A stretch of 40,318 bases of DNA from Candidatus Zapsychrus exili (lineage in GTDB: Bacteria > Omnitrophota > Gorgyraeia > Zapsychrales > Zapsychraceae). The notes beneath the pieces are model-generated. The model did not search any database, had not been told where the DNA came from, and worked only from the letters and a program-made list of their open reading frames with translations. Positions 1-40,318 of this stretch are shown here, in pieces. The stretch lies in assembly GCA_030765585.1 (NCBI GenBank), contig JAVCCJ010000121.1, forward strand, positions 71,233 through 111,550, given 5' to 3'. Each line of letters begins with the position of its first letter. Positions within the stretch are counted from its first letter, which is position 1. The position numbers were made by a program, and so were the translations under genes.

Positions 1-3000
1 AAAGATAGAGCTATACAAGAAGGAACATTGTCTGAAGATCCTGCAGATATATTAGAGAGAAAGATTGATAAGCTAGAAGCCTTAGAAGCACTTTATCAAG
101 AAAGATTAGCAATTCTTCAAGCAATAAATGCATTAGGGTTAAGCATTTATACAAATGATGTCGCAAACGATAGAGAAAAGATTATTGATTTTGAGAAGAA
201 GATGGCGCTTCAAGCATTAAAGACAGTTGAAGATAGAACAGGTTTAGATAAAGCTGCTCTTAAAGAAGTTTTAGGAAGCCTAACAGGGTTATTAAATGCT
301 GCACAAATGGAACTTATAGAGAAGCAAGAATATGCAAGGATAAAGAAAGAAACAGAAGCAGCATTAGAGAGCTTAGAAGATAAGTATACTGCTTATATAG
401 AATCTATTAGAGAATACAATAAATCATTAGAGGCAACTAAAGAAGAAATATTTAATAGCTATATAGCTACATTAGAAGGCGAAGAAATAGATGTTGATGT
501 TGTATTAGCATTTGAAGCGTTCTTTGTAAAATTGGAAAAATCAATGCCTGTCTTAGAGCAAATAGGAAATACAATTTATTATTACGGAAATTCAGTTGCT
601 AATTTGGTTACAATTGGCGGACAAAATTCTGCTGATATGAATGAATCGACTTGGACTAATGTTAAAGATGTTGAAGGTTTAAAGAAAATTATCAATAACT
701 CTCAACAATATTCTATATTTGATGAAAACTTCGAGATTTATTTTGGTACAGTTCAAGCAACAGTAGATGGCGCTAAAAACAATCGTTATTTTGTTATGAG
801 CATTCCTTTATCTGATAAAAATTCAACAGAGATATTACACAGATTTGCACTTGGTTCAATGCAAAGCTCATGGTTTGAAGTTGATGCAGCTACAATTATG
901 AATGAAGAGCCAAGTGTAGCAGCTAAAAAAGATCATGCTGTATTAATTATTGATACTTTTGGATATAAAGGCGACAAATTCTTCGCTGGTGTTGTAGGCG
1001 CGATGAAAGTTAGTACAAGCTCTGATAATGTAATAGCAGCTGTTGAAGGTATTTTAGATTATGAAATCTCAAGTAAAAGCAGACTTATCTTAGAACTTGG
1101 TTATGGATATGCATCTAAAGATGAAACAAGAACAGTAAAATTATATGATCCTATAACAAATCAAGAGATGTTTAGTGAAGATATAAGATTGTCAAATAGT
1201 GACAATTTTGATTCAGAAAAACTTACGTTTAGACATAGCTTTGGAGATAATGTTTCTCTTGATCTTGCCTTAAACAGAGTACATGAAGATGATTTTATGG
1301 ATATCTTTGAAGAGCAAACAGCTATATTCGGTTCAACTGGAATTCAAATGCATTTTGGAGAGTTCCAACTATCAGCAGAACAAGCATTTGATCATAAAGG
1401 CCTAGTTGATAGAAATGCGATAAAAGCTCGTTGGGGTAGAGTAAGTGGTGGGTTTGCTAATATAGAAGGAACACAAACTTATAATGCAGGAGTTGATGTT
1501 ATAAAGACTGATAAGAGCAGAGTTTACTTTGGATATAGAAAAGATGTAAGAGGAAACGATGCATTTAATTTGTCAGCTGCACATAGAGTATCTGATGGTA
1601 TCACATTAAATGGTGGGTTAAACACATCTGATGGAAAGAAATTCTTAGGCTCATTAGGTGCGACATTAGATTTAATTCGTTTTGGAAAGAGCAAAGATAA
1701 AGGCCCTCTTCTTTCTATCACAGTAGATAAAACAAAAGCAGATAATGAAATCTTCCCAGAAGGATTAGATCATAATGCAGCTGAAGGTGAGTATAGAGTA
1801 GAGATAGAAGGATATAAAGATATCTCAACTATTAAGAGCACAGAAGTTGTTGGAACAGATGATCAAGTTCAGTTCGGTTTAGAGGCTATGAAGATATCTC
1901 TTGAGAATATAATAGGTCGTTATATAAATGAGAATGTAGAGTTAGGTCGTGCTACTTTAGAATCACTATCTAACTTACCTGCAGCAAACATATTTGGTGG
2001 AGCAATATTCTTTGATGGTCAAATGCCAAAAGCATTAACAGGAAAAGAGATGAGCTTAGCAGTTAATATAGGTTCTGATGAAGCTCTTAATAGCCCATAT
2101 ATAGGATATTTAGGTGGAGCTGGATATTATTTAAGAGTACCTGTAAATGGAAGAATGCATAGTATATCTCTTGGAAACAGCTCAGAGGTTATGGTTATAT
2201 TACCAGAGACTTTAAGAAAATATTCTGATGTTACTGATATGACAAGCGAGTATCCAGTATTGGTTGAATCAAGCATTCCAACCGCAGAAAGAGTGGGACA
2301 TTATTTAAGTAATTATGGTTATATGTCAGTTGCAGGAGTTGGATTTGTTGAAATAACAGAGAACGTGATAAATGCTTTAACTGATGCAAGCGTATCTAAT
2401 GGAACGCTTCGTAATTGGGAAACGATACATAATCTTACATACAATGGAGCTGATCTAAGTGGAGCACATATTGAATATGGTCTTTTAGGAATATCAGCAT
2501 TTGAAGCTAGAGCAGACGCAAGATATGGCGTGCCAACAAAGAGCGGAGTTATTTATTTAACAGAAGCACAAGCAGATGCTAGAGCAGAAGAACTTGGATT
2601 AGCTTGGTCTCAAAAGTTAGGTTCAAGCGTTACTGATAATTATATTTTCTCAGTTCCTGCTCAAGGAATTGATTATGTGATAGCAGATGATATTTTTGTA
2701 GATACTTATAATAGAGAAAGAATAGCCGCTAAGTTGCCAAAGGATTATGTGGGTAAGAGTAAGTATATTTGGATAGATAATGCTGAAATTTCACGTGCTC
2801 ATGTTTTCACTTTGAAAAGCTTAGCAAAAGATTTTGATAATATAAGAAAAAATGCTGCTCATATTATGAGAATAGGCAGAAAAGGCAACACCATTGAAAG
2901 ATTCTATTTAGGCGCAGATTTCTGGAGCACAAAGGTAGAGATAATAGATAATAGCAAAAATTATAATAATATTTATGATATGGAAAATTATATTATTAAG

Positions 3001-6000
3001 GTTGGTCAGTTAGATACATTTAAGCAAGATCTTCAAAAAGAAGTAGATGTTCTACAAAAACAAATAGATGAAATTAATAGAAAGATAAATAGTGGAGTTA
3101 ATGATCCTGCTAAATCAAGGGCAGGCCATACAGAAGCAGATGTAAATAGAGAAGCAAGAGCTCTAATAACAAGCGGAGTTACATCTAACGCTAGCAGAGG
3201 TTGGGCAAAAGCAACTGAAAATGATAAGTGGGTTTCTGATGTAATTAAATATTACACAAAAATAAATTCAGAGGTTAAAGCTCAAAAATTAGATAGCCTT
3301 GTAGATGCAGGTTATGTAAGAGCAGGTCCAATGGTAACAGCTTATGGAGCAAACGTAATTGTTGCGAATAATGAATACGTACTTATTGCCACAAATGATA
3401 ACCCTTCAATGGATGCTACATTAGTACACGAATCTAATGGCGGCACTCACCTAGAAAATCTACAAGCAGAATTAGCTTATCTAGAAGCAAAATTAGGTCC
3501 TATACAAAGAAAATTAGTTGGTTTAGAAGCTACTAAAGAAGATAGTGATGCTGTTGTGTCAACAACATCTAAGACAGAAATAGATGTAGATGGTAATTTA
3601 CGCATAACAATTGCAAATATATTATGGAACACAGAAATAATAGAAATTCGTGATTCTAAAACAGGTAAGTTGATGAGAAAAGAACTGCCATTATCTAAAG
3701 AAATCGTACACTACGATGTTGAAACAGGGAATGAAACATATGTAACAGATTTAGATAATAAGGAAGGCATCGCACTTAATATAAATGGAACAATAGTAAG
3801 CAATGTAGTTGGAGTATTTAATATAGCAGAAACAATAGATTCTGTTGGTAATAACATTAAGATTGTTAGCTTTGTTAATACAAGAAGTTTCACAGATGCA
3901 ATTTTATCTGAATGTGACAATTATGCTTCAATAAGAAGAACCACGTATTATAGCGATGGTAGCATTTATAGAGATGAGACAGGTTTTACCACTATATTAA
4001 AACAAACTGAAAACACAGTAGAAGGTATGTTTGAGAATGTAAATGAGTATGATTTTAGAAATAGAGATACATATATAGACAGAGGATATGCTTTTCCTAC
4101 TAGAGAAGTTGAAACTAGGACAAATGGAGAATGGTTTAAGCTTCACGACATTATTAGAAAAGGGGATCTAAAACTAGAAGACATAGAAGTTATAGATTTT
4201 AATAAATTAATAGCAAATGAACCTATTTTTATAGCTTTTAATGCTTTAGGTATTGATTCTGCAACTATTCTTAATTTAACAGATGTAATAACCGTAGATG
4301 ATATACATACTTTCGATTTTAGAAAGCCATACGATCCTCAAGAAAGAAAAATAATCTCAGTTCGTCAGGAACAAGGACAAGTTATTGAGATAATTGTTGG
4401 CGTTGAATTTGATCCAAGAACAGGTGAGGTTGTTAAGTCTTATAAATTAACATCAGATTATCGAATAAAAGGTATGTTTGTAACAGAAAAAGAAAAGGTT
4501 AGAGCTGAAAAGATTTTCGGAGAATATAAAGAAGTTTATGCAAGTGCGGTTAATGATAGGTTCCCAGAGGAGTCATTAAATACATTAGAAAAATATCTTG
4601 AAGCCTCTGGAATTGCATTATGCTCTGATTTAATAGTTGTTAATGAGTATCCAGCGCTATTAGTTACAGACAATGAAACAAGTAACAGTACATATACAAA
4701 TATTTTTGGTAGAGCTCTTAAGCATTACTTAATTCCTAATGATAGCAGGGGTCGTGATATAGCGGTATTGTACCCTAGCAAAGATTTAGGTATTAATCTA
4801 TGGTCTTTTGAAGGAAGAGATATTAAAGTTCGTTATAACGGTGACGAGCCAAAAAGCTTTAAAACAAAAGTAGGTACAAATCCAGGTGTCATATCAGTAA
4901 ATGCTAACGAAAGAAATATGTTACAAGGTGTACAAATCTATAAAGCAGCTGATATAGAAGAAGAAGCATTTAACGTTGAGTTAAGAGGCAAAAATAAAGA
5001 AGGAGAGCTAAACAAGGGTGATGTTGTAGCAACAGTTACAGGCGGAAAAGGAGAAATGCTTAAAGTTAAATACGCAAATGGACTTAAGGTTGAAGGTTAT
5101 GAGTATTTAGTTCTTGATTCAAAATTTAAACGTAGCGTTGTTTATACTCTAGGTGGTCGATTATTAGCAGAGAAGTTTGCTTATGTGGTATCGCAAGTAG
5201 CCAAAAAAGAACTAAGTGTTGCAACCAACGGAGAAGAAATTATGATCTTTGATGTTTCTTCCCCTATTAGATTGCCTATACAGTCATATTTAATGAATGG
5301 AACTTTAGAAGACGGAACTGTATTAAAAGTCTTTGCGGATCAAGATTTCAGCATTGATTCAACAGGTGAGTTTAATAGACAAAAGAATGTGTTCGTAGTA
5401 AATGAAGCTGAAGGTTTAGCTCCAGATCAATTCTATTCGCACGAATATACGTATTTAGATGATGAACTGCAAAACAAATCTAGATATAAAATGTTTGAAC
5501 AATGGCTTAACCATACGCAAGCTTGGAGAATATTCGGAACTATCATTAGTGTCTACATTGGCATTGTAGTCCTTTCTGGATTAATAGCTCGTATTATTAA
5601 ACGTATAATTTTACGCTTTAGAGCTAACGACAAGAAAGCAGATCCTAACGTAGTACAAAAATATAGTCTTGATGATATAGAGAAATATGTAGCAACTATT
5701 GATGATTTTGCTGGATTTGGTTTTAATGAGGGAACAATAAAGCAGATAAAGAACAATCTTAAGGCTTTAATTGAAAGAAGATTAAAAGCAGGAGAGTCTT
5801 TTGAAGAGATATTTGGTGAATTCTTTGATAGATTTGTTAATGTTTGGTTTATTCCAGTTATGACAAAGAAAGTTGCTATAAAAAATGCAGATGGTAGCAA
5901 AGATAAGAAAACAAGCCTTTTATCTGATACAGAAGCTAAAGAAACATTAGAGAAAATAGGTTATGGATTAGACGGTAAACAAGATTTTGATGAAGATAAG

Positions 6001-6555
6001 ATTAATGAATATCTTAAGAATATGTATATTTATAATCTTGTTAATACGTCAGCGGATAAGCTTGCGCATGTAACGATGGTACATAACTACTTCTTCTATA
6101 AATCATTACAATGGAAAGACGGAGAAACACAAGGTAAAAATATTGATAGAAATAATTTTGGTCAACATTTAGTTGAAAAACATTATGATCTATGGTCAAT
6201 ATTATTATTGATAACAACAACAGCTTCTAAGTTTATAACAAAGCATAGCACTATTCATCAAAATGATGTTGAGGCATATTTTAAAACTCCAGGCTTTATA
6301 AGATTCTATGAAAATGGTGGAAGAAAAGCAATTAATGAGTATCTTGTTGATGCTGCTGTAGATATATTCGAAGCTTTTGATGGTGATAATTACAAGAAGT
6401 CAACAGCAGAGGCATTAAGACAAAATGCATATGATTATATAAGAAGTGGTTTCATGTTCTTAAAAAGCCAGCTAAAGGAAATGAAAAAGCAAAAAACAAG
6501 CAATAGAAAAAGCCTCTATAAACAAGATTTTGCCAAAAGCTTATCCAGACATTAA
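1..6555 (+). CDS. Giant multidomain protein, segment 1 (5' truncated): coiled coil, beta-barrel-like region, RAGP/HE module, beta-rich extracytoplasmic region, TM helix, FKS1 N-terminal domain
   Basis: Frame 1 is open from base 1 (aaa gat aga gct ata caa gaa gga aca ttg), so the TTG at 28 is probably not the start. The ORF runs over 2175 codons, and its last ~280 aa resemble the FKS1/callose synthase N-terminal domain, which continues in the next frame. Confidence 0.9.
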   Translation, partial: KDRAIQEGTLSEDPADILERKIDKLEALEALYQERLAILQAINALGLSIYTNDVANDREKIIDFEKKMALQALKTVEDRTGLDKAALKEVLGSLTGLLNAAQMELIEKQEYARIKKETEAALESLEDKYTAYIESIREYNKSLEATKEEIFNSYIATLEGEEIDVDVVLAFEAFFVKLEKSMPVLEQIGNTIYYYGNSVANLVTIGGQNSADMNESTWTNVKDVEGLKKIINNSQQYSIFDENFEIYFGTVQATVDGAKNNRYFVMSIPLSDKNSTEILHRFALGSMQSSWFEVDAATIMNEEPSVAAKKDHAVLIIDTFGYKGDKFFAGVVGAMKVSTSSDNVIAAVEGILDYEISSKSRLILELGYGYASKDETRTVKLYDPITNQEMFSEDIRLSNSDNFDSEKLTFRHSFGDNVSLDLALNRVHEDDFMDIFEEQTAIFGSTGIQMHFGEFQLSAEQAFDHKGLVDRNAIKARWGRVSGGFANIEGTQTYNAGVDVIKTDKSRVYFGYRKDVRGNDAFNLSAAHRVSDGITLNGGLNTSDGKKFLGSLGATLDLIRFGKSKDKGPLLSITVDKTKADNEIFPEGLDHNAAEGEYRVEIEGYKDISTIKSTEVVGTDDQVQFGLEAMKISLENIIGRYINENVELGRATLESLSNLPAANIFGGAIFFDGQMPKALTGKEMSLAVNIGSDEALNSPYIGYLGGAGYYLRVPVNGRMHSISLGNSSEVMVILPETLRKYSDVTDMTSEYPVLVESSIPTAERVGHYLSNYGYMSVAGVGFVEITENVINALTDASVSNGTLRNWETIHNLTYNGADLSGAHIEYGLLGISAFEARADARYGVPTKSGVIYLTEAQADARAEELGLAWSQKLGSSVTDNYIFSVPAQGIDYVIADDIFVDTYNRERIAAKLPKDYVGKSKYIWIDNAEISRAHVFTLKSLAKDFDNIRKNAAHIMRIGRKGNTIERFYLGADFWSTKVEIIDNSKNYNNIYDMENYIIKVGQLDTFKQDLQKEVDVLQKQIDEINRKINSGVNDPAKSRAGHTEADVNREARALITSGVTSNASRGWAKATENDKWVSDVIKYYTKINSEVKAQKLDSLVDAGYVRAGPMVTAYGANVIVANNEYVLIATNDNPSMDATLVHESNGGTHLENLQAELAYLEAKLGPIQRKLVGLEATKEDSDAVVSTTSKTEIDVDGNLRITIANILWNTEIIEIRDSKTGKLMRKELPLSKEIVHYDVETGNETYVTDLDNKEGIALNINGTIVSNVVGVFNIAETIDSVGNNIKIVSFVNTRSFTDAILSECDNYASIRRTTYYSDGSIYRDETGFTTILKQTENTVEGMFENVNEYDFRNRDTYIDRGYAFPTREVETRTNGEWFKLHDIIRKGDLKLEDIEVIDFNKLIANEPIFIAFNALGIDSATILNLTDVITVDDIHTFDFRKPYDPQERKIISVRQEQGQVIEIIVGVEFDPRTGEVVKSYKLTSDYRIKGMFVTEKEKVRAEKIFGEYKEVYASAVNDRFPEESLNTLEKYLEASGIALCSDLIVVNEYPALLVTDNETSNSTYTNIFGRALKHYLIPNDSRGRDIAVLYPSKDLGINLWSFEGRDIKVRYNGDEPKSFKTKVGTNPGVISVNANERNMLQGVQIYKAADIEEEAFNVELRGKNKEGELNKGDVVATVTGGKGEMLKVKYANGLKVEGYEYLVLDSKFKRSVVYTLGGRLLAEKFAYVVSQVAKKELSVATNGEEIMIFDVSSPIRLPIQSYLMNGTLEDGTVLKVFADQDFSIDSTGEFNRQKNVFVVNEAEGLAPDQFYSHEYTYLDDELQNKSRYKMFEQWLNHTQAWRIFGTIISVYIGIVVLSGLIARIIKRIILRFRANDKKADPNVVQKYSLDDIEKYVATIDDFAGFGFNEGTIKQIKNNLKALIERRLKAGESFEEIFGEFFDRFVNVWFIPVMTKKVAIKNADGSKDKKTSLLSDTEAKETLEKIGYGLDGKQDFDEDKINEYLKNMYIYNLVNTSADKLAHVTMVHNYFFYKSLQWKDGETQGKNIDRNNFGQHLVEKHYDLWSILLLITTTASKFITKHSTIHQNDVEAYFKTPGFIRFYENGGRKAINEYLVDAAVDIFEAFDGDNYKKSTAEALRQNAYDYIRSGFMFLKSQLKEMKKQKTSNRKSLYKQDFAKSLSRH
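940..1680 (+). other. Amphipathic beta-strand region, possible outer-membrane beta-barrel domain
   Basis: Alternating hydrophobic, Gly and aromatic strands with short turns: LILELGYGY, LTFRHSFGDNVSLDLAL, FGSTGIQMHFGEFQLSAE, TYNAGVDV, VYFGYRKD, FNLSAAHRVSDGITLNGGL, FLGSLGATLDL. Confidence 0.5.
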
Positions 6556-9500
6556 GACAACAAAATATGGATTCTTAGGTTGGGTTCGCATGATATCTCA
6601 ATTTAAATGGATTTTTGTAGTGCTTCATATGACTATTCTTCTTGCATCTTTTGGAGCTTCTCTAACACAACCAATACACACTGTTATTGCAAATAAAGAA
6701 TTGTTAGTAGCTGCGCTTAACAATTGGTATCCATACGCACTTGTTGCTTTAGGAGTTATAGCTTTTATTCAATTTGTTATTTGGTTAATAAATAAGAAAA
6801 CTAAGCAAAAAGATCTGTTAGAAAATCATTGGGGCGATATGGTTCTTCCTTCTGAAGGTAGAAACAAAGATCGCGTTGAAGGAACCGGCGCACGTAAAAC
6901 TAAATCAGCTTTCATAATGATGACAACATTAATTACTAAGCTTATTTTTAATGCATATATTTTCCAATGGATTGCTCCTGGTTTACAAGTTTTAGCAGAA
7001 AGCAATTGGCTTGTATCTTGGGGTGGATGGGCATTAGTTGCTGTCCCTGCATTATTTATGCTTATTGTTATGTTGCTAGATATTTTTGCTTACTTCTATA
7101 TAGTAGAAGGATTTTTAGGTTATGTTCTTGCAAAGTGGGAAGGAGTTAATCGTATTAAATCATGGAATAGATCAGCTGCGGGAACTGCTTTACGGAATAT
7201 ATCTATTATGACAGTTATAGGATTAGTAATTTTTATTCAGCCTCTTGATTTAAGCTTTGGTCAATGGATTATACAAAATCCTGTATACAACATTGCTGGA
7301 TTTGTCGTTGGTGGAGCTGTATTGTTAACAGTTGCCAATATTATTCTTAAGAGTTTTGGTATTTCTCAAATTGGTGGAGATACAGTATCAGAGATGTTTG
7401 AGAAAGCAGGAAAGAAATTCGAAGAAAATATACTTCCGCCATCTTATGTTAACAGAGCAGGGGTAAGACAAATATTAACTGGTGAACAAAGAAAAGTTGC
7501 TTGGGCAAAGGCATGGAACATGATTGTAAGGCAATATTTATTAGATGATTTAATCTCTATTGAAGAAGCCAAAATGATGATATTTGTTTTAGGTATAAGC
7601 GGAAAAGACGTTTCAGTAGATAAAGATACATCAAAGTTATCAGAAGATGAATTAAATAGTTTAGCAGGTATTGGACCTGACAAATATGATTTCTTGAATG
7701 GAAAAATCAAAAGATCGCCAGACTTAAGAAACATTAAGCCACGTAATAAACAAGTTCAATCTCGTATTAAATTCTTCTTATCTACTCTATTTATGGATAT
7801 AGACCAAACTCCTGTTTGGGAGAGAATGTATATGCTGACCACAGCTATGCCTCAGTTTGAAGAAGTTATTATGTATCCATTTAGTCAATATACTGTAGGC
7901 GAATATGATGGGCTTAATTCAAAATATAAAACAGGACATACATTCTTAACATATTTTATGAATAAGCATTCTTTAGAATGGGATAATTTCAGAGCAAGAT
8001 TAACGAGAGAAATCGAGCAAGAAAAAGATTTTATTAAGAAAGCTAAGAAGAAAGCTGATTTGATATTATTAAATAATCTTAAGCCTGGAGAGAAATTAGG
8101 AAATTATAATCCTGCAACTCTTGATTATGAAATGAATAGTATGGATATTCAACAAGAAGTACGCCTATGGTTGTCTTTTAGATATCAACCTTTAGCAAGA
8201 AGTATCCGCGGTATGATGAATAATCGTCAAATGTATGTATTTCTTGCAAAGGTTAATTTCCCAACAACTGGAAGCTTTATAAACAATAAGAATGAAATTG
8301 AATCAAAGATAGCAAAATATAAAACACAATCTTATGAACAAAATATTGATGAAATTGTTGATGCAAAATATGAATTCTTACCAGGTCTTCAAATTTATGG
8401 AGAATCAAAAGAAGCAGTAGTAAAGAACACAGAAGAAGGTAAGAGCAAATATCGTTTTTATAAAAATTATCTTATTTTTAATGATGCAAATTATCTGCTT
8501 AAGAAATATAAACATTTTAAAGCAGCTTATCTAATGATAGGCAAAAATAAGAGTGGTGGCGTTGTTCGTTATGCAGAAGAAAAGCCAGAAAATAAAGAAG
8601 ATATTTTCTATGAGTTTAGTGCAGAAGAAGGTGGTGGATATATAGTAAGAGATAGTTATATGCCGCTTTCAAGTCATCCATTCTCACTCCAAGGTAAGCC
8701 TATGAATCAAAGTAATATCTTAAGATTTGCTCGTGGCGAGATTGTCCAGATGATGGATATGAATCAAGATATGTATTTAGAAGAAACATTTAAAGCCCCA
8801 AGTTTGATGGAAGAATTTAGAAAACAATCACGTTTAGCAATCGTTGGCTATCCTGAAGATATTTTTACAGGTGTTTCTTCTCCTGCTGGTGCAGTTCACG
8901 CTTATGGTGATCACACATTTTCGACACTTATTCAGCGAGTACTTGATTTTGCAGGCGTTCGTTATCATTATGGTCACCCTGATTTTGTTAGAGCAATGTC
9001 CTTTAAACAACTTGGACTTTTAAGCCAACCATGGGTTAATGAAGATATTTTTGGAGCTTATAAGGGAACATTATATGGTGAAAAAGTTATAAATAGAGAA
9101 ATTATGCAAGCTGCTAAAGGTAGAGAGGGCGTTTATGCTGGCTTATTAGGAATTTCTGATAAATTTGGCGCTGGAGCTGGCGAACAATCTGTTTCTTTTG
9201 AAATTTCTTTACACAATACAAGTTCTGTTATTGGCTTTTCTAGACAGTTTATTCATTTTGTTGCTTCTATCGGATACTTTATAAGAAAACCACTTGTTGT
9301 TTTACAAAACAATCTTTACATTTTAACAGTTGTGCTTTTTGGTATTAGTTTCTTTGCAGCGTTTCCAGATGAATTGATTTTTGGTTTAATCGGATTATTA
9401 TTATCTCAAGCCATTACTGCAACAGGATACTTCCAACTTGTTATTGAAAATGGATTCCTTAGAGGAACATTGAAATTTATGAATGTTTTCCCTAAAGCTG

Positions 9501-9900
9501 CGGTTATCTATCAATCATTAGTTTATAATGCTTTTTCAACAGGTTTCCAGAAAGCTATGGTTAATAATGGAGATTATATTAAGACAGGACGTAGGCCAGG
9601 ACGCGACCACGTACATCCGTTTATGGATACAAAAGGAATAGAAGATCAAGGGCAACAAGATCTTTATTTCTTCTTAAATAAAGCTAATTTCCCTAAAGTT
9701 GTTTATGCCACTATTTTAGCTATAGTAGGTCTTTTCCTATGGCGATCATGGGGTAGCATTTGGTCGATTTTCCCTGTTCTTATGGTTTTTGCATCATTAA
9801 TGGCCCCAGTATTAATTAACCCTGGGTCTACGCCAGTTACAATTAGCACAAAAAGATGGTGGAAACAGCATAAAAGAGATGGTAAGAAGTTTGTTGAAAA
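5690..9900 (+). other. FKS1/callose synthase-like 1,3-beta-glucan synthase (GT48), spanning the frameshift
   Basis: Collinear motif matches to FKS/CalS consensus as recalled: FGFNEG (FGFQKD), HQNDVEAYF (NYDDLNEYF), AWNMIVRQYLLDDLIS (WNEIIxSFREEDLIS), RIKFFLSTLFMD (RISFFxNSLFMD), EWDNF, RLWLSFRYQPLARSIRGMM (RLWASYRGQTLxRTVRGMM), GKPMNQ at 8693 (GKPENQ), RGEIVQMMDMNQDMYLEE, RYHYGHPD at 8960, NEDIF with ED at 9041 (SEDIF), KGRE, KFGAGAGEQ, YIKTGR, APVLINP. Confidence 0.93.
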
Positions 9901-12900
9901 ACTTGGCAAAAATAGGATTATTCTTATAAGTGTTGCGTTTGCTTCAGTCTTTTTCATTGCTGGAGGTATTCCTTTCAAATTGATTTTTGCATTTGTGGGA
10001 TTATATTGGATATATAATGTGTCAAGAGAGGCTTTCGGAAAGAAATTTAAAGGGTCTAAGATGCATAAGTATGCAGAAGATTTAAATGGTTCAACTAGTT
10101 TAAGTTTCGCAGGAATAGCTACTATGTTCATTATGACTATTCTTGGAATTATTCTTACGCCTGTTGATTTAGTAATTCAACTTGCAACACGCATTTTCTC
10201 AGGTACAACATGGGCTAAGAATGTAAGAGCAAAAAGAATGGATAACAACGGAGATACTAAGGACGATTTAAGAGAAAGAGAAGTTGCAGCTGACATTAAT
10301 GCTATTAGAAGAGGATTTGCAAAGAAAAATCTAGAGCATTATATAAATAGCGACAATATTAGTGTTCTTTTAGAGCTACAAGGGGCTGTTAAAGGTCTAG
10401 ATGTTTATTTTCCTGGAGACAAAGAGTTTGTTGCGCCTAATAAACAAGCTAAGTCTGACCCAACACGTTCTTTACCAGGTACTACAATGCCTACAAAAGC
10501 CGAAGTTAATAAACATGATATAAGCAGATTTGAAGAGTTTGATGAGAGCTCAGAAGAAGTTAAGCGTACTGAACAAGCCTTACGCGCTAATGGCTATGCT
10601 GAGATGGCTGATCATTTAGTTTGGATGGCAAAAGCTGGTTTAGTGCGTGGCGGACCACTAGTAGGTTTCTTAGCAACTACTATTGTCATTCCTGCGCAGG
10701 CAGGAATCTCAGCAAAAGAATACGTCCTAATCTCTACAAATTATCCTACTTACAACACACTTACCGAAAGAGTATTAAGCTTAGCTCACGAAATAGGCGC
10801 AACAAGCAAGTTCAATCTATCTCATGAAGATAATACTATAAGAGAAGAAGCTATTAGTAAATGGCTTGTTTTGAACAAAACAATTAAAGCAAGCAAGTAT
10901 TACGAAAAAGCTAAAGATGTGTTACAGATTTCAATTGGAGTTTTAGTTTTAGTTGTTGGAGTAGCTGTTGGGGCTATAGGAACGGTAGGTTTCTTAGCTC
11001 TTTTAGGTCTTGGTGGATTTGTTTATTTAAGTAAAAAGATTTTTAGGCCGCTTGTAGGCGACATAACTTTTATCCGTGGCTGGAGGAAATTTAAGTCTCA
11101 AGCGGCTTCTTATTTTAATAAGGAGCTTGATGTAAAAACCAGATACGATTGGCTGTCATTCTTAGCTACTATTGCAATTGTTCTTGCCATTGATTATCTT
11201 CTTCATTTTGGAATTTCTATTGAAGGTCCTATAAATCAAGATAGTTTACTAGAAACTGTTTTGGCGTGGTGGAATCCTTTAAGAATATTAACTTTTTGGA
11301 TACTTTTCTTAGGAGCTTTTGTTTATAAAATGCCATTTGCTATTTTTTATGGGATATTCAACTTATCAACATTTTATATTTTCCCTGAGTCCTTTGCTGC
11401 TGGAACCTTTATGAGGAATTATGGTTATAATTTATTTTTTGATGTTATTCATTTCTCAACAGTATTATTAGTTGGTTATGAAACTTACAGCATAGTGCAA
11501 GACGATCTTAAACAAACAGGCTTTTATAAAGAGAAACTAGGGCCAGATTTCTTATATTCATTTAAGAAAATATCTATTTTTGCAATGTTTGCTTTAGCGT
11601 TTTTGACATTGGTTGAAATTGCGAAACCAGCCATTGAACCAATACATAAAATGTTTGTTTCTAGAGAAGCTGCTGATTTCTCTAGAGAGTTAACGGTCGA
11701 TATTGGCAATATTTTAGCTTATATGGGAGGTACTGTATTATCTGTAATCGTCTTAAATATATATTATCCAATATTTAAAGCAGTTGATCCCGTTGTTACT
11801 AGGACGATAAAACCTATTCATAGGTTTGCTCTTAAGAAGATTTATGGTAAGGAGTACGATACGGTTATGATTCAAAATTATTGGAGGAAATCATACGAAG
11901 ATGACGAAGAGAAAATTGGCAAAGGAGAAGGTTATAAAGTTGGAGATACAGTAGAGATTGATATAAAAAGTGGTGTAATGTCTCGCGTCGTAGAAGATGA
12001 TAAAGTTAAAGAAGATGCCCCTAATTCGTATCCAGCTCCATTTAGGCCAACAGATAGTGCGCAAAAAAGATATAAGGGCACTAGTTTTAAACTTTTAGCC
12101 GAACGTACAGCTCAAAAGAATCTTAGCTTTAAATTGATTGAAGGCTCTTTGAGCGAAGAACAGGAGGCTATTATTAGACAGATGTTTAATAAAATTCTTT
12201 GGCTTTCTCGTGCTCCTCCTGAATATAAATTTCATATTGTTTTCACTTCTGATTTTAAAGAAACGCAAAATTCTTTAGCAGCGTATCATTATTCAGATAA
12301 AATTCTTTATATTCATTTATTTGTTGTTGATAAATTAGTATCTTTATCGCAACCTGATCGGATTAAATTCCTAGTATTTTTAAAGAAAGTTGTTTTAAAG
12401 AACCATGAAATACATCATATAAAGGGAGAAGATGAACAAAAAGCTCAAAAGCTTACAATAGATTATTTCTTAGAAGATCTTGATGCAGCAGCCAATACGT
12501 TTAATTTGGTAAAAGAAAGAGCCATTTTTGAGCTTCGTTTTAGTAGAAGTTTCTTGAAGTTGATTCTTGAGCATAAGTCCTTGTACAGGGTTTTATCAGT
12601 TCAAAGAGCAAGCTTTAAGAGCGTTATTGTGAATTTTAATGTACCTGAAGTTTTTAGTGTTACAAAAACAAAGCCAACAAAAGTTATCCTTTCTTTAAAT
12701 AGTGTATTCTTACCTGTATTCTTAACTATTTCTTCAGATTCTACTTTCCCACTTTTAGTTAAAATGGGCGACAATTTAGTGTTTGTTATTGTCGCCGCAG
12801 CTGCTCTCTTAACCATTGGATATCTTATAAGTTATTTTGTTTATAGAAAAAATAAATCTTCTTCAAACATCGAGAATTCAGATGATACTAAAGACTCTCA

Positions 12901-14815
12901 TTTTGTTGTTGGACCTTTATTATTAGCAGATTATTCAGATGGGGCTGTTGAAGCTTCTGAAATATCTACGAAACAAAGAACAGATCGCATTATTGAAAGA
13001 GTCCAAGAAGGGGCTGAATCTTTTAAAGCAACGGGTAATATTAGCGATGTTGCAACATTGACCTCCTTACATAAGCAATTCTACGAAACTCAAGATCAGA
13101 GAGTTATTGCGTCATTAATCAATAAAAAGGTGATTATTAATACTTACAAAGGAAGGCTAGTTGATAGAAAGTCTTATGCGCGGTTTGCAGAAGATGATCT
13201 TATACGTCTTGTTTTAGATAAGCAGTCTAAGGTAAAAGAACATTTATTTGTAAAAGACTTTTCTGGGTACAAGAAAGGCAATGGTGTTTCTTTTGATTGC
13301 ATAGTACGAAAATATGATGATAGAGAAAGAATATCTTATGTTGCTTCAGAAGATATGGGTAAATTTGTTGAAGATGAAAAAGTTGTAGAAATTCTAACAA
13401 AAAAGAAATATGGCGCTAATAGAGTTTTTGTAGAGAAAGGACTTCTTAAAAGACTATTGACCAGAAAAAGTTTAGTTTTAGGGATATCATCTGAGACAGG
13501 CAATATAGTTTACCTTGATTCAAGATATGTCAATAGTAACCCATATCGTATTTTCAGACAAAATTGGCATATAAATAATATTTTAAAATATTTTGAGAAT
13601 GACAAAAGTGATCATTATAAACAACGGTTAAAAGATGCGTTTACTGTAGCGAGAACATTTTATGAAAAAGGTAGTAATACAGGTATTAAAAAGAAGAAGA
13701 GCAAAATTGTAGTAAAGCCTTTATTCAAGAATATGGACGAGGTCATTGAGTTTCTTTATGTAATAATCAATACTTTTGGAACTCAATATTCTGCAGATTT
13801 CTTTATTTCAGGTATTTTGTTAGGTCTTTCACAGGATTATTTAGGCGCTTTCTCTAAGGATAATATATTGAATACTATAAGAGCATCTCAGAGCGCATTA
13901 GCGCAGAACTTTGATACGGATGTTATGAAAAGTGATAATCGTTATGTAGATAAATATATGAAAATGATAATAAAGCAGTTTGATGAGAATTTAAATGCGT
14001 TACAGTTAACGGTCTTATATAAGTATTACGAATTTATTAATAACGAGAATGAAGACTTTGATTTATATAATGATGAGATAATTCTTATTTGGGTAAATAT
14101 AGCTGAAGCGATTAATTGGAAGACAATCGTTAAAGCTATAAAAGATTTTGTGGGTACAACAGATAATGAGGATATTATTAAAGTTAAATCAGAATATAAT
14201 AAAGCTATTGGTATGGCCGTAAAAGAGTTAAAGCAATTAATGATTAATATAAAAAATGAGCTTCAGGCAAGAATTAATGAAAAAGGAATAAAGGCAGAGG
14301 TAAAGATAGATGAAAAGGATTATCTTGGTATGGCTCGTGAAATTTACTTTTCAGATTCGCGCAAGGGAAGTGATAAGAAATATGAACATGTTTGGGATTT
14401 AGACGATTTAGCTCGCATGAGAATTGTTACTGATTCTGACGCTGATAATCTTCATCTGGAATATGATGCTTTGGCTATTGTTCTAGATTTTATGAAAAGC
14501 AAAGGCATTAAGTTTATAGGCAATGAAGATGCTCTTATTTATAAGAGAAAATATGGTTTTGAATCAAATGATACAATTTACCAATTAAATAAGCTATTAA
14601 GATTGGAAGTTCAGATTATGTCAAAAGATTCAGAAAATGAAGCAGATCATGGAAAGATAGGACGTGTTTCTTATGAATTAGGAGTTAGAGGGCAAAAGAC
14701 AGAAGATCCTGTATTCTTACCAAATATTAGTAAAGATGAAAGCTCAGAAAATCTTCTTAAGAACTTAAAAGAGTATGTAAAAGCGCACGATATTATAAAC
14801 AATATATATGTTTAA
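6485..14815 (+). CDS. Giant multidomain protein, segment 2: GT48 1,3-beta-glucan synthase, RGGP and RAPP/HExxH modules, TM bundles, RelA/SpoT synthetase-like domain
   Basis: Frame 2 is open from 6485 (after TGA at 6482) and reads KSKKQAIEKASINKILPKAYPDIK. The ORF-track TTG at 6530 has no clear Shine-Dalgarno. The segment ends at TAA 14813-14815 at the start of a TGS-like domain. Confidence 0.9.
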   Translation, partial: KSKKQAIEKASINKILPKAYPDIKTTKYGFLGWVRMISQFKWIFVVLHMTILLASFGASLTQPIHTVIANKELLVAALNNWYPYALVALGVIAFIQFVIWLINKKTKQKDLLENHWGDMVLPSEGRNKDRVEGTGARKTKSAFIMMTTLITKLIFNAYIFQWIAPGLQVLAESNWLVSWGGWALVAVPALFMLIVMLLDIFAYFYIVEGFLGYVLAKWEGVNRIKSWNRSAAGTALRNISIMTVIGLVIFIQPLDLSFGQWIIQNPVYNIAGFVVGGAVLLTVANIILKSFGISQIGGDTVSEMFEKAGKKFEENILPPSYVNRAGVRQILTGEQRKVAWAKAWNMIVRQYLLDDLISIEEAKMMIFVLGISGKDVSVDKDTSKLSEDELNSLAGIGPDKYDFLNGKIKRSPDLRNIKPRNKQVQSRIKFFLSTLFMDIDQTPVWERMYMLTTAMPQFEEVIMYPFSQYTVGEYDGLNSKYKTGHTFLTYFMNKHSLEWDNFRARLTREIEQEKDFIKKAKKKADLILLNNLKPGEKLGNYNPATLDYEMNSMDIQQEVRLWLSFRYQPLARSIRGMMNNRQMYVFLAKVNFPTTGSFINNKNEIESKIAKYKTQSYEQNIDEIVDAKYEFLPGLQIYGESKEAVVKNTEEGKSKYRFYKNYLIFNDANYLLKKYKHFKAAYLMIGKNKSGGVVRYAEEKPENKEDIFYEFSAEEGGGYIVRDSYMPLSSHPFSLQGKPMNQSNILRFARGEIVQMMDMNQDMYLEETFKAPSLMEEFRKQSRLAIVGYPEDIFTGVSSPAGAVHAYGDHTFSTLIQRVLDFAGVRYHYGHPDFVRAMSFKQLGLLSQPWVNEDIFGAYKGTLYGEKVINREIMQAAKGREGVYAGLLGISDKFGAGAGEQSVSFEISLHNTSSVIGFSRQFIHFVASIGYFIRKPLVVLQNNLYILTVVLFGISFFAAFPDELIFGLIGLLLSQAITATGYFQLVIENGFLRGTLKFMNVFPKAAVIYQSLVYNAFSTGFQKAMVNNGDYIKTGRRPGRDHVHPFMDTKGIEDQGQQDLYFFLNKANFPKVVYATILAIVGLFLWRSWGSIWSIFPVLMVFASLMAPVLINPGSTPVTISTKRWWKQHKRDGKKFVEKLGKNRIILISVAFASVFFIAGGIPFKLIFAFVGLYWIYNVSREAFGKKFKGSKMHKYAEDLNGSTSLSFAGIATMFIMTILGIILTPVDLVIQLATRIFSGTTWAKNVRAKRMDNNGDTKDDLREREVAADINAIRRGFAKKNLEHYINSDNISVLLELQGAVKGLDVYFPGDKEFVAPNKQAKSDPTRSLPGTTMPTKAEVNKHDISRFEEFDESSEEVKRTEQALRANGYAEMADHLVWMAKAGLVRGGPLVGFLATTIVIPAQAGISAKEYVLISTNYPTYNTLTERVLSLAHEIGATSKFNLSHEDNTIREEAISKWLVLNKTIKASKYYEKAKDVLQISIGVLVLVVGVAVGAIGTVGFLALLGLGGFVYLSKKIFRPLVGDITFIRGWRKFKSQAASYFNKELDVKTRYDWLSFLATIAIVLAIDYLLHFGISIEGPINQDSLLETVLAWWNPLRILTFWILFLGAFVYKMPFAIFYGIFNLSTFYIFPESFAAGTFMRNYGYNLFFDVIHFSTVLLVGYETYSIVQDDLKQTGFYKEKLGPDFLYSFKKISIFAMFALAFLTLVEIAKPAIEPIHKMFVSREAADFSRELTVDIGNILAYMGGTVLSVIVLNIYYPIFKAVDPVVTRTIKPIHRFALKKIYGKEYDTVMIQNYWRKSYEDDEEKIGKGEGYKVGDTVEIDIKSGVMSRVVEDDKVKEDAPNSYPAPFRPTDSAQKRYKGTSFKLLAERTAQKNLSFKLIEGSLSEEQEAIIRQMFNKILWLSRAPPEYKFHIVFTSDFKETQNSLAAYHYSDKILYIHLFVVDKLVSLSQPDRIKFLVFLKKVVLKNHEIHHIKGEDEQKAQKLTIDYFLEDLDAAANTFNLVKERAIFELRFSRSFLKLILEHKSLYRVLSVQRASFKSVIVNFNVPEVFSVTKTKPTKVILSLNSVFLPVFLTISSDSTFPLLVKMGDNLVFVIVAAAALLTIGYLISYFVYRKNKSSSNIENSDDTKDSHFVVGPLLLADYSDGAVEASEISTKQRTDRIIERVQEGAESFKATGNISDVATLTSLHKQFYETQDQRVIASLINKKVIINTYKGRLVDRKSYARFAEDDLIRLVLDKQSKVKEHLFVKDFSGYKKGNGVSFDCIVRKYDDRERISYVASEDMGKFVEDEKVVEILTKKKYGANRVFVEKGLLKRLLTRKSLVLGISSETGNIVYLDSRYVNSNPYRIFRQNWHINNILKYFENDKSDHYKQRLKDAFTVARTFYEKGSNTGIKKKKSKIVVKPLFKNMDEVIEFLYVIINTFGTQYSADFFISGILLGLSQDYLGAFSKDNILNTIRASQSALAQNFDTDVMKSDNRYVDKYMKMIIKQFDENLNALQLTVLYKYYEFINNENEDFDLYNDEIILIWVNIAEAINWKTIVKAIKDFVGTTDNEDIIKVKSEYNKAIGMAVKELKQLMINIKNELQARINEKGIKAEVKIDEKDYLGMAREIYFSDSRKGSDKKYEHVWDLDDLARMRIVTDSDADNLHLEYDALAIVLDFMKSKGIKFIGNEDALIYKRKYGFESNDTIYQLNKLLRLEVQIMSKDSENEADHGKIGRVSYELGVRGQKTEDPVFLPNISKDESSENLLKNLKEYVKAHDIINNIYV
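11380..11770 (+). other. Multi-TM domain, weakly VanZ-like
   Basis: FDVIHF...LVEIAKP...SRELTVDIGNILAYMGGTVL resembles the VanZ-like pattern (DKxxHF...E.xQ...R..D..D...N..G). Confidence 0.3.
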
Positions 14816-15000
14816 TTTAAGATTGGAGATGAAGGGGTTAATATTGTAACTTTGCCTGAAGGGTCTATTGTCGCTGATTTATTGGCACATTTTAGAGTTA
14901 ACTATTTTGGCAATAATGTAGAAATGAAAAGTCTAGAATCGTATAACAAACTTGGCTTAAGATCTGTTTTAAAAAATGGTCAATTAGTTTATATAAAGAA
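14200..15000 (+). other. RelA/SpoT (p)ppGpp synthetase-like domain plus TGS domain, interrupted by an in-frame TAA
   Basis: DLDDLARMRIV, KYGFESNDT, LEVQIMS, EADHG...SYE match the RSH synthetase motif order. Then IYV*FKIG...TLPEGSIVADL...LKNGQLVYI matches TGS (IYVFTPxG...LPxGATPxDF...LxNGDxVEI). Confidence 0.8.
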
Positions 15001-18000
15001 ATTGAGCGGCAAGATGCCAGGCATGAGTAGGTTGAAATATCATGATATGAAAAGCTATAGAGGAAAGTTGAAATGGACAGAATTTAGTAAGCCTTCTGAT
15101 AAAAAAGATGCAACAGTTAAAGGCAAACAAATGCTAGAGAAAGCTACTAAAGTTTTGTTTGCTGGCAAGAGAGAAAAAGAAAGATTGAGAATTTTATCTG
15201 ACGTTGTAAGTAAGATAGGGTTTAAATTCTCTGGGGCTAATGATTTGGCTGAGCTTTATAGGGCAATTTATTTTGAAGCATTAACAGTGGATGAAGCGTC
15301 AGATTTTATTGTGAAAGCACAAAATAAGATTAAAAGGTATATTCCTTATGCTGCAGGCGAAGAAGGAAAGGACGACAAGAAGACTAATATGAATGCGTTT
15401 AATCCTTTATTATTATTAGGTTTAAATAGTTTTGTTTCAGGTGAGATGTTGTTGGCTGTAGGTGTATTATCAATAATTGCAATTGTGGCATGGTTTGTAT
15501 TAAGAAGAAGCTCTCCTGCATTAAGCAATATTTCACGTCTTTTTATTTTGATATTCAAGAAAGCGCTACCTTATAAGTTTAATAAGGAAACGGCACATAA
15601 AAGAAGTATTGAGGGAGAAGATAATGTTATTAAAGATAAGTCATCTGAGAAATTTTCTAATATGTTTGATACCTCTGATAATTTACTTAGAGCTCTTGAT
15701 GATCAAGGTATTTATCGGTTAATTAGTTTGGTAAAACGCTTTAGAAAAGAAGCTTTGAATACGTTGCTTAGTCCTTTAAGCAGAGGCGATTTCTTCAGTC
15801 GTGTCAAAATAGCTGTCAGTAATTTTAAGTTTATGTCTCAACTTTCAGATAGTAAAGATAAAAAATATGGAGGTGTTAATTGGGATAGATGTATTTTGGC
15901 AACACTTTTCTGTAGCAATCTTGGTTTTATTGCGTTTGGAAAAGATGGAGAAGTTAAGCAAGAGTTTGAAGATATTGTTCAATGGGATTTTAAAAGAGAA
16001 AATAGAATCATTAAAAATACTGCTCCATATCTTTCTCTTGCGGGGCTTGAAACTTATCGTAGACAGTATATTTCAGACTTAAAACATGTTTATATTTCAG
16101 AATATATAGCTAGAACTAAGATTTTTGAGTCAAAATTGTTTAGAAATGTTTTTACAGAAAAAGAGAAAAAGATTATTAGTTTTCTTATTTGGTATCATCA
16201 TACGCTAATTGAGTTAGCTGGATATGGTGCTCTTAAGGATCAAGCAGATTTAAGTGTTATGCTTAGAGATATTTTAGACGTCTCAAATAGCACAGGATTA
16301 TCTAAAAAAGAATTATTGGATATGCTTTATGCTGCTACTTTGTCTGATTCTTTTTTAAAAGGAAAAACAAAAGCTGTTGGTCTTAACACAGCAGCTAAAA
16401 AGACAATGTTAGGAATAATAGATGTATTAAATGAAGAGTATACCGAGGATAGCGCTAGCATAGAAGTCGTTAAGAAATTATGTGAAGATAAAATATTAAA
16501 TCAAATAAGAGAGTTGCGATCAGAGCCAGACGCAATCTTTACAGAGCATCTTGCAGAGATGATAAAACACAAAACTTACGATGAGATAAGACCTCTTGTT
16601 GAAGCATATAAGCTTGCATCTTGGGGTTATTTTGGAGCGAGAAGACAAGAAAAGTTTGATTCATTAGAAGGCAAAAAAATGAGAAGGTCCGTTATTGTTC
16701 ACGCAGTAAGAACATTGCGTCATCATATTACCTATGATGTTGAGACAAATATAATAAAAATTCTTCATGATATCTTTGAAGATACAGAAATCCCAGAGGA
16801 AATTATAGAAGAAATATTTGGCAAAGACATTCTCTATTGTTTGCAATTATTAAATAAGAAGAGAATCGAAGCTAAATTATCCTTAGGCATAAAACTGTAT
16901 TTTATAGAGACAATATATAGATGGAAGCTTATAGCCAAGCAGCGCATGGATATATTCTATGAGAAGTATGGTTTTTATTATAATGAGAAACAATATGCAT
17001 ATTATATGGCAATTCTTTTTTCCTACGGAGGCTATAAAACACAATTAGCAAAGTGTGCTGATTTGGTAGATAATTTCTTAACTATTGCTGCCAAGCGGAA
17101 TAAAAGTGGACTATTAGCAAAATATGCAGGAATTGCAATACCGTTTATTATTGAGATGTCTATTTTGAATAAAGAAGATAAGCATGAATTTTTAAACAAT
17201 TTGCTTAAAGGCATAACAATCTTGTTAAAGCAAAGAGATATAGATGCAGGGCTTATTAAACAATGTGAACAGTTTAGAAAGACTGTTCATTATTATAGGA
17301 ATTTTATTGAAAATGATAGTAAGAAAATAGAATCTGTTTCGTTGATACAAAAGTTTCTTTATGGGAGAAGCAAAACTGTTAAATCTTTTATAAAGATATT
17401 TGGTATTGCTGTTCCACTTTTTAGCGTTTATGCAAGAAGGATTGTAAGGTATATATTGCCTTATATTTTCATTGATAATTTAAAGAAGGAGTATAGGTCG
17501 GATACTTTAGGTCGTACGCGAGTGCTTATTAAAGGAAATAGTCTTTATATAACAGGAAAACGCAGAATGCTCTGGATTTTATTGCGCTTTATAACAGTAT
17601 TTATTATAAATAAAACAATTAGGACTATATTTACAGGCGTTTTAGAAGAAAAAGACGTGTCTTATCTCTCTGTTAGGAAAATTAAGAAATCGCATAGAAG
17701 CATATTTGACGCTAACTTGTTGAGTGTGAGTCCTATTCTTTTATTGGATTCTAATTTCGTTATTTTAGCTGTAATCTTTTTTATATCTTACAGAATATTT
17801 AATCATTATTTAAGCAATGCGCCGCCTATAAAGGTAAAAGGTAAAAGGCAAAGTGTAAAAGATTATAAATTAAAGCCGTTAGAGCAAATAGTAATACAAT
17901 TCTTATCTGACTTATTCCGTGGCTGGTACCGCAGAATAAATTCTGCGTGGGGGAGGATAAGAATTTCTGCTCTAACGGTTTTTTCTTATGACAATAGGTT

Positions 18001-21000
18001 ACCTAGGGCTGTTGATTTTGCTCGTGAGAAACCAAATAGCACTTTACCAGACGATCCTATAGAAAGAGAATTTGCTGTACAACAAGAAATTCGAAGTACA
18101 AATACAGTTGCGTCTTTTGAGCTAAGTTATGTTAGAGATGCAATTAAGATATCTTTGGATATTGTTGGGCTTCATGATTCAGAAATACATCAGATACTTG
18201 TCAATATGTTGAGTCTTGAGATTCGTGCAGGTCCAATGAAAAATATTTATGGTGCATTTAAAGAGAATATTCTTTATCTTGATAAGACCCTCCTTAATCC
18301 TCGCAATTGGAAGAAATTAATAAAAACATTAATTCATGAAGCCGGAGTTCCTTTGGGTAGAAGCGATACTCAGAACGAAAAGTTTGCGTTTTCTTTTAAC
18401 GACAAGTTGAAAAAGAATCCTTTTAAGAATATTAGATATTATAAAAATTATCGAAAAATAGTTTCTTCTCTTAAGAAAATTGATATAGATATTAATTTTG
18501 CAAAGAATATTATTTGTAGTTTAGAATTGCCGTTATTTTTACAATTTAATCGTCTGTATTGGAACAGAGAATATCCAGAGAAGAGAATTTTAAGAGAAGA
18601 AATAGAAACCATGCAATGGTATATAAAAAGTTTCAAGAAATTAGAGTTATTGACCGTAGAAGCTGTAGAAGCCAAGTTGTTAAGAGATGTTAAAAAACAT
18701 GTAGGGGATGTTGCATATGAACAAACGAAGCGAGTTATTGATGGGATACGCAGTAAACACGAGGGGGTTGTTGGCAAAACATATAATAGACAAACTTTAA
18801 GATATGCCATTAAAGAGACTGCAAAAATAATATGTTTAACAAGGGTACAGTTAGAACGTCAAGAGAAGAGGGGCTTACTTTTTACTAAGTTTAATGTTAA
18901 GGGTAAGAACATAGATGAGTTGCCTATTATACCGATAGACAATAAAGGCAATATATTAGAGCATCTTCTTTTTTGGGCAAATGATTATGATAAAGTTCCT
19001 AATAGTGACTATTATCGTGCGCGTAAGATGTCTATAAGAGATTTGGCTTATGAAAAGTATAAAGATAGTCCTCAACAATTGAAGATATTGTTTGCCTTTT
19101 TAAAACCTCAGGTTACTTTTGCATCTGTATCTGCTCCTATATTTTTAATAGGCTTAGATCCAACTGTTTTGCTATTATCGGCAATTGTGGTGGCAATAGG
19201 TTTTGTAGTATTTAAACTTTTGAATAATAAGAGAAGCGACAATAAATTAGAAAAAGATGCTGGTATAAAAACTTATACAAATGTTACAAAACAATATACA
19301 GAAGACATTATTAAAGAAGCTGTTAGGCAGCAGAGAGACGCGCTTTTAGAAGCTTTGGTAAGACATAACGAGGGCACTGTGGGCTCGTTACCAAGAGAGC
19401 AAGATATTTTCTTTCTTCAAGATTTCTCAGGAGAAACAACACTTTCAGCAAGGGTTTTAGATAGTAAATGTGGAATAGTTCAGGAAGATTTATACAGACG
19501 ACTATCTATGTTAAAGGCATATGTTGACAATGGTACAGGAATAAAGATCTTTTTACATAATGCATTTAATATTTTCTTTACTAGGGGACATGCGTTTTTG
19601 GTTGTTTCAGATGGAAAAGAGATATTCCTAGTTGATACATCTTTTGAGCAATTTTTTGTTCTTAATAATGGAGATAAAAAAGAAAACGGATATGAAGGTT
19701 ATATTATTCGTACAAAGAAAGACAACGGCAGCTGGAAAAAGATAGCTTATGAATTAAGAGAAAAAGGCTATGTGCGTTTAACTCAAGAGTTCTTAGAGAT
19801 GTATGCTAGTATTTTGCGTCAAGAATATAATTTAACTAGAGAAGCAACAGTGGAAGACATGTTGGCTTCTGATCCATATTATTTACAATATGATGACTCA
19901 CGTCTTAAACAATGGCTAGGAGATGTTGTCGTTCCTCAATGGGCTAAAGATTATAGAATAGAGTTTCTTACAAATAGTTTGGCAGACGAAGCCGTTGTTC
20001 TTAATTCTTTTCTATTTCCTATTTCTTTAATTTTAGTTTTTGTATGTCTTTTTGTACAAAATGGTTCAGGAACAGAATTTGTTTATGATATCTTTGCTTG
20101 GATGCAGACATTGATAAGCTCTTCTTCTGAAGAAGTTTATTGCGCAGCATCCTTGTTGCTTGCTTCATTTGTATCGGGTAAAGATCCTGATTCATCAGAG
20201 GCTAATGAAATGGTATTAGATGCTTTAGAAGAAGCAGGTATAGATTTTACAAAATTAACATATGACAAATGGGCAACACTTTTAGCATTGGCTAATTCTT
20301 TAGATAAGAGCATTACAACGGATAGAGGAAAAATACGTTTTGAACAGTTTAAAAGAAGTATTAAAGATTTGTCGTCTATTGACATTGCTGTTGATGGAAG
20401 AGTATTGTTTGAGCACAAGGTAGCTAAAATTTCTAGAAGTAGGTTAGCATATTTCATAGGTAAGCCAGGTGAAATGGCAGCTGATCTACTTTTTGTTCAA
20501 GCACAAGCTAATATAAATAAAAATCAGTTTAATAAACCACGTGGATGGAAGATTGCGATTGTGATTGATTTGCCTCTTAAGAAGAGTGTTTTAGACGATA
20601 TAAAGAATAATTTAATAGCATTTGTTGAAAAAGACAAAAGGCTGTCTAATCTTAATGGTTTTATAAAAGATGGCAATGTTGAGGTGCTTGTAAGAAGTGA
20701 AAAGAATATTTCAGAAGATGTAAGTGACTTTTTGTATGATTTAAGTGATAGAAAAGGAACCATTATTGTAAAAGGTTTAAAAGACAGTAAATATTTAGAT
20801 TTGTTCAGCGCAAGAAGGTTCTACTTGTTAAGAGCAAAAGACAAAAAAGAAGCAGTTGTCTCGGGTGTTCTAAGAGGGGATGTTGTAATAGGATATATTC
20901 CTAGAAGATATAAAAATAGATTAGCGTTAGATAGAGAGACGTTAAGAAGCATTACATTATATAGAAATTTAAAATATTGGTTCCAAGTTTTACAAGACGA

Positions 21001-24000
21001 TGCTCCTAAAAGAAAGAAAGCGCAAGAAGAGATAATATCAGCAGAGGCTATGTTTTTATACTTACTTCCTCTTTTGCTTTATTTTAAAGAGTCTAAAAGA
21101 AAAATACATCCTATTTTTATTAAAAGAGGAAGTCTACTTTTGATTGAACCTTGGAAAAGCTTAATAGATAAGTTAAAGGATTTAGGCATAGCTAATTTTG
21201 ATTCTAATTATACTACAGAAAGAATTAGTAGTTATAAAGAAGAAGGGGACTTAGCAAAAACGATTAATACTATTTTAAACCCTAGGGAGATACAAAGACC
21301 AGTATCTGGTTTATTGTGGAAAAAAGTTTTAGAGGCATATAACAATCTTGATGAGAGCGATAGAAATATTATTCTTGGATTTTTAAGAAAGAATAGTGCA
21401 AATGATAATATAGAATTTAAAGATCTGGAAGGCAAAAAGATAGGTCAAATAGTAATGTTAATTTCAGAGGCTGGAATAGATGAAAGATATCAGAACTTCT
21501 TTCTTAAGCGTAAACTGGCTAAAAAGAATTGGAATATAGATGATGAGGATATAGAAAATATAAGGTCTATAGATAGTCAGCTTGCTGAACAAATTGAAAA
21601 TTTACTTCATTACAAAGAATCTCAGCCTGAATTGTTTACAGAGGAGATAAGAGATCTTTTCTTTAGATATGATGGTAATTTATCTCAAGAAATGAGAAAT
21701 AAAACCAAGCATATTGTACGACCAATTTTAAATCTTCTTTTATCGGAAACTAAATTTTATAAGCTTATAAAAGAAAAAGAGGTTATGTTGATCGACGAGG
21801 CTTTAGCGGGAGGAGCAACTGTTATTACTTCTGAGCTTATAATGAATAGTTTTGATGATGGCAATGTATTTCGTTTTGCAGCAATAGATATGTGGGATCC
21901 AGCGTATTCTCCAAGTTCTATAGTAGATATTCTTGTTACTTCTAATTCTATGATAGAAGAAGATGCTCCAGAAAAACTAGAGGTTCTTCGTTATGCGAAG
22001 GTAGAAATTGATGGAGTTGCAAAATATGAAGAAATAACTATATTTAGGGCTATTGAAGAATTAAAGGAAGAATATTTGTCATCAATAGGAGAAGAGGGTA
22101 AGGATATAAGCAATAAAGAGCTGGAGAGTATTGTAAGGCGAAAAGTGGGTTCAGATATGTGGGGAAGCGAATTTAATATGAAACTGGATCGTTTTATAAA
22201 CAAGTATTTTATAGATTATATATCTGATGATTATTCGTTTGATGTAATTAAATCATTAATAAAGAATTATTTAAGACAGCATGATGTTTCTCTTGTAGAT
22301 TTTAAAGAGATTAAAGCTCCATACGGGTGGAAGCATTCTTCTGTTAAGAAGTTTAAAGAGAATAGCGATAAAATATTAGGTACATTAAGACAATTAGATA
22401 AAGAAGGAAATGAAAATATAGAAGAAATGCGAAAGTTAGATAGAGGAGTTTCTGATTTAGATATGCTTAAGACTTTATTTGATTGGCAAAAAGAATCTGA
22501 AACTTATAAAAATAGACAAAAAGAAGGAATTGAGAAAATAGGCGAGAACGTAACTTTCAGGAATTTTATTGTTAAATATATTAATGGTCCAAGCACTGTT
22601 TCTAAAGCAAGCCAAATATATGAGCAAAAACAAGAAGCAGTAAAAGAGTATCCACAATTTTTAGGAACATCTGACAAAATAAAGATGGCTGTTTTTGATT
22701 GGGATGGAACATTGTCTCGTATTAGAGAAGGTTGGGAGCACATTTTAACTGTACTTGTTGCTGTAATGATTGCAGGAAAACATCTTCAAGACTCAGAATG
22801 GACGGATATTATAACATCAATAATAAAAGGAGAGTCAACGCAAGATCATTTTAGATTGCCATTAATTAAGACTTTAGTAGAAAAAGGTCGCATTGATGAA
22901 GAATCTCTTAAGTGGGCTTATGATATGGTTGAGAATAGTAAAGGCTTAACTAATCGAGAACAAGTATACTCTGTATATAGAGAGGCTCAAAACAGAGGAA
23001 TTAACGAAGATAAATTTAATTGGGTCATTGATCATTTCGAGCGCAAGTCTGGACTTTCTCCTCCTAAAGAGGTTTACGATCTTCTTACTCAGTTCTTCCT
23101 TGATAAAGTTTATGAATTAAGAGGCGCAAGGCTCGAGATGATTCGAAACTCAAATATTTCTTTCAAGAAATTCCTTTTCCCAAAAACAGTAGAGTTCTTA
23201 TATAAGTTAAACGAAATAGATGTCCCTTGTTACATACTTACAGGTTCAGATAAATCTGGAGTGGTAGAAGAGGCAAAGGCGCTAGGCTTAAGCGACCTTG
23301 TTGTAGATATTATAGGTTTTGATATAGATGAAAAAGAAACAAAAGGTAAAGACAAGATTATGCAGGTATTAATTGATAGAAGTATAAACGATAAATTTAT
23401 TGAGCACAGTCAAGAAGTTTTAGTTATAGGAGATGGCAAAGTAGAGATAAAAGCAGGTAAAGATATTGGATGTTTAACAATTGCTCTAAAGAATCAAGAG
23501 AATAAAAAAAGTTTTGAGTATATAGAAAAGCTTGAACCTGATTTTATAATCGAATTGTTAAGCACAAAGGAAAGAATTAAACAGGGAGTTAAGAGAGATA
23601 TCTTTAGGGCATTGCAAGAAGGGAAGAAGAAAAGCACAGTTAGAATATTAGAAGATTTGGTTTCTTTATCTTCCGGTGAAGAAATAGCAGAAGATTACAT
23701 AGAAACAGTAAAAATACCAAGTGCTAAAGAGCTTCTTCCTTTGAGATATTTCCCTCCAGTAAGTAATCCAAATATAACGCTAAATGCTGTATACGATATA
23801 TCAGAAGAAAATGGGCATGACGTAGAAGGATATAGAAGGAAGCTTGTTTTATTTAAAGTAGGAGATAAAGAGCATGTAGAAGATTTTGGAGACCTTCTTA
23901 TTGAGTCTATAAAGAAAAATATTTCTGATTTATCTGATTGGTGCATAGCATGTAGAATTGCAACTCCAGAACACGCTACGCAGATGTTAGGAGAATATAT

Positions 24001-27000
24001 AGCTGAGCGATTAAAGCTGGATGTAGTTTATTTAGAACAAAGAGAGTGGCCTGTAGGATATGTTAATATGACTAGAGCTGAACGTTATAAGGCGGCTCAA
24101 GATATAACAGTAATATTATCTCCAGAAAAGATTCAGAATAAGAAAGTTATAGTTATAGACGATGTAGTTGATAGTGGAGGAATATTAAGTGGTCTAGCTA
24201 CTACGTTGATGAAAGCAGAAGCTAAGAAAGTTAGTGCTTTTGTTGTGTTTAGGTCTGCAGAATCTAGCTTTGAAAGAGAAATATATCCGTCATTGTTTAA
24301 AGACCCAGTCTTTTTACGCGATGTTATAATTCGCATGAAAGGTAAAATAGCTTTAGGAGGTATAAAATATTTGATGAGGTTTATTGAAGATGATTTGCAA
24401 GTTTTCTCAGAAACTATTTTAAATTTGCAAGATGACACAAGAAAAGAAATGTTTAAAAGAAGCTTACAATACTTGCAAATTGTTCCGAATAAATATGCTG
24501 CTTATTTAATACATTCTATGCTTTCTCTAATTGCTCAAGAAAAATATGGTCAAGTGTACGAAGATTTATCTTTTGATAATAAAATATTTGTATTATCAGA
24601 AACAAAGAAAATGTTTTCAAGAGGAGACTTGAGCGATGAGGATCATACGCTTTTTGTTTCCAGTCAAGACTGGATATCTCCATCTTTAGCTGTTTTTTAT
24701 GCATATTTGAAAGGGTATAATTTTGTTGTCTTTAAAGACAGAAGAGATTTGTCTGGAGAAGAAAACCTTGTAAAGCACAGAGAGAAGACAGAAGAAGCAC
24801 TTCAAGCGGCAAAGATATTTATGGTTTTTGTTGGAAGTCCTTATTATACAACTCTTTCTAGAAAGATTTACGCTAAAGAAGAAAAAGAAGAAAGAGTTTT
24901 ACCTAAAGAGTATAGAGCAGAATTAAGATTGTTATCAAATAAGCTTAAGAGAATAAGAAATGAACATAGATCAGCGATAAATAAATTAAATACATTAGAA
25001 AAACATTTAATAATGGAATATGCAAGTTTTTATGCCGAGAAAAGCATTAAAATATTTGAAGAGATATGTAATTTAGCAGTAGATGTTCTTGAAAAAGAAG
25101 GAGTTAGCATATCTAGCCAAGATTTTTCAATATCGCTTGTTGGTTCTGTAGCGAGAGAAGAAGCCACAGTTGAGTCTGATATAGAATTTGATTATATAGC
25201 TAAAAATGAAGTAGTCGCAAAGACGATAGAAAAGGCACTAGCTCCTTTATTGGCATATTCTTTAAGAAGAGTAGGTTTTGATATTGGGCCATCTGACGAA
25301 CTTTATAATCGACATATTAGTACAAGATATCAACTTAAAACAAACAAATTGTTTGATGTAAGAATGAGAGAGCAAGATAGGCTTAGCACATTGATACGAT
25401 TTTTAGATTATAGATTAGTTTATGGTTCTGAGTCTGTATATGAGACTTTTCTTATTTTGGTTAGAAAAGAAATAATGGGAGATTATTCAAAGAGCTTAGC
25501 CATGGTAGTTAATGCTACAAATGAATATATTGAAATCGCAAAATTAGGGCATGGAAGATTTTCTGGTCGCAACTTTGTTGTTCTTTATGATTTAGCTCGT
25601 AAGGTATCTTTTGACGTTAAATGGATAGTTAATTTGGTTGAAATAGCCATGAAAGAGATGACTATAAGGAAGCTGCCGATGCTCCTTACAGATAAGTTCT
25701 TCTCAATAGATAAAATGCCTAAGAAAAAAGCTGAATTATTAGAGTTCTTTAATTCGCACGCATTCTTTAATAATGATACTTTAGAACAAGTAGAGAATGT
25801 AGTGAGATCTTATAGGAGACTTCTTCAATATCGTCAAGAAAAAGCAGCGAGAAATGCATTAAATAAGCCAACTAAGTTTTATCCTGAATTTATCGGGGAT
25901 ATTAGCGTTGTCGGAAGTTTTGTTTTAAAGCATATCGCAAGTAGAAGGGCTGTAGAAGTTCCTATAGTGCAGAACGAGACAACTGGAAAAGATATTAAAA
26001 TTTTTACAGATTCTTTTCCAGATGGCGAAACTTACCTTAGAATTTTAAATCCGTTGGATGTAAAACAAGGAAATTTAAGCGTTATTTGTGAGTTAAATTC
26101 ATGTAAAGATTTTGTTAAGATTATGCTTCTGACAGGAGCTTTGCGTTTTTACGGTGCTAAAGAAATACATTTAGTTTTAAGTACAAGCTCGGATATCATT
26201 GGCGACAATGGTCAAGAATATATTTTGCATCACTATAGTAATAGTGTATCTTATGCAGGAGGAGGTCTAGTTAAAATTTTATCAGAGAGTCATAGAGTGA
26301 AGAATAAAGGGCATATTGTGATTGATAGAGTCCTTTATCAGCATGCACGTTTTAAGAATGATGCAGATAAGGCATCTCGAAAACTTTTTGTAGAAAGCGA
26401 AAAGATTGAAATTGTTAAAATAGAAGAAAATCCATTGTGTTGGAATGTCTCTCTTCCTTCGAATATTAAAAATAAAAATGTTGCGTTAATTCATAGCACA
26501 GAAAATGATCAGGACATAGTTGAGCTTTGGTTTATGCTTATAGCTTTACGTGATGCAGAAGTTAAAAGTGTGTCTTTGGTTAGTACATATGAAGGATATT
26601 CTAGGCAAGATAAGATATTTAAACCAGGAGAAAGCAAGAGCTCTGAGATAATATTGAACATAATTAATAAGTTTGTAGATAAACATATAACTTTTAATGT
26701 TCATTATGGAGAAGAATCTGGATGGATTAAATTAGACAGCTTAGATATATACAATGCTAATATGTTTGTTTCTTTAGTTAAGGGTATGATTAATTGGATG
26801 ATAAAGAAATCAGGCAATATAAATCAATTTTTAGAAGAAGTGAAACGACATCCTATATTATTGCTTGGGCCTGATGATGGTTCTTTCCCATATGTTGAGG
26901 AGATTGTTGCTGTTGTTAAAAGTTATCTCAAGCAACAATATGGAGTTGAGATTGATATATATAGTGGTTATTTAGATAAGTTTAGGGAAAGTGGAACTAA

Positions 27001-30000
27001 GGTAGTTATTCCTGGATATATATTAGGAAAAGATGGAGAAAAGATTGTCAAAGTAGGCGGTGTTGATATTAATGAATGTTGGAGTCTTGTGTTAGATGAT
27101 GAAACATCGTACGGTTCTACATTGTTGGTTGCTACATTTGCATTGGTTAGAAAAATGGGATTTTCTTGGCAGCGTATATTATCTGGAATAGTGCATGGTA
27201 AATTGGCTCGTGGATTACAACCTTTTGAGACAGGTTGGGATGAAGATGAAATTGGCGAAGTTAAAGAACCTAAATCTGAATATATTGATGAAGAAAAAGA
27301 ACATATGGCTCCAAGAGCTTTGTTTTCAACAAAATCTGTTAATTTGCCAGAAATATTTCCTGTTCAGCAAGAAATTCGTATTGGAAGCGCAATTGGTAAT
27401 TTATTAAGTAGTTTAGATAAGAGCGACAACGATGCATTGCCTTTTTATTCATTCATTATTCCTGCATTTTTGTTTATTTACATTGTGTTATTGTTCAGGT
27501 ATGTAATTTTATCAAGTTTTATGAGTCCAATTGAAAGAGTTAATGGTAAATGGCTAGATTATAGAATTGAATCACTAAAGAATAAGCTCGCTTGGATACA
27601 GAGATTATTCCATGCTCCACCTAAAACAGCTGCTACAACTGATGTTGCGACTGTCGCAACTCCTATTATTGCCACTATTATTACTTCTAACTCCGCTTCC
27701 AAAGTTGTTCCTGTAGTTGATGAAACCAAAAAAGAAAACGTTAATCAACCTTCTCTTCAAGTTCTTTCAATATGCTATCTTAATGTTTTTAGAAGTCGCA
27801 TATTAAGCATCTATTTTAGACGTTTATGGTATGAACATAATATATTTAATGCAACTGGTAGAAGAATTATATTCTTAGACAGAGGATTTGTTGCTGCTTC
27901 TTCTGATATCATTGAAAAAACTTGCGATCTTATTAGGTCATACTTACAAAGAGAAGAGAGTCCGCTTAAAGATGTATTGTTAGGACATTATTCTAAAGAT
28001 ATTAATAAAGTAGTAAAAATTCGCCCTAGAACAGTAAGCGAAAAGAATATTCTTGAATCTAATATTATACTTGTTGCAAAAGAAAGTCATAAAAGTGAGA
28101 TATTAAAGAAATATGGTCATATTTTAGATAAAAACAAACATATAAGAGTTTATCTTATTTCTGAATTCTTGCCAGAGACGCATTTCTTTTATAAGAAAGA
28201 TGTTCCAGATGTAGGAGAACATCCCGTAGTAGACGAGAAAGACGCAATTGTTGAATGGACACCTTATAAACTTCTTGAGCTTTATCAGCTTCTTGATTTT
28301 GATAATATTTTAAATCAGCTTAGTATAAAATTACCTAATGTGGAAGAGGCATTGTCTTTAAAAATAAAAGATTTCTGCGAAGACAATCAAGAGCTTCTTT
28401 GGAAAATAATGAGAGAAAAGTTGGCAGCAAATTCTTGGAGTATGCAAAAAAGAATAAAGGTAGGAAACATATGCGGGCCGTTCTCTTACATGTTAGCTAA
28501 AGTGTTATGCGCTGTCTTTGACGCTTCGCTTGTTGATATGAAGGATATTACATTTATGCCAGAGGGAGGCTTTGTTAGCGTAGATGGGAAGTATCGTCAG
28601 CATGCGTGGATTAACTTCTGCTATAAAGGAAAGCCACTGTTGATAATTGATCCTACGCGTTTTCAGTATGATGATAAATACAAGGATAAAATTCTTGTAG
28701 ATAATTACGATTTAGAAAAATACGGATATAGGCCTGCAGAAAATTATTTACGAGAACAGCTTGGAATAATAATGGAAGATGAGATTAACTTAGTAAAAAG
28801 CAATTATTTTAATATTGGAGACCAGCGTAAGAAAGGTAAATTAAATCTTAGAGAAGAGCTGCTATATCTTTTTGTATCATTTGAGTTTTTAGCAAATTCT
28901 CCGAACAAGATATTTGGTAGAAGACAAGTTTATTCTTATGGCTTAATCATTGAAGAGATGTTAAAGCAGGTCTCTCTTGAAGGCGACAATAGAGAAAAAG
29001 CCTTGTCTTATTTTGATAATAATTTAGCAGTTGATAATCCAGACTTTAATTGTTTTGTATTACCTGCGTTTTTACCATTATTAATTTCTTTTAATTTTGG
29101 TTTTGTGGAAGTGACAGTTGCTATGATTATTTTTGCATTGTTAATAGATGTTGCTACAGGTGCTATAACAACATTCATAGGACAGTTATTTGCAACACGT
29201 TTTGCTATAAGAAAATGGGATTATAAGTTTGCATTTAAAATGGGAATATGGGGTGCAACAGTCGGGGCGCAAATATATTTATTTTTTAATTTAATAAATT
29301 TAATAATTCCTGCAGAGATTGGACTTACAACTGAATTTATAAGGACTGTTTTATTAGGTGCTTTTGGAGTATTTGTTTTATTTGAATCTAATATTATTTC
29401 GTATTTGATAAGCAAGAAAGAAAACTCAATAAATGAAGAAGTAAATAAAATGATATCTTTAAGTTTGCAAGATAAAGCTAAAGAAATTAGAGAGTTTTTG
29501 CGAAATCCAAAAAATATTGATTGGGTGTTTATTATCGTTCCTTTAGGAGCTTTTAAAGATTTTCTTTCCCAAAGACTTGATAACGAGATTTTTTATATAA
29601 TTTCAGGAATGGTTATATTTATATTCCATCGTTTTATTTATGAGCGTACAAATTCCATAGTTGTTCCTTTTGTTAAAAAGACATTGAATCTAATTAGCCC
29701 TGCTAAAGATAAATCAGGCTTTATTTATGAGGAGCTTTATAAGAATGTGCAGATGGACCTTGTTCAAGTTAATGATAAAGTAGAGGCAGCTAATGTAGCA
29801 GCAGCACGCTTCTTCTATCATTTGCAACAATGGTTTAACGGAGAAGGCAAGAAAGATCTAGATGCTATGTTCACATTGATGCTTGCAACAGGTAATAGCC
29901 CTGAGATGGCTTATAAGAAAATAGCAGATGTACTTAATAGTTGGTACGCTGCCAAAACGCAGAAATGGTTAATAAAGAATGGCATAAACCTTACGGTAAA

Positions 30001-33000
30001 GCCTGATATGAGACGAGTCATAGCATTTCATTTAGATACTGTGATGCCTCAAAAGAGAACAGATTATTTTGCTTTTGTAAATATTATTAATAAATGGTGT
30101 GACAAATTTGGCATTCCAGAGAATCAAAGATATTTATGGTACGGAGACTTAAAAGTAGCAAAAGACGGCGAATTAAAACAAATGAGCGATACAGAATTCA
30201 AAGTGTTGATAGAAGATATAGACAATAGAGATTTGAAGGTAGAAGAGTTTAAAAGAGCCGCTTTAGTTGCAGAAGACTGCCAGTATAATTTCTTTACGGC
30301 AATGAAAATGCAACTTACTTTGTTATCAAGTAAATTGAATAGTTTAGGTGGTTCTAATTTAGTTTTTGGAAGCACAGGCCCATCTTATGAAGGAAAAGGT
30401 CATGTTGCTTTTGTTGAGTCAGGATATGGCGATAGACAGCACGCTTTTATGGGACTAGGAGAATATCATTTTGCAGCTTCTCAAGCGCCTCAAAATGGAG
30501 GATATTCTGACATAATTGGTAAATATGGATATTTAACTTTTGCTATACCAGAATTTGTTCAGAGAAAAGATGCAAATTTAATTTGGATCGTTCTTGATAA
30601 TAAGAAACGTAATACTGTGCTTAATATGGTTGAAGGTAATCATGGAATAGATGTTAATGAATATCCTGCTGTTGGTTTGCAAAAAAGTAATGGCATATTA
30701 ATAGTGGATAATGCATCAGCTTCTGAGTTGCTTCTGAATAAATATCCTTGGGACTTTAAAGTGTTTAAGAATAGAGATTGGGTTTTTAATTTAGGAAAGC
30801 AGTTGTTTATACGTACAAGTAAAAGATTAGGTGTTTTAGTTAAGGATTTGACAGAAGAACAGTTTATTAACGCTGAAGGATCGCATGGACTTATTAGAGA
30901 TATAAGAGAGAAAAATTTAAAGTCGCTTATTAGCTCAATGAGTTGGGATAGATGGAAAGAAGTTGTTATTTCTGGGTTGAACAAAAATATAAAGCTTTCT
31001 AAGCCTGAAGCATTTGCAAGAAAGGTATGGGGGAATAATTTTGTTGATGAAATAATAGTAGCTCGTAAAACAAAAGATGAGTTGCTTGAAGAAGAAACCC
31101 TGCTAACTGGAGACACTGAAGATTTTTATCCTAAATTAATGCAGGCGCAGGAAAGATTAATGAGATTGCAAAAGGTAGTGGTTCTAGCTGATCCACATCT
31201 TGATGATAGTTTCTTGGCTGATCCAGATATGTTTAAACAGCTTATTGAGGCAGAATTTATACGAGTATATTCTATTTGCGCGACAATAGGGTCAGAAGCA
31301 GTAAGCGATAAATTAATTAAAGAGATGCTTGAATATATATTGACTTGGGATCAAGAAAAGATTGATATTGCAAGAAGTTTAAATAGGCAAGGGGCGGCAA
31401 AGACTATATTGTTAATGGCGATTAAGAATTCAGAATCAAAGAGTTTACTCTCTTATAATGTTCGCTCTAAAATGACAGAGGCAGAGTGGGACTTGCGCAC
31501 ACAATTATTCTTTAATTATGTAGCTATAAAAATGTTAAAAGCAGAAGAATTAAAAGCTAAGGAAGAAGTTAGTTTAAGATTCAATTATCTATTAAAAAGT
31601 TTAGAAGATAAACCAAAATGGGGATATAAAGATGTTGCCTTGATAGGTAAAATGAAGGGCATTGTAAGAATTATTGAGAACAAGACAGCTATGCTATCTT
31701 GGGGAATTATGTACAAAGATATTTTTGACCCTCTAGAGCCTAGCTATTATGCTTCAGGTGTAAAGCTTGGTACGGCAAGTTTAAAAGATATAGATAGTAT
31801 AATGACAATAATGAAAATGATAATAGATAAGCATGGCAGGATAGATGTAGTTTTTGGTAATGGAGAAGGATTCCAAGATTATGGAACGCATGCAACGGTT
31901 GAGGCGACTGTTATTGCTGCTTTATTAAATTTTGTTGAAGAAAAAATAATTGATCCAGCTAAATTTAAATATATAACATATGCTGGTGTTTGGGAGAGAA
32001 CAAAAACAGAGGAAGCTAATTTAAGTATTGTTTATACAAAACGAGAGATAGAAGAGTTTAAAGAGAGATTTAGACAGCTTTATGTATCGCAAGCTCCAGC
32101 AGAAATACCTGATGCAGGACATGAACAATTAATACTTTTCTCTGAAGCTGTAGAGAGAAATGGGCTAAAGACTGCAGATGAATTAAAATCTATAATTGAG
32201 CTAGATTCTAAAGTCGTTAATATTTTAGATGAAGGCGGTATAGTTCTTAATTTTAGAATAAGAAACTTATCTGATAAAGATGTTAGAAGAGGTTTACAAG
32301 ATAAGGTTAACGAGCTTAATCATCTTCGCGGCATACTTAAACAAACAAGTTATGTAGCGCTTTATGGCGAGTTGCCAACCAACAATTTTCCTTTACCGAC
32401 GGACAATCTTCATAAAAATTTTGACCCACGAGGTAGCGCTATCTTTGCTGCACAGTTAATGAAGGATAAATCTATTCTTAATTCTCATGTCTGGCCGCTT
32501 ATGATTGTTGGTATGATTGGCAGCATGCCATTGTGGTTGGGTTATGTTGCAGTGGTATCAATATTGGCAGTTATTGTATTACGTTACATTAAAAATCGTT
32601 GGAGCATAGTTAAAACTAAACAAGAAATTATATTAAATGAGTTAGAAAATATAGTGTTTAAAGAAGGCGATGACGTAGCAGAATATTTAAGAGATGAATC
32701 GCGTATAAAAGGGAAGGCAGATAAGGTGTTTGTGCCTCGTGATTATATAGAGATAGAAAAGATTTTAAGAGAAGCAAATAGAAGAAAAGTTCCTGTTACT
32801 ATTTCTGGTGCACGTACTGGCTTGGTTGCGGCAGCTGTTCCAAATGATGGCTGGGTTATTAGTATGGAACGTATAAACGAAATTATAAAGATTAAAAAAA
32901 ATAAAGATGGCAATGCTGGAAGTATTGTTGTGGGAGCAGGCGCTAGATTAGGTGATATAAGAGAAGCGGCAGAAAATGAAGGTTTATTTTTCCCAGTTAA

Positions 33001-36000
33001 TCAAACAGAGGTTTCAGCAACTATGGGTGGAGCTATTAATACAAATGGTTCTGGAAGCTGGGTATTTAAATATGGTATAACAAGACAATACGTAAAATCC
33101 CTTAGCGTTGTCTTGGCAAATGGACAAGCTTTAAGAATTGATAGAGGAGAATATTTCTCTGACAAGCAGGGATATTTTAGGATTCCTTCATCAAATGGAA
33201 AGAGATTAAGATTAAAAGCTCCTAGCTACAAAATGCCTTCCGTCCGCAGTTCTGCGGGATATTATTCAAAAGAAAATATGGATTTAATCGATTTATTTAT
33301 TGGTTCAGAAGGAACTTTAGGAGTAATAGTACAAGCTGAGCTAGAGCTTATTAAAAAGCCTGAAAATATTTTAACCGCTTTAATATTCTATGAAGAAATA
33401 AAAGATGCACTTGCTTTTGTTAGTCAAGCCAAGAATATATCCCGCGCCAATTGGAAAGGCAAGCCTAATAATTTCTCATTACGCGCTATTGAGTATATAG
33501 ATATATCAGCTCTTAGATATTTAGAGGACACGAAATATAGCGGAATTATTCCTGCTTGGGTTTTTGATAATAATGGCGAGAATCCTTGTGCTATTTTAGT
33601 TGAGCAGGAATTACCGAAAGATGTAGATCTTAATAATATTTATGATAATAGCGAAGTTGATCAGCTCTTATCTTTAATAGGAGAAGGTCGTCTAGATGAT
33701 ACTATTGTCGCAGATCCAAAGGATATTTTATCATATAGGCGAATAGTTGATTTCCGAGCCGTAATTCCTAAGACAATAAATGATAAGAGTAATGTAAAAA
33801 TAGAAAAGATGGGAACAGACTTAATAGTTCCTGAAGATAGAATAGAGGAATTTTTGTTGTTTGCTATTGCAGCACTCAAAATGTCTGGCACGCAATATGC
33901 TATTTGGGGACATATTAGCGAAGCGCAACTGCATATTAATCTTATACCTAAAAATGCGCAAGAACGTCAATGGGCAATAAAAGATTATGATCAGCTTGTA
34001 GCTGAAGTTGTGGATATGGGCGGAAGTGTTGCAGCCGAGCACGGAATAGGGAAATTAAAGCATAGATATTTAGAAATGATGTATGGCAAAGAAGCTATTG
34101 ATCAAATGTTAGCGGTCAAACTTGTTTTAGACGAGAATATGATATTAGGAAAAAATAACATATTCTCAAACAACGGAGACGATATAAGTAGAGCTTTAAT
34201 GCTTAATTTGGATCATAGAGCAGCAAAAAAAGTAGGTATTATAAAAGAGAAATCTAAAGGGAAAAGATATGTTGTTGCCAAGTCTCAACTTATTGAATTA
34301 ATTGAAAATTATGTAAGAATTGGCGCAGAAGAAGATAGAAAAATAGAACTTTTAAGCAAAATGGAGTCTATTGTCGAGAAACATCCAAGTCTTTATTTAA
34401 ATATTATATCAAGATATATGCTGGAGATAGATCGATTTGCTCGCAATGTTTTAAGTGAGTTAGTCCATAAGCTTTTAGTAAGTGGATCTGATGCACTTAC
34501 CCCAGATGTTTTAGAATTGATGCGAAAAGGATTTGTTTTAAGCCTTACTCGAGCTCAGAGACATAATCTGCAAGTAACAATAGAAGAAGCAGTCGAACAG
34601 TATTCAGATAAAGTTGGAACTAGTTCTATTCCTTTAGTGCTGAACTATTACGTTCTTATAAATGATAAAGAACGTGCTGTTAAGGACTTCCCTTATCTAT
34701 TAAATATAGTTTTATCTAGCCAAGATAAAGAAAATGTTTTTATATCAGAAATTCGCATGTCTAATGTAATTGAAGTAGCGCCTGAATTATTTGATGATAT
34801 CGTTTCTTCTTATATAAAAGAAACAAATCCTACCATTAAAGAGAAGTTAAGCGATGCCATTGCTTCAAATTTTAAAGAATTTATGCTGGAGACTAGCGCA
34901 GATAGGCATATTTTAAAATATTTAGATTATTTAAGAAGAAATGCGAAAAGTGATATAGAAAAGATAAACTTTGTAAAATGTATATTAAATATAACAAACT
35001 ATGATACAGAAAAAACTTCTGATATAGATAGTTTGATGATTTTGATAGATTCTGTTTATGATTCTGCTATACCATCTTTAAGCAATGAGTCTTTGATGCT
35101 GACAATCTCCAATTTGACTGACTCGATAGGTTCTTCTAATATTCCTTTAAGAGTTTACGAAAGAATAAAGGGGATTAAAACAGATAGTCAAGAACAAGAG
35201 TTTATTAAGTCTAGGATATTGTCTGAGGCAGATAATGGTGTTAATAAAAACAATGCTGTGCTTTATTCATTCGTTCCTTTATTTATGATATTTGCATTAG
35301 TCTCCCCAATAGTTGAATTTGTTAATAGTTGGATAATTAGTAATCCTGCCTTAATTATATGGACCCCAATAGTTGTTGGTGGAGCTTTTGGAACGTTCTT
35401 AAGGGTTAAGATGTCAGATCATATAGGTCAAAAGCTTAGCAGAATTTTCCCATACGGAACTTTAATTGTTAATTTGTTGGGAACTTTTATTTTAGGTTTT
35501 GTAATTGGTACTGTAAGAGCAGGGCAAGGCTTTGTTCCTGTTTGGGTTGTAGCTGGATTCTTGGGAGCATTTACTACATTCTCAACATTTATATTAGAGA
35601 GATATAATTTAGTAAAAGATAAAAAGAGCAAGAACGCATTAATATATATAGTTGCAAGTATTATCGGTGGATATATATTATTTGCAAATGGCAAAATATT
35701 TGGAACATTAAGTTTTGACAAAGGCTTTAATATGTATATTTTGGCCTTATCTTTAATAGTGCCTGTAGCTGTTCTTAAGGCTATAGGCTTAAGGTTAAGA
35801 GAGCTAGTTAGAGATATTTTTAGCTCTATTAAGTTAAAAGAACTACTTGCACTATTAACAGGTGGAATGTTGGGTGCTTTCTTGCGAGTTTGGTTGTCGT
35901 CCTTTACGGAAGAACCGTTCTTTGTAAATATTATTGGTGCATTCTTTATAGGGGTATTTGTTGTTCTTCTTAAAAATACTATTTTAAGAAAGTTATTCTT

Positions 36001-38500
36001 TGTGACAGGTCTTTGTGGAGCTTTTACAACATTTGCGACTTTTATTCTTTTCGCAGATTCTTACTTGGGCACGCAAGGTTTACCTATATCAATTGGATAT
36101 ATACTGTTTAATCTTTTAGTGGGTATTGCAGTATTTTACGCAGGGCTTTATTTGACGAAGTTTATTAAAAATAAATTAGATTTAAATTTTCTAGCATTGG
36201 ATAAAAAACAGCTTCTTTTAATGCAAAACTGTTTAATAAATTATCTAAGAGAGAAAGGCCCAGAGGCTGGGCTTGTTCGTTTATTAATGAATAAGCTTGA
36301 TTTTAAAAATGATGTTAAGGTTGTAAATGGTAAAGCTATTATTCGACTTAACTCGGCAATTGAAATTTTAGGCGAGGATGCTTTAAGAGGTATTTATCTT
36401 ACAGAAAAATATGTATTACCTGACGGAGGAGTTACTTATCATGTAGATGAGAATGGAAAAATGTTGCTTCTGGATATCAATTCTTCATCTGCTTGGATTG
36501 GTGCTGATATGGAGGGTCGTGAGGATTGCAAAGCTTGTGTTATAAACGAAGATGGAGAAAAAGTTTGTATTTTAGGTTTGATTGATTTTGATAAAGAGTT
36601 AAGCGAAGAAGAAGAGAAGCGATGGAGAAAATGTAAAAGAAGATATGGTTTTATAAGAATTATTCGCACACGTTATGCATATTTCCCACAAATTTTTTAT
36701 GGATTATATGACGACGGAGAAGACATTTTGTTTGGAGCGGTTTCAGGTCCTTTCGTCCTTTGTTCAGGTCCGATGCAAATTTTGACGCAAGCATTAATGG
36801 CTTTTATGATATTAGTAGATTTATCATTGGCAATAATAGTTAAAATATTTTGGACGATATGGCGCATGACAAGATGTTTATATTTGGCTGATAAGGGTGG
36901 CAAAGAAGGTAAGAATAAGAAAAAGATTGTTGTAGACATAGGAGACGCATGCAAGGATCCAGTCTATAAATTAGCCAAGAAAGAATTTCCTAAAATTAAT
37001 TATTTCTTAGATTTATTTATTAGGGTTATCGTAAGAACTCCTCTTTATATTCCTTATGTTTTTGTTTGTCGTACTTGGCTAGGATGGCGCGACATAGAGT
37101 ATATAACTCGCGCTGTAGATCCAGAGGAAATAGAAATAGTAGACAGTCTTGTGACGCCAGACAGAACTATTTTTGATAAATTAAAAGAATATTCAATTTA
37201 TAAATTTGATTATTTAAGAAAGTTAGGACGCGAGCGTAAGAATATAAAATATAAGAAAGCTTCGTTACGTTTAAAATTGATTCAGAAAAGCGAAGATTCC
37301 TTGGAGCGTTTCCTACGTGACAAGAAACATATATCGTCTTATAAGAAATTAGGACAAGAAAGATTTAATGACAAAAGATCTAGAGAGCTTGAACATGGGT
37401 TTATTTGTATTTCTTTAGGTTATGATGGAAATATTTATCACCTTGCAGGAGTAGAGTCTTTTGTAAGATTATTACGGGCAGTATATGGTAGTAATTTATA
37501 TGATATATCTAAAGAATATTTGAGTACAGAAAGTCAAAAAGAAGCTTATGGCGCAATTAATAAAATAGTAAATAGAGAAATGCTAGGACAGAATAAGTTG
37601 GATCGCAAAAGATTATTAGAGCTTTTACAGGGGTTAATATACTTTGGTTTAATGGAGGATGGCGATATTATTCCTTATACGGGTGTTAAACATTTCAGAA
37701 GGCTTTTAGCTGCTAAACATGGAATGCCTCCAAAGAGGCCTATGCCACCAATGATTAATATAAAAGAGGTAATGAAATTATGCCAAGCTAAAATAATGCC
37801 TATTTGCATAGATATTCCAGGTGTATATATTCGCACTCATGCTCAATGTTCAGGGCATAATCAGAAGCCAAGATATAATCAAAGATTTGGACATTCGCAA
37901 AAATCAAAGCATAACCAGAAATCAGGCCATTCTCAATTATTAGGACATTCGCAACAATCAGGTTATTCTCAGCTATCAAAGCATTCACAGAAGATAGGTC
38001 ATACGCAGAAATCAGACCATTCTCAGTTATCAAAGCATTCACAGAAGTCAAAGCATAGCCAAAAATCAGGTCATTCTCAATGGTCTAAACATAGAAAAGC
38101 TCCAAGATTAAATTCAATTAAAGTAGTTAAGCATGAAATTGAACAAAGAAAGCAGTTTCATACAATTATTAATTATAAAGGCAGAGGTAATATAATAAGG
38201 CCTGCTGGAAGCGATAGGCTAAGAGAGACTTTCTTTAAGGTTATAAGATTTGGTGGGCAACGCGCCTCAACCATGCTTAAATGTGCTCATTCTCCGAGAC
38301 TTGCTAGTTCTCAATTAGCAAGAGACAATATGATTAGCAAAATTATTCCTTTGGAGCAGGTGAAAATTAACACAAAGATGCTTGCTAAACGAGAAAAAGG
38401 AGCGTCTTATATAACTCTTAACTATAAGGGAGATATAAGAATGCCTGCTGGAGTTGGAAATATAAGAAAAGTTATTTTTAAGACAATTAGGGAGATTTAA
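14816..38500 (+). CDS. Giant multidomain protein, segment 3 (about 7,890 aa): chain of enzyme and membrane cargo domains
   Basis: Same frame as segment 2 (6530 and 14852 are both 2 mod 3). It is open directly after the TAA (FKIGDEGVNIVTLPEGS...) and ends at TAA 38498-38500. Confidence 0.92.
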   Translation, partial: FKIGDEGVNIVTLPEGSIVADLLAHFRVNYFGNNVEMKSLESYNKLGLRSVLKNGQLVYIKKLSGKMPGMSRLKYHDMKSYRGKLKWTEFSKPSDKKDATVKGKQMLEKATKVLFAGKREKERLRILSDVVSKIGFKFSGANDLAELYRAIYFEALTVDEASDFIVKAQNKIKRYIPYAAGEEGKDDKKTNMNAFNPLLLLGLNSFVSGEMLLAVGVLSIIAIVAWFVLRRSSPALSNISRLFILIFKKALPYKFNKETAHKRSIEGEDNVIKDKSSEKFSNMFDTSDNLLRALDDQGIYRLISLVKRFRKEALNTLLSPLSRGDFFSRVKIAVSNFKFMSQLSDSKDKKYGGVNWDRCILATLFCSNLGFIAFGKDGEVKQEFEDIVQWDFKRENRIIKNTAPYLSLAGLETYRRQYISDLKHVYISEYIARTKIFESKLFRNVFTEKEKKIISFLIWYHHTLIELAGYGALKDQADLSVMLRDILDVSNSTGLSKKELLDMLYAATLSDSFLKGKTKAVGLNTAAKKTMLGIIDVLNEEYTEDSASIEVVKKLCEDKILNQIRELRSEPDAIFTEHLAEMIKHKTYDEIRPLVEAYKLASWGYFGARRQEKFDSLEGKKMRRSVIVHAVRTLRHHITYDVETNIIKILHDIFEDTEIPEEIIEEIFGKDILYCLQLLNKKRIEAKLSLGIKLYFIETIYRWKLIAKQRMDIFYEKYGFYYNEKQYAYYMAILFSYGGYKTQLAKCADLVDNFLTIAAKRNKSGLLAKYAGIAIPFIIEMSILNKEDKHEFLNNLLKGITILLKQRDIDAGLIKQCEQFRKTVHYYRNFIENDSKKIESVSLIQKFLYGRSKTVKSFIKIFGIAVPLFSVYARRIVRYILPYIFIDNLKKEYRSDTLGRTRVLIKGNSLYITGKRRMLWILLRFITVFIINKTIRTIFTGVLEEKDVSYLSVRKIKKSHRSIFDANLLSVSPILLLDSNFVILAVIFFISYRIFNHYLSNAPPIKVKGKRQSVKDYKLKPLEQIVIQFLSDLFRGWYRRINSAWGRIRISALTVFSYDNRLPRAVDFAREKPNSTLPDDPIEREFAVQQEIRSTNTVASFELSYVRDAIKISLDIVGLHDSEIHQILVNMLSLEIRAGPMKNIYGAFKENILYLDKTLLNPRNWKKLIKTLIHEAGVPLGRSDTQNEKFAFSFNDKLKKNPFKNIRYYKNYRKIVSSLKKIDIDINFAKNIICSLELPLFLQFNRLYWNREYPEKRILREEIETMQWYIKSFKKLELLTVEAVEAKLLRDVKKHVGDVAYEQTKRVIDGIRSKHEGVVGKTYNRQTLRYAIKETAKIICLTRVQLERQEKRGLLFTKFNVKGKNIDELPIIPIDNKGNILEHLLFWANDYDKVPNSDYYRARKMSIRDLAYEKYKDSPQQLKILFAFLKPQVTFASVSAPIFLIGLDPTVLLLSAIVVAIGFVVFKLLNNKRSDNKLEKDAGIKTYTNVTKQYTEDIIKEAVRQQRDALLEALVRHNEGTVGSLPREQDIFFLQDFSGETTLSARVLDSKCGIVQEDLYRRLSMLKAYVDNGTGIKIFLHNAFNIFFTRGHAFLVVSDGKEIFLVDTSFEQFFVLNNGDKKENGYEGYIIRTKKDNGSWKKIAYELREKGYVRLTQEFLEMYASILRQEYNLTREATVEDMLASDPYYLQYDDSRLKQWLGDVVVPQWAKDYRIEFLTNSLADEAVVLNSFLFPISLILVFVCLFVQNGSGTEFVYDIFAWMQTLISSSSEEVYCAASLLLASFVSGKDPDSSEANEMVLDALEEAGIDFTKLTYDKWATLLALANSLDKSITTDRGKIRFEQFKRSIKDLSSIDIAVDGRVLFEHKVAKISRSRLAYFIGKPGEMAADLLFVQAQANINKNQFNKPRGWKIAIVIDLPLKKSVLDDIKNNLIAFVEKDKRLSNLNGFIKDGNVEVLVRSEKNISEDVSDFLYDLSDRKGTIIVKGLKDSKYLDLFSARRFYLLRAKDKKEAVVSGVLRGDVVIGYIPRRYKNRLALDRETLRSITLYRNLKYWFQVLQDDAPKRKKAQEEIISAEAMFLYLLPLLLYFKESKRKIHPIFIKRGSLLLIEPWKSLIDKLKDLGIANFDSNYTTERISSYKEEGDLAKTINTILNPREIQRPVSGLLWKKVLEAYNNLDESDRNIILGFLRKNSANDNIEFKDLEGKKIGQIVMLISEAGIDERYQNFFLKRKLAKKNWNIDDEDIENIRSIDSQLAEQIENLLHYKESQPELFTEEIRDLFFRYDGNLSQEMRNKTKHIVRPILNLLLSETKFYKLIKEKEVMLIDEALAGGATVITSELIMNSFDDGNVFRFAAIDMWDPAYSPSSIVDILVTSNSMIEEDAPEKLEVLRYAKVEIDGVAKYEEITIFRAIEELKEEYLSSIGEEGKDISNKELESIVRRKVGSDMWGSEFNMKLDRFINKYFIDYISDDYSFDVIKSLIKNYLRQHDVSLVDFKEIKAPYGWKHSSVKKFKENSDKILGTLRQLDKEGNENIEEMRKLDRGVSDLDMLKTLFDWQKESETYKNRQKEGIEKIGENVTFRNFIVKYINGPSTVSKASQIYEQKQEAVKEYPQFLGTSDKIKMAVFDWDGTLSRIREGWEHILTVLVAVMIAGKHLQDSEWTDIITSIIKGESTQDHFRLPLIKTLVEKGRIDEESLKWAYDMVENSKGLTNREQVYSVYREAQNRGINEDKFNWVIDHFERKSGLSPPKEVYDLLTQFFLDKVYELRGARLEMIRNSNISFKKFLFPKTVEFLYKLNEIDVPCYILTGSDKSGVVEEAKALGLSDLVVDIIGFDIDEKETKGKDKIMQVLIDRSINDKFIEHSQEVLVIGDGKVEIKAGKDIGCLTIALKNQENKKSFEYIEKLEPDFIIELLSTKERIKQGVKRDIFRALQEGKKKSTVRILEDLVSLSSGEEIAEDYIETVKIPSAKELLPLRYFPPVSNPNITLNAVYDISEENGHDVEGYRRKLVLFKVGDKEHVEDFGDLLIESIKKNISDLSDWCIACRIATPEHATQMLGEYIAERLKLDVVYLEQREWPVGYVNMTRAERYKAAQDITVILSPEKIQNKKVIVIDDVVDSGGILSGLATTLMKAEAKKVSAFVVFRSAESSFEREIYPSLFKDPVFLRDVIIRMKGKIALGGIKYLMRFIEDDLQVFSETILNLQDDTRKEMFKRSLQYLQIVPNKYAAYLIHSMLSLIAQEKYGQVYEDLSFDNKIFVLSETKKMFSRGDLSDEDHTLFVSSQDWISPSLAVFYAYLKGYNFVVFKDRRDLSGEENLVKHREKTEEALQAAKIFMVFVGSPYYTTLSRKIYAKEEKEERVLPKEYRAELRLLSNKLKRIRNEHRSAINKLNTLEKHLIMEYASFYAEKSIKIFEEICNLAVDVLEKEGVSISSQDFSISLVGSVAREEATVESDIEFDYIAKNEVVAKTIEKALAPLLAYSLRRVGFDIGPSDELYNRHISTRYQLKTNKLFDVRMREQDRLSTLIRFLDYRLVYGSESVYETFLILVRKEIMGDYSKSLAMVVNATNEYIEIAKLGHGRFSGRNFVVLYDLARKVSFDVKWIVNLVEIAMKEMTIRKLPMLLTDKFFSIDKMPKKKAELLEFFNSHAFFNNDTLEQVENVVRSYRRLLQYRQEKAARNALNKPTKFYPEFIGDISVVGSFVLKHIASRRAVEVPIVQNETTGKDIKIFTDSFPDGETYLRILNPLDVKQGNLSVICELNSCKDFVKIMLLTGALRFYGAKEIHLVLSTSSDIIGDNGQEYILHHYSNSVSYAGGGLVKILSESHRVKNKGHIVIDRVLYQHARFKNDADKASRKLFVESEKIEIVKIEENPLCWNVSLPSNIKNKNVALIHSTENDQDIVELWFMLIALRDAEVKSVSLVSTYEGYSRQDKIFKPGESKSSEIILNIINKFVDKHITFNVHYGEESGWIKLDSLDIYNANMFVSLVKGMINWMIKKSGNINQFLEEVKRHPILLLGPDDGSFPYVEEIVAVVKSYLKQQYGVEIDIYSGYLDKFRESGTKVVIPGYILGKDGEKIVKVGGVDINECWSLVLDDETSYGSTLLVATFALVRKMGFSWQRILSGIVHGKLARGLQPFETGWDEDEIGEVKEPKSEYIDEEKEHMAPRALFSTKSVNLPEIFPVQQEIRIGSAIGNLLSSLDKSDNDALPFYSFIIPAFLFIYIVLLFRYVILSSFMSPIERVNGKWLDYRIESLKNKLAWIQRLFHAPPKTAATTDVATVATPIIATIITSNSASKVVPVVDETKKENVNQPSLQVLSICYLNVFRSRILSIYFRRLWYEHNIFNATGRRIIFLDRGFVAASSDIIEKTCDLIRSYLQREESPLKDVLLGHYSKDINKVVKIRPRTVSEKNILESNIILVAKESHKSEILKKYGHILDKNKHIRVYLISEFLPETHFFYKKDVPDVGEHPVVDEKDAIVEWTPYKLLELYQLLDFDNILNQLSIKLPNVEEALSLKIKDFCEDNQELLWKIMREKLAANSWSMQKRIKVGNICGPFSYMLAKVLCAVFDASLVDMKDITFMPEGGFVSVDGKYRQHAWINFCYKGKPLLIIDPTRFQYDDKYKDKILVDNYDLEKYGYRPAENYLREQLGIIMEDEINLVKSNYFNIGDQRKKGKLNLREELLYLFVSFEFLANSPNKIFGRRQVYSYGLIIEEMLKQVSLEGDNREKALSYFDNNLAVDNPDFNCFVLPAFLPLLISFNFGFVEVTVAMIIFALLIDVATGAITTFIGQLFATRFAIRKWDYKFAFKMGIWGATVGAQIYLFFNLINLIIPAEIGLTTEFIRTVLLGAFGVFVLFESNIISYLISKKENSINEEVNKMISLSLQDKAKEIREFLRNPKNIDWVFIIVPLGAFKDFLSQRLDNEIFYIISGMVIFIFHRFIYERTNSIVVPFVKKTLNLISPAKDKSGFIYEELYKNVQMDLVQVNDKVEAANVAAARFFYHLQQWFNGEGKKDLDAMFTLMLATGNSPEMAYKKIADVLNSWYAAKTQKWLIKNGINLTVKPDMRRVIAFHLDTVMPQKRTDYFAFVNIINKWCDKFGIPENQRYLWYGDLKVAKDGELKQMSDTEFKVLIEDIDNRDLKVEEFKRAALVAEDCQYNFFTAMKMQLTLLSSKLNSLGGSNLVFGSTGPSYEGKGHVAFVESGYGDRQHAFMGLGEYHFAASQAPQNGGYSDIIGKYGYLTFAIPEFVQRKDANLIWIVLDNKKRNTVLNMVEGNHGIDVNEYPAVGLQKSNGILIVDNASASELLLNKYPWDFKVFKNRDWVFNLGKQLFIRTSKRLGVLVKDLTEEQFINAEGSHGLIRDIREKNLKSLISSMSWDRWKEVVISGLNKNIKLSKPEAFARKVWGNNFVDEIIVARKTKDELLEEETLLTGDTEDFYPKLMQAQERLMRLQKVVVLADPHLDDSFLADPDMFKQLIEAEFIRVYSICATIGSEAVSDKLIKEMLEYILTWDQEKIDIARSLNRQGAAKTILLMAIKNSESKSLLSYNVRSKMTEAEWDLRTQLFFNYVAIKMLKAEELKAKEEVSLRFNYLLKSLEDKPKWGYKDVALIGKMKGIVRIIENKTAMLSWGIMYKDIFDPLEPSYYASGVKLGTASLKDIDSIMTIMKMIIDKHGRIDVVFGNGEGFQDYGTHATVEATVIAALLNFVEEKIIDPAKFKYITYAGVWERTKTEEANLSIVYTKREIEEFKERFRQLYVSQAPAEIPDAGHEQLILFSEAVERNGLKTADELKSIIELDSKVVNILDEGGIVLNFRIRNLSDKDVRRGLQDKVNELNHLRGILKQTSYVALYGELPTNNFPLPTDNLHKNFDPRGSAIFAAQLMKDKSILNSHVWPLMIVGMIGSMPLWLGYVAVVSILAVIVLRYIKNRWSIVKTKQEIILNELENIVFKEGDDVAEYLRDESRIKGKADKVFVPRDYIEIEKILREANRRKVPVTISGARTGLVAAAVPNDGWVISMERINEIIKIKKNKDGNAGSIVVGAGARLGDIREAAENEGLFFPVNQTEVSATMGGAINTNGSGSWVFKYGITRQYVKSLSVVLANGQALRIDRGEYFSDKQGYFRIPSSNGKRLRLKAPSYKMPSVRSSAGYYSKENMDLIDLFIGSEGTLGVIVQAELELIKKPENILTALIFYEEIKDALAFVSQAKNISRANWKGKPNNFSLRAIEYIDISALRYLEDTKYSGIIPAWVFDNNGENPCAILVEQELPKDVDLNNIYDNSEVDQLLSLIGEGRLDDTIVADPKDILSYRRIVDFRAVIPKTINDKSNVKIEKMGTDLIVPEDRIEEFLLFAIAALKMSGTQYAIWGHISEAQLHINLIPKNAQERQWAIKDYDQLVAEVVDMGGSVAAEHGIGKLKHRYLEMMYGKEAIDQMLAVKLVLDENMILGKNNIFSNNGDDISRALMLNLDHRAAKKVGIIKEKSKGKRYVVAKSQLIELIENYVRIGAEEDRKIELLSKMESIVEKHPSLYLNIISRYMLEIDRFARNVLSELVHKLLVSGSDALTPDVLELMRKGFVLSLTRAQRHNLQVTIEEAVEQYSDKVGTSSIPLVLNYYVLINDKERAVKDFPYLLNIVLSSQDKENVFISEIRMSNVIEVAPELFDDIVSSYIKETNPTIKEKLSDAIASNFKEFMLETSADRHILKYLDYLRRNAKSDIEKINFVKCILNITNYDTEKTSDIDSLMILIDSVYDSAIPSLSNESLMLTISNLTDSIGSSNIPLRVYERIKGIKTDSQEQEFIKSRILSEADNGVNKNNAVLYSFVPLFMIFALVSPIVEFVNSWIISNPALIIWTPIVVGGAFGTFLRVKMSDHIGQKLSRIFPYGTLIVNLLGTFILGFVIGTVRAGQGFVPVWVVAGFLGAFTTFSTFILERYNLVKDKKSKNALIYIVASIIGGYILFANGKIFGTLSFDKGFNMYILALSLIVPVAVLKAIGLRLRELVRDIFSSIKLKELLALLTGGMLGAFLRVWLSSFTEEPFFVNIIGAFFIGVFVVLLKNTILRKLFFVTGLCGAFTTFATFILFADSYLGTQGLPISIGYILFNLLVGIAVFYAGLYLTKFIKNKLDLNFLALDKKQLLLMQNCLINYLREKGPEAGLVRLLMNKLDFKNDVKVVNGKAIIRLNSAIEILGEDALRGIYLTEKYVLPDGGVTYHVDENGKMLLLDINSSSAWIGADMEGREDCKACVINEDGEKVCILGLIDFDKELSEEEEKRWRKCKRRYGFIRIIRTRYAYFPQIFYGLYDDGEDILFGAVSGPFVLCSGPMQILTQALMAFMILVDLSLAIIVKIFWTIWRMTRCLYLADKGGKEGKNKKKIVVDIGDACKDPVYKLAKKEFPKINYFLDLFIRVIVRTPLYIPYVFVCRTWLGWRDIEYITRAVDPEEIEIVDSLVTPDRTIFDKLKEYSIYKFDYLRKLGRERKNIKYKKASLRLKLIQKSEDSLERFLRDKKHISSYKKLGQERFNDKRSRELEHGFICISLGYDGNIYHLAGVESFVRLLRAVYGSNLYDISKEYLSTESQKEAYGAINKIVNREMLGQNKLDRKRLLELLQGLIYFGLMEDGDIIPYTGVKHFRRLLAAKHGMPPKRPMPPMINIKEVMKLCQAKIMPICIDIPGVYIRTHAQCSGHNQKPRYNQRFGHSQKSKHNQKSGHSQLLGHSQQSGYSQLSKHSQKIGHTQKSDHSQLSKHSQKSKHSQKSGHSQWSKHRKAPRLNSIKVVKHEIEQRKQFHTIINYKGRGNIIRPAGSDRLRETFFKVIRFGGQRASTMLKCAHSPRLASSQLARDNMISKIIPLEQVKINTKMLAKREKGASYITLNYKGDIRMPAGVGNIRKVIFKTIREI
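16150..16370 (+). other. GlnD/CCA-type HD-domain C-terminal-like helical region
   Basis: ISFLIWYHH...LLDMLYAATLSD resembles the 'LVxxH...LxxLYxLTxAD' pattern. Confidence 0.35.
16590..17170 (+). other. HD domain of the SpoT/Mesh1 (p)ppGpp hydrolase type
   Basis: AYKLA...IVHAVR...LHDIFEDT (HD at 16766)...IEEIFGKDI...LLNK...LAKCADLVDN. Confidence 0.8.
19300..19960 (+). other. Papain/transglutaminase-like Cys-His-Asp domain 1
   Basis: KCG (Cys 19469), GHAFLVV (His 19589), FLVDTSFEQF (Asp 19634). Confidence 0.6.
21050..21970 (+). other. Divergent type I phosphoribosyltransferase-like domain with helical insert
   Basis: IFIKRGS, and a PRPP-loop-like VMLIDEALAGGAT at about 21782-21820. Confidence 0.45.
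22676..23560 (+). other. HAD-superfamily hydrolase domain
   Basis: Motif I FDWDGT (22694), motif II ILTGS, a Lys in KGKDK, motif IV VIGDGKVEIKAG. Confidence 0.88.
23780..24260 (+). other. Type I phosphoribosyltransferase domain (ComF-like)
   Basis: KKVIVIDDVVDSGGIL...LMKAEAKKVSAFVV. Confidence 0.85.
24950..25930 (+). other. GlnD/GlnE/DUF294-type nucleotidyltransferase domain
   Basis: SLVGSVAREEATVESDIEF (GS...DxE at 25142), LDYRLVYGS, FDVK, and a helical substrate-binding tail. Confidence 0.8.
25985..27400 (+). other. Ribose-phosphate pyrophosphokinase (PRPP synthetase)-like region with a duplicated N-domain
   Basis: FPDGETYLRI, GYSRQDKIFKPGE, GPDDGS, LDKFR, VLDDETSYGSTL, IVHG. Confidence 0.85.
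27755..28300 (+). other. Low-molecular-weight protein tyrosine phosphatase/ArsC-like domain
   Basis: P-loop ICYLNVFRS (CX5RS, Cys 27773), PRTVS...NIILVAKESHK, DVPD. Confidence 0.8.
28380..28800 (+). other. Papain/transglutaminase-like Cys-His-Asp domain 2
   Basis: NICGPFS (Cys 28472), QHAWINF (His 28601), IIDPTRFQY (Asp 28649). Confidence 0.7.
29130..29650 (+). other. Multi-TM domain, weakly Mpv17/PMP22-like
   Basis: GAITTFIGQLFA...WDYKFAFKMGIWG...YLFFNLINLIIP pattern. Confidence 0.35.
29750..30740 (+). other. Glucosamine-6-phosphate deaminase (NagB)-like domain
   Basis: LMLATGNSPEMAY (LGLATGSTP), AFHLD (TFNLD), GHVAF (GHIAF), YPAVGLQ, LIVDNASASEL. Confidence 0.85.
31170..32150 (+). other. 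PIG-L/LmbE-family N-deacetylase domain fused to NagB
   Basis: VVLADPHLDD (PHPDD) at about 31178-31207, DYGTHAT, YAGVW, YVSQ. This matches the long NagB plus PIG-L fusion layout known from Bacteroidota. Confidence 0.75.
32670..34170 (+). other. FAD-linked oxidase (GlcD/D-lactate dehydrogenase, VAO family)
   Basis: SGARTGLVAAAVP, ATMGGAINTNGSG, FIGSEGTLGVI, WGHISEAQLHINL, AEHGIGKLK. Confidence 0.93.
35366..36160 (+). other. Tandem CrcB/Fluc fluoride-channel domains joined by an extra TM helix
   Basis: Copy 1: GGAFGTFLR...FPYGTLIVNLLGTFILG...GFLGAFTTFSTF. Linker: MYILALSLIVPVAVL. Copy 2: GGMLGAFLR...FVNIIGAFFIG...TGLCGAFTTFATF. Confidence 0.92.
37838..38092 (+). repeat. 14 imperfect 18-bp tandem repeats encoding [HY]-[SNTA]-Q-x-S-[GK] hexapeptides
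   Basis: HAQCSG HNQKPR YNQRFG HSQKSK HNQKSG HSQLLG HSQQSG YSQLSK HSQKIG HTQKSD HSQLSK HSQKSK HSQKSG HSQWSK H. Confidence 0.92.
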
Positions 38501-38539
38501 TTGTTTATATTGACCTATACCCCTTGAAACTACCCTGCC

Positions 38540-38567
38540 TTGTTAATTTAATATAATATGTTATACT
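38540..38567 (+). promoter_or_regulatory. Putative sigma70 promoter for the TPR gene
   Basis: TTGTTA (38540-38545), a 16-nt spacer, and an extended -10 TGtTATACT (38559-38567). An overlapping TATAAT lies at 38554-38559. Confidence 0.5.
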
Positions 38568-38631
38568 TTCTCTACTATATAAGTTATTAAGTTTAAAAAT
38601 AAGTACGAGTAATAATAGATTGGAGATATAA

Positions 38632-40161
38632 ATGAGAAGCAAAAGAATGATAATAGCTGTGTTTTTATGTGTTTTTGCTATGTTGATGTTCTCTTCCAAA
38701 GTTTTTTCCGAAGAAACATTAAAGGATGAAGGCGCCGCTTTTTTAGTAGAAGTAGCAAAATCACATTATCAAAGAGGTCAAATGGAGCAAGCCGCTCATG
38801 AATTTAGTAAGGTCTTGTTAATTAATTCAGACAATGAAGAAGCTTTAGAGTATTTAAAAAAGCTTGGTATGAGTCGCGGTTTATACTCTAAGCAAAAAAC
38901 GAGGCTGTCTAAGAAAATGGATATGTCAAAAGAGTTAGATTCTAGAGAATTCGGAAATAAAGTTTGCGAAACACCAAAGGTTGCCGAGCAAGAAACTGAT
39001 GAAGATTTACCTGTTATTGAGCAAGAAATTGTAGAACAGATAGAAGAAGGGAATAAAGGCATTATTTATATAAATGAAGCTGTGGAGTCAAAAGAAGTCG
39101 TAGAGCAAAAAGAAAACGTTGAAGATGATGATATAGTTGAGGTAGGTGCGGCACAAGTAAGCTTGGCTACTACTCCTCAGTTGGGAGGATTTGAAGACGA
39201 GATTTCTACTTTAGTGCAAGAAAATGAGATTAGGGCACTTGAAGCAGATGTTTTGCAAGCAAAGATAAAGGATTTAAAAGAAATGCAGTATGCTTTAAAG
39301 ATTGCTCCTAAGAAATGGGAAATTAAAGAAGGCGAAATTTCTAATAAAGAACTAGAAAGAATATCAAAAGGATATGCTAAAAAAACAAAGAATTTAAGAA
39401 AACAACTCTTTAAACAAAAACAAGATCTTGACGAGCAAATGTCAGTTTTAAAGAAGAAAGACAATGAGCTTGCATTATTAAAAGATGTTTCTAAAGAAGC
39501 GTCTTTACAGTCGAAAGAAATTGATAAAATAAGAGAAGATTATGCTAAAAGAATTAGTAGAATCTCTGAGTTAGTTTTAGATCAAGAAGATGCAAAAAGC
39601 GATGGTATTTCTGATATAAGCCTTTTAAAAGAAAAGTCAGAAAGCGCATCAAAAGAATCATTAGGCTATGAGAGAAAGATGCGTATTTTAGCAAGGAAAT
39701 ATAATGAAGCTCGCGAAGAGGCTTTTAAACAAGAACAATATAATCGAAGAATGCTAGCTGTTTTAGAAGATTATCTTTATGCGAGAAAGAATATTATAGG
39801 TAGTTTAGGCGATAAAGTGGTTTATAAAAAAATGAGAATCGCAAATACAGAGAATAAATTATTAGATAGGATAGAAGAACTTATTGATATGCATGATGAT
39901 GTTGATTACTACTTGTCTCGCATAGAGGATAGAGATGAATTGGTAGATGCTAAGAATGAAGATCTTATTTATTTAAGAAGTAAAGTAGGTTCTAATGGGT
40001 CTTTAGGCGAAAAGAATAAAGATTTAAAGTATTTATGGAGTAGGCTAGAGGCTGCACAGGAAAAGTTGTTTAGCAAAAAAGAAAATATTTCTTTGCTTGA
40101 AAAAAGACTTAAAGAAACACAGTTTGAGTTAAACAAGCTAAAAAGAAAAGTAAGTATGTAG
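38632..40161 (+). CDS. Secreted or membrane-anchored TPR plus long coiled-coil protein (509 aa)
   Basis: ATG with GGAGA RBS at 38622. Signal peptide MRSKRMIIAVFLCVFAMLMFSSKVFS, one TPR (AKSHYQRGQMEQAAHEFSKVLLINSDNEEALEYL), an acidic linker, then a K/E/L-rich heptad region. Confidence 0.88.
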   Translation: MRSKRMIIAVFLCVFAMLMFSSKVFSEETLKDEGAAFLVEVAKSHYQRGQMEQAAHEFSKVLLINSDNEEALEYLKKLGMSRGLYSKQKTRLSKKMDMSKELDSREFGNKVCETPKVAEQETDEDLPVIEQEIVEQIEEGNKGIIYINEAVESKEVVEQKENVEDDDIVEVGAAQVSLATTPQLGGFEDEISTLVQENEIRALEADVLQAKIKDLKEMQYALKIAPKKWEIKEGEISNKELERISKGYAKKTKNLRKQLFKQKQDLDEQMSVLKKKDNELALLKDVSKEASLQSKEIDKIREDYAKRISRISELVLDQEDAKSDGISDISLLKEKSESASKESLGYERKMRILARKYNEAREEAFKQEQYNRRMLAVLEDYLYARKNIIGSLGDKVVYKKMRIANTENKLLDRIEELIDMHDDVDYYLSRIEDRDELVDAKNEDLIYLRSKVGSNGSLGEKNKDLKYLWSRLEAAQEKLFSKKENISLLEKRLKETQFELNKLKRKVSM

Positions 40162-40184
40162 TAGTATTATAGGGAGAGTAGAGT

Positions 40185-40228
40185 ATAAAAAAGGGACTCG
40201 TGCTTTTAAGTGCGCGTCCCTTTTTTAT
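40185..40228. terminator. Rho-independent, probably bidirectional, terminator
   Basis: ATAAAAAA-GGGACTCGTGCTT-TT-AAGTGCGCGTCCC-TTTTTTAT: GC stem with G-U pairs and one mismatch, flanked by A6 and T6, about 25 nt after the stop. Confidence 0.88.
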
Positions 40229-40291
40229 GTTATATAAGTAGTTAACAATAATGGGGACAGATGTTAATGCTCACTAATTCGGTAACTCTTT

Positions 40292-40316
40292 TGGTATAAT
40301 AATACAGCTAAAGGAG
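40292..40316 (+). promoter_or_regulatory. Extended -10 element and RBS of the next gene, which starts outside the window
   Basis: TGgTATAAT at 40292-40300 and AAGGAG at 40311-40316. Confidence 0.55.
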
Positions 40317-40318
40317 AC

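Follow-up and report, generated by a model that had tools for sequence, protein, structure and literature searches.

The window analysed here (the whole stretch of 40,318 nucleotides) carries the downstream part of a giant locus that is divided over four consecutive reading frames. Judged by sequence homology, these four frames descend from a single gene of the Archaeovorin type, because relatives read through all three of the breaks (J0, J1, and J2, from upstream to downstream) that separate them. We consider it somewhat better than an even chance that a giant gene inherited in a single frame has acquired three lineage-specific lesions and is now in early decay or fission; the lesions themselves would probably be recent mutations. 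The window would then hold the last 12,800 codons of an Archaeovorin-type gene of ca. 24,100 codons, whose predicted product is a membrane-threaded chain of enzyme modules. The ancestral state would be a single reading frame, and all three junctions would have arisen in this lineage, J0 as a -1-type frameshift, J1 as a +1-type frameshift within a pair of short A-runs and J2 as a nonsense codon in place of Arg. Ordinary decoding would yield only an N-terminal chain of 9.9 k residues, while the other three pieces would either stay silent or, at most, be re-initiated weakly. A preliminary description of this DNA had proposed one gene of more than 12,800 codons. Its single descent stands, but the gene is interrupted in this DNA and its size (~24,100 codons) had been understated.

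Layout of the locus

The reading frame is already open at base 1 of the window and runs to 6555 in the ORF listing. Within 38.5 kb it is interrupted only twice, as had been described, by a shift out of frame 1 into frame 2 (the 6485-6555 overlap) and then by an in-frame TAA at 14813-14815 that separates ORF2 from ORF3, which share one frame (Table 1). The suspected upstream extension was also found: ORF1 reaches 1,364 codons beyond the window, to a third break and a frame of 9,937 codons (ORF0), and the TTG at position 28 is thus meaningless as a start. The whole locus occupies 37451-109732 of contig C24 (~72.3 kb, ~24,100 codons), in frames of 9,937, 3,548, 2,776, and 7,894 codons with two frame changes and one TAA between them. 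The host is an uncultured salt-lake Omnitrophota bacterium, and outside this locus the longest frame in its genome has 3,006 codons; the locus is its only giant gene. Each piece is open for thousands of codons in DNA of 32% G+C, and so any decay must be of very recent date, unless selection continues to act on the pieces.

Table 1. Features of the giant gene in the window and just upstream of it (window positions, unless contig C24 is named).
Feature	Position	Strand	Remarks
ORF1, whole frame	contig C24 67141-77787		3,548 codons
J0	contig C24 67141-67264		-1-type frameshift between ORF0 and ORF1
ORF1, 3' part in window	1..6555	+	ends with TAA 6553-6555
J1	6485..6555	+	71-nt overlap of frames 1 and 2; +1-type shift
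ORF2	6485..14815	+	2,776 codons stop to stop; called TTG start 6530
GT48 / FKS-type 1,3-beta-glucan-synthase-like domain	7739..9340	+	Pfam PF02364 Glucan_synthase
Embedded long-RSH-like module	13952..15166	+	second half of HD, synthetase, TGS, start of helical domain; spans the TAA
TGS-like beta-grasp domain	14804..15001	+	first strand IYV-stop-FKI, cut by the TAA
J2	14813..14815	+	in-frame TAA between ORF2 and ORF3
ORF3	14816..38500	+	7,894 codons; ends with TAA 38498-38500; called TTG start 14852
HAD-type hydrolase domain	22679..23470	+	Pfam PF00702, E 1.3e-10
Phosphoribosyltransferase-like matches	24080..26671	+	Pribosyltran 24080-24289, Pribosyltran_N 26438-26671
FAD-linked oxidase	32720..34147	+	FAD_binding_4 PF01565, E 4.8e-30; FAD-oxidase_C PF02913, E 1.4e-21
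CrcB-like membrane domain	35369..35692	+	PF02537, E 1.1e-36; better of two matched stretches

The geometry of these ORFs is by itself no evidence of a broken gene, because comparable arrangements are common in the same genome: 178 same-strand pairs of ORFs (of at least 120 codons) overlap in different frames and 137 pairs have a single stop between them, as is seen in ordinary operons. An estimate of the error rate from ORF geometry was rejected, as it offers no discrimination against this background. It is therefore homology across the breaks that decides.

Homology across the junctions

Three of the four related loci are labelled "Candidatus Omnitrophota bacterium" and the fourth "uncultured bacterium", in line with the Omnitrophota origin that had been proposed. 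The matches lie inside open frames of 21,000-74,500 aa, the largest of 74,522 aa. The most complete comparison is with G036, where homologues of ORF1, ORF2, and ORF3 are colinear in a single open frame of at least 21,496 aa, with 44-45% identity across 1,140 and 2,440 residues. The last ~800 residues of ORF1 align to residues 4362-5103 of this protein (and to eight other relatives), ORF2 is 44% identical to residues 5124-6215, and residues 1774-4198 of ORF3 match 17279-19701. Among the relatives only G036 has homologues of ORF2 and ORF3 joined in a single frame; residues 1758-2957 of ORF3 had no match in any of five other genomes (G034, G097, G136, G140, and G144).

At J1, homologues of both flanks share one frame without a stop in all nine relatives fetched. 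The break falls in a Lys-rich linker of variable length flanked by two conserved blocks, and the shift is confined to 6485-~6512, in two A-runs (6484-6488 and 6491-6496) that are 5 and 6 long. A conserved block, (S/T)(I/V)N.IL.K.YPDIKT, begins ca. 5 codons before the TTG called as a start at 6530 and encloses it. At J0 both flanks are present in two relatives (G034 and G136), and in both they belong to a single open frame, of 44,145 and 74,522 aa, respectively; in G144, a homologue of the ORF1 N-terminal part is found ~10,800 aa into an open frame. Beyond the J0 shift the tail of ORF0 is rich in I/L/F, resembling the out-of-frame reading of AT-rich DNA. The site itself contains short homopolymers (T3/T4 runs) and falls within a poorly conserved linker of variable length.

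Homology crosses the J2 stop in all four homologues (G237/P0005, P0006, P0007, and G025), each of which has a residue at that position, Arg in three of them (CGA in G237, CGT in G025, and also in P0006). The J2 query matched two of 40 non-self relatives and one of 400 non-self genomes of the class, and gave no useful match in five genomes of the same family; the J2-spanning protein retrieved no relative from JGI metagenomes, and word-index searches returned either the ORF2 of the window itself or nothing. The collections searched contained no genome of the same genus, and hence no close relative for a test of selection. None of the three breaks was present in any relative examined; relatives with the same breaks and starts of their own, which by the preliminary description would have refuted a single gene, were thus not observed.

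The module in which J2 lies is a long-RSH-like (RelA/SpoT-like) one. A profile of it (A2) matches Bacillus subtilis Rel (PDB 6yxa, chain A) at E 9.6e-27, aligning profile positions 26-430 to residues 116-505 on both sides of the stop, and phmmer retrieved a canonical RSH, P0007. With 16.6 bits, the Pfam RelA_SpoT match stays below the cut-off of 27, and Pfam TGS gave no match to the module even at E <= 10; the TGS-like domain was placed by alignment to P0007 (Pfam TGS at 417-476) and to Rel 6yxa. The stop falls on the first TGS strand, and the earlier statement that a TGS domain is cut at 14813 was correct. The called TTG at 14852 sits 13 codons further into this domain, and a start there would drop the first strand. 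Like long RSH proteins, this module has a hydrolase half followed by synthetase, TGS, and helical domains; it differs from them in being embedded in a giant membrane protein, in partly altered synthetase motifs, and in the stop codon that interrupts its TGS. The predicted structure of the read-through RSH-TGS module has a mean pLDDT of 52.9, with the TGS part below 50, which is too low for it to be of use.

Start signals and recoding

All the called starts are TTG and, as had been noted, lack a well-spaced ribosome-binding site. We found no ATG, GTG, or TTG with a Shine-Dalgarno (SD)-like motif at normal spacing at any of the three junctions; by a crude genome-wide count, such a motif precedes 38% of the first ATGs of long ORFs against 9% of control positions. 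Independent adjacent genes were rejected on two grounds, namely the missing starts with a ribosome-binding site and the absence of these boundaries in relatives.

A different matter is whether an originally single gene is now tolerated in pieces, with four parts each translated on its own, through termination-reinitiation or from weak starts, and cooperating as the single chain does in relatives. J0 and J1 lie in poorly conserved linkers of variable length and J2 at the synthetase/TGS boundary, and the GT48 module is also found in stand-alone ORFs of 3,674-5,424 aa (in G037, G054, and G048). The locus encodes a C39 peptidase domain, and West-Roberts et al. propose that C39 domains process giant chains proteolytically (bioRxiv 10.1101/2023.11.21.568195). 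The protease domains hint that giant chains may end up in pieces in any case. There are two distinct out-of-frame alleles at J1 (see below), and this is the genome's only giant gene. However, no junction offers an SD-motif start with any of the three start codons, a start at TTG 6530 would truncate a conserved block and one at TTG 14852 would remove the first TGS strand, and these boundaries were seen in no relative examined. We regard such a tolerated fission as quite unlikely. Two of these observations also weigh against a recent break: the position of all three lesions, each within a linker or on the edge of a domain, where a tolerated split would have them, and the fact that the sole giant gene of the genome presumably has a role in lifestyle, so that its loss would be costly.

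Programmed recoding would rescue some full-length chain by slippage at the two frameshift sites and read-through of the TAA. Runs of A in Lys codons are a known type of slippery sequence, J1 lies in such runs, and the downstream frames have remained open. However, the A-runs are merely 5 and 6 long, one of the alleles seen at J1 (that of run X1, below) would require the opposite shift, and three different events would be needed in one mRNA. The RNA following the three sites gave z-scores of +0.35, -1.38, and -0.13 against 200 shuffles, that is, no stimulatory structure beyond that of shuffled sequences at any of the three. Neither is the need for recoding conserved, as the relatives examined read in frame at all three sites. 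TAA is the commonest stop of this genome, ending 730 of 1,132 long ORFs, a figure on which we also rejected a reassignment of TAA. Recoding therefore seems to us hardly credible.

The breaks in public sequencing runs

The breaks were also looked for in contigs from two public sequencing runs (X1 and X2). The J2 TAA is present, with no differences, in record 8 of X1 (which covers L012 18620-19701), and X2 may cover this stop in part. At J1 the X2 contig is identical to the window, and in the X1 contig two A residues are missing, at 6488 and at 6491, an allele (-2 bases) that is likewise out of frame. Apart from J1, no difference is listed between the run contigs and the window over 19.7 kb, a stretch with 77 A-runs and 30 T-runs of at least 5, of which only the two at J1 differ. 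An exact-pattern scan for the J1 alleles gave no matches. The support from run contigs thus covers J1 (X1 and X2) and J2 (X1), and none of the listed pieces is shown over J0. With the TAA and the J1 frameshift both present in these contigs, ordinary decoding cannot produce one chain that exceeds 12,800 residues.

The three breaks might instead be errors, of sequencing or of the consensus, in a metagenome assembled at low coverage, the real gene being one frame of ca. 24,100 codons, a reading that we take seriously but hold to be unlikely. It has in its favor the depth of the run contigs (only ~2-10 in k-mer depth), the homopolymers at J0 (T3/T4) and J1 (A5/A6), the lack of demonstrated cover over the exact J0 site among the listed pieces, and the intact frames of the relatives. 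However, the TAA recurs without differences in an independent contig set, and stop-creating substitution errors are rare in a short-read consensus. X2 repeats the J1 state of the window and X1 is also out of frame, so an in-frame truth would need opposite errors in two data sets, and errors at homopolymers would have to have spared all the other long A- and T-runs of the 19.7 kb. X1 or X2 may be the source sample of the genome, and the agreement accordingly excludes assembler artefacts better than sequencing error. The same low depth speaks to some extent against a recent break as well. The loose-end 30-mers of the run contigs are missing from this genome; they suggest that parts of the gene also occur in other strains or organisms, and a chimera is not demonstrated.

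The J1 A-tracts are the sole variable place in 19.7 kb between X1 and X2. It is conceivable, though distinctly improbable, that the breaks are real and tolerated, that four chains are made, and that these tracts act as a hypermutable on/off switch for the distal 10,600 codons. We prefer to see in the three junctions the lesions of a recently broken giant gene.

Modules of the giant protein

ORF2 carries a GT48 glucan-synthase-like domain (PF02364, 205.3 bits, cut-off 37.2; profile positions 3-508 of 819). J1 had been thought to cut this FKS domain at about 6490. This does not hold, as the PF02364 match begins only at 7739, 404 residues after the TTG at 6530. The profile of the relatives matches the fungal FKS1 structure 7xe4 at E 8e-54 (profile 971-1533 to FKS1 747-1316), and FKS1 structures are matched only from ca. 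320 profile positions past J1. No sequence match to the N-terminal part of FKS1 was found, and a J1 break within an FKS-like unit is thus unsupported. The catalytic region is common to this domain and to fungal FKS1 and GSC2 (GT48; PDB 7xe4 and 7yuy), whereas here the host is a bacterium and the domain is one module of a giant protein.

ORF3 adds the hydrolase, phosphoribosyltransferase-like (PF00156, E 3e-06; PF13793, E 2e-13), oxidase, and CrcB-like matches of Table 1, and upstream of the window there are Pfam matches to Peptidase_C39, OmpA, DEAD/ResIII, Peptidase_M23, and SLT, the last two being cell-wall hydrolases. A crude Kyte-Doolittle count (no dedicated TM predictor) gives 44 hydrophobic 19-mers along the locus. 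Signature motifs had been reported to recur in all three segments of the window, which we could not reproduce: blastp among the four frames gave no inter-segment match at E <= 1e-4, and so no internal repeats.

Relation to known giant proteins

Giant multi-TM, multi-enzyme proteins of Omnitrophota, to which the preliminary description had rightly appealed, are already published (bioRxiv 10.1101/2023.11.21.568195; PMC10066038), the type being Archaeovorin from "Ca. Velamenicoccus archaeovorus", with its 39,678 aa. As far as these sources describe it, the likeness lies in the Omnitrophota host, in a size of tens of thousands of codons, in many hydrophobic segments by the crude count, in C39 peptidase, SLT, M23, and DEAD-type domains, and in few annotatable domains and poor conservation. 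However, Archaeovorin-type genes are one open frame and the locus here has three breaks. The "multi-enzyme metabolic" giant proteins of Omnitrophota, which reach 147,155 aa (bioRxiv 10.64898/2026.06.07.730766), resemble it in that distinct enzyme families tile a membrane-anchored chain without a dominant repeat, although the present locus is smaller and interrupted. In the available part of its text, that preprint is concerned with long ORFs broken where contigs end and mentions neither frameshifts nor stop codons nor pseudogenes.

Implications

As giant genes of Omnitrophota have been published before, the main value of these results is correct annotation. Gene callers split the locus of ca. 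24,100 codons into at least four "hypothetical proteins", with false TTG starts inside conserved domains. Two of its modules, the eukaryote-type GT48 and the RelA/SpoT-like module with its TGS, are not named in the main texts of the Archaeovorin papers (supplements aside). If the lesions are real, the decay or fission of a giant gene is seen here at an early stage, which bears on whether such proteins need to be synthesized in one piece. Were the J1 switch and the tolerated split to prove true, the locus would be a natural experiment indicating that giants of the Archaeovorin type are put together from modules that can be separated.

Extent and layout of the locus

The ORF listing returned the layout of the preliminary description, with one frame open from base 1 and two more with called TTG starts (see table). 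Frames 2 and 3 share one reading frame and are parted by a single TAA, and frame 1 overlaps frame 2, from which it differs by +1. The upstream extension of the gene predicted there was also borne out: on contig C24, where the window occupies 71233-111550, frame 1 goes on for 1,364 more codons, and there an ORF of 9,937 codons in a different reading frame overlaps it by 124 nt. The whole locus thus comprises frames of 9,937, 3,548, 2,776 and 7,894 codons (72.3 kb, ca. 24,100 codons); the junctions between them are J0, J1 and J2. Such a layout alone is no proof of one gene, since the genome is compact (32% G+C) and adjacent frames that overlap or lie one stop apart are common in it (178 overlapping and 137 single-stop pairs genome-wide among ORFs of at least 120 codons). 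It is homology across the junctions that decides.

The locus is followed by an ordinary gene whose product has a hydrophobic, signal-like N-terminus and a weak coiled-coil-type Pfam match, and then by a terminator-like hairpin. An antisense ORF inside frame 3 is probably a chance ORF. Elsewhere, two adjacent same-strand frames on contig C10, 48 nt apart and in different frames, may be another split large gene.

Coordinates of the features (window positions unless a contig is named)
Feature	Position	Strand	Remarks
Upstream frame	contig C24 37451-67264		9,937 codons
J0	contig C24 67141-67264		-1-type shift
Frame 1	1-6555		open from base 1; begins upstream at contig C24 67141
J1	6485-6555		+1-type shift
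Frame 2	6530-14815		called start TTG
GT48 (FKS)-like domain	7739-9340
RelA/SpoT-like module	13952-15166
J2	14813		in-frame TAA (14813-14815)
Frame 3	14852-38500		called start TTG
Antisense ORF, 158 aa	30640-31116	minus
Ordinary gene, 509 aa	38632-40161		ATG, GGAG motif upstream
Terminator-like hairpin	40199-40216
Frame of 3,006 codons	contig C10 3080-12100	minus	strand coordinates
Frame of 2,280 codons	contig C10 12148-18990	minus	strand coordinates

Homology across the junctions

By descent the locus is a single gene belonging to a known type, and in this DNA three lesions without counterpart in its relatives interrupt it. The earlier proposal of a single gene of over 12,800 codons holds as regards descent, but the gene is larger than was thought.

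Of the 168 genomes searched in the order, 33 besides this one had matches to the first 1,150 residues of frame 2, many in open frames of 10,000-74,522 aa. For J1 we compared nine of these genomes, eight with matches reaching the first 13 query residues plus G097; the remaining 24 matched the glucan-synthase part only and were left out. In all nine, a single frame contains homologues of both flanks (last 1,000 residues of frame 1, first 600 of frame 2) with a few tens of bases between them, and the 190-residue stretch around J1 has no stop. The closest of the nine (G005, same family) has 52% identity. Two conserved blocks, HHDDIE.YFRTPGFI.FYENGGR and (T/S)(V/I)N.IL.K.YPDIKT..FG..GW, are joined by a linker of variable length. 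The window encodes the second block in frame 2, starting ca. 5 codons before the TTG at 6530, so that the shift must fall between 6485 and ca. 6512, in a Lys-rich stretch with A-runs at 6484-6488 and 6491-6496. The FKS domain, which had been thought to be cut here, does not appear to be: its Pfam match begins 404 residues after 6530 and FKS1 structures match only from ca. 320 profile positions past J1.

At J2, RelA/SpoT synthetase-like sequence precedes the TAA and TGS-like sequence follows it. A 600-residue read-through query (X at the stop), run with phmmer against 1.84 billion representatives, gave four matches at E <= 0.001. Apart from frame 2 of the window itself, all of them cross the stop position. 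These three are P0005 (5,502 aa, apparently the frame that was also matched in genome G237), P0006 (801 aa) and P0007 (755 aa), the last a canonical RSH with HD_4, RelA_SpoT, TGS (417-476), AH/RIS and ACT. In G025, of the same order, the alignment ends three residues beyond the stop and lies within an open frame of 20,820 aa. The stop position is Arg in G237 (CGA), G025 (CGT) and P0006. A profile built from giant-protein modules and P0006 only matched Rel, RelA and SpoT structures (best 6yxa_A, E 9.6e-27, profile 26-430 against chain 116-505) and puts the stop in strand 1 of the TGS domain (IYV-stop-FKI vs. VYVFTP), just where the preliminary description had this domain cut. The TTG called as start at 14852 encodes the Leu of the conserved TLPxGS motif and lies 13 codons inside the domain. 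The module embedded in the giant protein (half HD, synthetase, TGS and helical start) has only those three non-self relatives at this threshold, and its synthetase motifs differ in part from those of Rel (EVQIMS here, EVQIRT in Rel). A literature text search found no paper naming both "Omnitrophota" and "ppGpp".

No conservation was detected in the stretch that contains J0. We searched five relatives with two queries: the final 800 residues of the upstream frame matched in two (G034, G136), and the first 800 of frame 1 in three (the same two and G144). Both relatives having both flanks carry them in order within one open frame (44,145 and 74,522 aa), and in G144 the frame-1 homologue is ca. 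10,800 aa inside an open frame. Past the shift point the upstream frame has an I/L/F-rich tail, typical of out-of-frame AT-rich DNA, and the other frame reads as ordinary protein.

Colinearity was found in G036, where contig C16 of 64,491 bases is one open frame end to end (21,496 aa) containing, in order, homologues of frame 1 (two blocks), of frame 2 residues 11-1149 (44%) and of frame 3 residues 380-833 and 1774-4198 (45%). There are two small out-of-order matches, and ca. 7,300 additional residues separate the part matching frame 2 from that matching frame 3. The frame-3 block had no match in five other relatives searched, and the GT48 module occurs also in stand-alone ORFs (3,674-5,424 aa); the giant genes of this order are mosaics. 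It had been considered that relatives might share the breaks, but none of the three is conserved in those examined, and their single frames exclude an origin as independent genes.

Nature of the breaks

X1 and X2, two public runs with a salt-lake metagenome label, contain the stretch as contigs (shares 0.77 and 0.34), which we compared over 19.7 kb (L012) spanning all three junctions. No substitutions against the window are listed; the sole differences are two one-base deletions in a single X1 contig (depth 3.4), at 6488 (A5 to A4) and 6491 (A6 to A5). This allele, two bases shorter, is likewise out of frame and its first frame stops ca. 50 nt sooner. X2 at J1 (depth 4.09) equals the window. 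An X1 contig spans the TAA region (L012 18620-19701) without any difference, and none is listed at J0, though cover of that site by any listed piece is not evident. Of the homopolymer runs of at least 5 in the 19.7 kb (77 of A, 30 of T), only the two A-runs at J1 vary; 6484-6496, the only place differing between window and run contigs, could be a mutational hot spot or reflect relaxed constraint at the frameshift. These contigs argue against assembler artefacts and, at J1, against simple error, without settling the matter, as depth is low and the runs may include the genome's source sample; we regard sequencing error as an unlikely cause of the breaks.

At contig C24 67361 and 72457 (L012:562 and L012:5658) contigs from X1 and X2 begin or cease to match the gene and otherwise pass into unlike sequence, whose 30-mers do not occur in this genome. 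This points to another strain or organism in the lakes that has parts of the giant gene.

A tolerated split into separately made chains would suit the position of all three lesions (linker or domain edge), the two out-of-frame J1 alleles and the fact that this is the genome's sole giant gene. However, no ATG, GTG or TTG with an SD-like motif at the usual spacing was found at any junction, in agreement with the TTG starts without well-spaced RBS noted before, and the genome does use such motifs (GGAG peak at -13 to -9); we think such a split quite improbable. Programmed recoding is very improbable, since none of the three sites is conserved, RNA folds downstream of them are no better than shuffles and TAA is the genome's main stop codon. 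We lean towards real, recent lesions in a decaying or truncated gene.

Kind of protein and proposed role

Upstream of the window Pfam found Peptidase_C39, OmpA, DEAD/ResIII, Peptidase_M23 and SLT, and within it Glucan_synthase (GT48), HAD, phosphoribosyltransferase-like, FAD-linked oxidase and two CrcB stretches; a crude count gave 44 hydrophobic segments. The motifs said to recur in all segments did not reappear, as blastp between frames (E <= 1e-4) found no motifs or domains in common. The GT48 domain is of the eukaryote (FKS) 1,3-beta-glucan-synthase-like type, within a bacterial giant gene, and its homologues in the 33 genomes include frames of 20,000-75,000 aa besides the stand-alone ORFs. 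We found no paper naming both "Omnitrophota" and "glucan synthase" by text search; supplements may list further domains.

The locus encodes a giant membrane protein of the "Archaeovorin" or multi-enzyme type described for Omnitrophota, in which proteins of up to 85,804 aa (West-Roberts et al., 2023, bioRxiv 10.1101/2023.11.21.568195) and 147,155 aa (2026 preprint, bioRxiv 10.64898/2026.06.07.730766) are reported; most Velamenicoccia genomes are reported to have giant ORFs, and V. archaeovorus a protein of 39,678 aa (Seymour et al., 2023, PMC10066038). The roles proposed in these three papers are attachment to prey cells and degradation of prey walls, which the M23, SLT and OmpA modules found here would fit.

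What the first reader, a model, noticed from the sequence alone, without database searches (positions are those of the whole stretch)
5690..9900. Complete fungal/plant-type 1,3-beta-glucan (FKS/callose) synthase embedded in a bacterial giant protein
Seen: more than a dozen collinear FKS/CalS motifs cover the N-domain, first TM block, catalytic loop and second TM block. Putative catalytic motifs look intact (GKPxNQ, DMNQD, YGHPD, ED, KGR). The region has no introns and shares the AT-rich style of its flanks. Known: GT48 is regarded as an essentially eukaryotic family (fungal FKS1, the echinocandin target, and plant callose synthase), while bacterial curdlan synthase CrdS is GT2. Inference: a divergent bacterial GT48 lineage that bears on the origin of FKS/callose synthases and points to an undescribed bacterial glucan pathway.
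Basis: partly seen in the sequence, partly recalled or inferred. Interest (0 to 1): 0.92.

Follow-up and report, generated by a model that had tools for sequence, protein, structure and literature searches.

The report
Bacterial FKS-type glucan synthase module
A giant membrane protein of an uncultured Omnitrophota bacterium contains a nearly complete, apparently active relative of the enzyme that fungi and plants use to make beta-1,3-glucan, so this "eukaryotic" enzyme family has a deep bacterial branch that I could not find described in print.

Summary
Window 5542-10126 encodes an FKS/callose-synthase (GT48) module. Pfam Glucan_synthase matches at E 2e-60. Twelve of the 15 published Fks1 active-site residues are identical in the window.

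An AlphaFold model of 1,200 residues matches Fks1/Fks2 over both membrane blocks and the catalytic domain, with Z 29.3 against 14.4 for BcsA. The domain just upstream folds like the Fks1 accessory domain, Z 10.9, although the Pfam model FKS1_dom1 does not match it.

The contig is bacterial. The module lies in a 72-kb array of giant ORFs. It is split by a frame change at an A-rich tract (6483-6497) that relatives read straight through.

Homologues occur in 43 of 401 Omnitrophota genomes, in frames of up to 74,522 aa. They also occur in three Endomicrobiaceae genomes.

Eukaryotic sequences form one clan. The direction of transfer is unresolved. The product was not tested; beta-1,3-glucan made from UDP-glucose is inferred.

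Six literature searches found no description. This scan has already noted the same module in at least 12 other genomes.

The parts
3652..5541 (+). Conserved region upstream of the membrane anchor (ORF1 residues about 1218-1847). It is inferred to lie outside the cytoplasm.
   Evidence: It is collinear with relatives at 31-34% identity (ORF1 1218-2118 against L011, 1226-1866 against L013). It has no Pfam match and no ESM Atlas hit. The topology follows from the single hydrophobic helix after it and the cytoplasmic position of the AC domain in Fks1.
5542..5619 (+). Single transmembrane anchor (ORF1 residues 1848-1873) in front of the accessory domain.
   Evidence: It is the only segment over threshold in the 2184 ORF1 residues in a Kyte-Doolittle scan.
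5662..6342 (+). Fks1 accessory (AC, N-terminal) domain homologue, at the C-terminal end of ORF1.
   Evidence: The AlphaFold model of window 5638-6552 has pLDDT 82.0 and pTM 0.80. VIA-align gives Z 10.9, rmsd 3.2 A and 186 aligned residues, model 9-235 on Fks1 150-434 (9wy1_A). Three Fks1 entries score Z 10.8-11.6 and the next entry scores 3.5. The AC domain is residues 146-442 per PMC12715860. hhalign against eukaryotic N-termini is weak: E 0.0029, probability 10.7%. Pfam FKS1_dom1 does not match.
6483..6497 (+). A-rich tract where the reading frame changes between ORF1 and ORF2. The two frames overlap at 6485-6555.
   Evidence: ORF1 stops at 6553-6555, and the ORF2 frame is open from 6485. 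Relatives read the homologous stretch, which ends in ...INK/INR I(L/I)PK.(Y/F)PDIKT, in one frame. A contig of run X1 (depth 3.4) lacks one base at 6488 and one at 6491. That does not restore the frame.
6572..7354 (+). First transmembrane block: six helices (P0002 residues 15-275).
   Evidence: The model has helices 15-44, 56-91, 120-156, 165-204, 216-235 and 251-275. They align to Fks1 from residue 437 onwards.
7385..9229 (+). Cytoplasmic GT-A glycosyltransferase domain (P0002 residues 286-900). It holds E445, K723, D743, N745, E776, H816, N837, E838, D839, K863, R865 and K878.
   Evidence: Pfam PF02364 matches residues 404-937 at E 2.1e-60. The residues were mapped on yeast Fks1 numbering from the alignment, using the residue list of PMC10499315. 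Ten are invariant in all 40 aligned rows. pLDDT is mostly above 90.
9236..10126 (+). Second transmembrane block: about six or seven helices (P0002 residues 903-1199). Confidence is low after residue 1145.
   Evidence: The model has helices 903-937, 948-974, 976-1010, 1054-1071, 1080-1095, 1127-1144 and 1150-1199. Structural alignments end between Fks1 residues 1511 and 1746. Similarity to relatives ends at P0002 residues 1135-1249.
14813..14815 (+). In-frame TAA separating ORF2 from the 7882-aa ORF3, which runs in the same frame.
   Evidence: A contig of run X1 covers 14187-15100 with no differences.

Best explanation
Window 5542-10126 encodes a bacterial GT48 (FKS/callose-synthase type) cassette. 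In order it contains a single membrane anchor, a cytoplasmic accessory domain, six transmembrane helices, a GT-A catalytic domain and a second block of six or seven helices.

It most likely works as Fks1 and cellulose synthases do. The cytoplasmic domain would transfer glucose from UDP-glucose to the end of a growing chain. The chain would then be pushed through a channel between the two helix blocks to the outer face of the inner membrane.

The most likely product is a beta-1,3-glucan. On that outer face lies a large conserved region, encoded just upstream in the same giant protein, which may handle the polymer.

The cassette is one module of a 72-kb array of giant ORFs. It belongs to an old, patchily distributed prokaryotic branch of GT48 (Omnitrophota, and also Endomicrobiaceae).

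**Shown:** homology, fold, conserved active site, bacterial host, distribution.
**Inferred:** activity, donor, linkage, topology, and the role of the upstream region. Regulation must differ from the Rho1 control of fungal Fks1.
For: **Family and active site**
- Pfam Glucan_synthase matches at E 2.1e-60.
- FKS1 chains in the PDB match at E 2.4e-28.
- Of the 15 Fks1 active-site residues listed in PMC10499315, 12 are identical in the window and E1173 is replaced by D.
- K1082, D1102, N1104, E1155, H1195, E1221, D1222, K1246, R1248 and K1261 are invariant in all 27 bacterial and 13 eukaryote-like rows.

**Fold**
- The model has pLDDT 82.6 and pTM 0.86.
- The 13 best Foldseek matches are all Fks1/Fks2, at E 3e-28 to 1e-17 over about 1250 columns. 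BcsA comes next at E 1e-8.
- VIA-align gives Z 29.3, rmsd 4.6 A and 758 aligned residues, model 5-1140 on Fks1 437-1673. BcsA scores Z 14.4.
- The AC-domain fold scores Z 10.9 on Fks1 150-434.

**Conservation of the cassette**
- The AC part and the synthase part are contiguous in one frame in relatives.
- The AC part is detectable by BLAST in 12 of 26 loci.

**Host and spread**
- Host and distribution are covered.

**Donor supply**
- The genome holds UDPGP-family (UDP-sugar pyrophosphorylase) matches over the Pfam cut-off, inside other large ORFs. The same search hit none of 14 control prokaryotes.
Against: - No activity, product or expression data exist; no RNA run holds the stretch.
- Identity to characterised GT48 enzymes is only 20-27%, so linkage and donor cannot be read from sequence.
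- Two published active-site positions differ in the window: D1080 is Q and K1172 is G. Both also vary among the eukaryote-like rows.
- In this assembly the AC domain and the synthase lie in different frames, and a second assembly shows yet another frame state at the same A-tract. This particular copy may be split or broken.
- The last Fks1 helices have no confident counterpart.
- No GalU equivalog reaches its cut-off.
Confidence: 0.72

Rival explanations
1. The module is an active processive synthase of the FKS fold, but it makes a different polymer: another linkage, a mixed-linkage or cyclic glucan, or a polymer built from another UDP-sugar.
For: Identity to characterised enzymes is only 20-27%. 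The donor-side position D1080 is Q in the window and Q/E/K/A/I across the bacterial rows. The product-side K1172 is G or A in 23 of 27 bacterial rows. Six of 27 bacterial modules also match the GT2 model Glyco_trans_2_3 at E <= 0.01, one of them over its cut-off, and GT2 enzymes make many different polymers. The UDPGP family found in the genome also includes UDP-GlcNAc enzymes; that statement is recalled, not tested.
Against: To my knowledge, every GT48 enzyme with a known product makes beta-1,3-glucan (recalled; the papers seen agree for fungi, plants and diatoms). The residues proposed to bind acceptor glucose and to catalyse transfer are invariant. The window's own module does not match the GT2 model.
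Confidence: 0.18
2. This particular copy is broken or inactive. The frame change at 6483-6497 cuts the accessory domain off from the synthase, so the module is a decaying remnant in this strain.
For: ORF1 and ORF2 are in different frames. A second, low-depth contig also fails to join them. Relatives have a single frame here.
Against: Both parts remain open for 2184+ and 2761 codons without further stops, and all catalytic residues are intact. The break lies in a poorly conserved linker at two A-runs, where errors or slippage are most likely. The contig that differs there has a depth of only 3.4.
Confidence: 0.08
3. The GT48 stretch is not bacterial. It would be eukaryotic or viral contamination, a chimeric contig, or a very recent capture from a fungus or plant.
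For: None found. GT48 is otherwise known from eukaryotes, and the genome is a metagenome bin with no 16S gene recovered.
Against: The contig also carries gyrB/gyrA and pilus genes, and GC is uniform. Independent contigs from two runs cover the region. Homologues lie in 43 of 401 genomes of the phylum, including single-contig chromosomes. The prokaryotic rows are not nested in the fungal or plant clades. There are no introns.
Confidence: 0.02

Closest known systems
Fungal beta-1,3-glucan synthases Fks1/Fks2 (GT48; PDB 9wy1, 9wzs, 8jzn, 7xe4)
   Same: The domain order is the same: accessory domain, six TM helices, GT-A domain, second TM block. Twelve of 15 published active-site residues are identical. 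It is the best structural match: Z 29.3 for the core and 10.9 for the accessory domain.
   Different: Identity is only about 20-22%. The Pfam models FKS1_dom1 and FKS1_dom2 do not match. There are about 12-13 helices rather than 17. The echinocandin hot-spot sequences are not conserved (the motif patterns were recalled). It is a module of a giant bacterial protein preceded by a membrane anchor and a large conserved region. A Rho1-type regulator is not expected in bacteria (not tested).
Plant callose synthases (CalS/GSL) and algal or protist GT48 enzymes
   Same: Same family and same catalytic motifs. BLAST identity is 24-26% over 550-730 residues. They fall in the same clan as the fungal enzymes, opposite the prokaryotic rows.
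   Different: They carry FKS1_dom1, and some also carry Vta1 domains. They are stand-alone proteins of about 1,800-2,300 aa.
Bacterial cellulose synthase BcsA (GT2) with its periplasmic partner BcsB
   Same: It has the same general fold of a GT-A domain over a TM channel (Z 14.4, about 490 aligned) and the same coupling of synthesis to export. A large periplasmic part with a single anchor helix next to the synthase recalls BcsB; this is analogy only.
   Different: It belongs to a different family. The window does not match the GT2 model. It has no PilZ domain, and it scores half the structural Z of Fks1.
Known bacterial beta-glucan synthases: curdlan synthase CrdS (GT2), NdvB, and cyclic beta-1,2-glucan synthase Cgs
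   Same: All are inner-membrane enzymes that make beta-glucans from UDP-glucose. Cgs is itself a multidomain protein of about 2,800 aa (8rfe_A, Z 12.4).
   Different: They are GT2 or GT84 enzymes, not GT48; the family assignments are recalled. If the product here is beta-1,3-glucan, this would be a second, unrelated bacterial route to it.
Omnitrophota giant proteins (West-Roberts et al. 2023 preprint, 10.1101/2023.11.21.568195; 2026 preprint, 10.64898/2026.06.07.730766)
   Same: It has the same host phylum and the same kind of very long, TM-anchored, multi-enzyme ORFs with sugar-metabolism modules (passages read).
   Different: The main texts list GT5, GT1, starch synthase and phosphoglucomutase domains. 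They contain no occurrence of 'GT48', 'FKS', 'callose' or 'glucan synthase'. Their supplements could not be read.

Membership tests
GT48 (Pfam PF02364 Glucan_synthase; FKS/callose synthase) | Match to the family profile above its curated cut-off | tested here: met
   The match scores 205.3 bits against a cut-off of 37.2, E 2.1e-60. It covers only profile positions 3-508 of 819.
GT48 (Pfam PF02364 Glucan_synthase; FKS/callose synthase) | Active-site residues shown by mutation to be needed in yeast Fks1 (E851, K1082, D1102/N1104, E1155, H1195, N1220/E1221, D1222, K1246/R1248, K1261) | tested here: met
   All are identical in the window: E445, K723, D743, N745, E776, H816, N837, E838, D839, K863, R865, K878. 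D1080 is Q and K1172 is G, and those two positions also vary among the eukaryote-like rows.
GT48 (Pfam PF02364 Glucan_synthase; FKS/callose synthase) | GT-A domain inserted between two transmembrane blocks, with an Fks1-like overall fold | tested here: met
   The top 13 Foldseek matches are all Fks1/Fks2. VIA-align gives Z 29.3 with 758 residues aligned across model 5-1140.
GT48 (Pfam PF02364 Glucan_synthase; FKS/callose synthase) | N-terminal accessory domain: sequence match to Pfam FKS1_dom1 (PF14288) | tested here: not met
   There was no match in the window (E <= 0.01) or in any of 25 bacterial N-domain segments at E <= 1. Of the 23 eukaryote-like proteins, 21 match it.
GT48 (Pfam PF02364 Glucan_synthase; FKS/callose synthase) | N-terminal accessory domain: fold and position in front of TM1 | tested here: met
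   Z 10.9, rmsd 3.2 A, 186 aligned residues on Fks1 150-434. The next non-Fks entry scores Z 3.5. The domain is contiguous with TM1 in relatives.
GT48 (Pfam PF02364 Glucan_synthase; FKS/callose synthase) | Full set of 17 TM helices, including the C-terminal ones | tested here: inconclusive
   About 12-13 helices are modelled, with pLDDT under 50 after residue 1163. Alignments end at Fks1 residues 1511-1746. Further hydrophobic segments at P0002 residues 1377-1741 are not conserved in most relatives.
GT48 (Pfam PF02364 Glucan_synthase; FKS/callose synthase) | Makes beta-1,3-glucan from UDP-glucose (EC 2.4.1.34) | not testable with these tools
   This needs a biochemical assay. The only indirect support is UDPGP-family genes in the genome.
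GT2 processive synthases (BcsA/CesA/CrdS type; Pfam Glyco_trans_2_3) | Match to the GT2 profile | tested here: not met
   The window's module has no match at E <= 0.01. Six of 27 bacterial relatives do match, one of them (L033) over the cut-off at 36.1 bits.
Omnitrophota giant proteins | Very long open frames with TM anchors and mixed enzyme modules, in an Omnitrophota genome | tested here: met
   Four consecutive frames of 9937, 3548, 2776 and 7894 codons lie on the contig. Homologous modules sit in frames of up to 74,522 aa. Homologues carry Omnitrophota names.

The most novel reading that the evidence does not exclude
GT48 arose in bacteria from GT2-type synthases. The eukaryotic FKS/callose synthases would then descend from one transfer of an Omnitrophota-type giant-protein module into an early eukaryote.

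**Hints in favour**
- The prokaryotic sequences form several deep clades.
- Six of 27 bacterial sequences still match the GT2 profile, while 0 of 23 eukaryote-like ones do.
- A GT2-rooted tree nests the eukaryotes inside the bacterial rows.

**Against**
- The AU test does not reject a tree in which all prokaryotic rows form one clade. That tree even scored 16.6 log-likelihood units better (p-AU 0.73).
- Long-branch attraction could explain the rooted topology.
Probability: 0.3. Interest if true: 0.9.

Novelty: new variant of a known kind. Interest (0 to 1): 0.75.

Why it matters
Beta-1,3-glucan synthases of the FKS/callose type build fungal walls, plant callose and algal storage glucans, and they are the target of the echinocandin antifungals. 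The papers I saw treat the family as fungal, plant and protist.

A deep prokaryotic branch has four consequences:
- It makes the origin of the family testable, including its link to GT2 cellulose-synthase-like enzymes.
- It offers intron-free bacterial homologues for biochemistry and structural work.
- It points to an undescribed glycan made by Omnitrophota, a widespread group of tiny, probably host-dependent bacteria.
- It gives a concrete enzymatic function to one part of their enigmatic giant proteins.

Tried and rejected
- **FKS1_dom1:** the Pfam model hit no N-domain segment, in the window or in relatives. Foldseek alone gave no N-domain match at E <= 0.001, so the assignment rests on VIA-align and a weak hhalign result.
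- **ESM Atlas:** the upstream region (window 3598-5550) gave no usable hit.
- **GalU:** 8 weak matches in the genome, none over the cut-off.
- **GH16:** no match in the genome.
- **GH94:** present in the genome, but in 356 of 401 genomes of the phylum. I dropped it as a specific link to GT48.
- **16S rRNA:** not found in the genome. Taxonomy therefore rests on the names of homologues and on earlier scan notes.
- **Sequencing runs:** no RNA holder is listed. The runs are kept as contigs only, so they give neither expression data nor a verdict on the A-tract.
- **Partner domains:** no partner domain recurs next to the cassette in six relatives.
- **Outgroup rooting with GT2:** inconclusive.
- **Trees:** both are 'quick' searches with SH-aLRT support only. 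Rows with under 440 profile positions, P0034, and near-duplicates were dropped before the tree.
- **Eukaryote label:** it rests on source names for some rows and on FKS1_dom1 for 21 of 23. P0032 has neither.
- **GTDB-wide scan:** it used only two sequence motifs, so divergent members in other phyla may have been missed.
- **Complex prediction:** the AC domain with the GT domain could not be run.
- **Supplements:** those of the two bioRxiv giant-gene preprints could not be read. They may list PF02364 among the domains found.
Full report
**What is in the window.** The + strand carries three very long frames and one ordinary one:
- 1-6555, open at the 5' end, 2184 aa (P0001)
- 6530-14815, 2761 aa (P0002)
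- 14852-38500, 7882 aa
- 38632-40161, 509 aa

GC is an even 0.31-0.35 throughout.

The window is G000:C24:71233-111550, in a genome of 2.04 Mb and 129 contigs that is 96.25% complete with 0.68% contamination. The contig is 111,550 bases long. Its first 35 kb hold ordinary genes, among them the end of gyrB, gyrA, and secretin, ATPase and membrane genes of a Tad/type IV pilus locus. I recognised these by eye in the translations.

From 37451 to 109732 the contig carries four consecutive frames of 9937, 3548, 2776 and 7894 codons. The last two are separated by a single in-frame TAA (window 14813-14815).

**The GT48 match.** P0002 residues 404-937 match Pfam Glucan_synthase (PF02364) at E 2.1e-60 and 205 bits against a cut-off of 37.2, over profile positions 3-508 of 819. 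P0001 matches nothing at E <= 0.01.

Against PDB sequences, the only hits are six distinct FKS1/GSC2 sequences, the best at E 2.4e-28. That alignment carries yeast numbering.

The Science Advances structure paper (PMC10499315; passages read) lists the putative active-site residues and reports loss of function on mutation. Mapped on the window they read:

| Yeast Fks1 | Window |
|---|---|
| E851 | E445 |
| D1080 | Q721 |
| K1082 | K723 |
| D1102 | D743 |
| N1104 | N745 |
| E1155 | E776 |
| K1172 | G793 |
| E1173 | D794 |
| H1195 | H816 |
| N1220 | N837 |
| E1221 | E838 |
| D1222 | D839 |
| K1246 | K863 |
| R1248 | R865 |
| K1261 | K878 |

I aligned 40 rows: the window, 26 Omnitrophota loci and 13 eukaryote-like proteins. 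Ten of these positions are invariant, and E851 is kept in 39 rows, the other row being gapped. The two positions that differ in the window also vary among the eukaryote-like rows (D/E/N and K/Q/A).

**Structure of the core.** An AlphaFold model of P0002 residues 1-1200, built on that alignment, has mean pLDDT 82.6 and pTM 0.86. It shows six long helices (15-275), an alpha/beta domain (about 286-900) and a second helical block (903-1199). The second block is poorly defined after about residue 1145.
- In Foldseek, the 13 best PDB matches are all Fks1/Fks2 cryo-EM structures, at E 3e-28 to 1e-17 over 1208-1324 alignment columns and TM-score 0.37-0.56 on the query. BcsA follows at E 1e-8 over about 400-500 columns.
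- VIA-align gives Z 29.3, rmsd 4.6 A and 758 aligned residues, with model 5-1140 on Fks1 437-1673 (9wy1_A). BcsA scores Z 14.4.
- The review PMC12715860 (passages read) gives the Fks1 layout. The accessory domain is residues 146-442, TM1-6 follow, the GT domain is residues 713 to about 1290, and there are 17 helices in all.
- The window therefore has the first six helices, the GT domain and roughly six or seven further helices. The last Fks1 helices have no confident counterpart.

**The N-domain and the frame change.** The end of ORF1 holds one hydrophobic helix (residues 1848-1873), the only one in the 2184 residues. A soluble domain of about 300 residues follows it.
- Pfam FKS1_dom1 does not match this domain or any of 24 homologous segments from relatives at E <= 1.
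- A profile comparison with eukaryotic N-termini is weak: E 0.0029, probability 10.7%, 178 columns.
- The AlphaFold model of window 5638-6552 is good (pLDDT 82.0, pTM 0.80). VIA-align places it on Fks1 residues 150-434 with Z 10.9, rmsd 3.2 A and 186 aligned residues. Three Fks1 entries score Z 10.8-11.6 and every other entry scores 3.5 or less.
- Foldseek alone ranked Fks1 fourth at E 1.1, though with by far the best TM-score, 0.43.

I read this domain as the accessory domain.

In relatives G034, G036 and G005, the ORF1 end and ORF2 are contiguous in one frame. The window changes frame inside two A-runs at 6483-6497, in a poorly conserved linker.

Contigs of three public runs were laid on 5600-15100. 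One low-depth contig (depth 3.4) lacks one base at 6488 and one at 6491, which does not restore the frame. The TAA at 14813 is confirmed by a contig with no differences. Whether the break is an error, a real split or slippage stays open.

**Conserved surroundings.** Similarity to relatives ends at P0002 residues 1135-1249. It extends upstream to ORF1 residue ~1200 in the closest relatives, and again over residues 2-836 in three of them.

If the accessory domain is cytoplasmic as in Fks1, the conserved region in front of the single anchor lies outside the cytoplasm, on the side where the polymer would emerge. This is inference. The region has no Pfam or Atlas match. No partner domain recurs next to the cassette in six relatives.

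**Host and distribution.** The nearest proteins are named Omnitrophota or Omnitrophica 'hypothetical protein', and their precomputed Pfam domains include PF02364.
- The family profile matches 7 of 41 close relatives.
- It matches 43 of 401 genomes drawn across the phylum, 37 of them over the cut-off and 41 of the 341 high-quality genomes. The open frames reach 74,522 aa, some on single-contig chromosomes. None of 14 control genomes matches.
- A scan of one genome for each of 185,579 prokaryotic species, using two motifs, confirmed 46 loci:
  - 28 labelled Omnitrophota or Omnitrophica
  - 12 labelled Planctomycetales or Planctomycetia
  - 2 labelled unclassified bacteria
  - 3 labelled Endomicrobiaceae
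  - 1 on a contig binned as Methanosarcinales
- In the Endomicrobiaceae and Methanosarcinales genomes the module again lies in frames of 9030, 3691, 5756 and 7954 aa.
- A profile of the catalytic core finds 1394 cluster representatives at E <= 0.001 among 1.84 billion, with 370 at E <= 1e-30. I did not split these by domain of life.

**Phylogeny.** The tree covers 80 GT-domain sequences over 492 columns (LG+C20 PMSF, quick search, SH-aLRT only).
- The 23 eukaryote-like rows sit on one side of a branch (99).
- The 57 prokaryotic rows form several deep clades.
- The window groups with G005, G314, G034 and G036.
- The Endomicrobiaceae rows nest inside the window's larger clade (100).
- The Methanosarcinales-binned row pairs with an Omnitrophota row (97).

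Six of 27 bacterial modules also match the GT2 model Glyco_trans_2_3 at E <= 0.01, one of them over its cut-off. None of the 23 eukaryote-like proteins does, and neither does the window.

With 11 GT2 sequences as outgroup (199 columns), the free tree roots inside the bacterial rows and nests the eukaryotes. A tree with all prokaryotic rows held together scored 16.6 log-likelihood units better, and the AU test does not reject it (p 0.73). The direction of transfer is therefore open.

**Function.** The conserved catalytic set, the Fks1-like channel-forming helices and the open frames argue for an active processive synthase-translocase. The donor and the linkage are inferred from the family.
- No GalU equivalog reaches its cut-off.
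- UDPGP-family matches over the cut-off lie inside 1758-aa and 2027-aa frames on other contigs. The same search hit none of 14 control genomes. An earlier scan note on another genome led me to this check.
- GH16 is not found.
- GH94 is present, but it is nearly universal in the phylum (356 of 401 genomes).
- The fungal echinocandin hot-spot sequences are not conserved in the bacterial or plant rows, so sensitivity to caspofungin is not expected.

**Novelty.** Six full-text searches found no paper that links GT48 or glucan synthase with Omnitrophota, Elusimicrobia or prokaryotes. I also read passages of four further papers:
- The 2023 and 2026 Omnitrophota giant-protein preprints.
- Two GT48 evolution papers.

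None of these passages describes a bacterial GT48. Automatic Pfam annotation already flags these proteins.

This scan itself has noted the same module 13 times in at least 12 other genomes. Those are unchecked AI notes and I do not use them as support.

Noticed in passing
window 14813-14815; contig C24 37451-109732: The 72-kb giant region is four consecutive frames, not one. There are two frame changes and one in-frame TAA between ORF2 and the 7882-aa ORF3. An independent contig with no differences confirms the TAA. I did not examine whether ORF3 has its own start or is reached by readthrough.
   Followed up: partly
window 6488 and 6491: A low-depth contig of run X1 has one A fewer in each of two adjacent A-runs, exactly where ORF1 and ORF2 change frame. 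This may be population heterogeneity or slippage at this tract, or it may be an assembly error.
   Followed up: partly
window 14852-38500 (ORF3): ORF3 holds an unusual mix of Pfam domains: a HAD hydrolase, a phosphoribosyltransferase, a PRPP-synthetase N-terminal domain, a FAD-linked oxidase (FAD_binding_4 plus FAD-oxidase_C) and two CrcB-like fluoride-channel stretches.
   Followed up: no
loci L025, L035, L012, L014, L034, L033 (relatives): The catalytic cores of six of 27 bacterial GT48 modules also match the GT2 model Glyco_trans_2_3. L033 does so over the cut-off, at 36.1 bits. No eukaryote-like GT48 does. These look like sequence intermediates between GT2 and GT48.
   Followed up: partly
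L054, L055, L056 (Endomicrobiaceae) and L078 (contig binned as Methanosarcinales): The same GT48 module sits in giant frames of 3,691-9,030 aa outside Omnitrophota. In the tree these rows nest among the Omnitrophota sequences. This suggests transfer between phyla. For the archaeal bin, mis-binning is the other possibility.
   Followed up: partly
G005:C5:3241-4509 (L009): A 951-aa frame in a same-family genome matches both Glucan_synthase (E 5.6e-5) and Glyco_trans_2_3 (E 1.6e-5) weakly. It may be another intermediate or a degenerate copy.
   Followed up: no
phylum-wide: GH94 domains occur in 356 of 401 Omnitrophota genomes, many of them in frames of about 2,850-2,970 aa. That size recalls cyclic beta-1,2-glucan synthases.
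   Followed up: no
G000:C119:8443-9012 and G000:C83:7495-8268: UDPGP-family (eukaryote-type UDP-sugar pyrophosphorylase) domains lie inside 1,758-aa and 2,027-aa frames of the same genome. The same search hit none of 14 control prokaryotes.
   Followed up: no
12 loci labelled Planctomycetales or Planctomycetia: At least six of these records are the same contigs that the genome search places in the window's phylum (Omnitrophota by GTDB grouping). Their public labels therefore look outdated.
   Followed up: partly

What the first reader, a model, noticed from the sequence alone, without database searches (positions are those of the whole stretch)
12695..35300. Repeated '[LF]-[NY]-S-F-x(1-2)-P + hydrophobic helix' junction motif delimiting cargo cassettes
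Seen at domain boundaries, each followed by 1-2 hydrophobic helices: LNSVFLPVFL (12695), MNAFNPLLLL (15389), LLSVSPILLL (17717), FASVSAPIFL (19118), LNSFLFPISL (20000), FYSFIIPAFL (27443), FNCFVLPAFL (29045), LNSHVWPLMI (32477), LYSFVPLFMI (35261). Weaker copies are SHFVVGPLLL (about 12896) and LFGAVSGPFV (about 36728). Enzyme domains sit between these motifs like beads on a string. Inference: an internal processing or targeting signal (an intramembrane or signal-peptidase-like site, or a re-entrant anchor) that releases or anchors each cargo, and possibly the unit of domain accretion. I know of no named family for it.
Basis: partly seen in the sequence, partly recalled or inferred. Interest (0 to 1): 0.75.

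Follow-up and report, generated by a model that had tools for sequence, protein, structure and literature searches.

The report
Membrane-anchor junctions in giant bacterial proteins
A short peptide signal followed by a greasy stretch sits at the borders of the gene-sized modules strung together in a 7,882-residue protein of a likely Omnitrophota bacterium and recurs dozens of times in relatives' giant proteins; it likely marks where these chains are cut into separately membrane-anchored pieces, cut points that published work could not locate.

Summary
The motif is real; 8 of the 9 main copies hold up. Its register is [LFM]-x-[S/C/A] | [F/V/H]-x-(x)-P plus a hydrophobic run. A profile grown from relatives without this genome's sequence picks that register at 8 of 9 sites (p=3e-4 against 1,620 ordinary helices). 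The motif occurs in giant proteins of 12 genomes in 7 families of one order (about 75 and 40 copies in two). It marks module borders: 0 of 109 sites lie inside blocks shared between genomes (15.8 expected). Three modules of this window end at Ser-Ser-Ser seams in another genome. One sister genus instead uses internal prepilin-type sites (Glu+5 in 14 of 14), and one duplicated anchor carries either head. Best reading (0.55): an internal cut before the hydrophobic run, leaving each piece its own membrane anchor; prepilin peptidase is the leading but doubtful candidate, since this motif fails the strict class III test. No cleavage is shown. One cassette spans 2,481 residues with several enzymes, so not every cargo is delimited. 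This scan noted other junction motifs in Omnitrophota giants on other DNA; I found no note or paper on this one.

The parts
6530..14815 (+). 2,761-aa ORF: glucan-synthase module (PF02364, 7739-9340), membrane region, two zincin-like modules, first junction motif, weak RelA/SpoT-like tail; ends at one TAA in frame with the next ORF
14852..38500 (+). 7,882-aa ORF, the cargo array that carries eight main junction motifs
12695..12844 (+). Junction 1 (L-N-S|V-F-L-P), short hydrophobic run, then a second helix and basic residues; inferred cut between 12703 and 12704; register right but score low
15389..15499 (+). Junction 2 (M-N-A|F-N-P) plus 34-residue hydrophobic block and basic tail
   Evidence: (beats 99.2% of controls)
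17717..17800 (+). Junction 3 (L-L-S|V-S-P): fails the relative-trained profile, but lies where an orthologous module in G048 ends at a Ser-Ser-Ser seam
19118..19219 (+). Junction 4 (F-A-S|V-S-A-P) plus helix and basic tail; the orthologous module in G048 ends here at a Ser-Ser-Ser seam
20000..20179 (+). Junction 5 (L-N-S|F-L-F-P) with two hydrophobic patches
   Evidence: (rank 14 in the genome)
20087..27415 (+). Multi-enzyme cassette (HAD 22679-23470, phosphoribosyltransferase 24080-24289, PRPP-synthetase N-domain 26438-26671) that aligns over residues 27-2469 of 2,481 at 45% identity with a block in G048's 21,496-aa frame
27443..27532 (+). Junction 6 (F-Y-S|F-I-I-P)
   Evidence: (beats 98.5% of controls)
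29045..29206 (+). Junction 7 (F-N-C|F-V-L-P), best-scoring copy; the same motif precedes the orthologous module in G020
   Evidence: (rank 2 in the genome)
32477..32581 (+). Junction 8 (L-N-S|H-V-W-P) plus helix and basic tail, ahead of a GlcD-type FAD oxidase (32720-34147); near-identical head in G026
35261..35407 (+). Junction 9 (L-Y-S|F-V-P), about 33 residues ahead of the first of two CrcB/Fluc matches (35369-35692)
   Evidence: rank 7 in the genome
36728..36860 (+). Borderline copy ahead of a helix

Best explanation
The motif is a protein-level junction signal at the borders of exchangeable cargo cassettes in these giant proteins, and it is likely a protease site that would be cut on the cytoplasmic face between the small residue (Ser/Cys/Ala) and the following Phe, leaving each downstream cassette with its own N-terminal hydrophobic anchor. 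Shown: the motif, its register, its spread in the order, its position at module borders, and its exchange with two other junction types (Ser-Ser-Ser seams in G048; prepilin-type sites in G001/G026). Inferred: that the chain is cut at all; the scissile bond (placed by analogy with the Gly|Phe prepilin-type sites that fill the same slot); cytoplasmic sidedness (cargo are ordinary cytoplasmic enzymes, and basic residues follow the helix in most window copies). The enzyme is a guess: about 0.3 of the 0.55 for the genome's single A24 prepilin peptidase acting with relaxed specificity, about 0.25 for another, unidentified protease (the giants' own C39-like head or zincin-like modules are candidates).
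For: Narrow residue classes in a polar linker, as protease sites have: among 130 relative sites 127 have G/A/S/C at -1, 122 a hydrophobic residue at -3, 97 Phe at +1, 90 Pro at +3/+4. Not a profile artefact: with the column blanked and training on G042 only, hits in other genomes still had A/S/G/C at -1 in 33 of 39, L/V/I/F at -3 in 31 of 38, Phe at +1 in 20 of 36. An unbiased word count ahead of 676 entry helices of relatives' giants ranked G-C-F, C-F-I and L-G-C first. Borders: 0 of 109 G042/G046 sites inside blocks homologous to other genomes' giants (15.8+-3.6 expected), 30 adjacent (8.4+-2.7), neither reached in 5,000 shuffles; 0 of 38 inside Pfam domains (3.5 expected, p=0.022). Exchange: three window modules have orthologues in G048 that end at Ser-Ser-Ser-[V/A] seams where the window has the motif. 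In G001 and G026, 14 of 14 internal polar-[G/A]|[F/Y]-hydrophobic sites have Glu at +5 without the rule asking for it; none in 582k residues of this genome's ordinary proteins; a profile of 15 such internal sites matched 157 of 168 genomes, the listed non-giant matches being mostly pilin-sized frames. In G026 one window-type head and one prepilin-type head sit on the same duplicated helix and tail (score 145; best match outside G026 51, among 1,616 helix windows). G046 has intermediate Gly|Phe-x-Leu-Pro sites beside 39 motif copies. The hydrophobic run varies from about 7 to 60 residues, which argues against a fixed structural part. G000's peptidase must already accept Ala at -1 (4 of 14 N_methyl pilins, plus Ala|Gln Tad pilins). 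West-Roberts et al. (10.1101/2023.11.21.568195) propose proteolysis of these giants and state that cleavage points are unknown.
Against: No cleavage, N-terminus or expression data. The window's motif fails the class III test: Gly at -1 in 0 of 9 window copies and 13 of 130 relative sites, Glu at +5 in 0 of 9 and 1 of 130, and a hydrophobic -3 that none of G000's 14 pilins has; a review calls the Gly 'absolutely critical' (PMC4471445). 30 of 129 relative copies have runs of 15 residues or fewer, short for a membrane span. The direct link between the two heads rests on one duplicated cassette in one genome; the E+5 type is confined to one genus plus single cases. No extra A24 peptidase in G000, G020, G026, G042 or G046 and no extra S26 in G000, G042 or G046. 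Border statistics would come out the same for any linker-borne anchor, cut or not. A profile of the soluble D-x-A-M / N-x-A-[V/M] junctions did not single out the register of this motif. Genomes are kin, so counts across them are not independent.
Confidence: 0.55

Rival explanations
1. The element is an uncut membrane tether: a re-entrant or hairpin anchor whose conserved head caps the entry into the membrane or docks on a partner, keeping a single huge chain spread along the inner membrane.
For: Every copy is followed by a hydrophobic, often Pro/Gly-rich run; many window copies have two segments and a basic tail. It explains the border statistics without a protease. The 2026 preprint lists inner-membrane-anchored cytoplasmic domains as a reading for nearly half of the long proteins (10.64898/2026.06.07.730766).
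Against: Orthologous modules end at fully soluble Ser-Ser-Ser seams in G048, so an anchor is not needed at these joints. An anchor does not explain Gly-1/Phe+1/Glu+5 in 14 of 14 sites of G001/G026, nor strict -3/-1/+1 classes beside a run of free length.
Confidence: 0.25
2. Each element is an internal export signal: a cut at the head frees the previous cargo and the hydrophobic run restarts secretion of the next, which signal peptidase I then releases outside the cytoplasm.
For: 80 of 129 relative copies end in a second loose word, [F/L/W]-[G/A]-x-[V/I/M]; short runs resemble signal-peptide cores; this genome has other multi-enzyme proteins with D-x-A-M joints.
Against: Only 27 of those 80 have A/S/G two residues after the Val; upstream flanks are acidic rather than basic in G042; in the window a basic cluster follows most helices, which points to a cytoplasmic cargo.
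Confidence: 0.1
3. The motif is a relic of gene growth: a small anchor-coding piece was duplicated within each gene as cargo was added, or is a DNA recombination site, with no present protein function.
For: Recent internal duplicates exist (G026; repeated tails in G042).
Against: Synonymous codons vary at the conserved positions (all six Leu codons at -3 in G042, both Cys and both Phe codons; Ser by AGT and TCN in the window), and the pattern is kept across 7 families while neighbouring residues diverge.
Confidence: 0.07
4. The Ser/Cys is a nucleophile or lipid-attachment site (self-cleavage by acyl shift, or lipoprotein-like modification).
For: 8 of 9 window copies have Ser or Cys there; Cys in 28 of 42 G042 seed sites.
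Against: Ala is the commonest residue at that position among relatives (57 of 128), and Ala cannot serve either chemistry (established knowledge).
Confidence: 0.03

Closest known systems
Class III (type IV prepilin) signal peptide cut by the A24 peptidase PilD (Pfam PF07963, PF01478; PMC4471445, PMC3244431)
   Same: Polar stretch, small residue, then Phe and a hydrophobic run; inferred cut before the run on the cytoplasmic side. Sister genomes G001/G026 carry the full Gly|Phe-x-x-x-Glu pattern inside their giants.
   Different: Internal and repeated, not N-terminal; Ser/Cys/Ala rather than Gly at -1, Leu at -3, Pro at +3/+4, no Glu+5; followed by a hairpin or short run and a cytoplasmic-type enzyme instead of a pilin domain. 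No PF07963 match in the window.
Omnitrophota giant multi-enzyme proteins ('Archaeovorins', 10.1101/2023.11.21.568195; multi-enzyme class, 10.64898/2026.06.07.730766)
   Same: C39-like head upstream on the contig, many hydrophobic segments, unrelated enzyme domains, Tad/secretion genes next door.
   Different: Neither paper describes a junction motif in the passages I saw: 'motif' occurs once and never, 'polyprotein' never; the 2023 paper says cleavage points are unknown.
Viral polyproteins and mitochondrial tandem precursors cut internally by a housekeeping processing peptidase (Arg5,6; PMC8734313, abstract start in search listing only)
   Same: Several proteins in one frame with a recurring short site at the joints; a signal-processing enzyme reused at internal sites is the analogy for the prepilin-peptidase reading.
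   Different: There the cut and the enzyme are proven; here neither is, and each joint also carries a membrane-seeking run.
Sorting signals of the motif + helix + basic tail type (LPxTG, PEP-CTERM, GlyGly-CTERM; recalled, not tested)
   Same: Short motif, hydrophobic helix, basic cluster.
   Different: Those are single and C-terminal; this one is internal, repeated and of different sequence; NCBIfam gave no such match in the window's two ORFs among the families shown.

Membership tests
Class III signal peptide | Site near the N-terminus (usually within 35 residues; PMC3244431) | tested here: not met
   All copies are internal, 180 to about 6,800 residues into their ORFs.
Class III signal peptide | Gly at -1 (PMC4471445); [GAS] in the PilFind rule | tested here: inconclusive
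   Gly 0 of 9 window copies, 13 of 130 relative sites; Ser or Ala 8 of 9 window copies.
Class III signal peptide | Glu/Asp at +5 | tested here: not met
   0 of 9 window copies; Glu in 1 of 130 relative sites. Met by 14 of 14 sites of the other type in G001/G026.
Class III signal peptide | Long uncharged hydrophobic tract after the site | tested here: inconclusive
   15 or more uncharged residues from +1 in 6 of 9 window copies (read); 30 of 129 relative runs are 15 residues or shorter.
Class III signal peptide | Match to PF07963 N_methyl | tested here: not met
   15 matches in G000 at E<=1, none on the window's contig; three sub-threshold matches inside giant frames of G026.
Class III signal peptide | Cut (and often methylated) by the A24 peptidase | not testable with these tools
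   One A24 gene is present; activity untested.
Omnitrophota giant multi-enzyme proteins | Very long ORF with many hydrophobic segments and unrelated enzyme domains | tested here: met
   7,882 aa, 18 predicted segments, HAD, PRTase, PRPP synthetase, GlcD, CrcB.
Omnitrophota giant multi-enzyme proteins | Conserved N-terminal head and nearby Tad/secretion genes | tested here: met
   Head homologue at G000:C24:37541-38608, E=1.4e-70, present in 114 of 168 genomes of the order; Tad-type pilin genes upstream.
Omnitrophota giant multi-enzyme proteins | Host is Omnitrophota | tested here: inconclusive
Polyprotein (processed precursor) | Recurring site at borders of self-contained proteins | tested here: met
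Polyprotein (processed precursor) | Demonstrated cleavage and an assigned protease | not testable with these tools
   No proteomic data were reachable.
Lipobox or acyl-shift self-cleavage site (recalled rules) | Invariant Cys, or Ser/Thr/Cys nucleophile | tested here: not met
   Ala in 57 of 128 sites.

The most novel reading that the evidence does not exclude
Giant proteins of this Omnitrophota order are true polyproteins cut by the cell's prepilin peptidase at dozens of internal class III-like sites; the window's motif is a drifted form of that signal, so one gene yields a series of membrane-anchored (possibly N-methylated, possibly pilus-machine-handled) enzymes, and lineages swap this code for soluble seams at the same joints.
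Probability: 0.3. Interest if true: 0.92.

Novelty: new variant of a known kind. Interest (0 to 1): 0.72.

Why it matters
Whether Omnitrophota giant genes (up to 147,155 codons in the 2026 preprint) work as single chains or are cut is an open question, and the 2023 paper says the lack of cleavage points blocked analysis. This motif gives exact candidate bonds in 12 genomes, a rule for cutting the giants into their modules for annotation, and, through the prepilin-type sites of the sister genus, a named and easily expressed candidate enzyme. It also suggests that many 'transmembrane helices' counted in these giants are junction anchors, which would change topology calls made on the whole chain.

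Tried and rejected
Reader-style regular expression: 12 hits in G000 (9 of them the training copies, so circular), 0 in 21 and 1 in 24 relative slices. Window-only HMM on 60 relatives: nothing at E<=0.001. G042-only profile: weak transfer. Window profile hit rate at score >=8 to 12 was not higher in relatives' giants than in this genome's small proteins; only at >=14 (13 in 680k against 5 in 556k residues). The converged profile holds false positives (for example G026 L070 residue 395, inside a block conserved in G001; hits in G012, G054, G057 look like ordinary helix starts). Spread: 16 of 34 genomes with slices had a hit at score >=14 and 18 had none, but many slices cover only part of a giant; in 401 genomes drawn from the phylum no match at E<=0.05 lay in a frame over 1,084 aa outside the order, but this HMM finds only 2 of the window's own copies at that level. 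Shared grammar with D-x-A-M joints: those have a small residue two places after the Met in 38 of 42 cases, but profile scoring was inconclusive. Extra peptidase copies: none tied to the motif. Zincin-like module as the protease: atlas first hit 0.90 with 96 shared features and a low-confidence model (pLDDT 59.7) whose best PDB matches were selecase entries at E 0.11-0.55: leads only. Complex prediction of the A24 peptidase with a junction peptide was not available. No RNA holder listed. No 16S gene assembled. Paper searches for prior description: searches found none (on peptidase specificity, gave nothing usable); most subscription papers, Kizina et al. 2022 itself and the two preprints' supplements were not seen and could bear on novelty.
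Full report
Setting. The window is G000:C24:71233-111550. It holds the end of a 3,548-aa frame, a 2,761-aa ORF (6530-14815), a 7,882-aa ORF (14852-38500) and a 509-aa ORF. Upstream on the contig lie a 9,937-aa frame with the conserved giant-protein head and a block of Tad-type pilin genes. The one named relative of the glucan-synthase module is an Omnitrophota record, so the host is likely of that phylum. Pfam and NCBIfam find glucan synthase, HAD, phosphoribosyltransferase, PRPP synthetase, GlcD-type oxidase and two CrcB matches.

Observation. Leave-one-out supports 5 of the 9 main copies strongly. I translated 681,738 residues of giant-ORF slices from 27 relatives and counted words ahead of 676 entry helices: G-C-F, C-F-I and L-G-C ranked first, and [GSAC]-F-x-x-P occurred in 30 of 676 windows against 12.5+-2.7 in block shuffles, while this genome's small proteins gave 7 of 272 against 5.5+-2.2. 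These words come from G042, whose 85,816-residue frame has 42 seed copies of [DE]-x-L-[GA]-[CA] | F-x-x-P plus a hydrophobic run. Iterating over relatives, without G000 sequence, gave 128 sites, 75 in G042 and 39 in G046. The reverse also holds: a window-built profile peaks at offset 0 for 28 of 42 G042 sites. Against: the G042-only model transferred poorly, copy 17717 fails, four training sites came from slices chosen with a window profile, and the converged set holds some false positives. Copy 36728 is borderline and 12896 unsupported.

Spread. An HMM of 51 sites run on 168 genomes of the order gave new matches in giant frames of G043, G053, G067, G072, G079, G064, G045 and G052; fetched slices of the first seven showed clear copies. 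With G000, G020, G026 (one copy), G042 and G046 that is 12 genomes in 7 families. 18 of 34 genomes with slices had no hit at score 14, often on partial slices. In 401 genomes drawn from the phylum no giant frame outside the order matched, but the HMM is insensitive. In G046 the copies begin right after the glucan-synthase module (residue about 13,270; first site 13,625), as in the window.

Anatomy. Among 130 relative sites: hydrophobic at -3 in 122, G/A/S/C at -1 in 127, Phe at +1 in 97, Pro at +3/+4 in 90; blanking each column and retraining on G042 alone recovers the same classes elsewhere. The run is about 7 to 60 residues long (median 18); 80 of 129 end in [FLW]-[GA]-x-[VIM]; median spacing is 598 residues. 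Most window copies are the long form: short segment, second helix, basic tail. Codons at conserved positions are synonymous-variable, so the signal is read as protein. Ala is the commonest -1 residue (57 of 128), which excludes a nucleophile or lipid site.

Borders. In G042, 0 of 38 sites lie inside Pfam domains (3.5 expected, p=0.022) and 8 are adjacent (3.2, p=0.011). In G042 and G046, 0 of 109 lie inside blocks homologous to other genomes' giants (15.8+-3.6 expected) and 30 are adjacent (8.4+-2.7). For the window itself, 7 BLAST matches were found for 5 of 10 cassettes. The cassette between 20000 and 27443 aligns over residues 27-2469 of 2,481 at 45% with a block in G048, a different family; that block and the orthologues of the cassettes ending at 17717 and 19118 each end at a Ser-Ser-Ser-[V/A] seam, a word seen 7 times in that slice against 0.8 expected. 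The cassette after 29045 has the same motif ahead of its orthologue in G020. So the motif bounds mobile cassettes, one of which holds several enzymes.

Link to prepilin signals. G026 and G001 (one genus of the same family) use another head: 14 of 14 internal polar-[GA]|[FY]-hydrophobic sites have Glu at +5 although the rule did not ask for it, followed by a second helix and mostly a basic tail; the 59 such sites in other giants show no such bias, and this genome's small proteins have none. A profile of 15 internal sites matched 157 of 168 genomes, mostly in pilin-sized frames among the rows listed. In G026 a window-type head (L-H-S|H-A-W-P, compare window 32477) and a prepilin-type head sit on one duplicated helix and tail. 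G046 has Gly|Phe-x-Leu-Pro intermediates. The review PMC4471445 (passages seen) places the prepilin cut after Gly on the cytoplasmic side before the hydrophobic tract, calls Gly critical, Glu5 dispensable for processing, and many peptidases promiscuous; PMC3244431 (passages) gives the rule [GAS]-x4-[DE] near the N-terminus. G000 has one A24 peptidase and pilins with Gly (10 of 14) or Ala (4 of 14) at -1. The window's motif fails the strict test (no Gly, no Glu+5, Leu at -3, internal), so I do not file it as a class III signal; it may work like one.

Mechanism. Shown: a conserved protein word at cassette borders, exchangeable with two other junction types. Inferred: a cut before the Phe that leaves each cassette an N-terminal anchor on the cytoplasmic face (0.55 in all; 0.3 with the prepilin peptidase, 0.25 with another protease). 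Rivals: uncut tether 0.25, serial export signal 0.10, relic of duplication 0.07, nucleophile or lipid site 0.03. The border statistics do not separate cut from uncut; the exchange with soluble seams and with Glu+5 sites is what tips it. No peptidase expansion tracks the motif, and a common grammar with the D-x-A-M joints of this genome's other long proteins stayed inconclusive.

What is known. West-Roberts et al. 2023 (passages and section 7 read) suggest proteolysis by C39 or S8 domains and say cleavage points are unknown. The 2026 preprint 10.64898/2026.06.07.730766 (passages and section 21) treats the giants as whole chains and contains neither 'motif' nor 'cleav'. Seymour et al. 2023 (PMC10066038, passages) has no 'cleav' or 'prepilin'. 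Searches showed no description of this motif; supplements of the preprints and Kizina et al. 2022 were not seen. Earlier notes of this scan report other junction words and one internal prepilin-like site in other Omnitrophota giants; none matched this motif by words or sequence. They are unchecked notes and I count only what I tested.

Side point on the ORF break. The two ORFs are in one frame, separated by a single TAA at 14813-14815, just after a weak RelA/SpoT match (E=0.0024); a public contig spanning 14187-15390 shows no difference but may come from the same sample. In G046 the glucan-synthase module and the motif array are in one frame.

Verdict. Real feature, reading partly supported, new variant of a known kind, interest 0.72.

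Noticed in passing
L053, L070, L071 (G026); L167-L169 (G001); L095 residue 2145 (G163): Giant proteins with repeated internal Gly|Phe-x-x-x-Glu prepilin-type sites, each followed by a two-helix anchor; 14 of 14 have Glu+5. A cleaner test case for internal prepilin-peptidase cutting than the window itself.
   Followed up: yes
window 3319, 10646, 12209, 18224: Four copies of a zincin-like module (R-[AG]-[PG]-P, later H-E); only the copy just before junction 12695 keeps an intact HExxH. The word occurs 118 times in all slices; fold matches to selecase were not significant.
   Followed up: partly
window 14813-14815: A single in-frame TAA separates the 2,761-aa and 7,882-aa ORFs right after a weak RelA/SpoT match; what follows looks like a TGS domain (recalled pattern; no Pfam match).
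   Followed up: partly
window 6488-6491: One public contig (depth 3.4) lacks letters in A-runs just before the overlap of the first two ORFs; relatives have these two parts in one frame, so the break may be an assembly error or a real frameshift.
   Followed up: partly
G000 contigs C80, C97, C39, C83, C103, C34, C13, C119: Eight long proteins with 42 D-x-A-M words, 38 of them with A/T/S/G two places on; a second junction code in the same genome.
   Followed up: partly
L025, L026, L126 (G032); L060 (G048); L061 (G047); L001; L141 (G057): Other lineage-specific repeated words in giants: S-S-P-[VIL] 28 times against 1 expected in G032, S-S-S-[VAI] in G048/G064, N-[AS]-A-[VM] in G047, G057 and L001. 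G048 L039 residue 1058 and G064 show mixed forms with the window's motif.
   Followed up: partly
window 37900-38200: Short-period repeat rich in His-Ser-Gln/Lys near the C-terminus of the 7,882-aa protein.
   Followed up: no
window 35369-36200: Two CrcB/Fluc fluoride-channel matches in tandem inside the giant protein, directly behind junction 35261.
   Followed up: no
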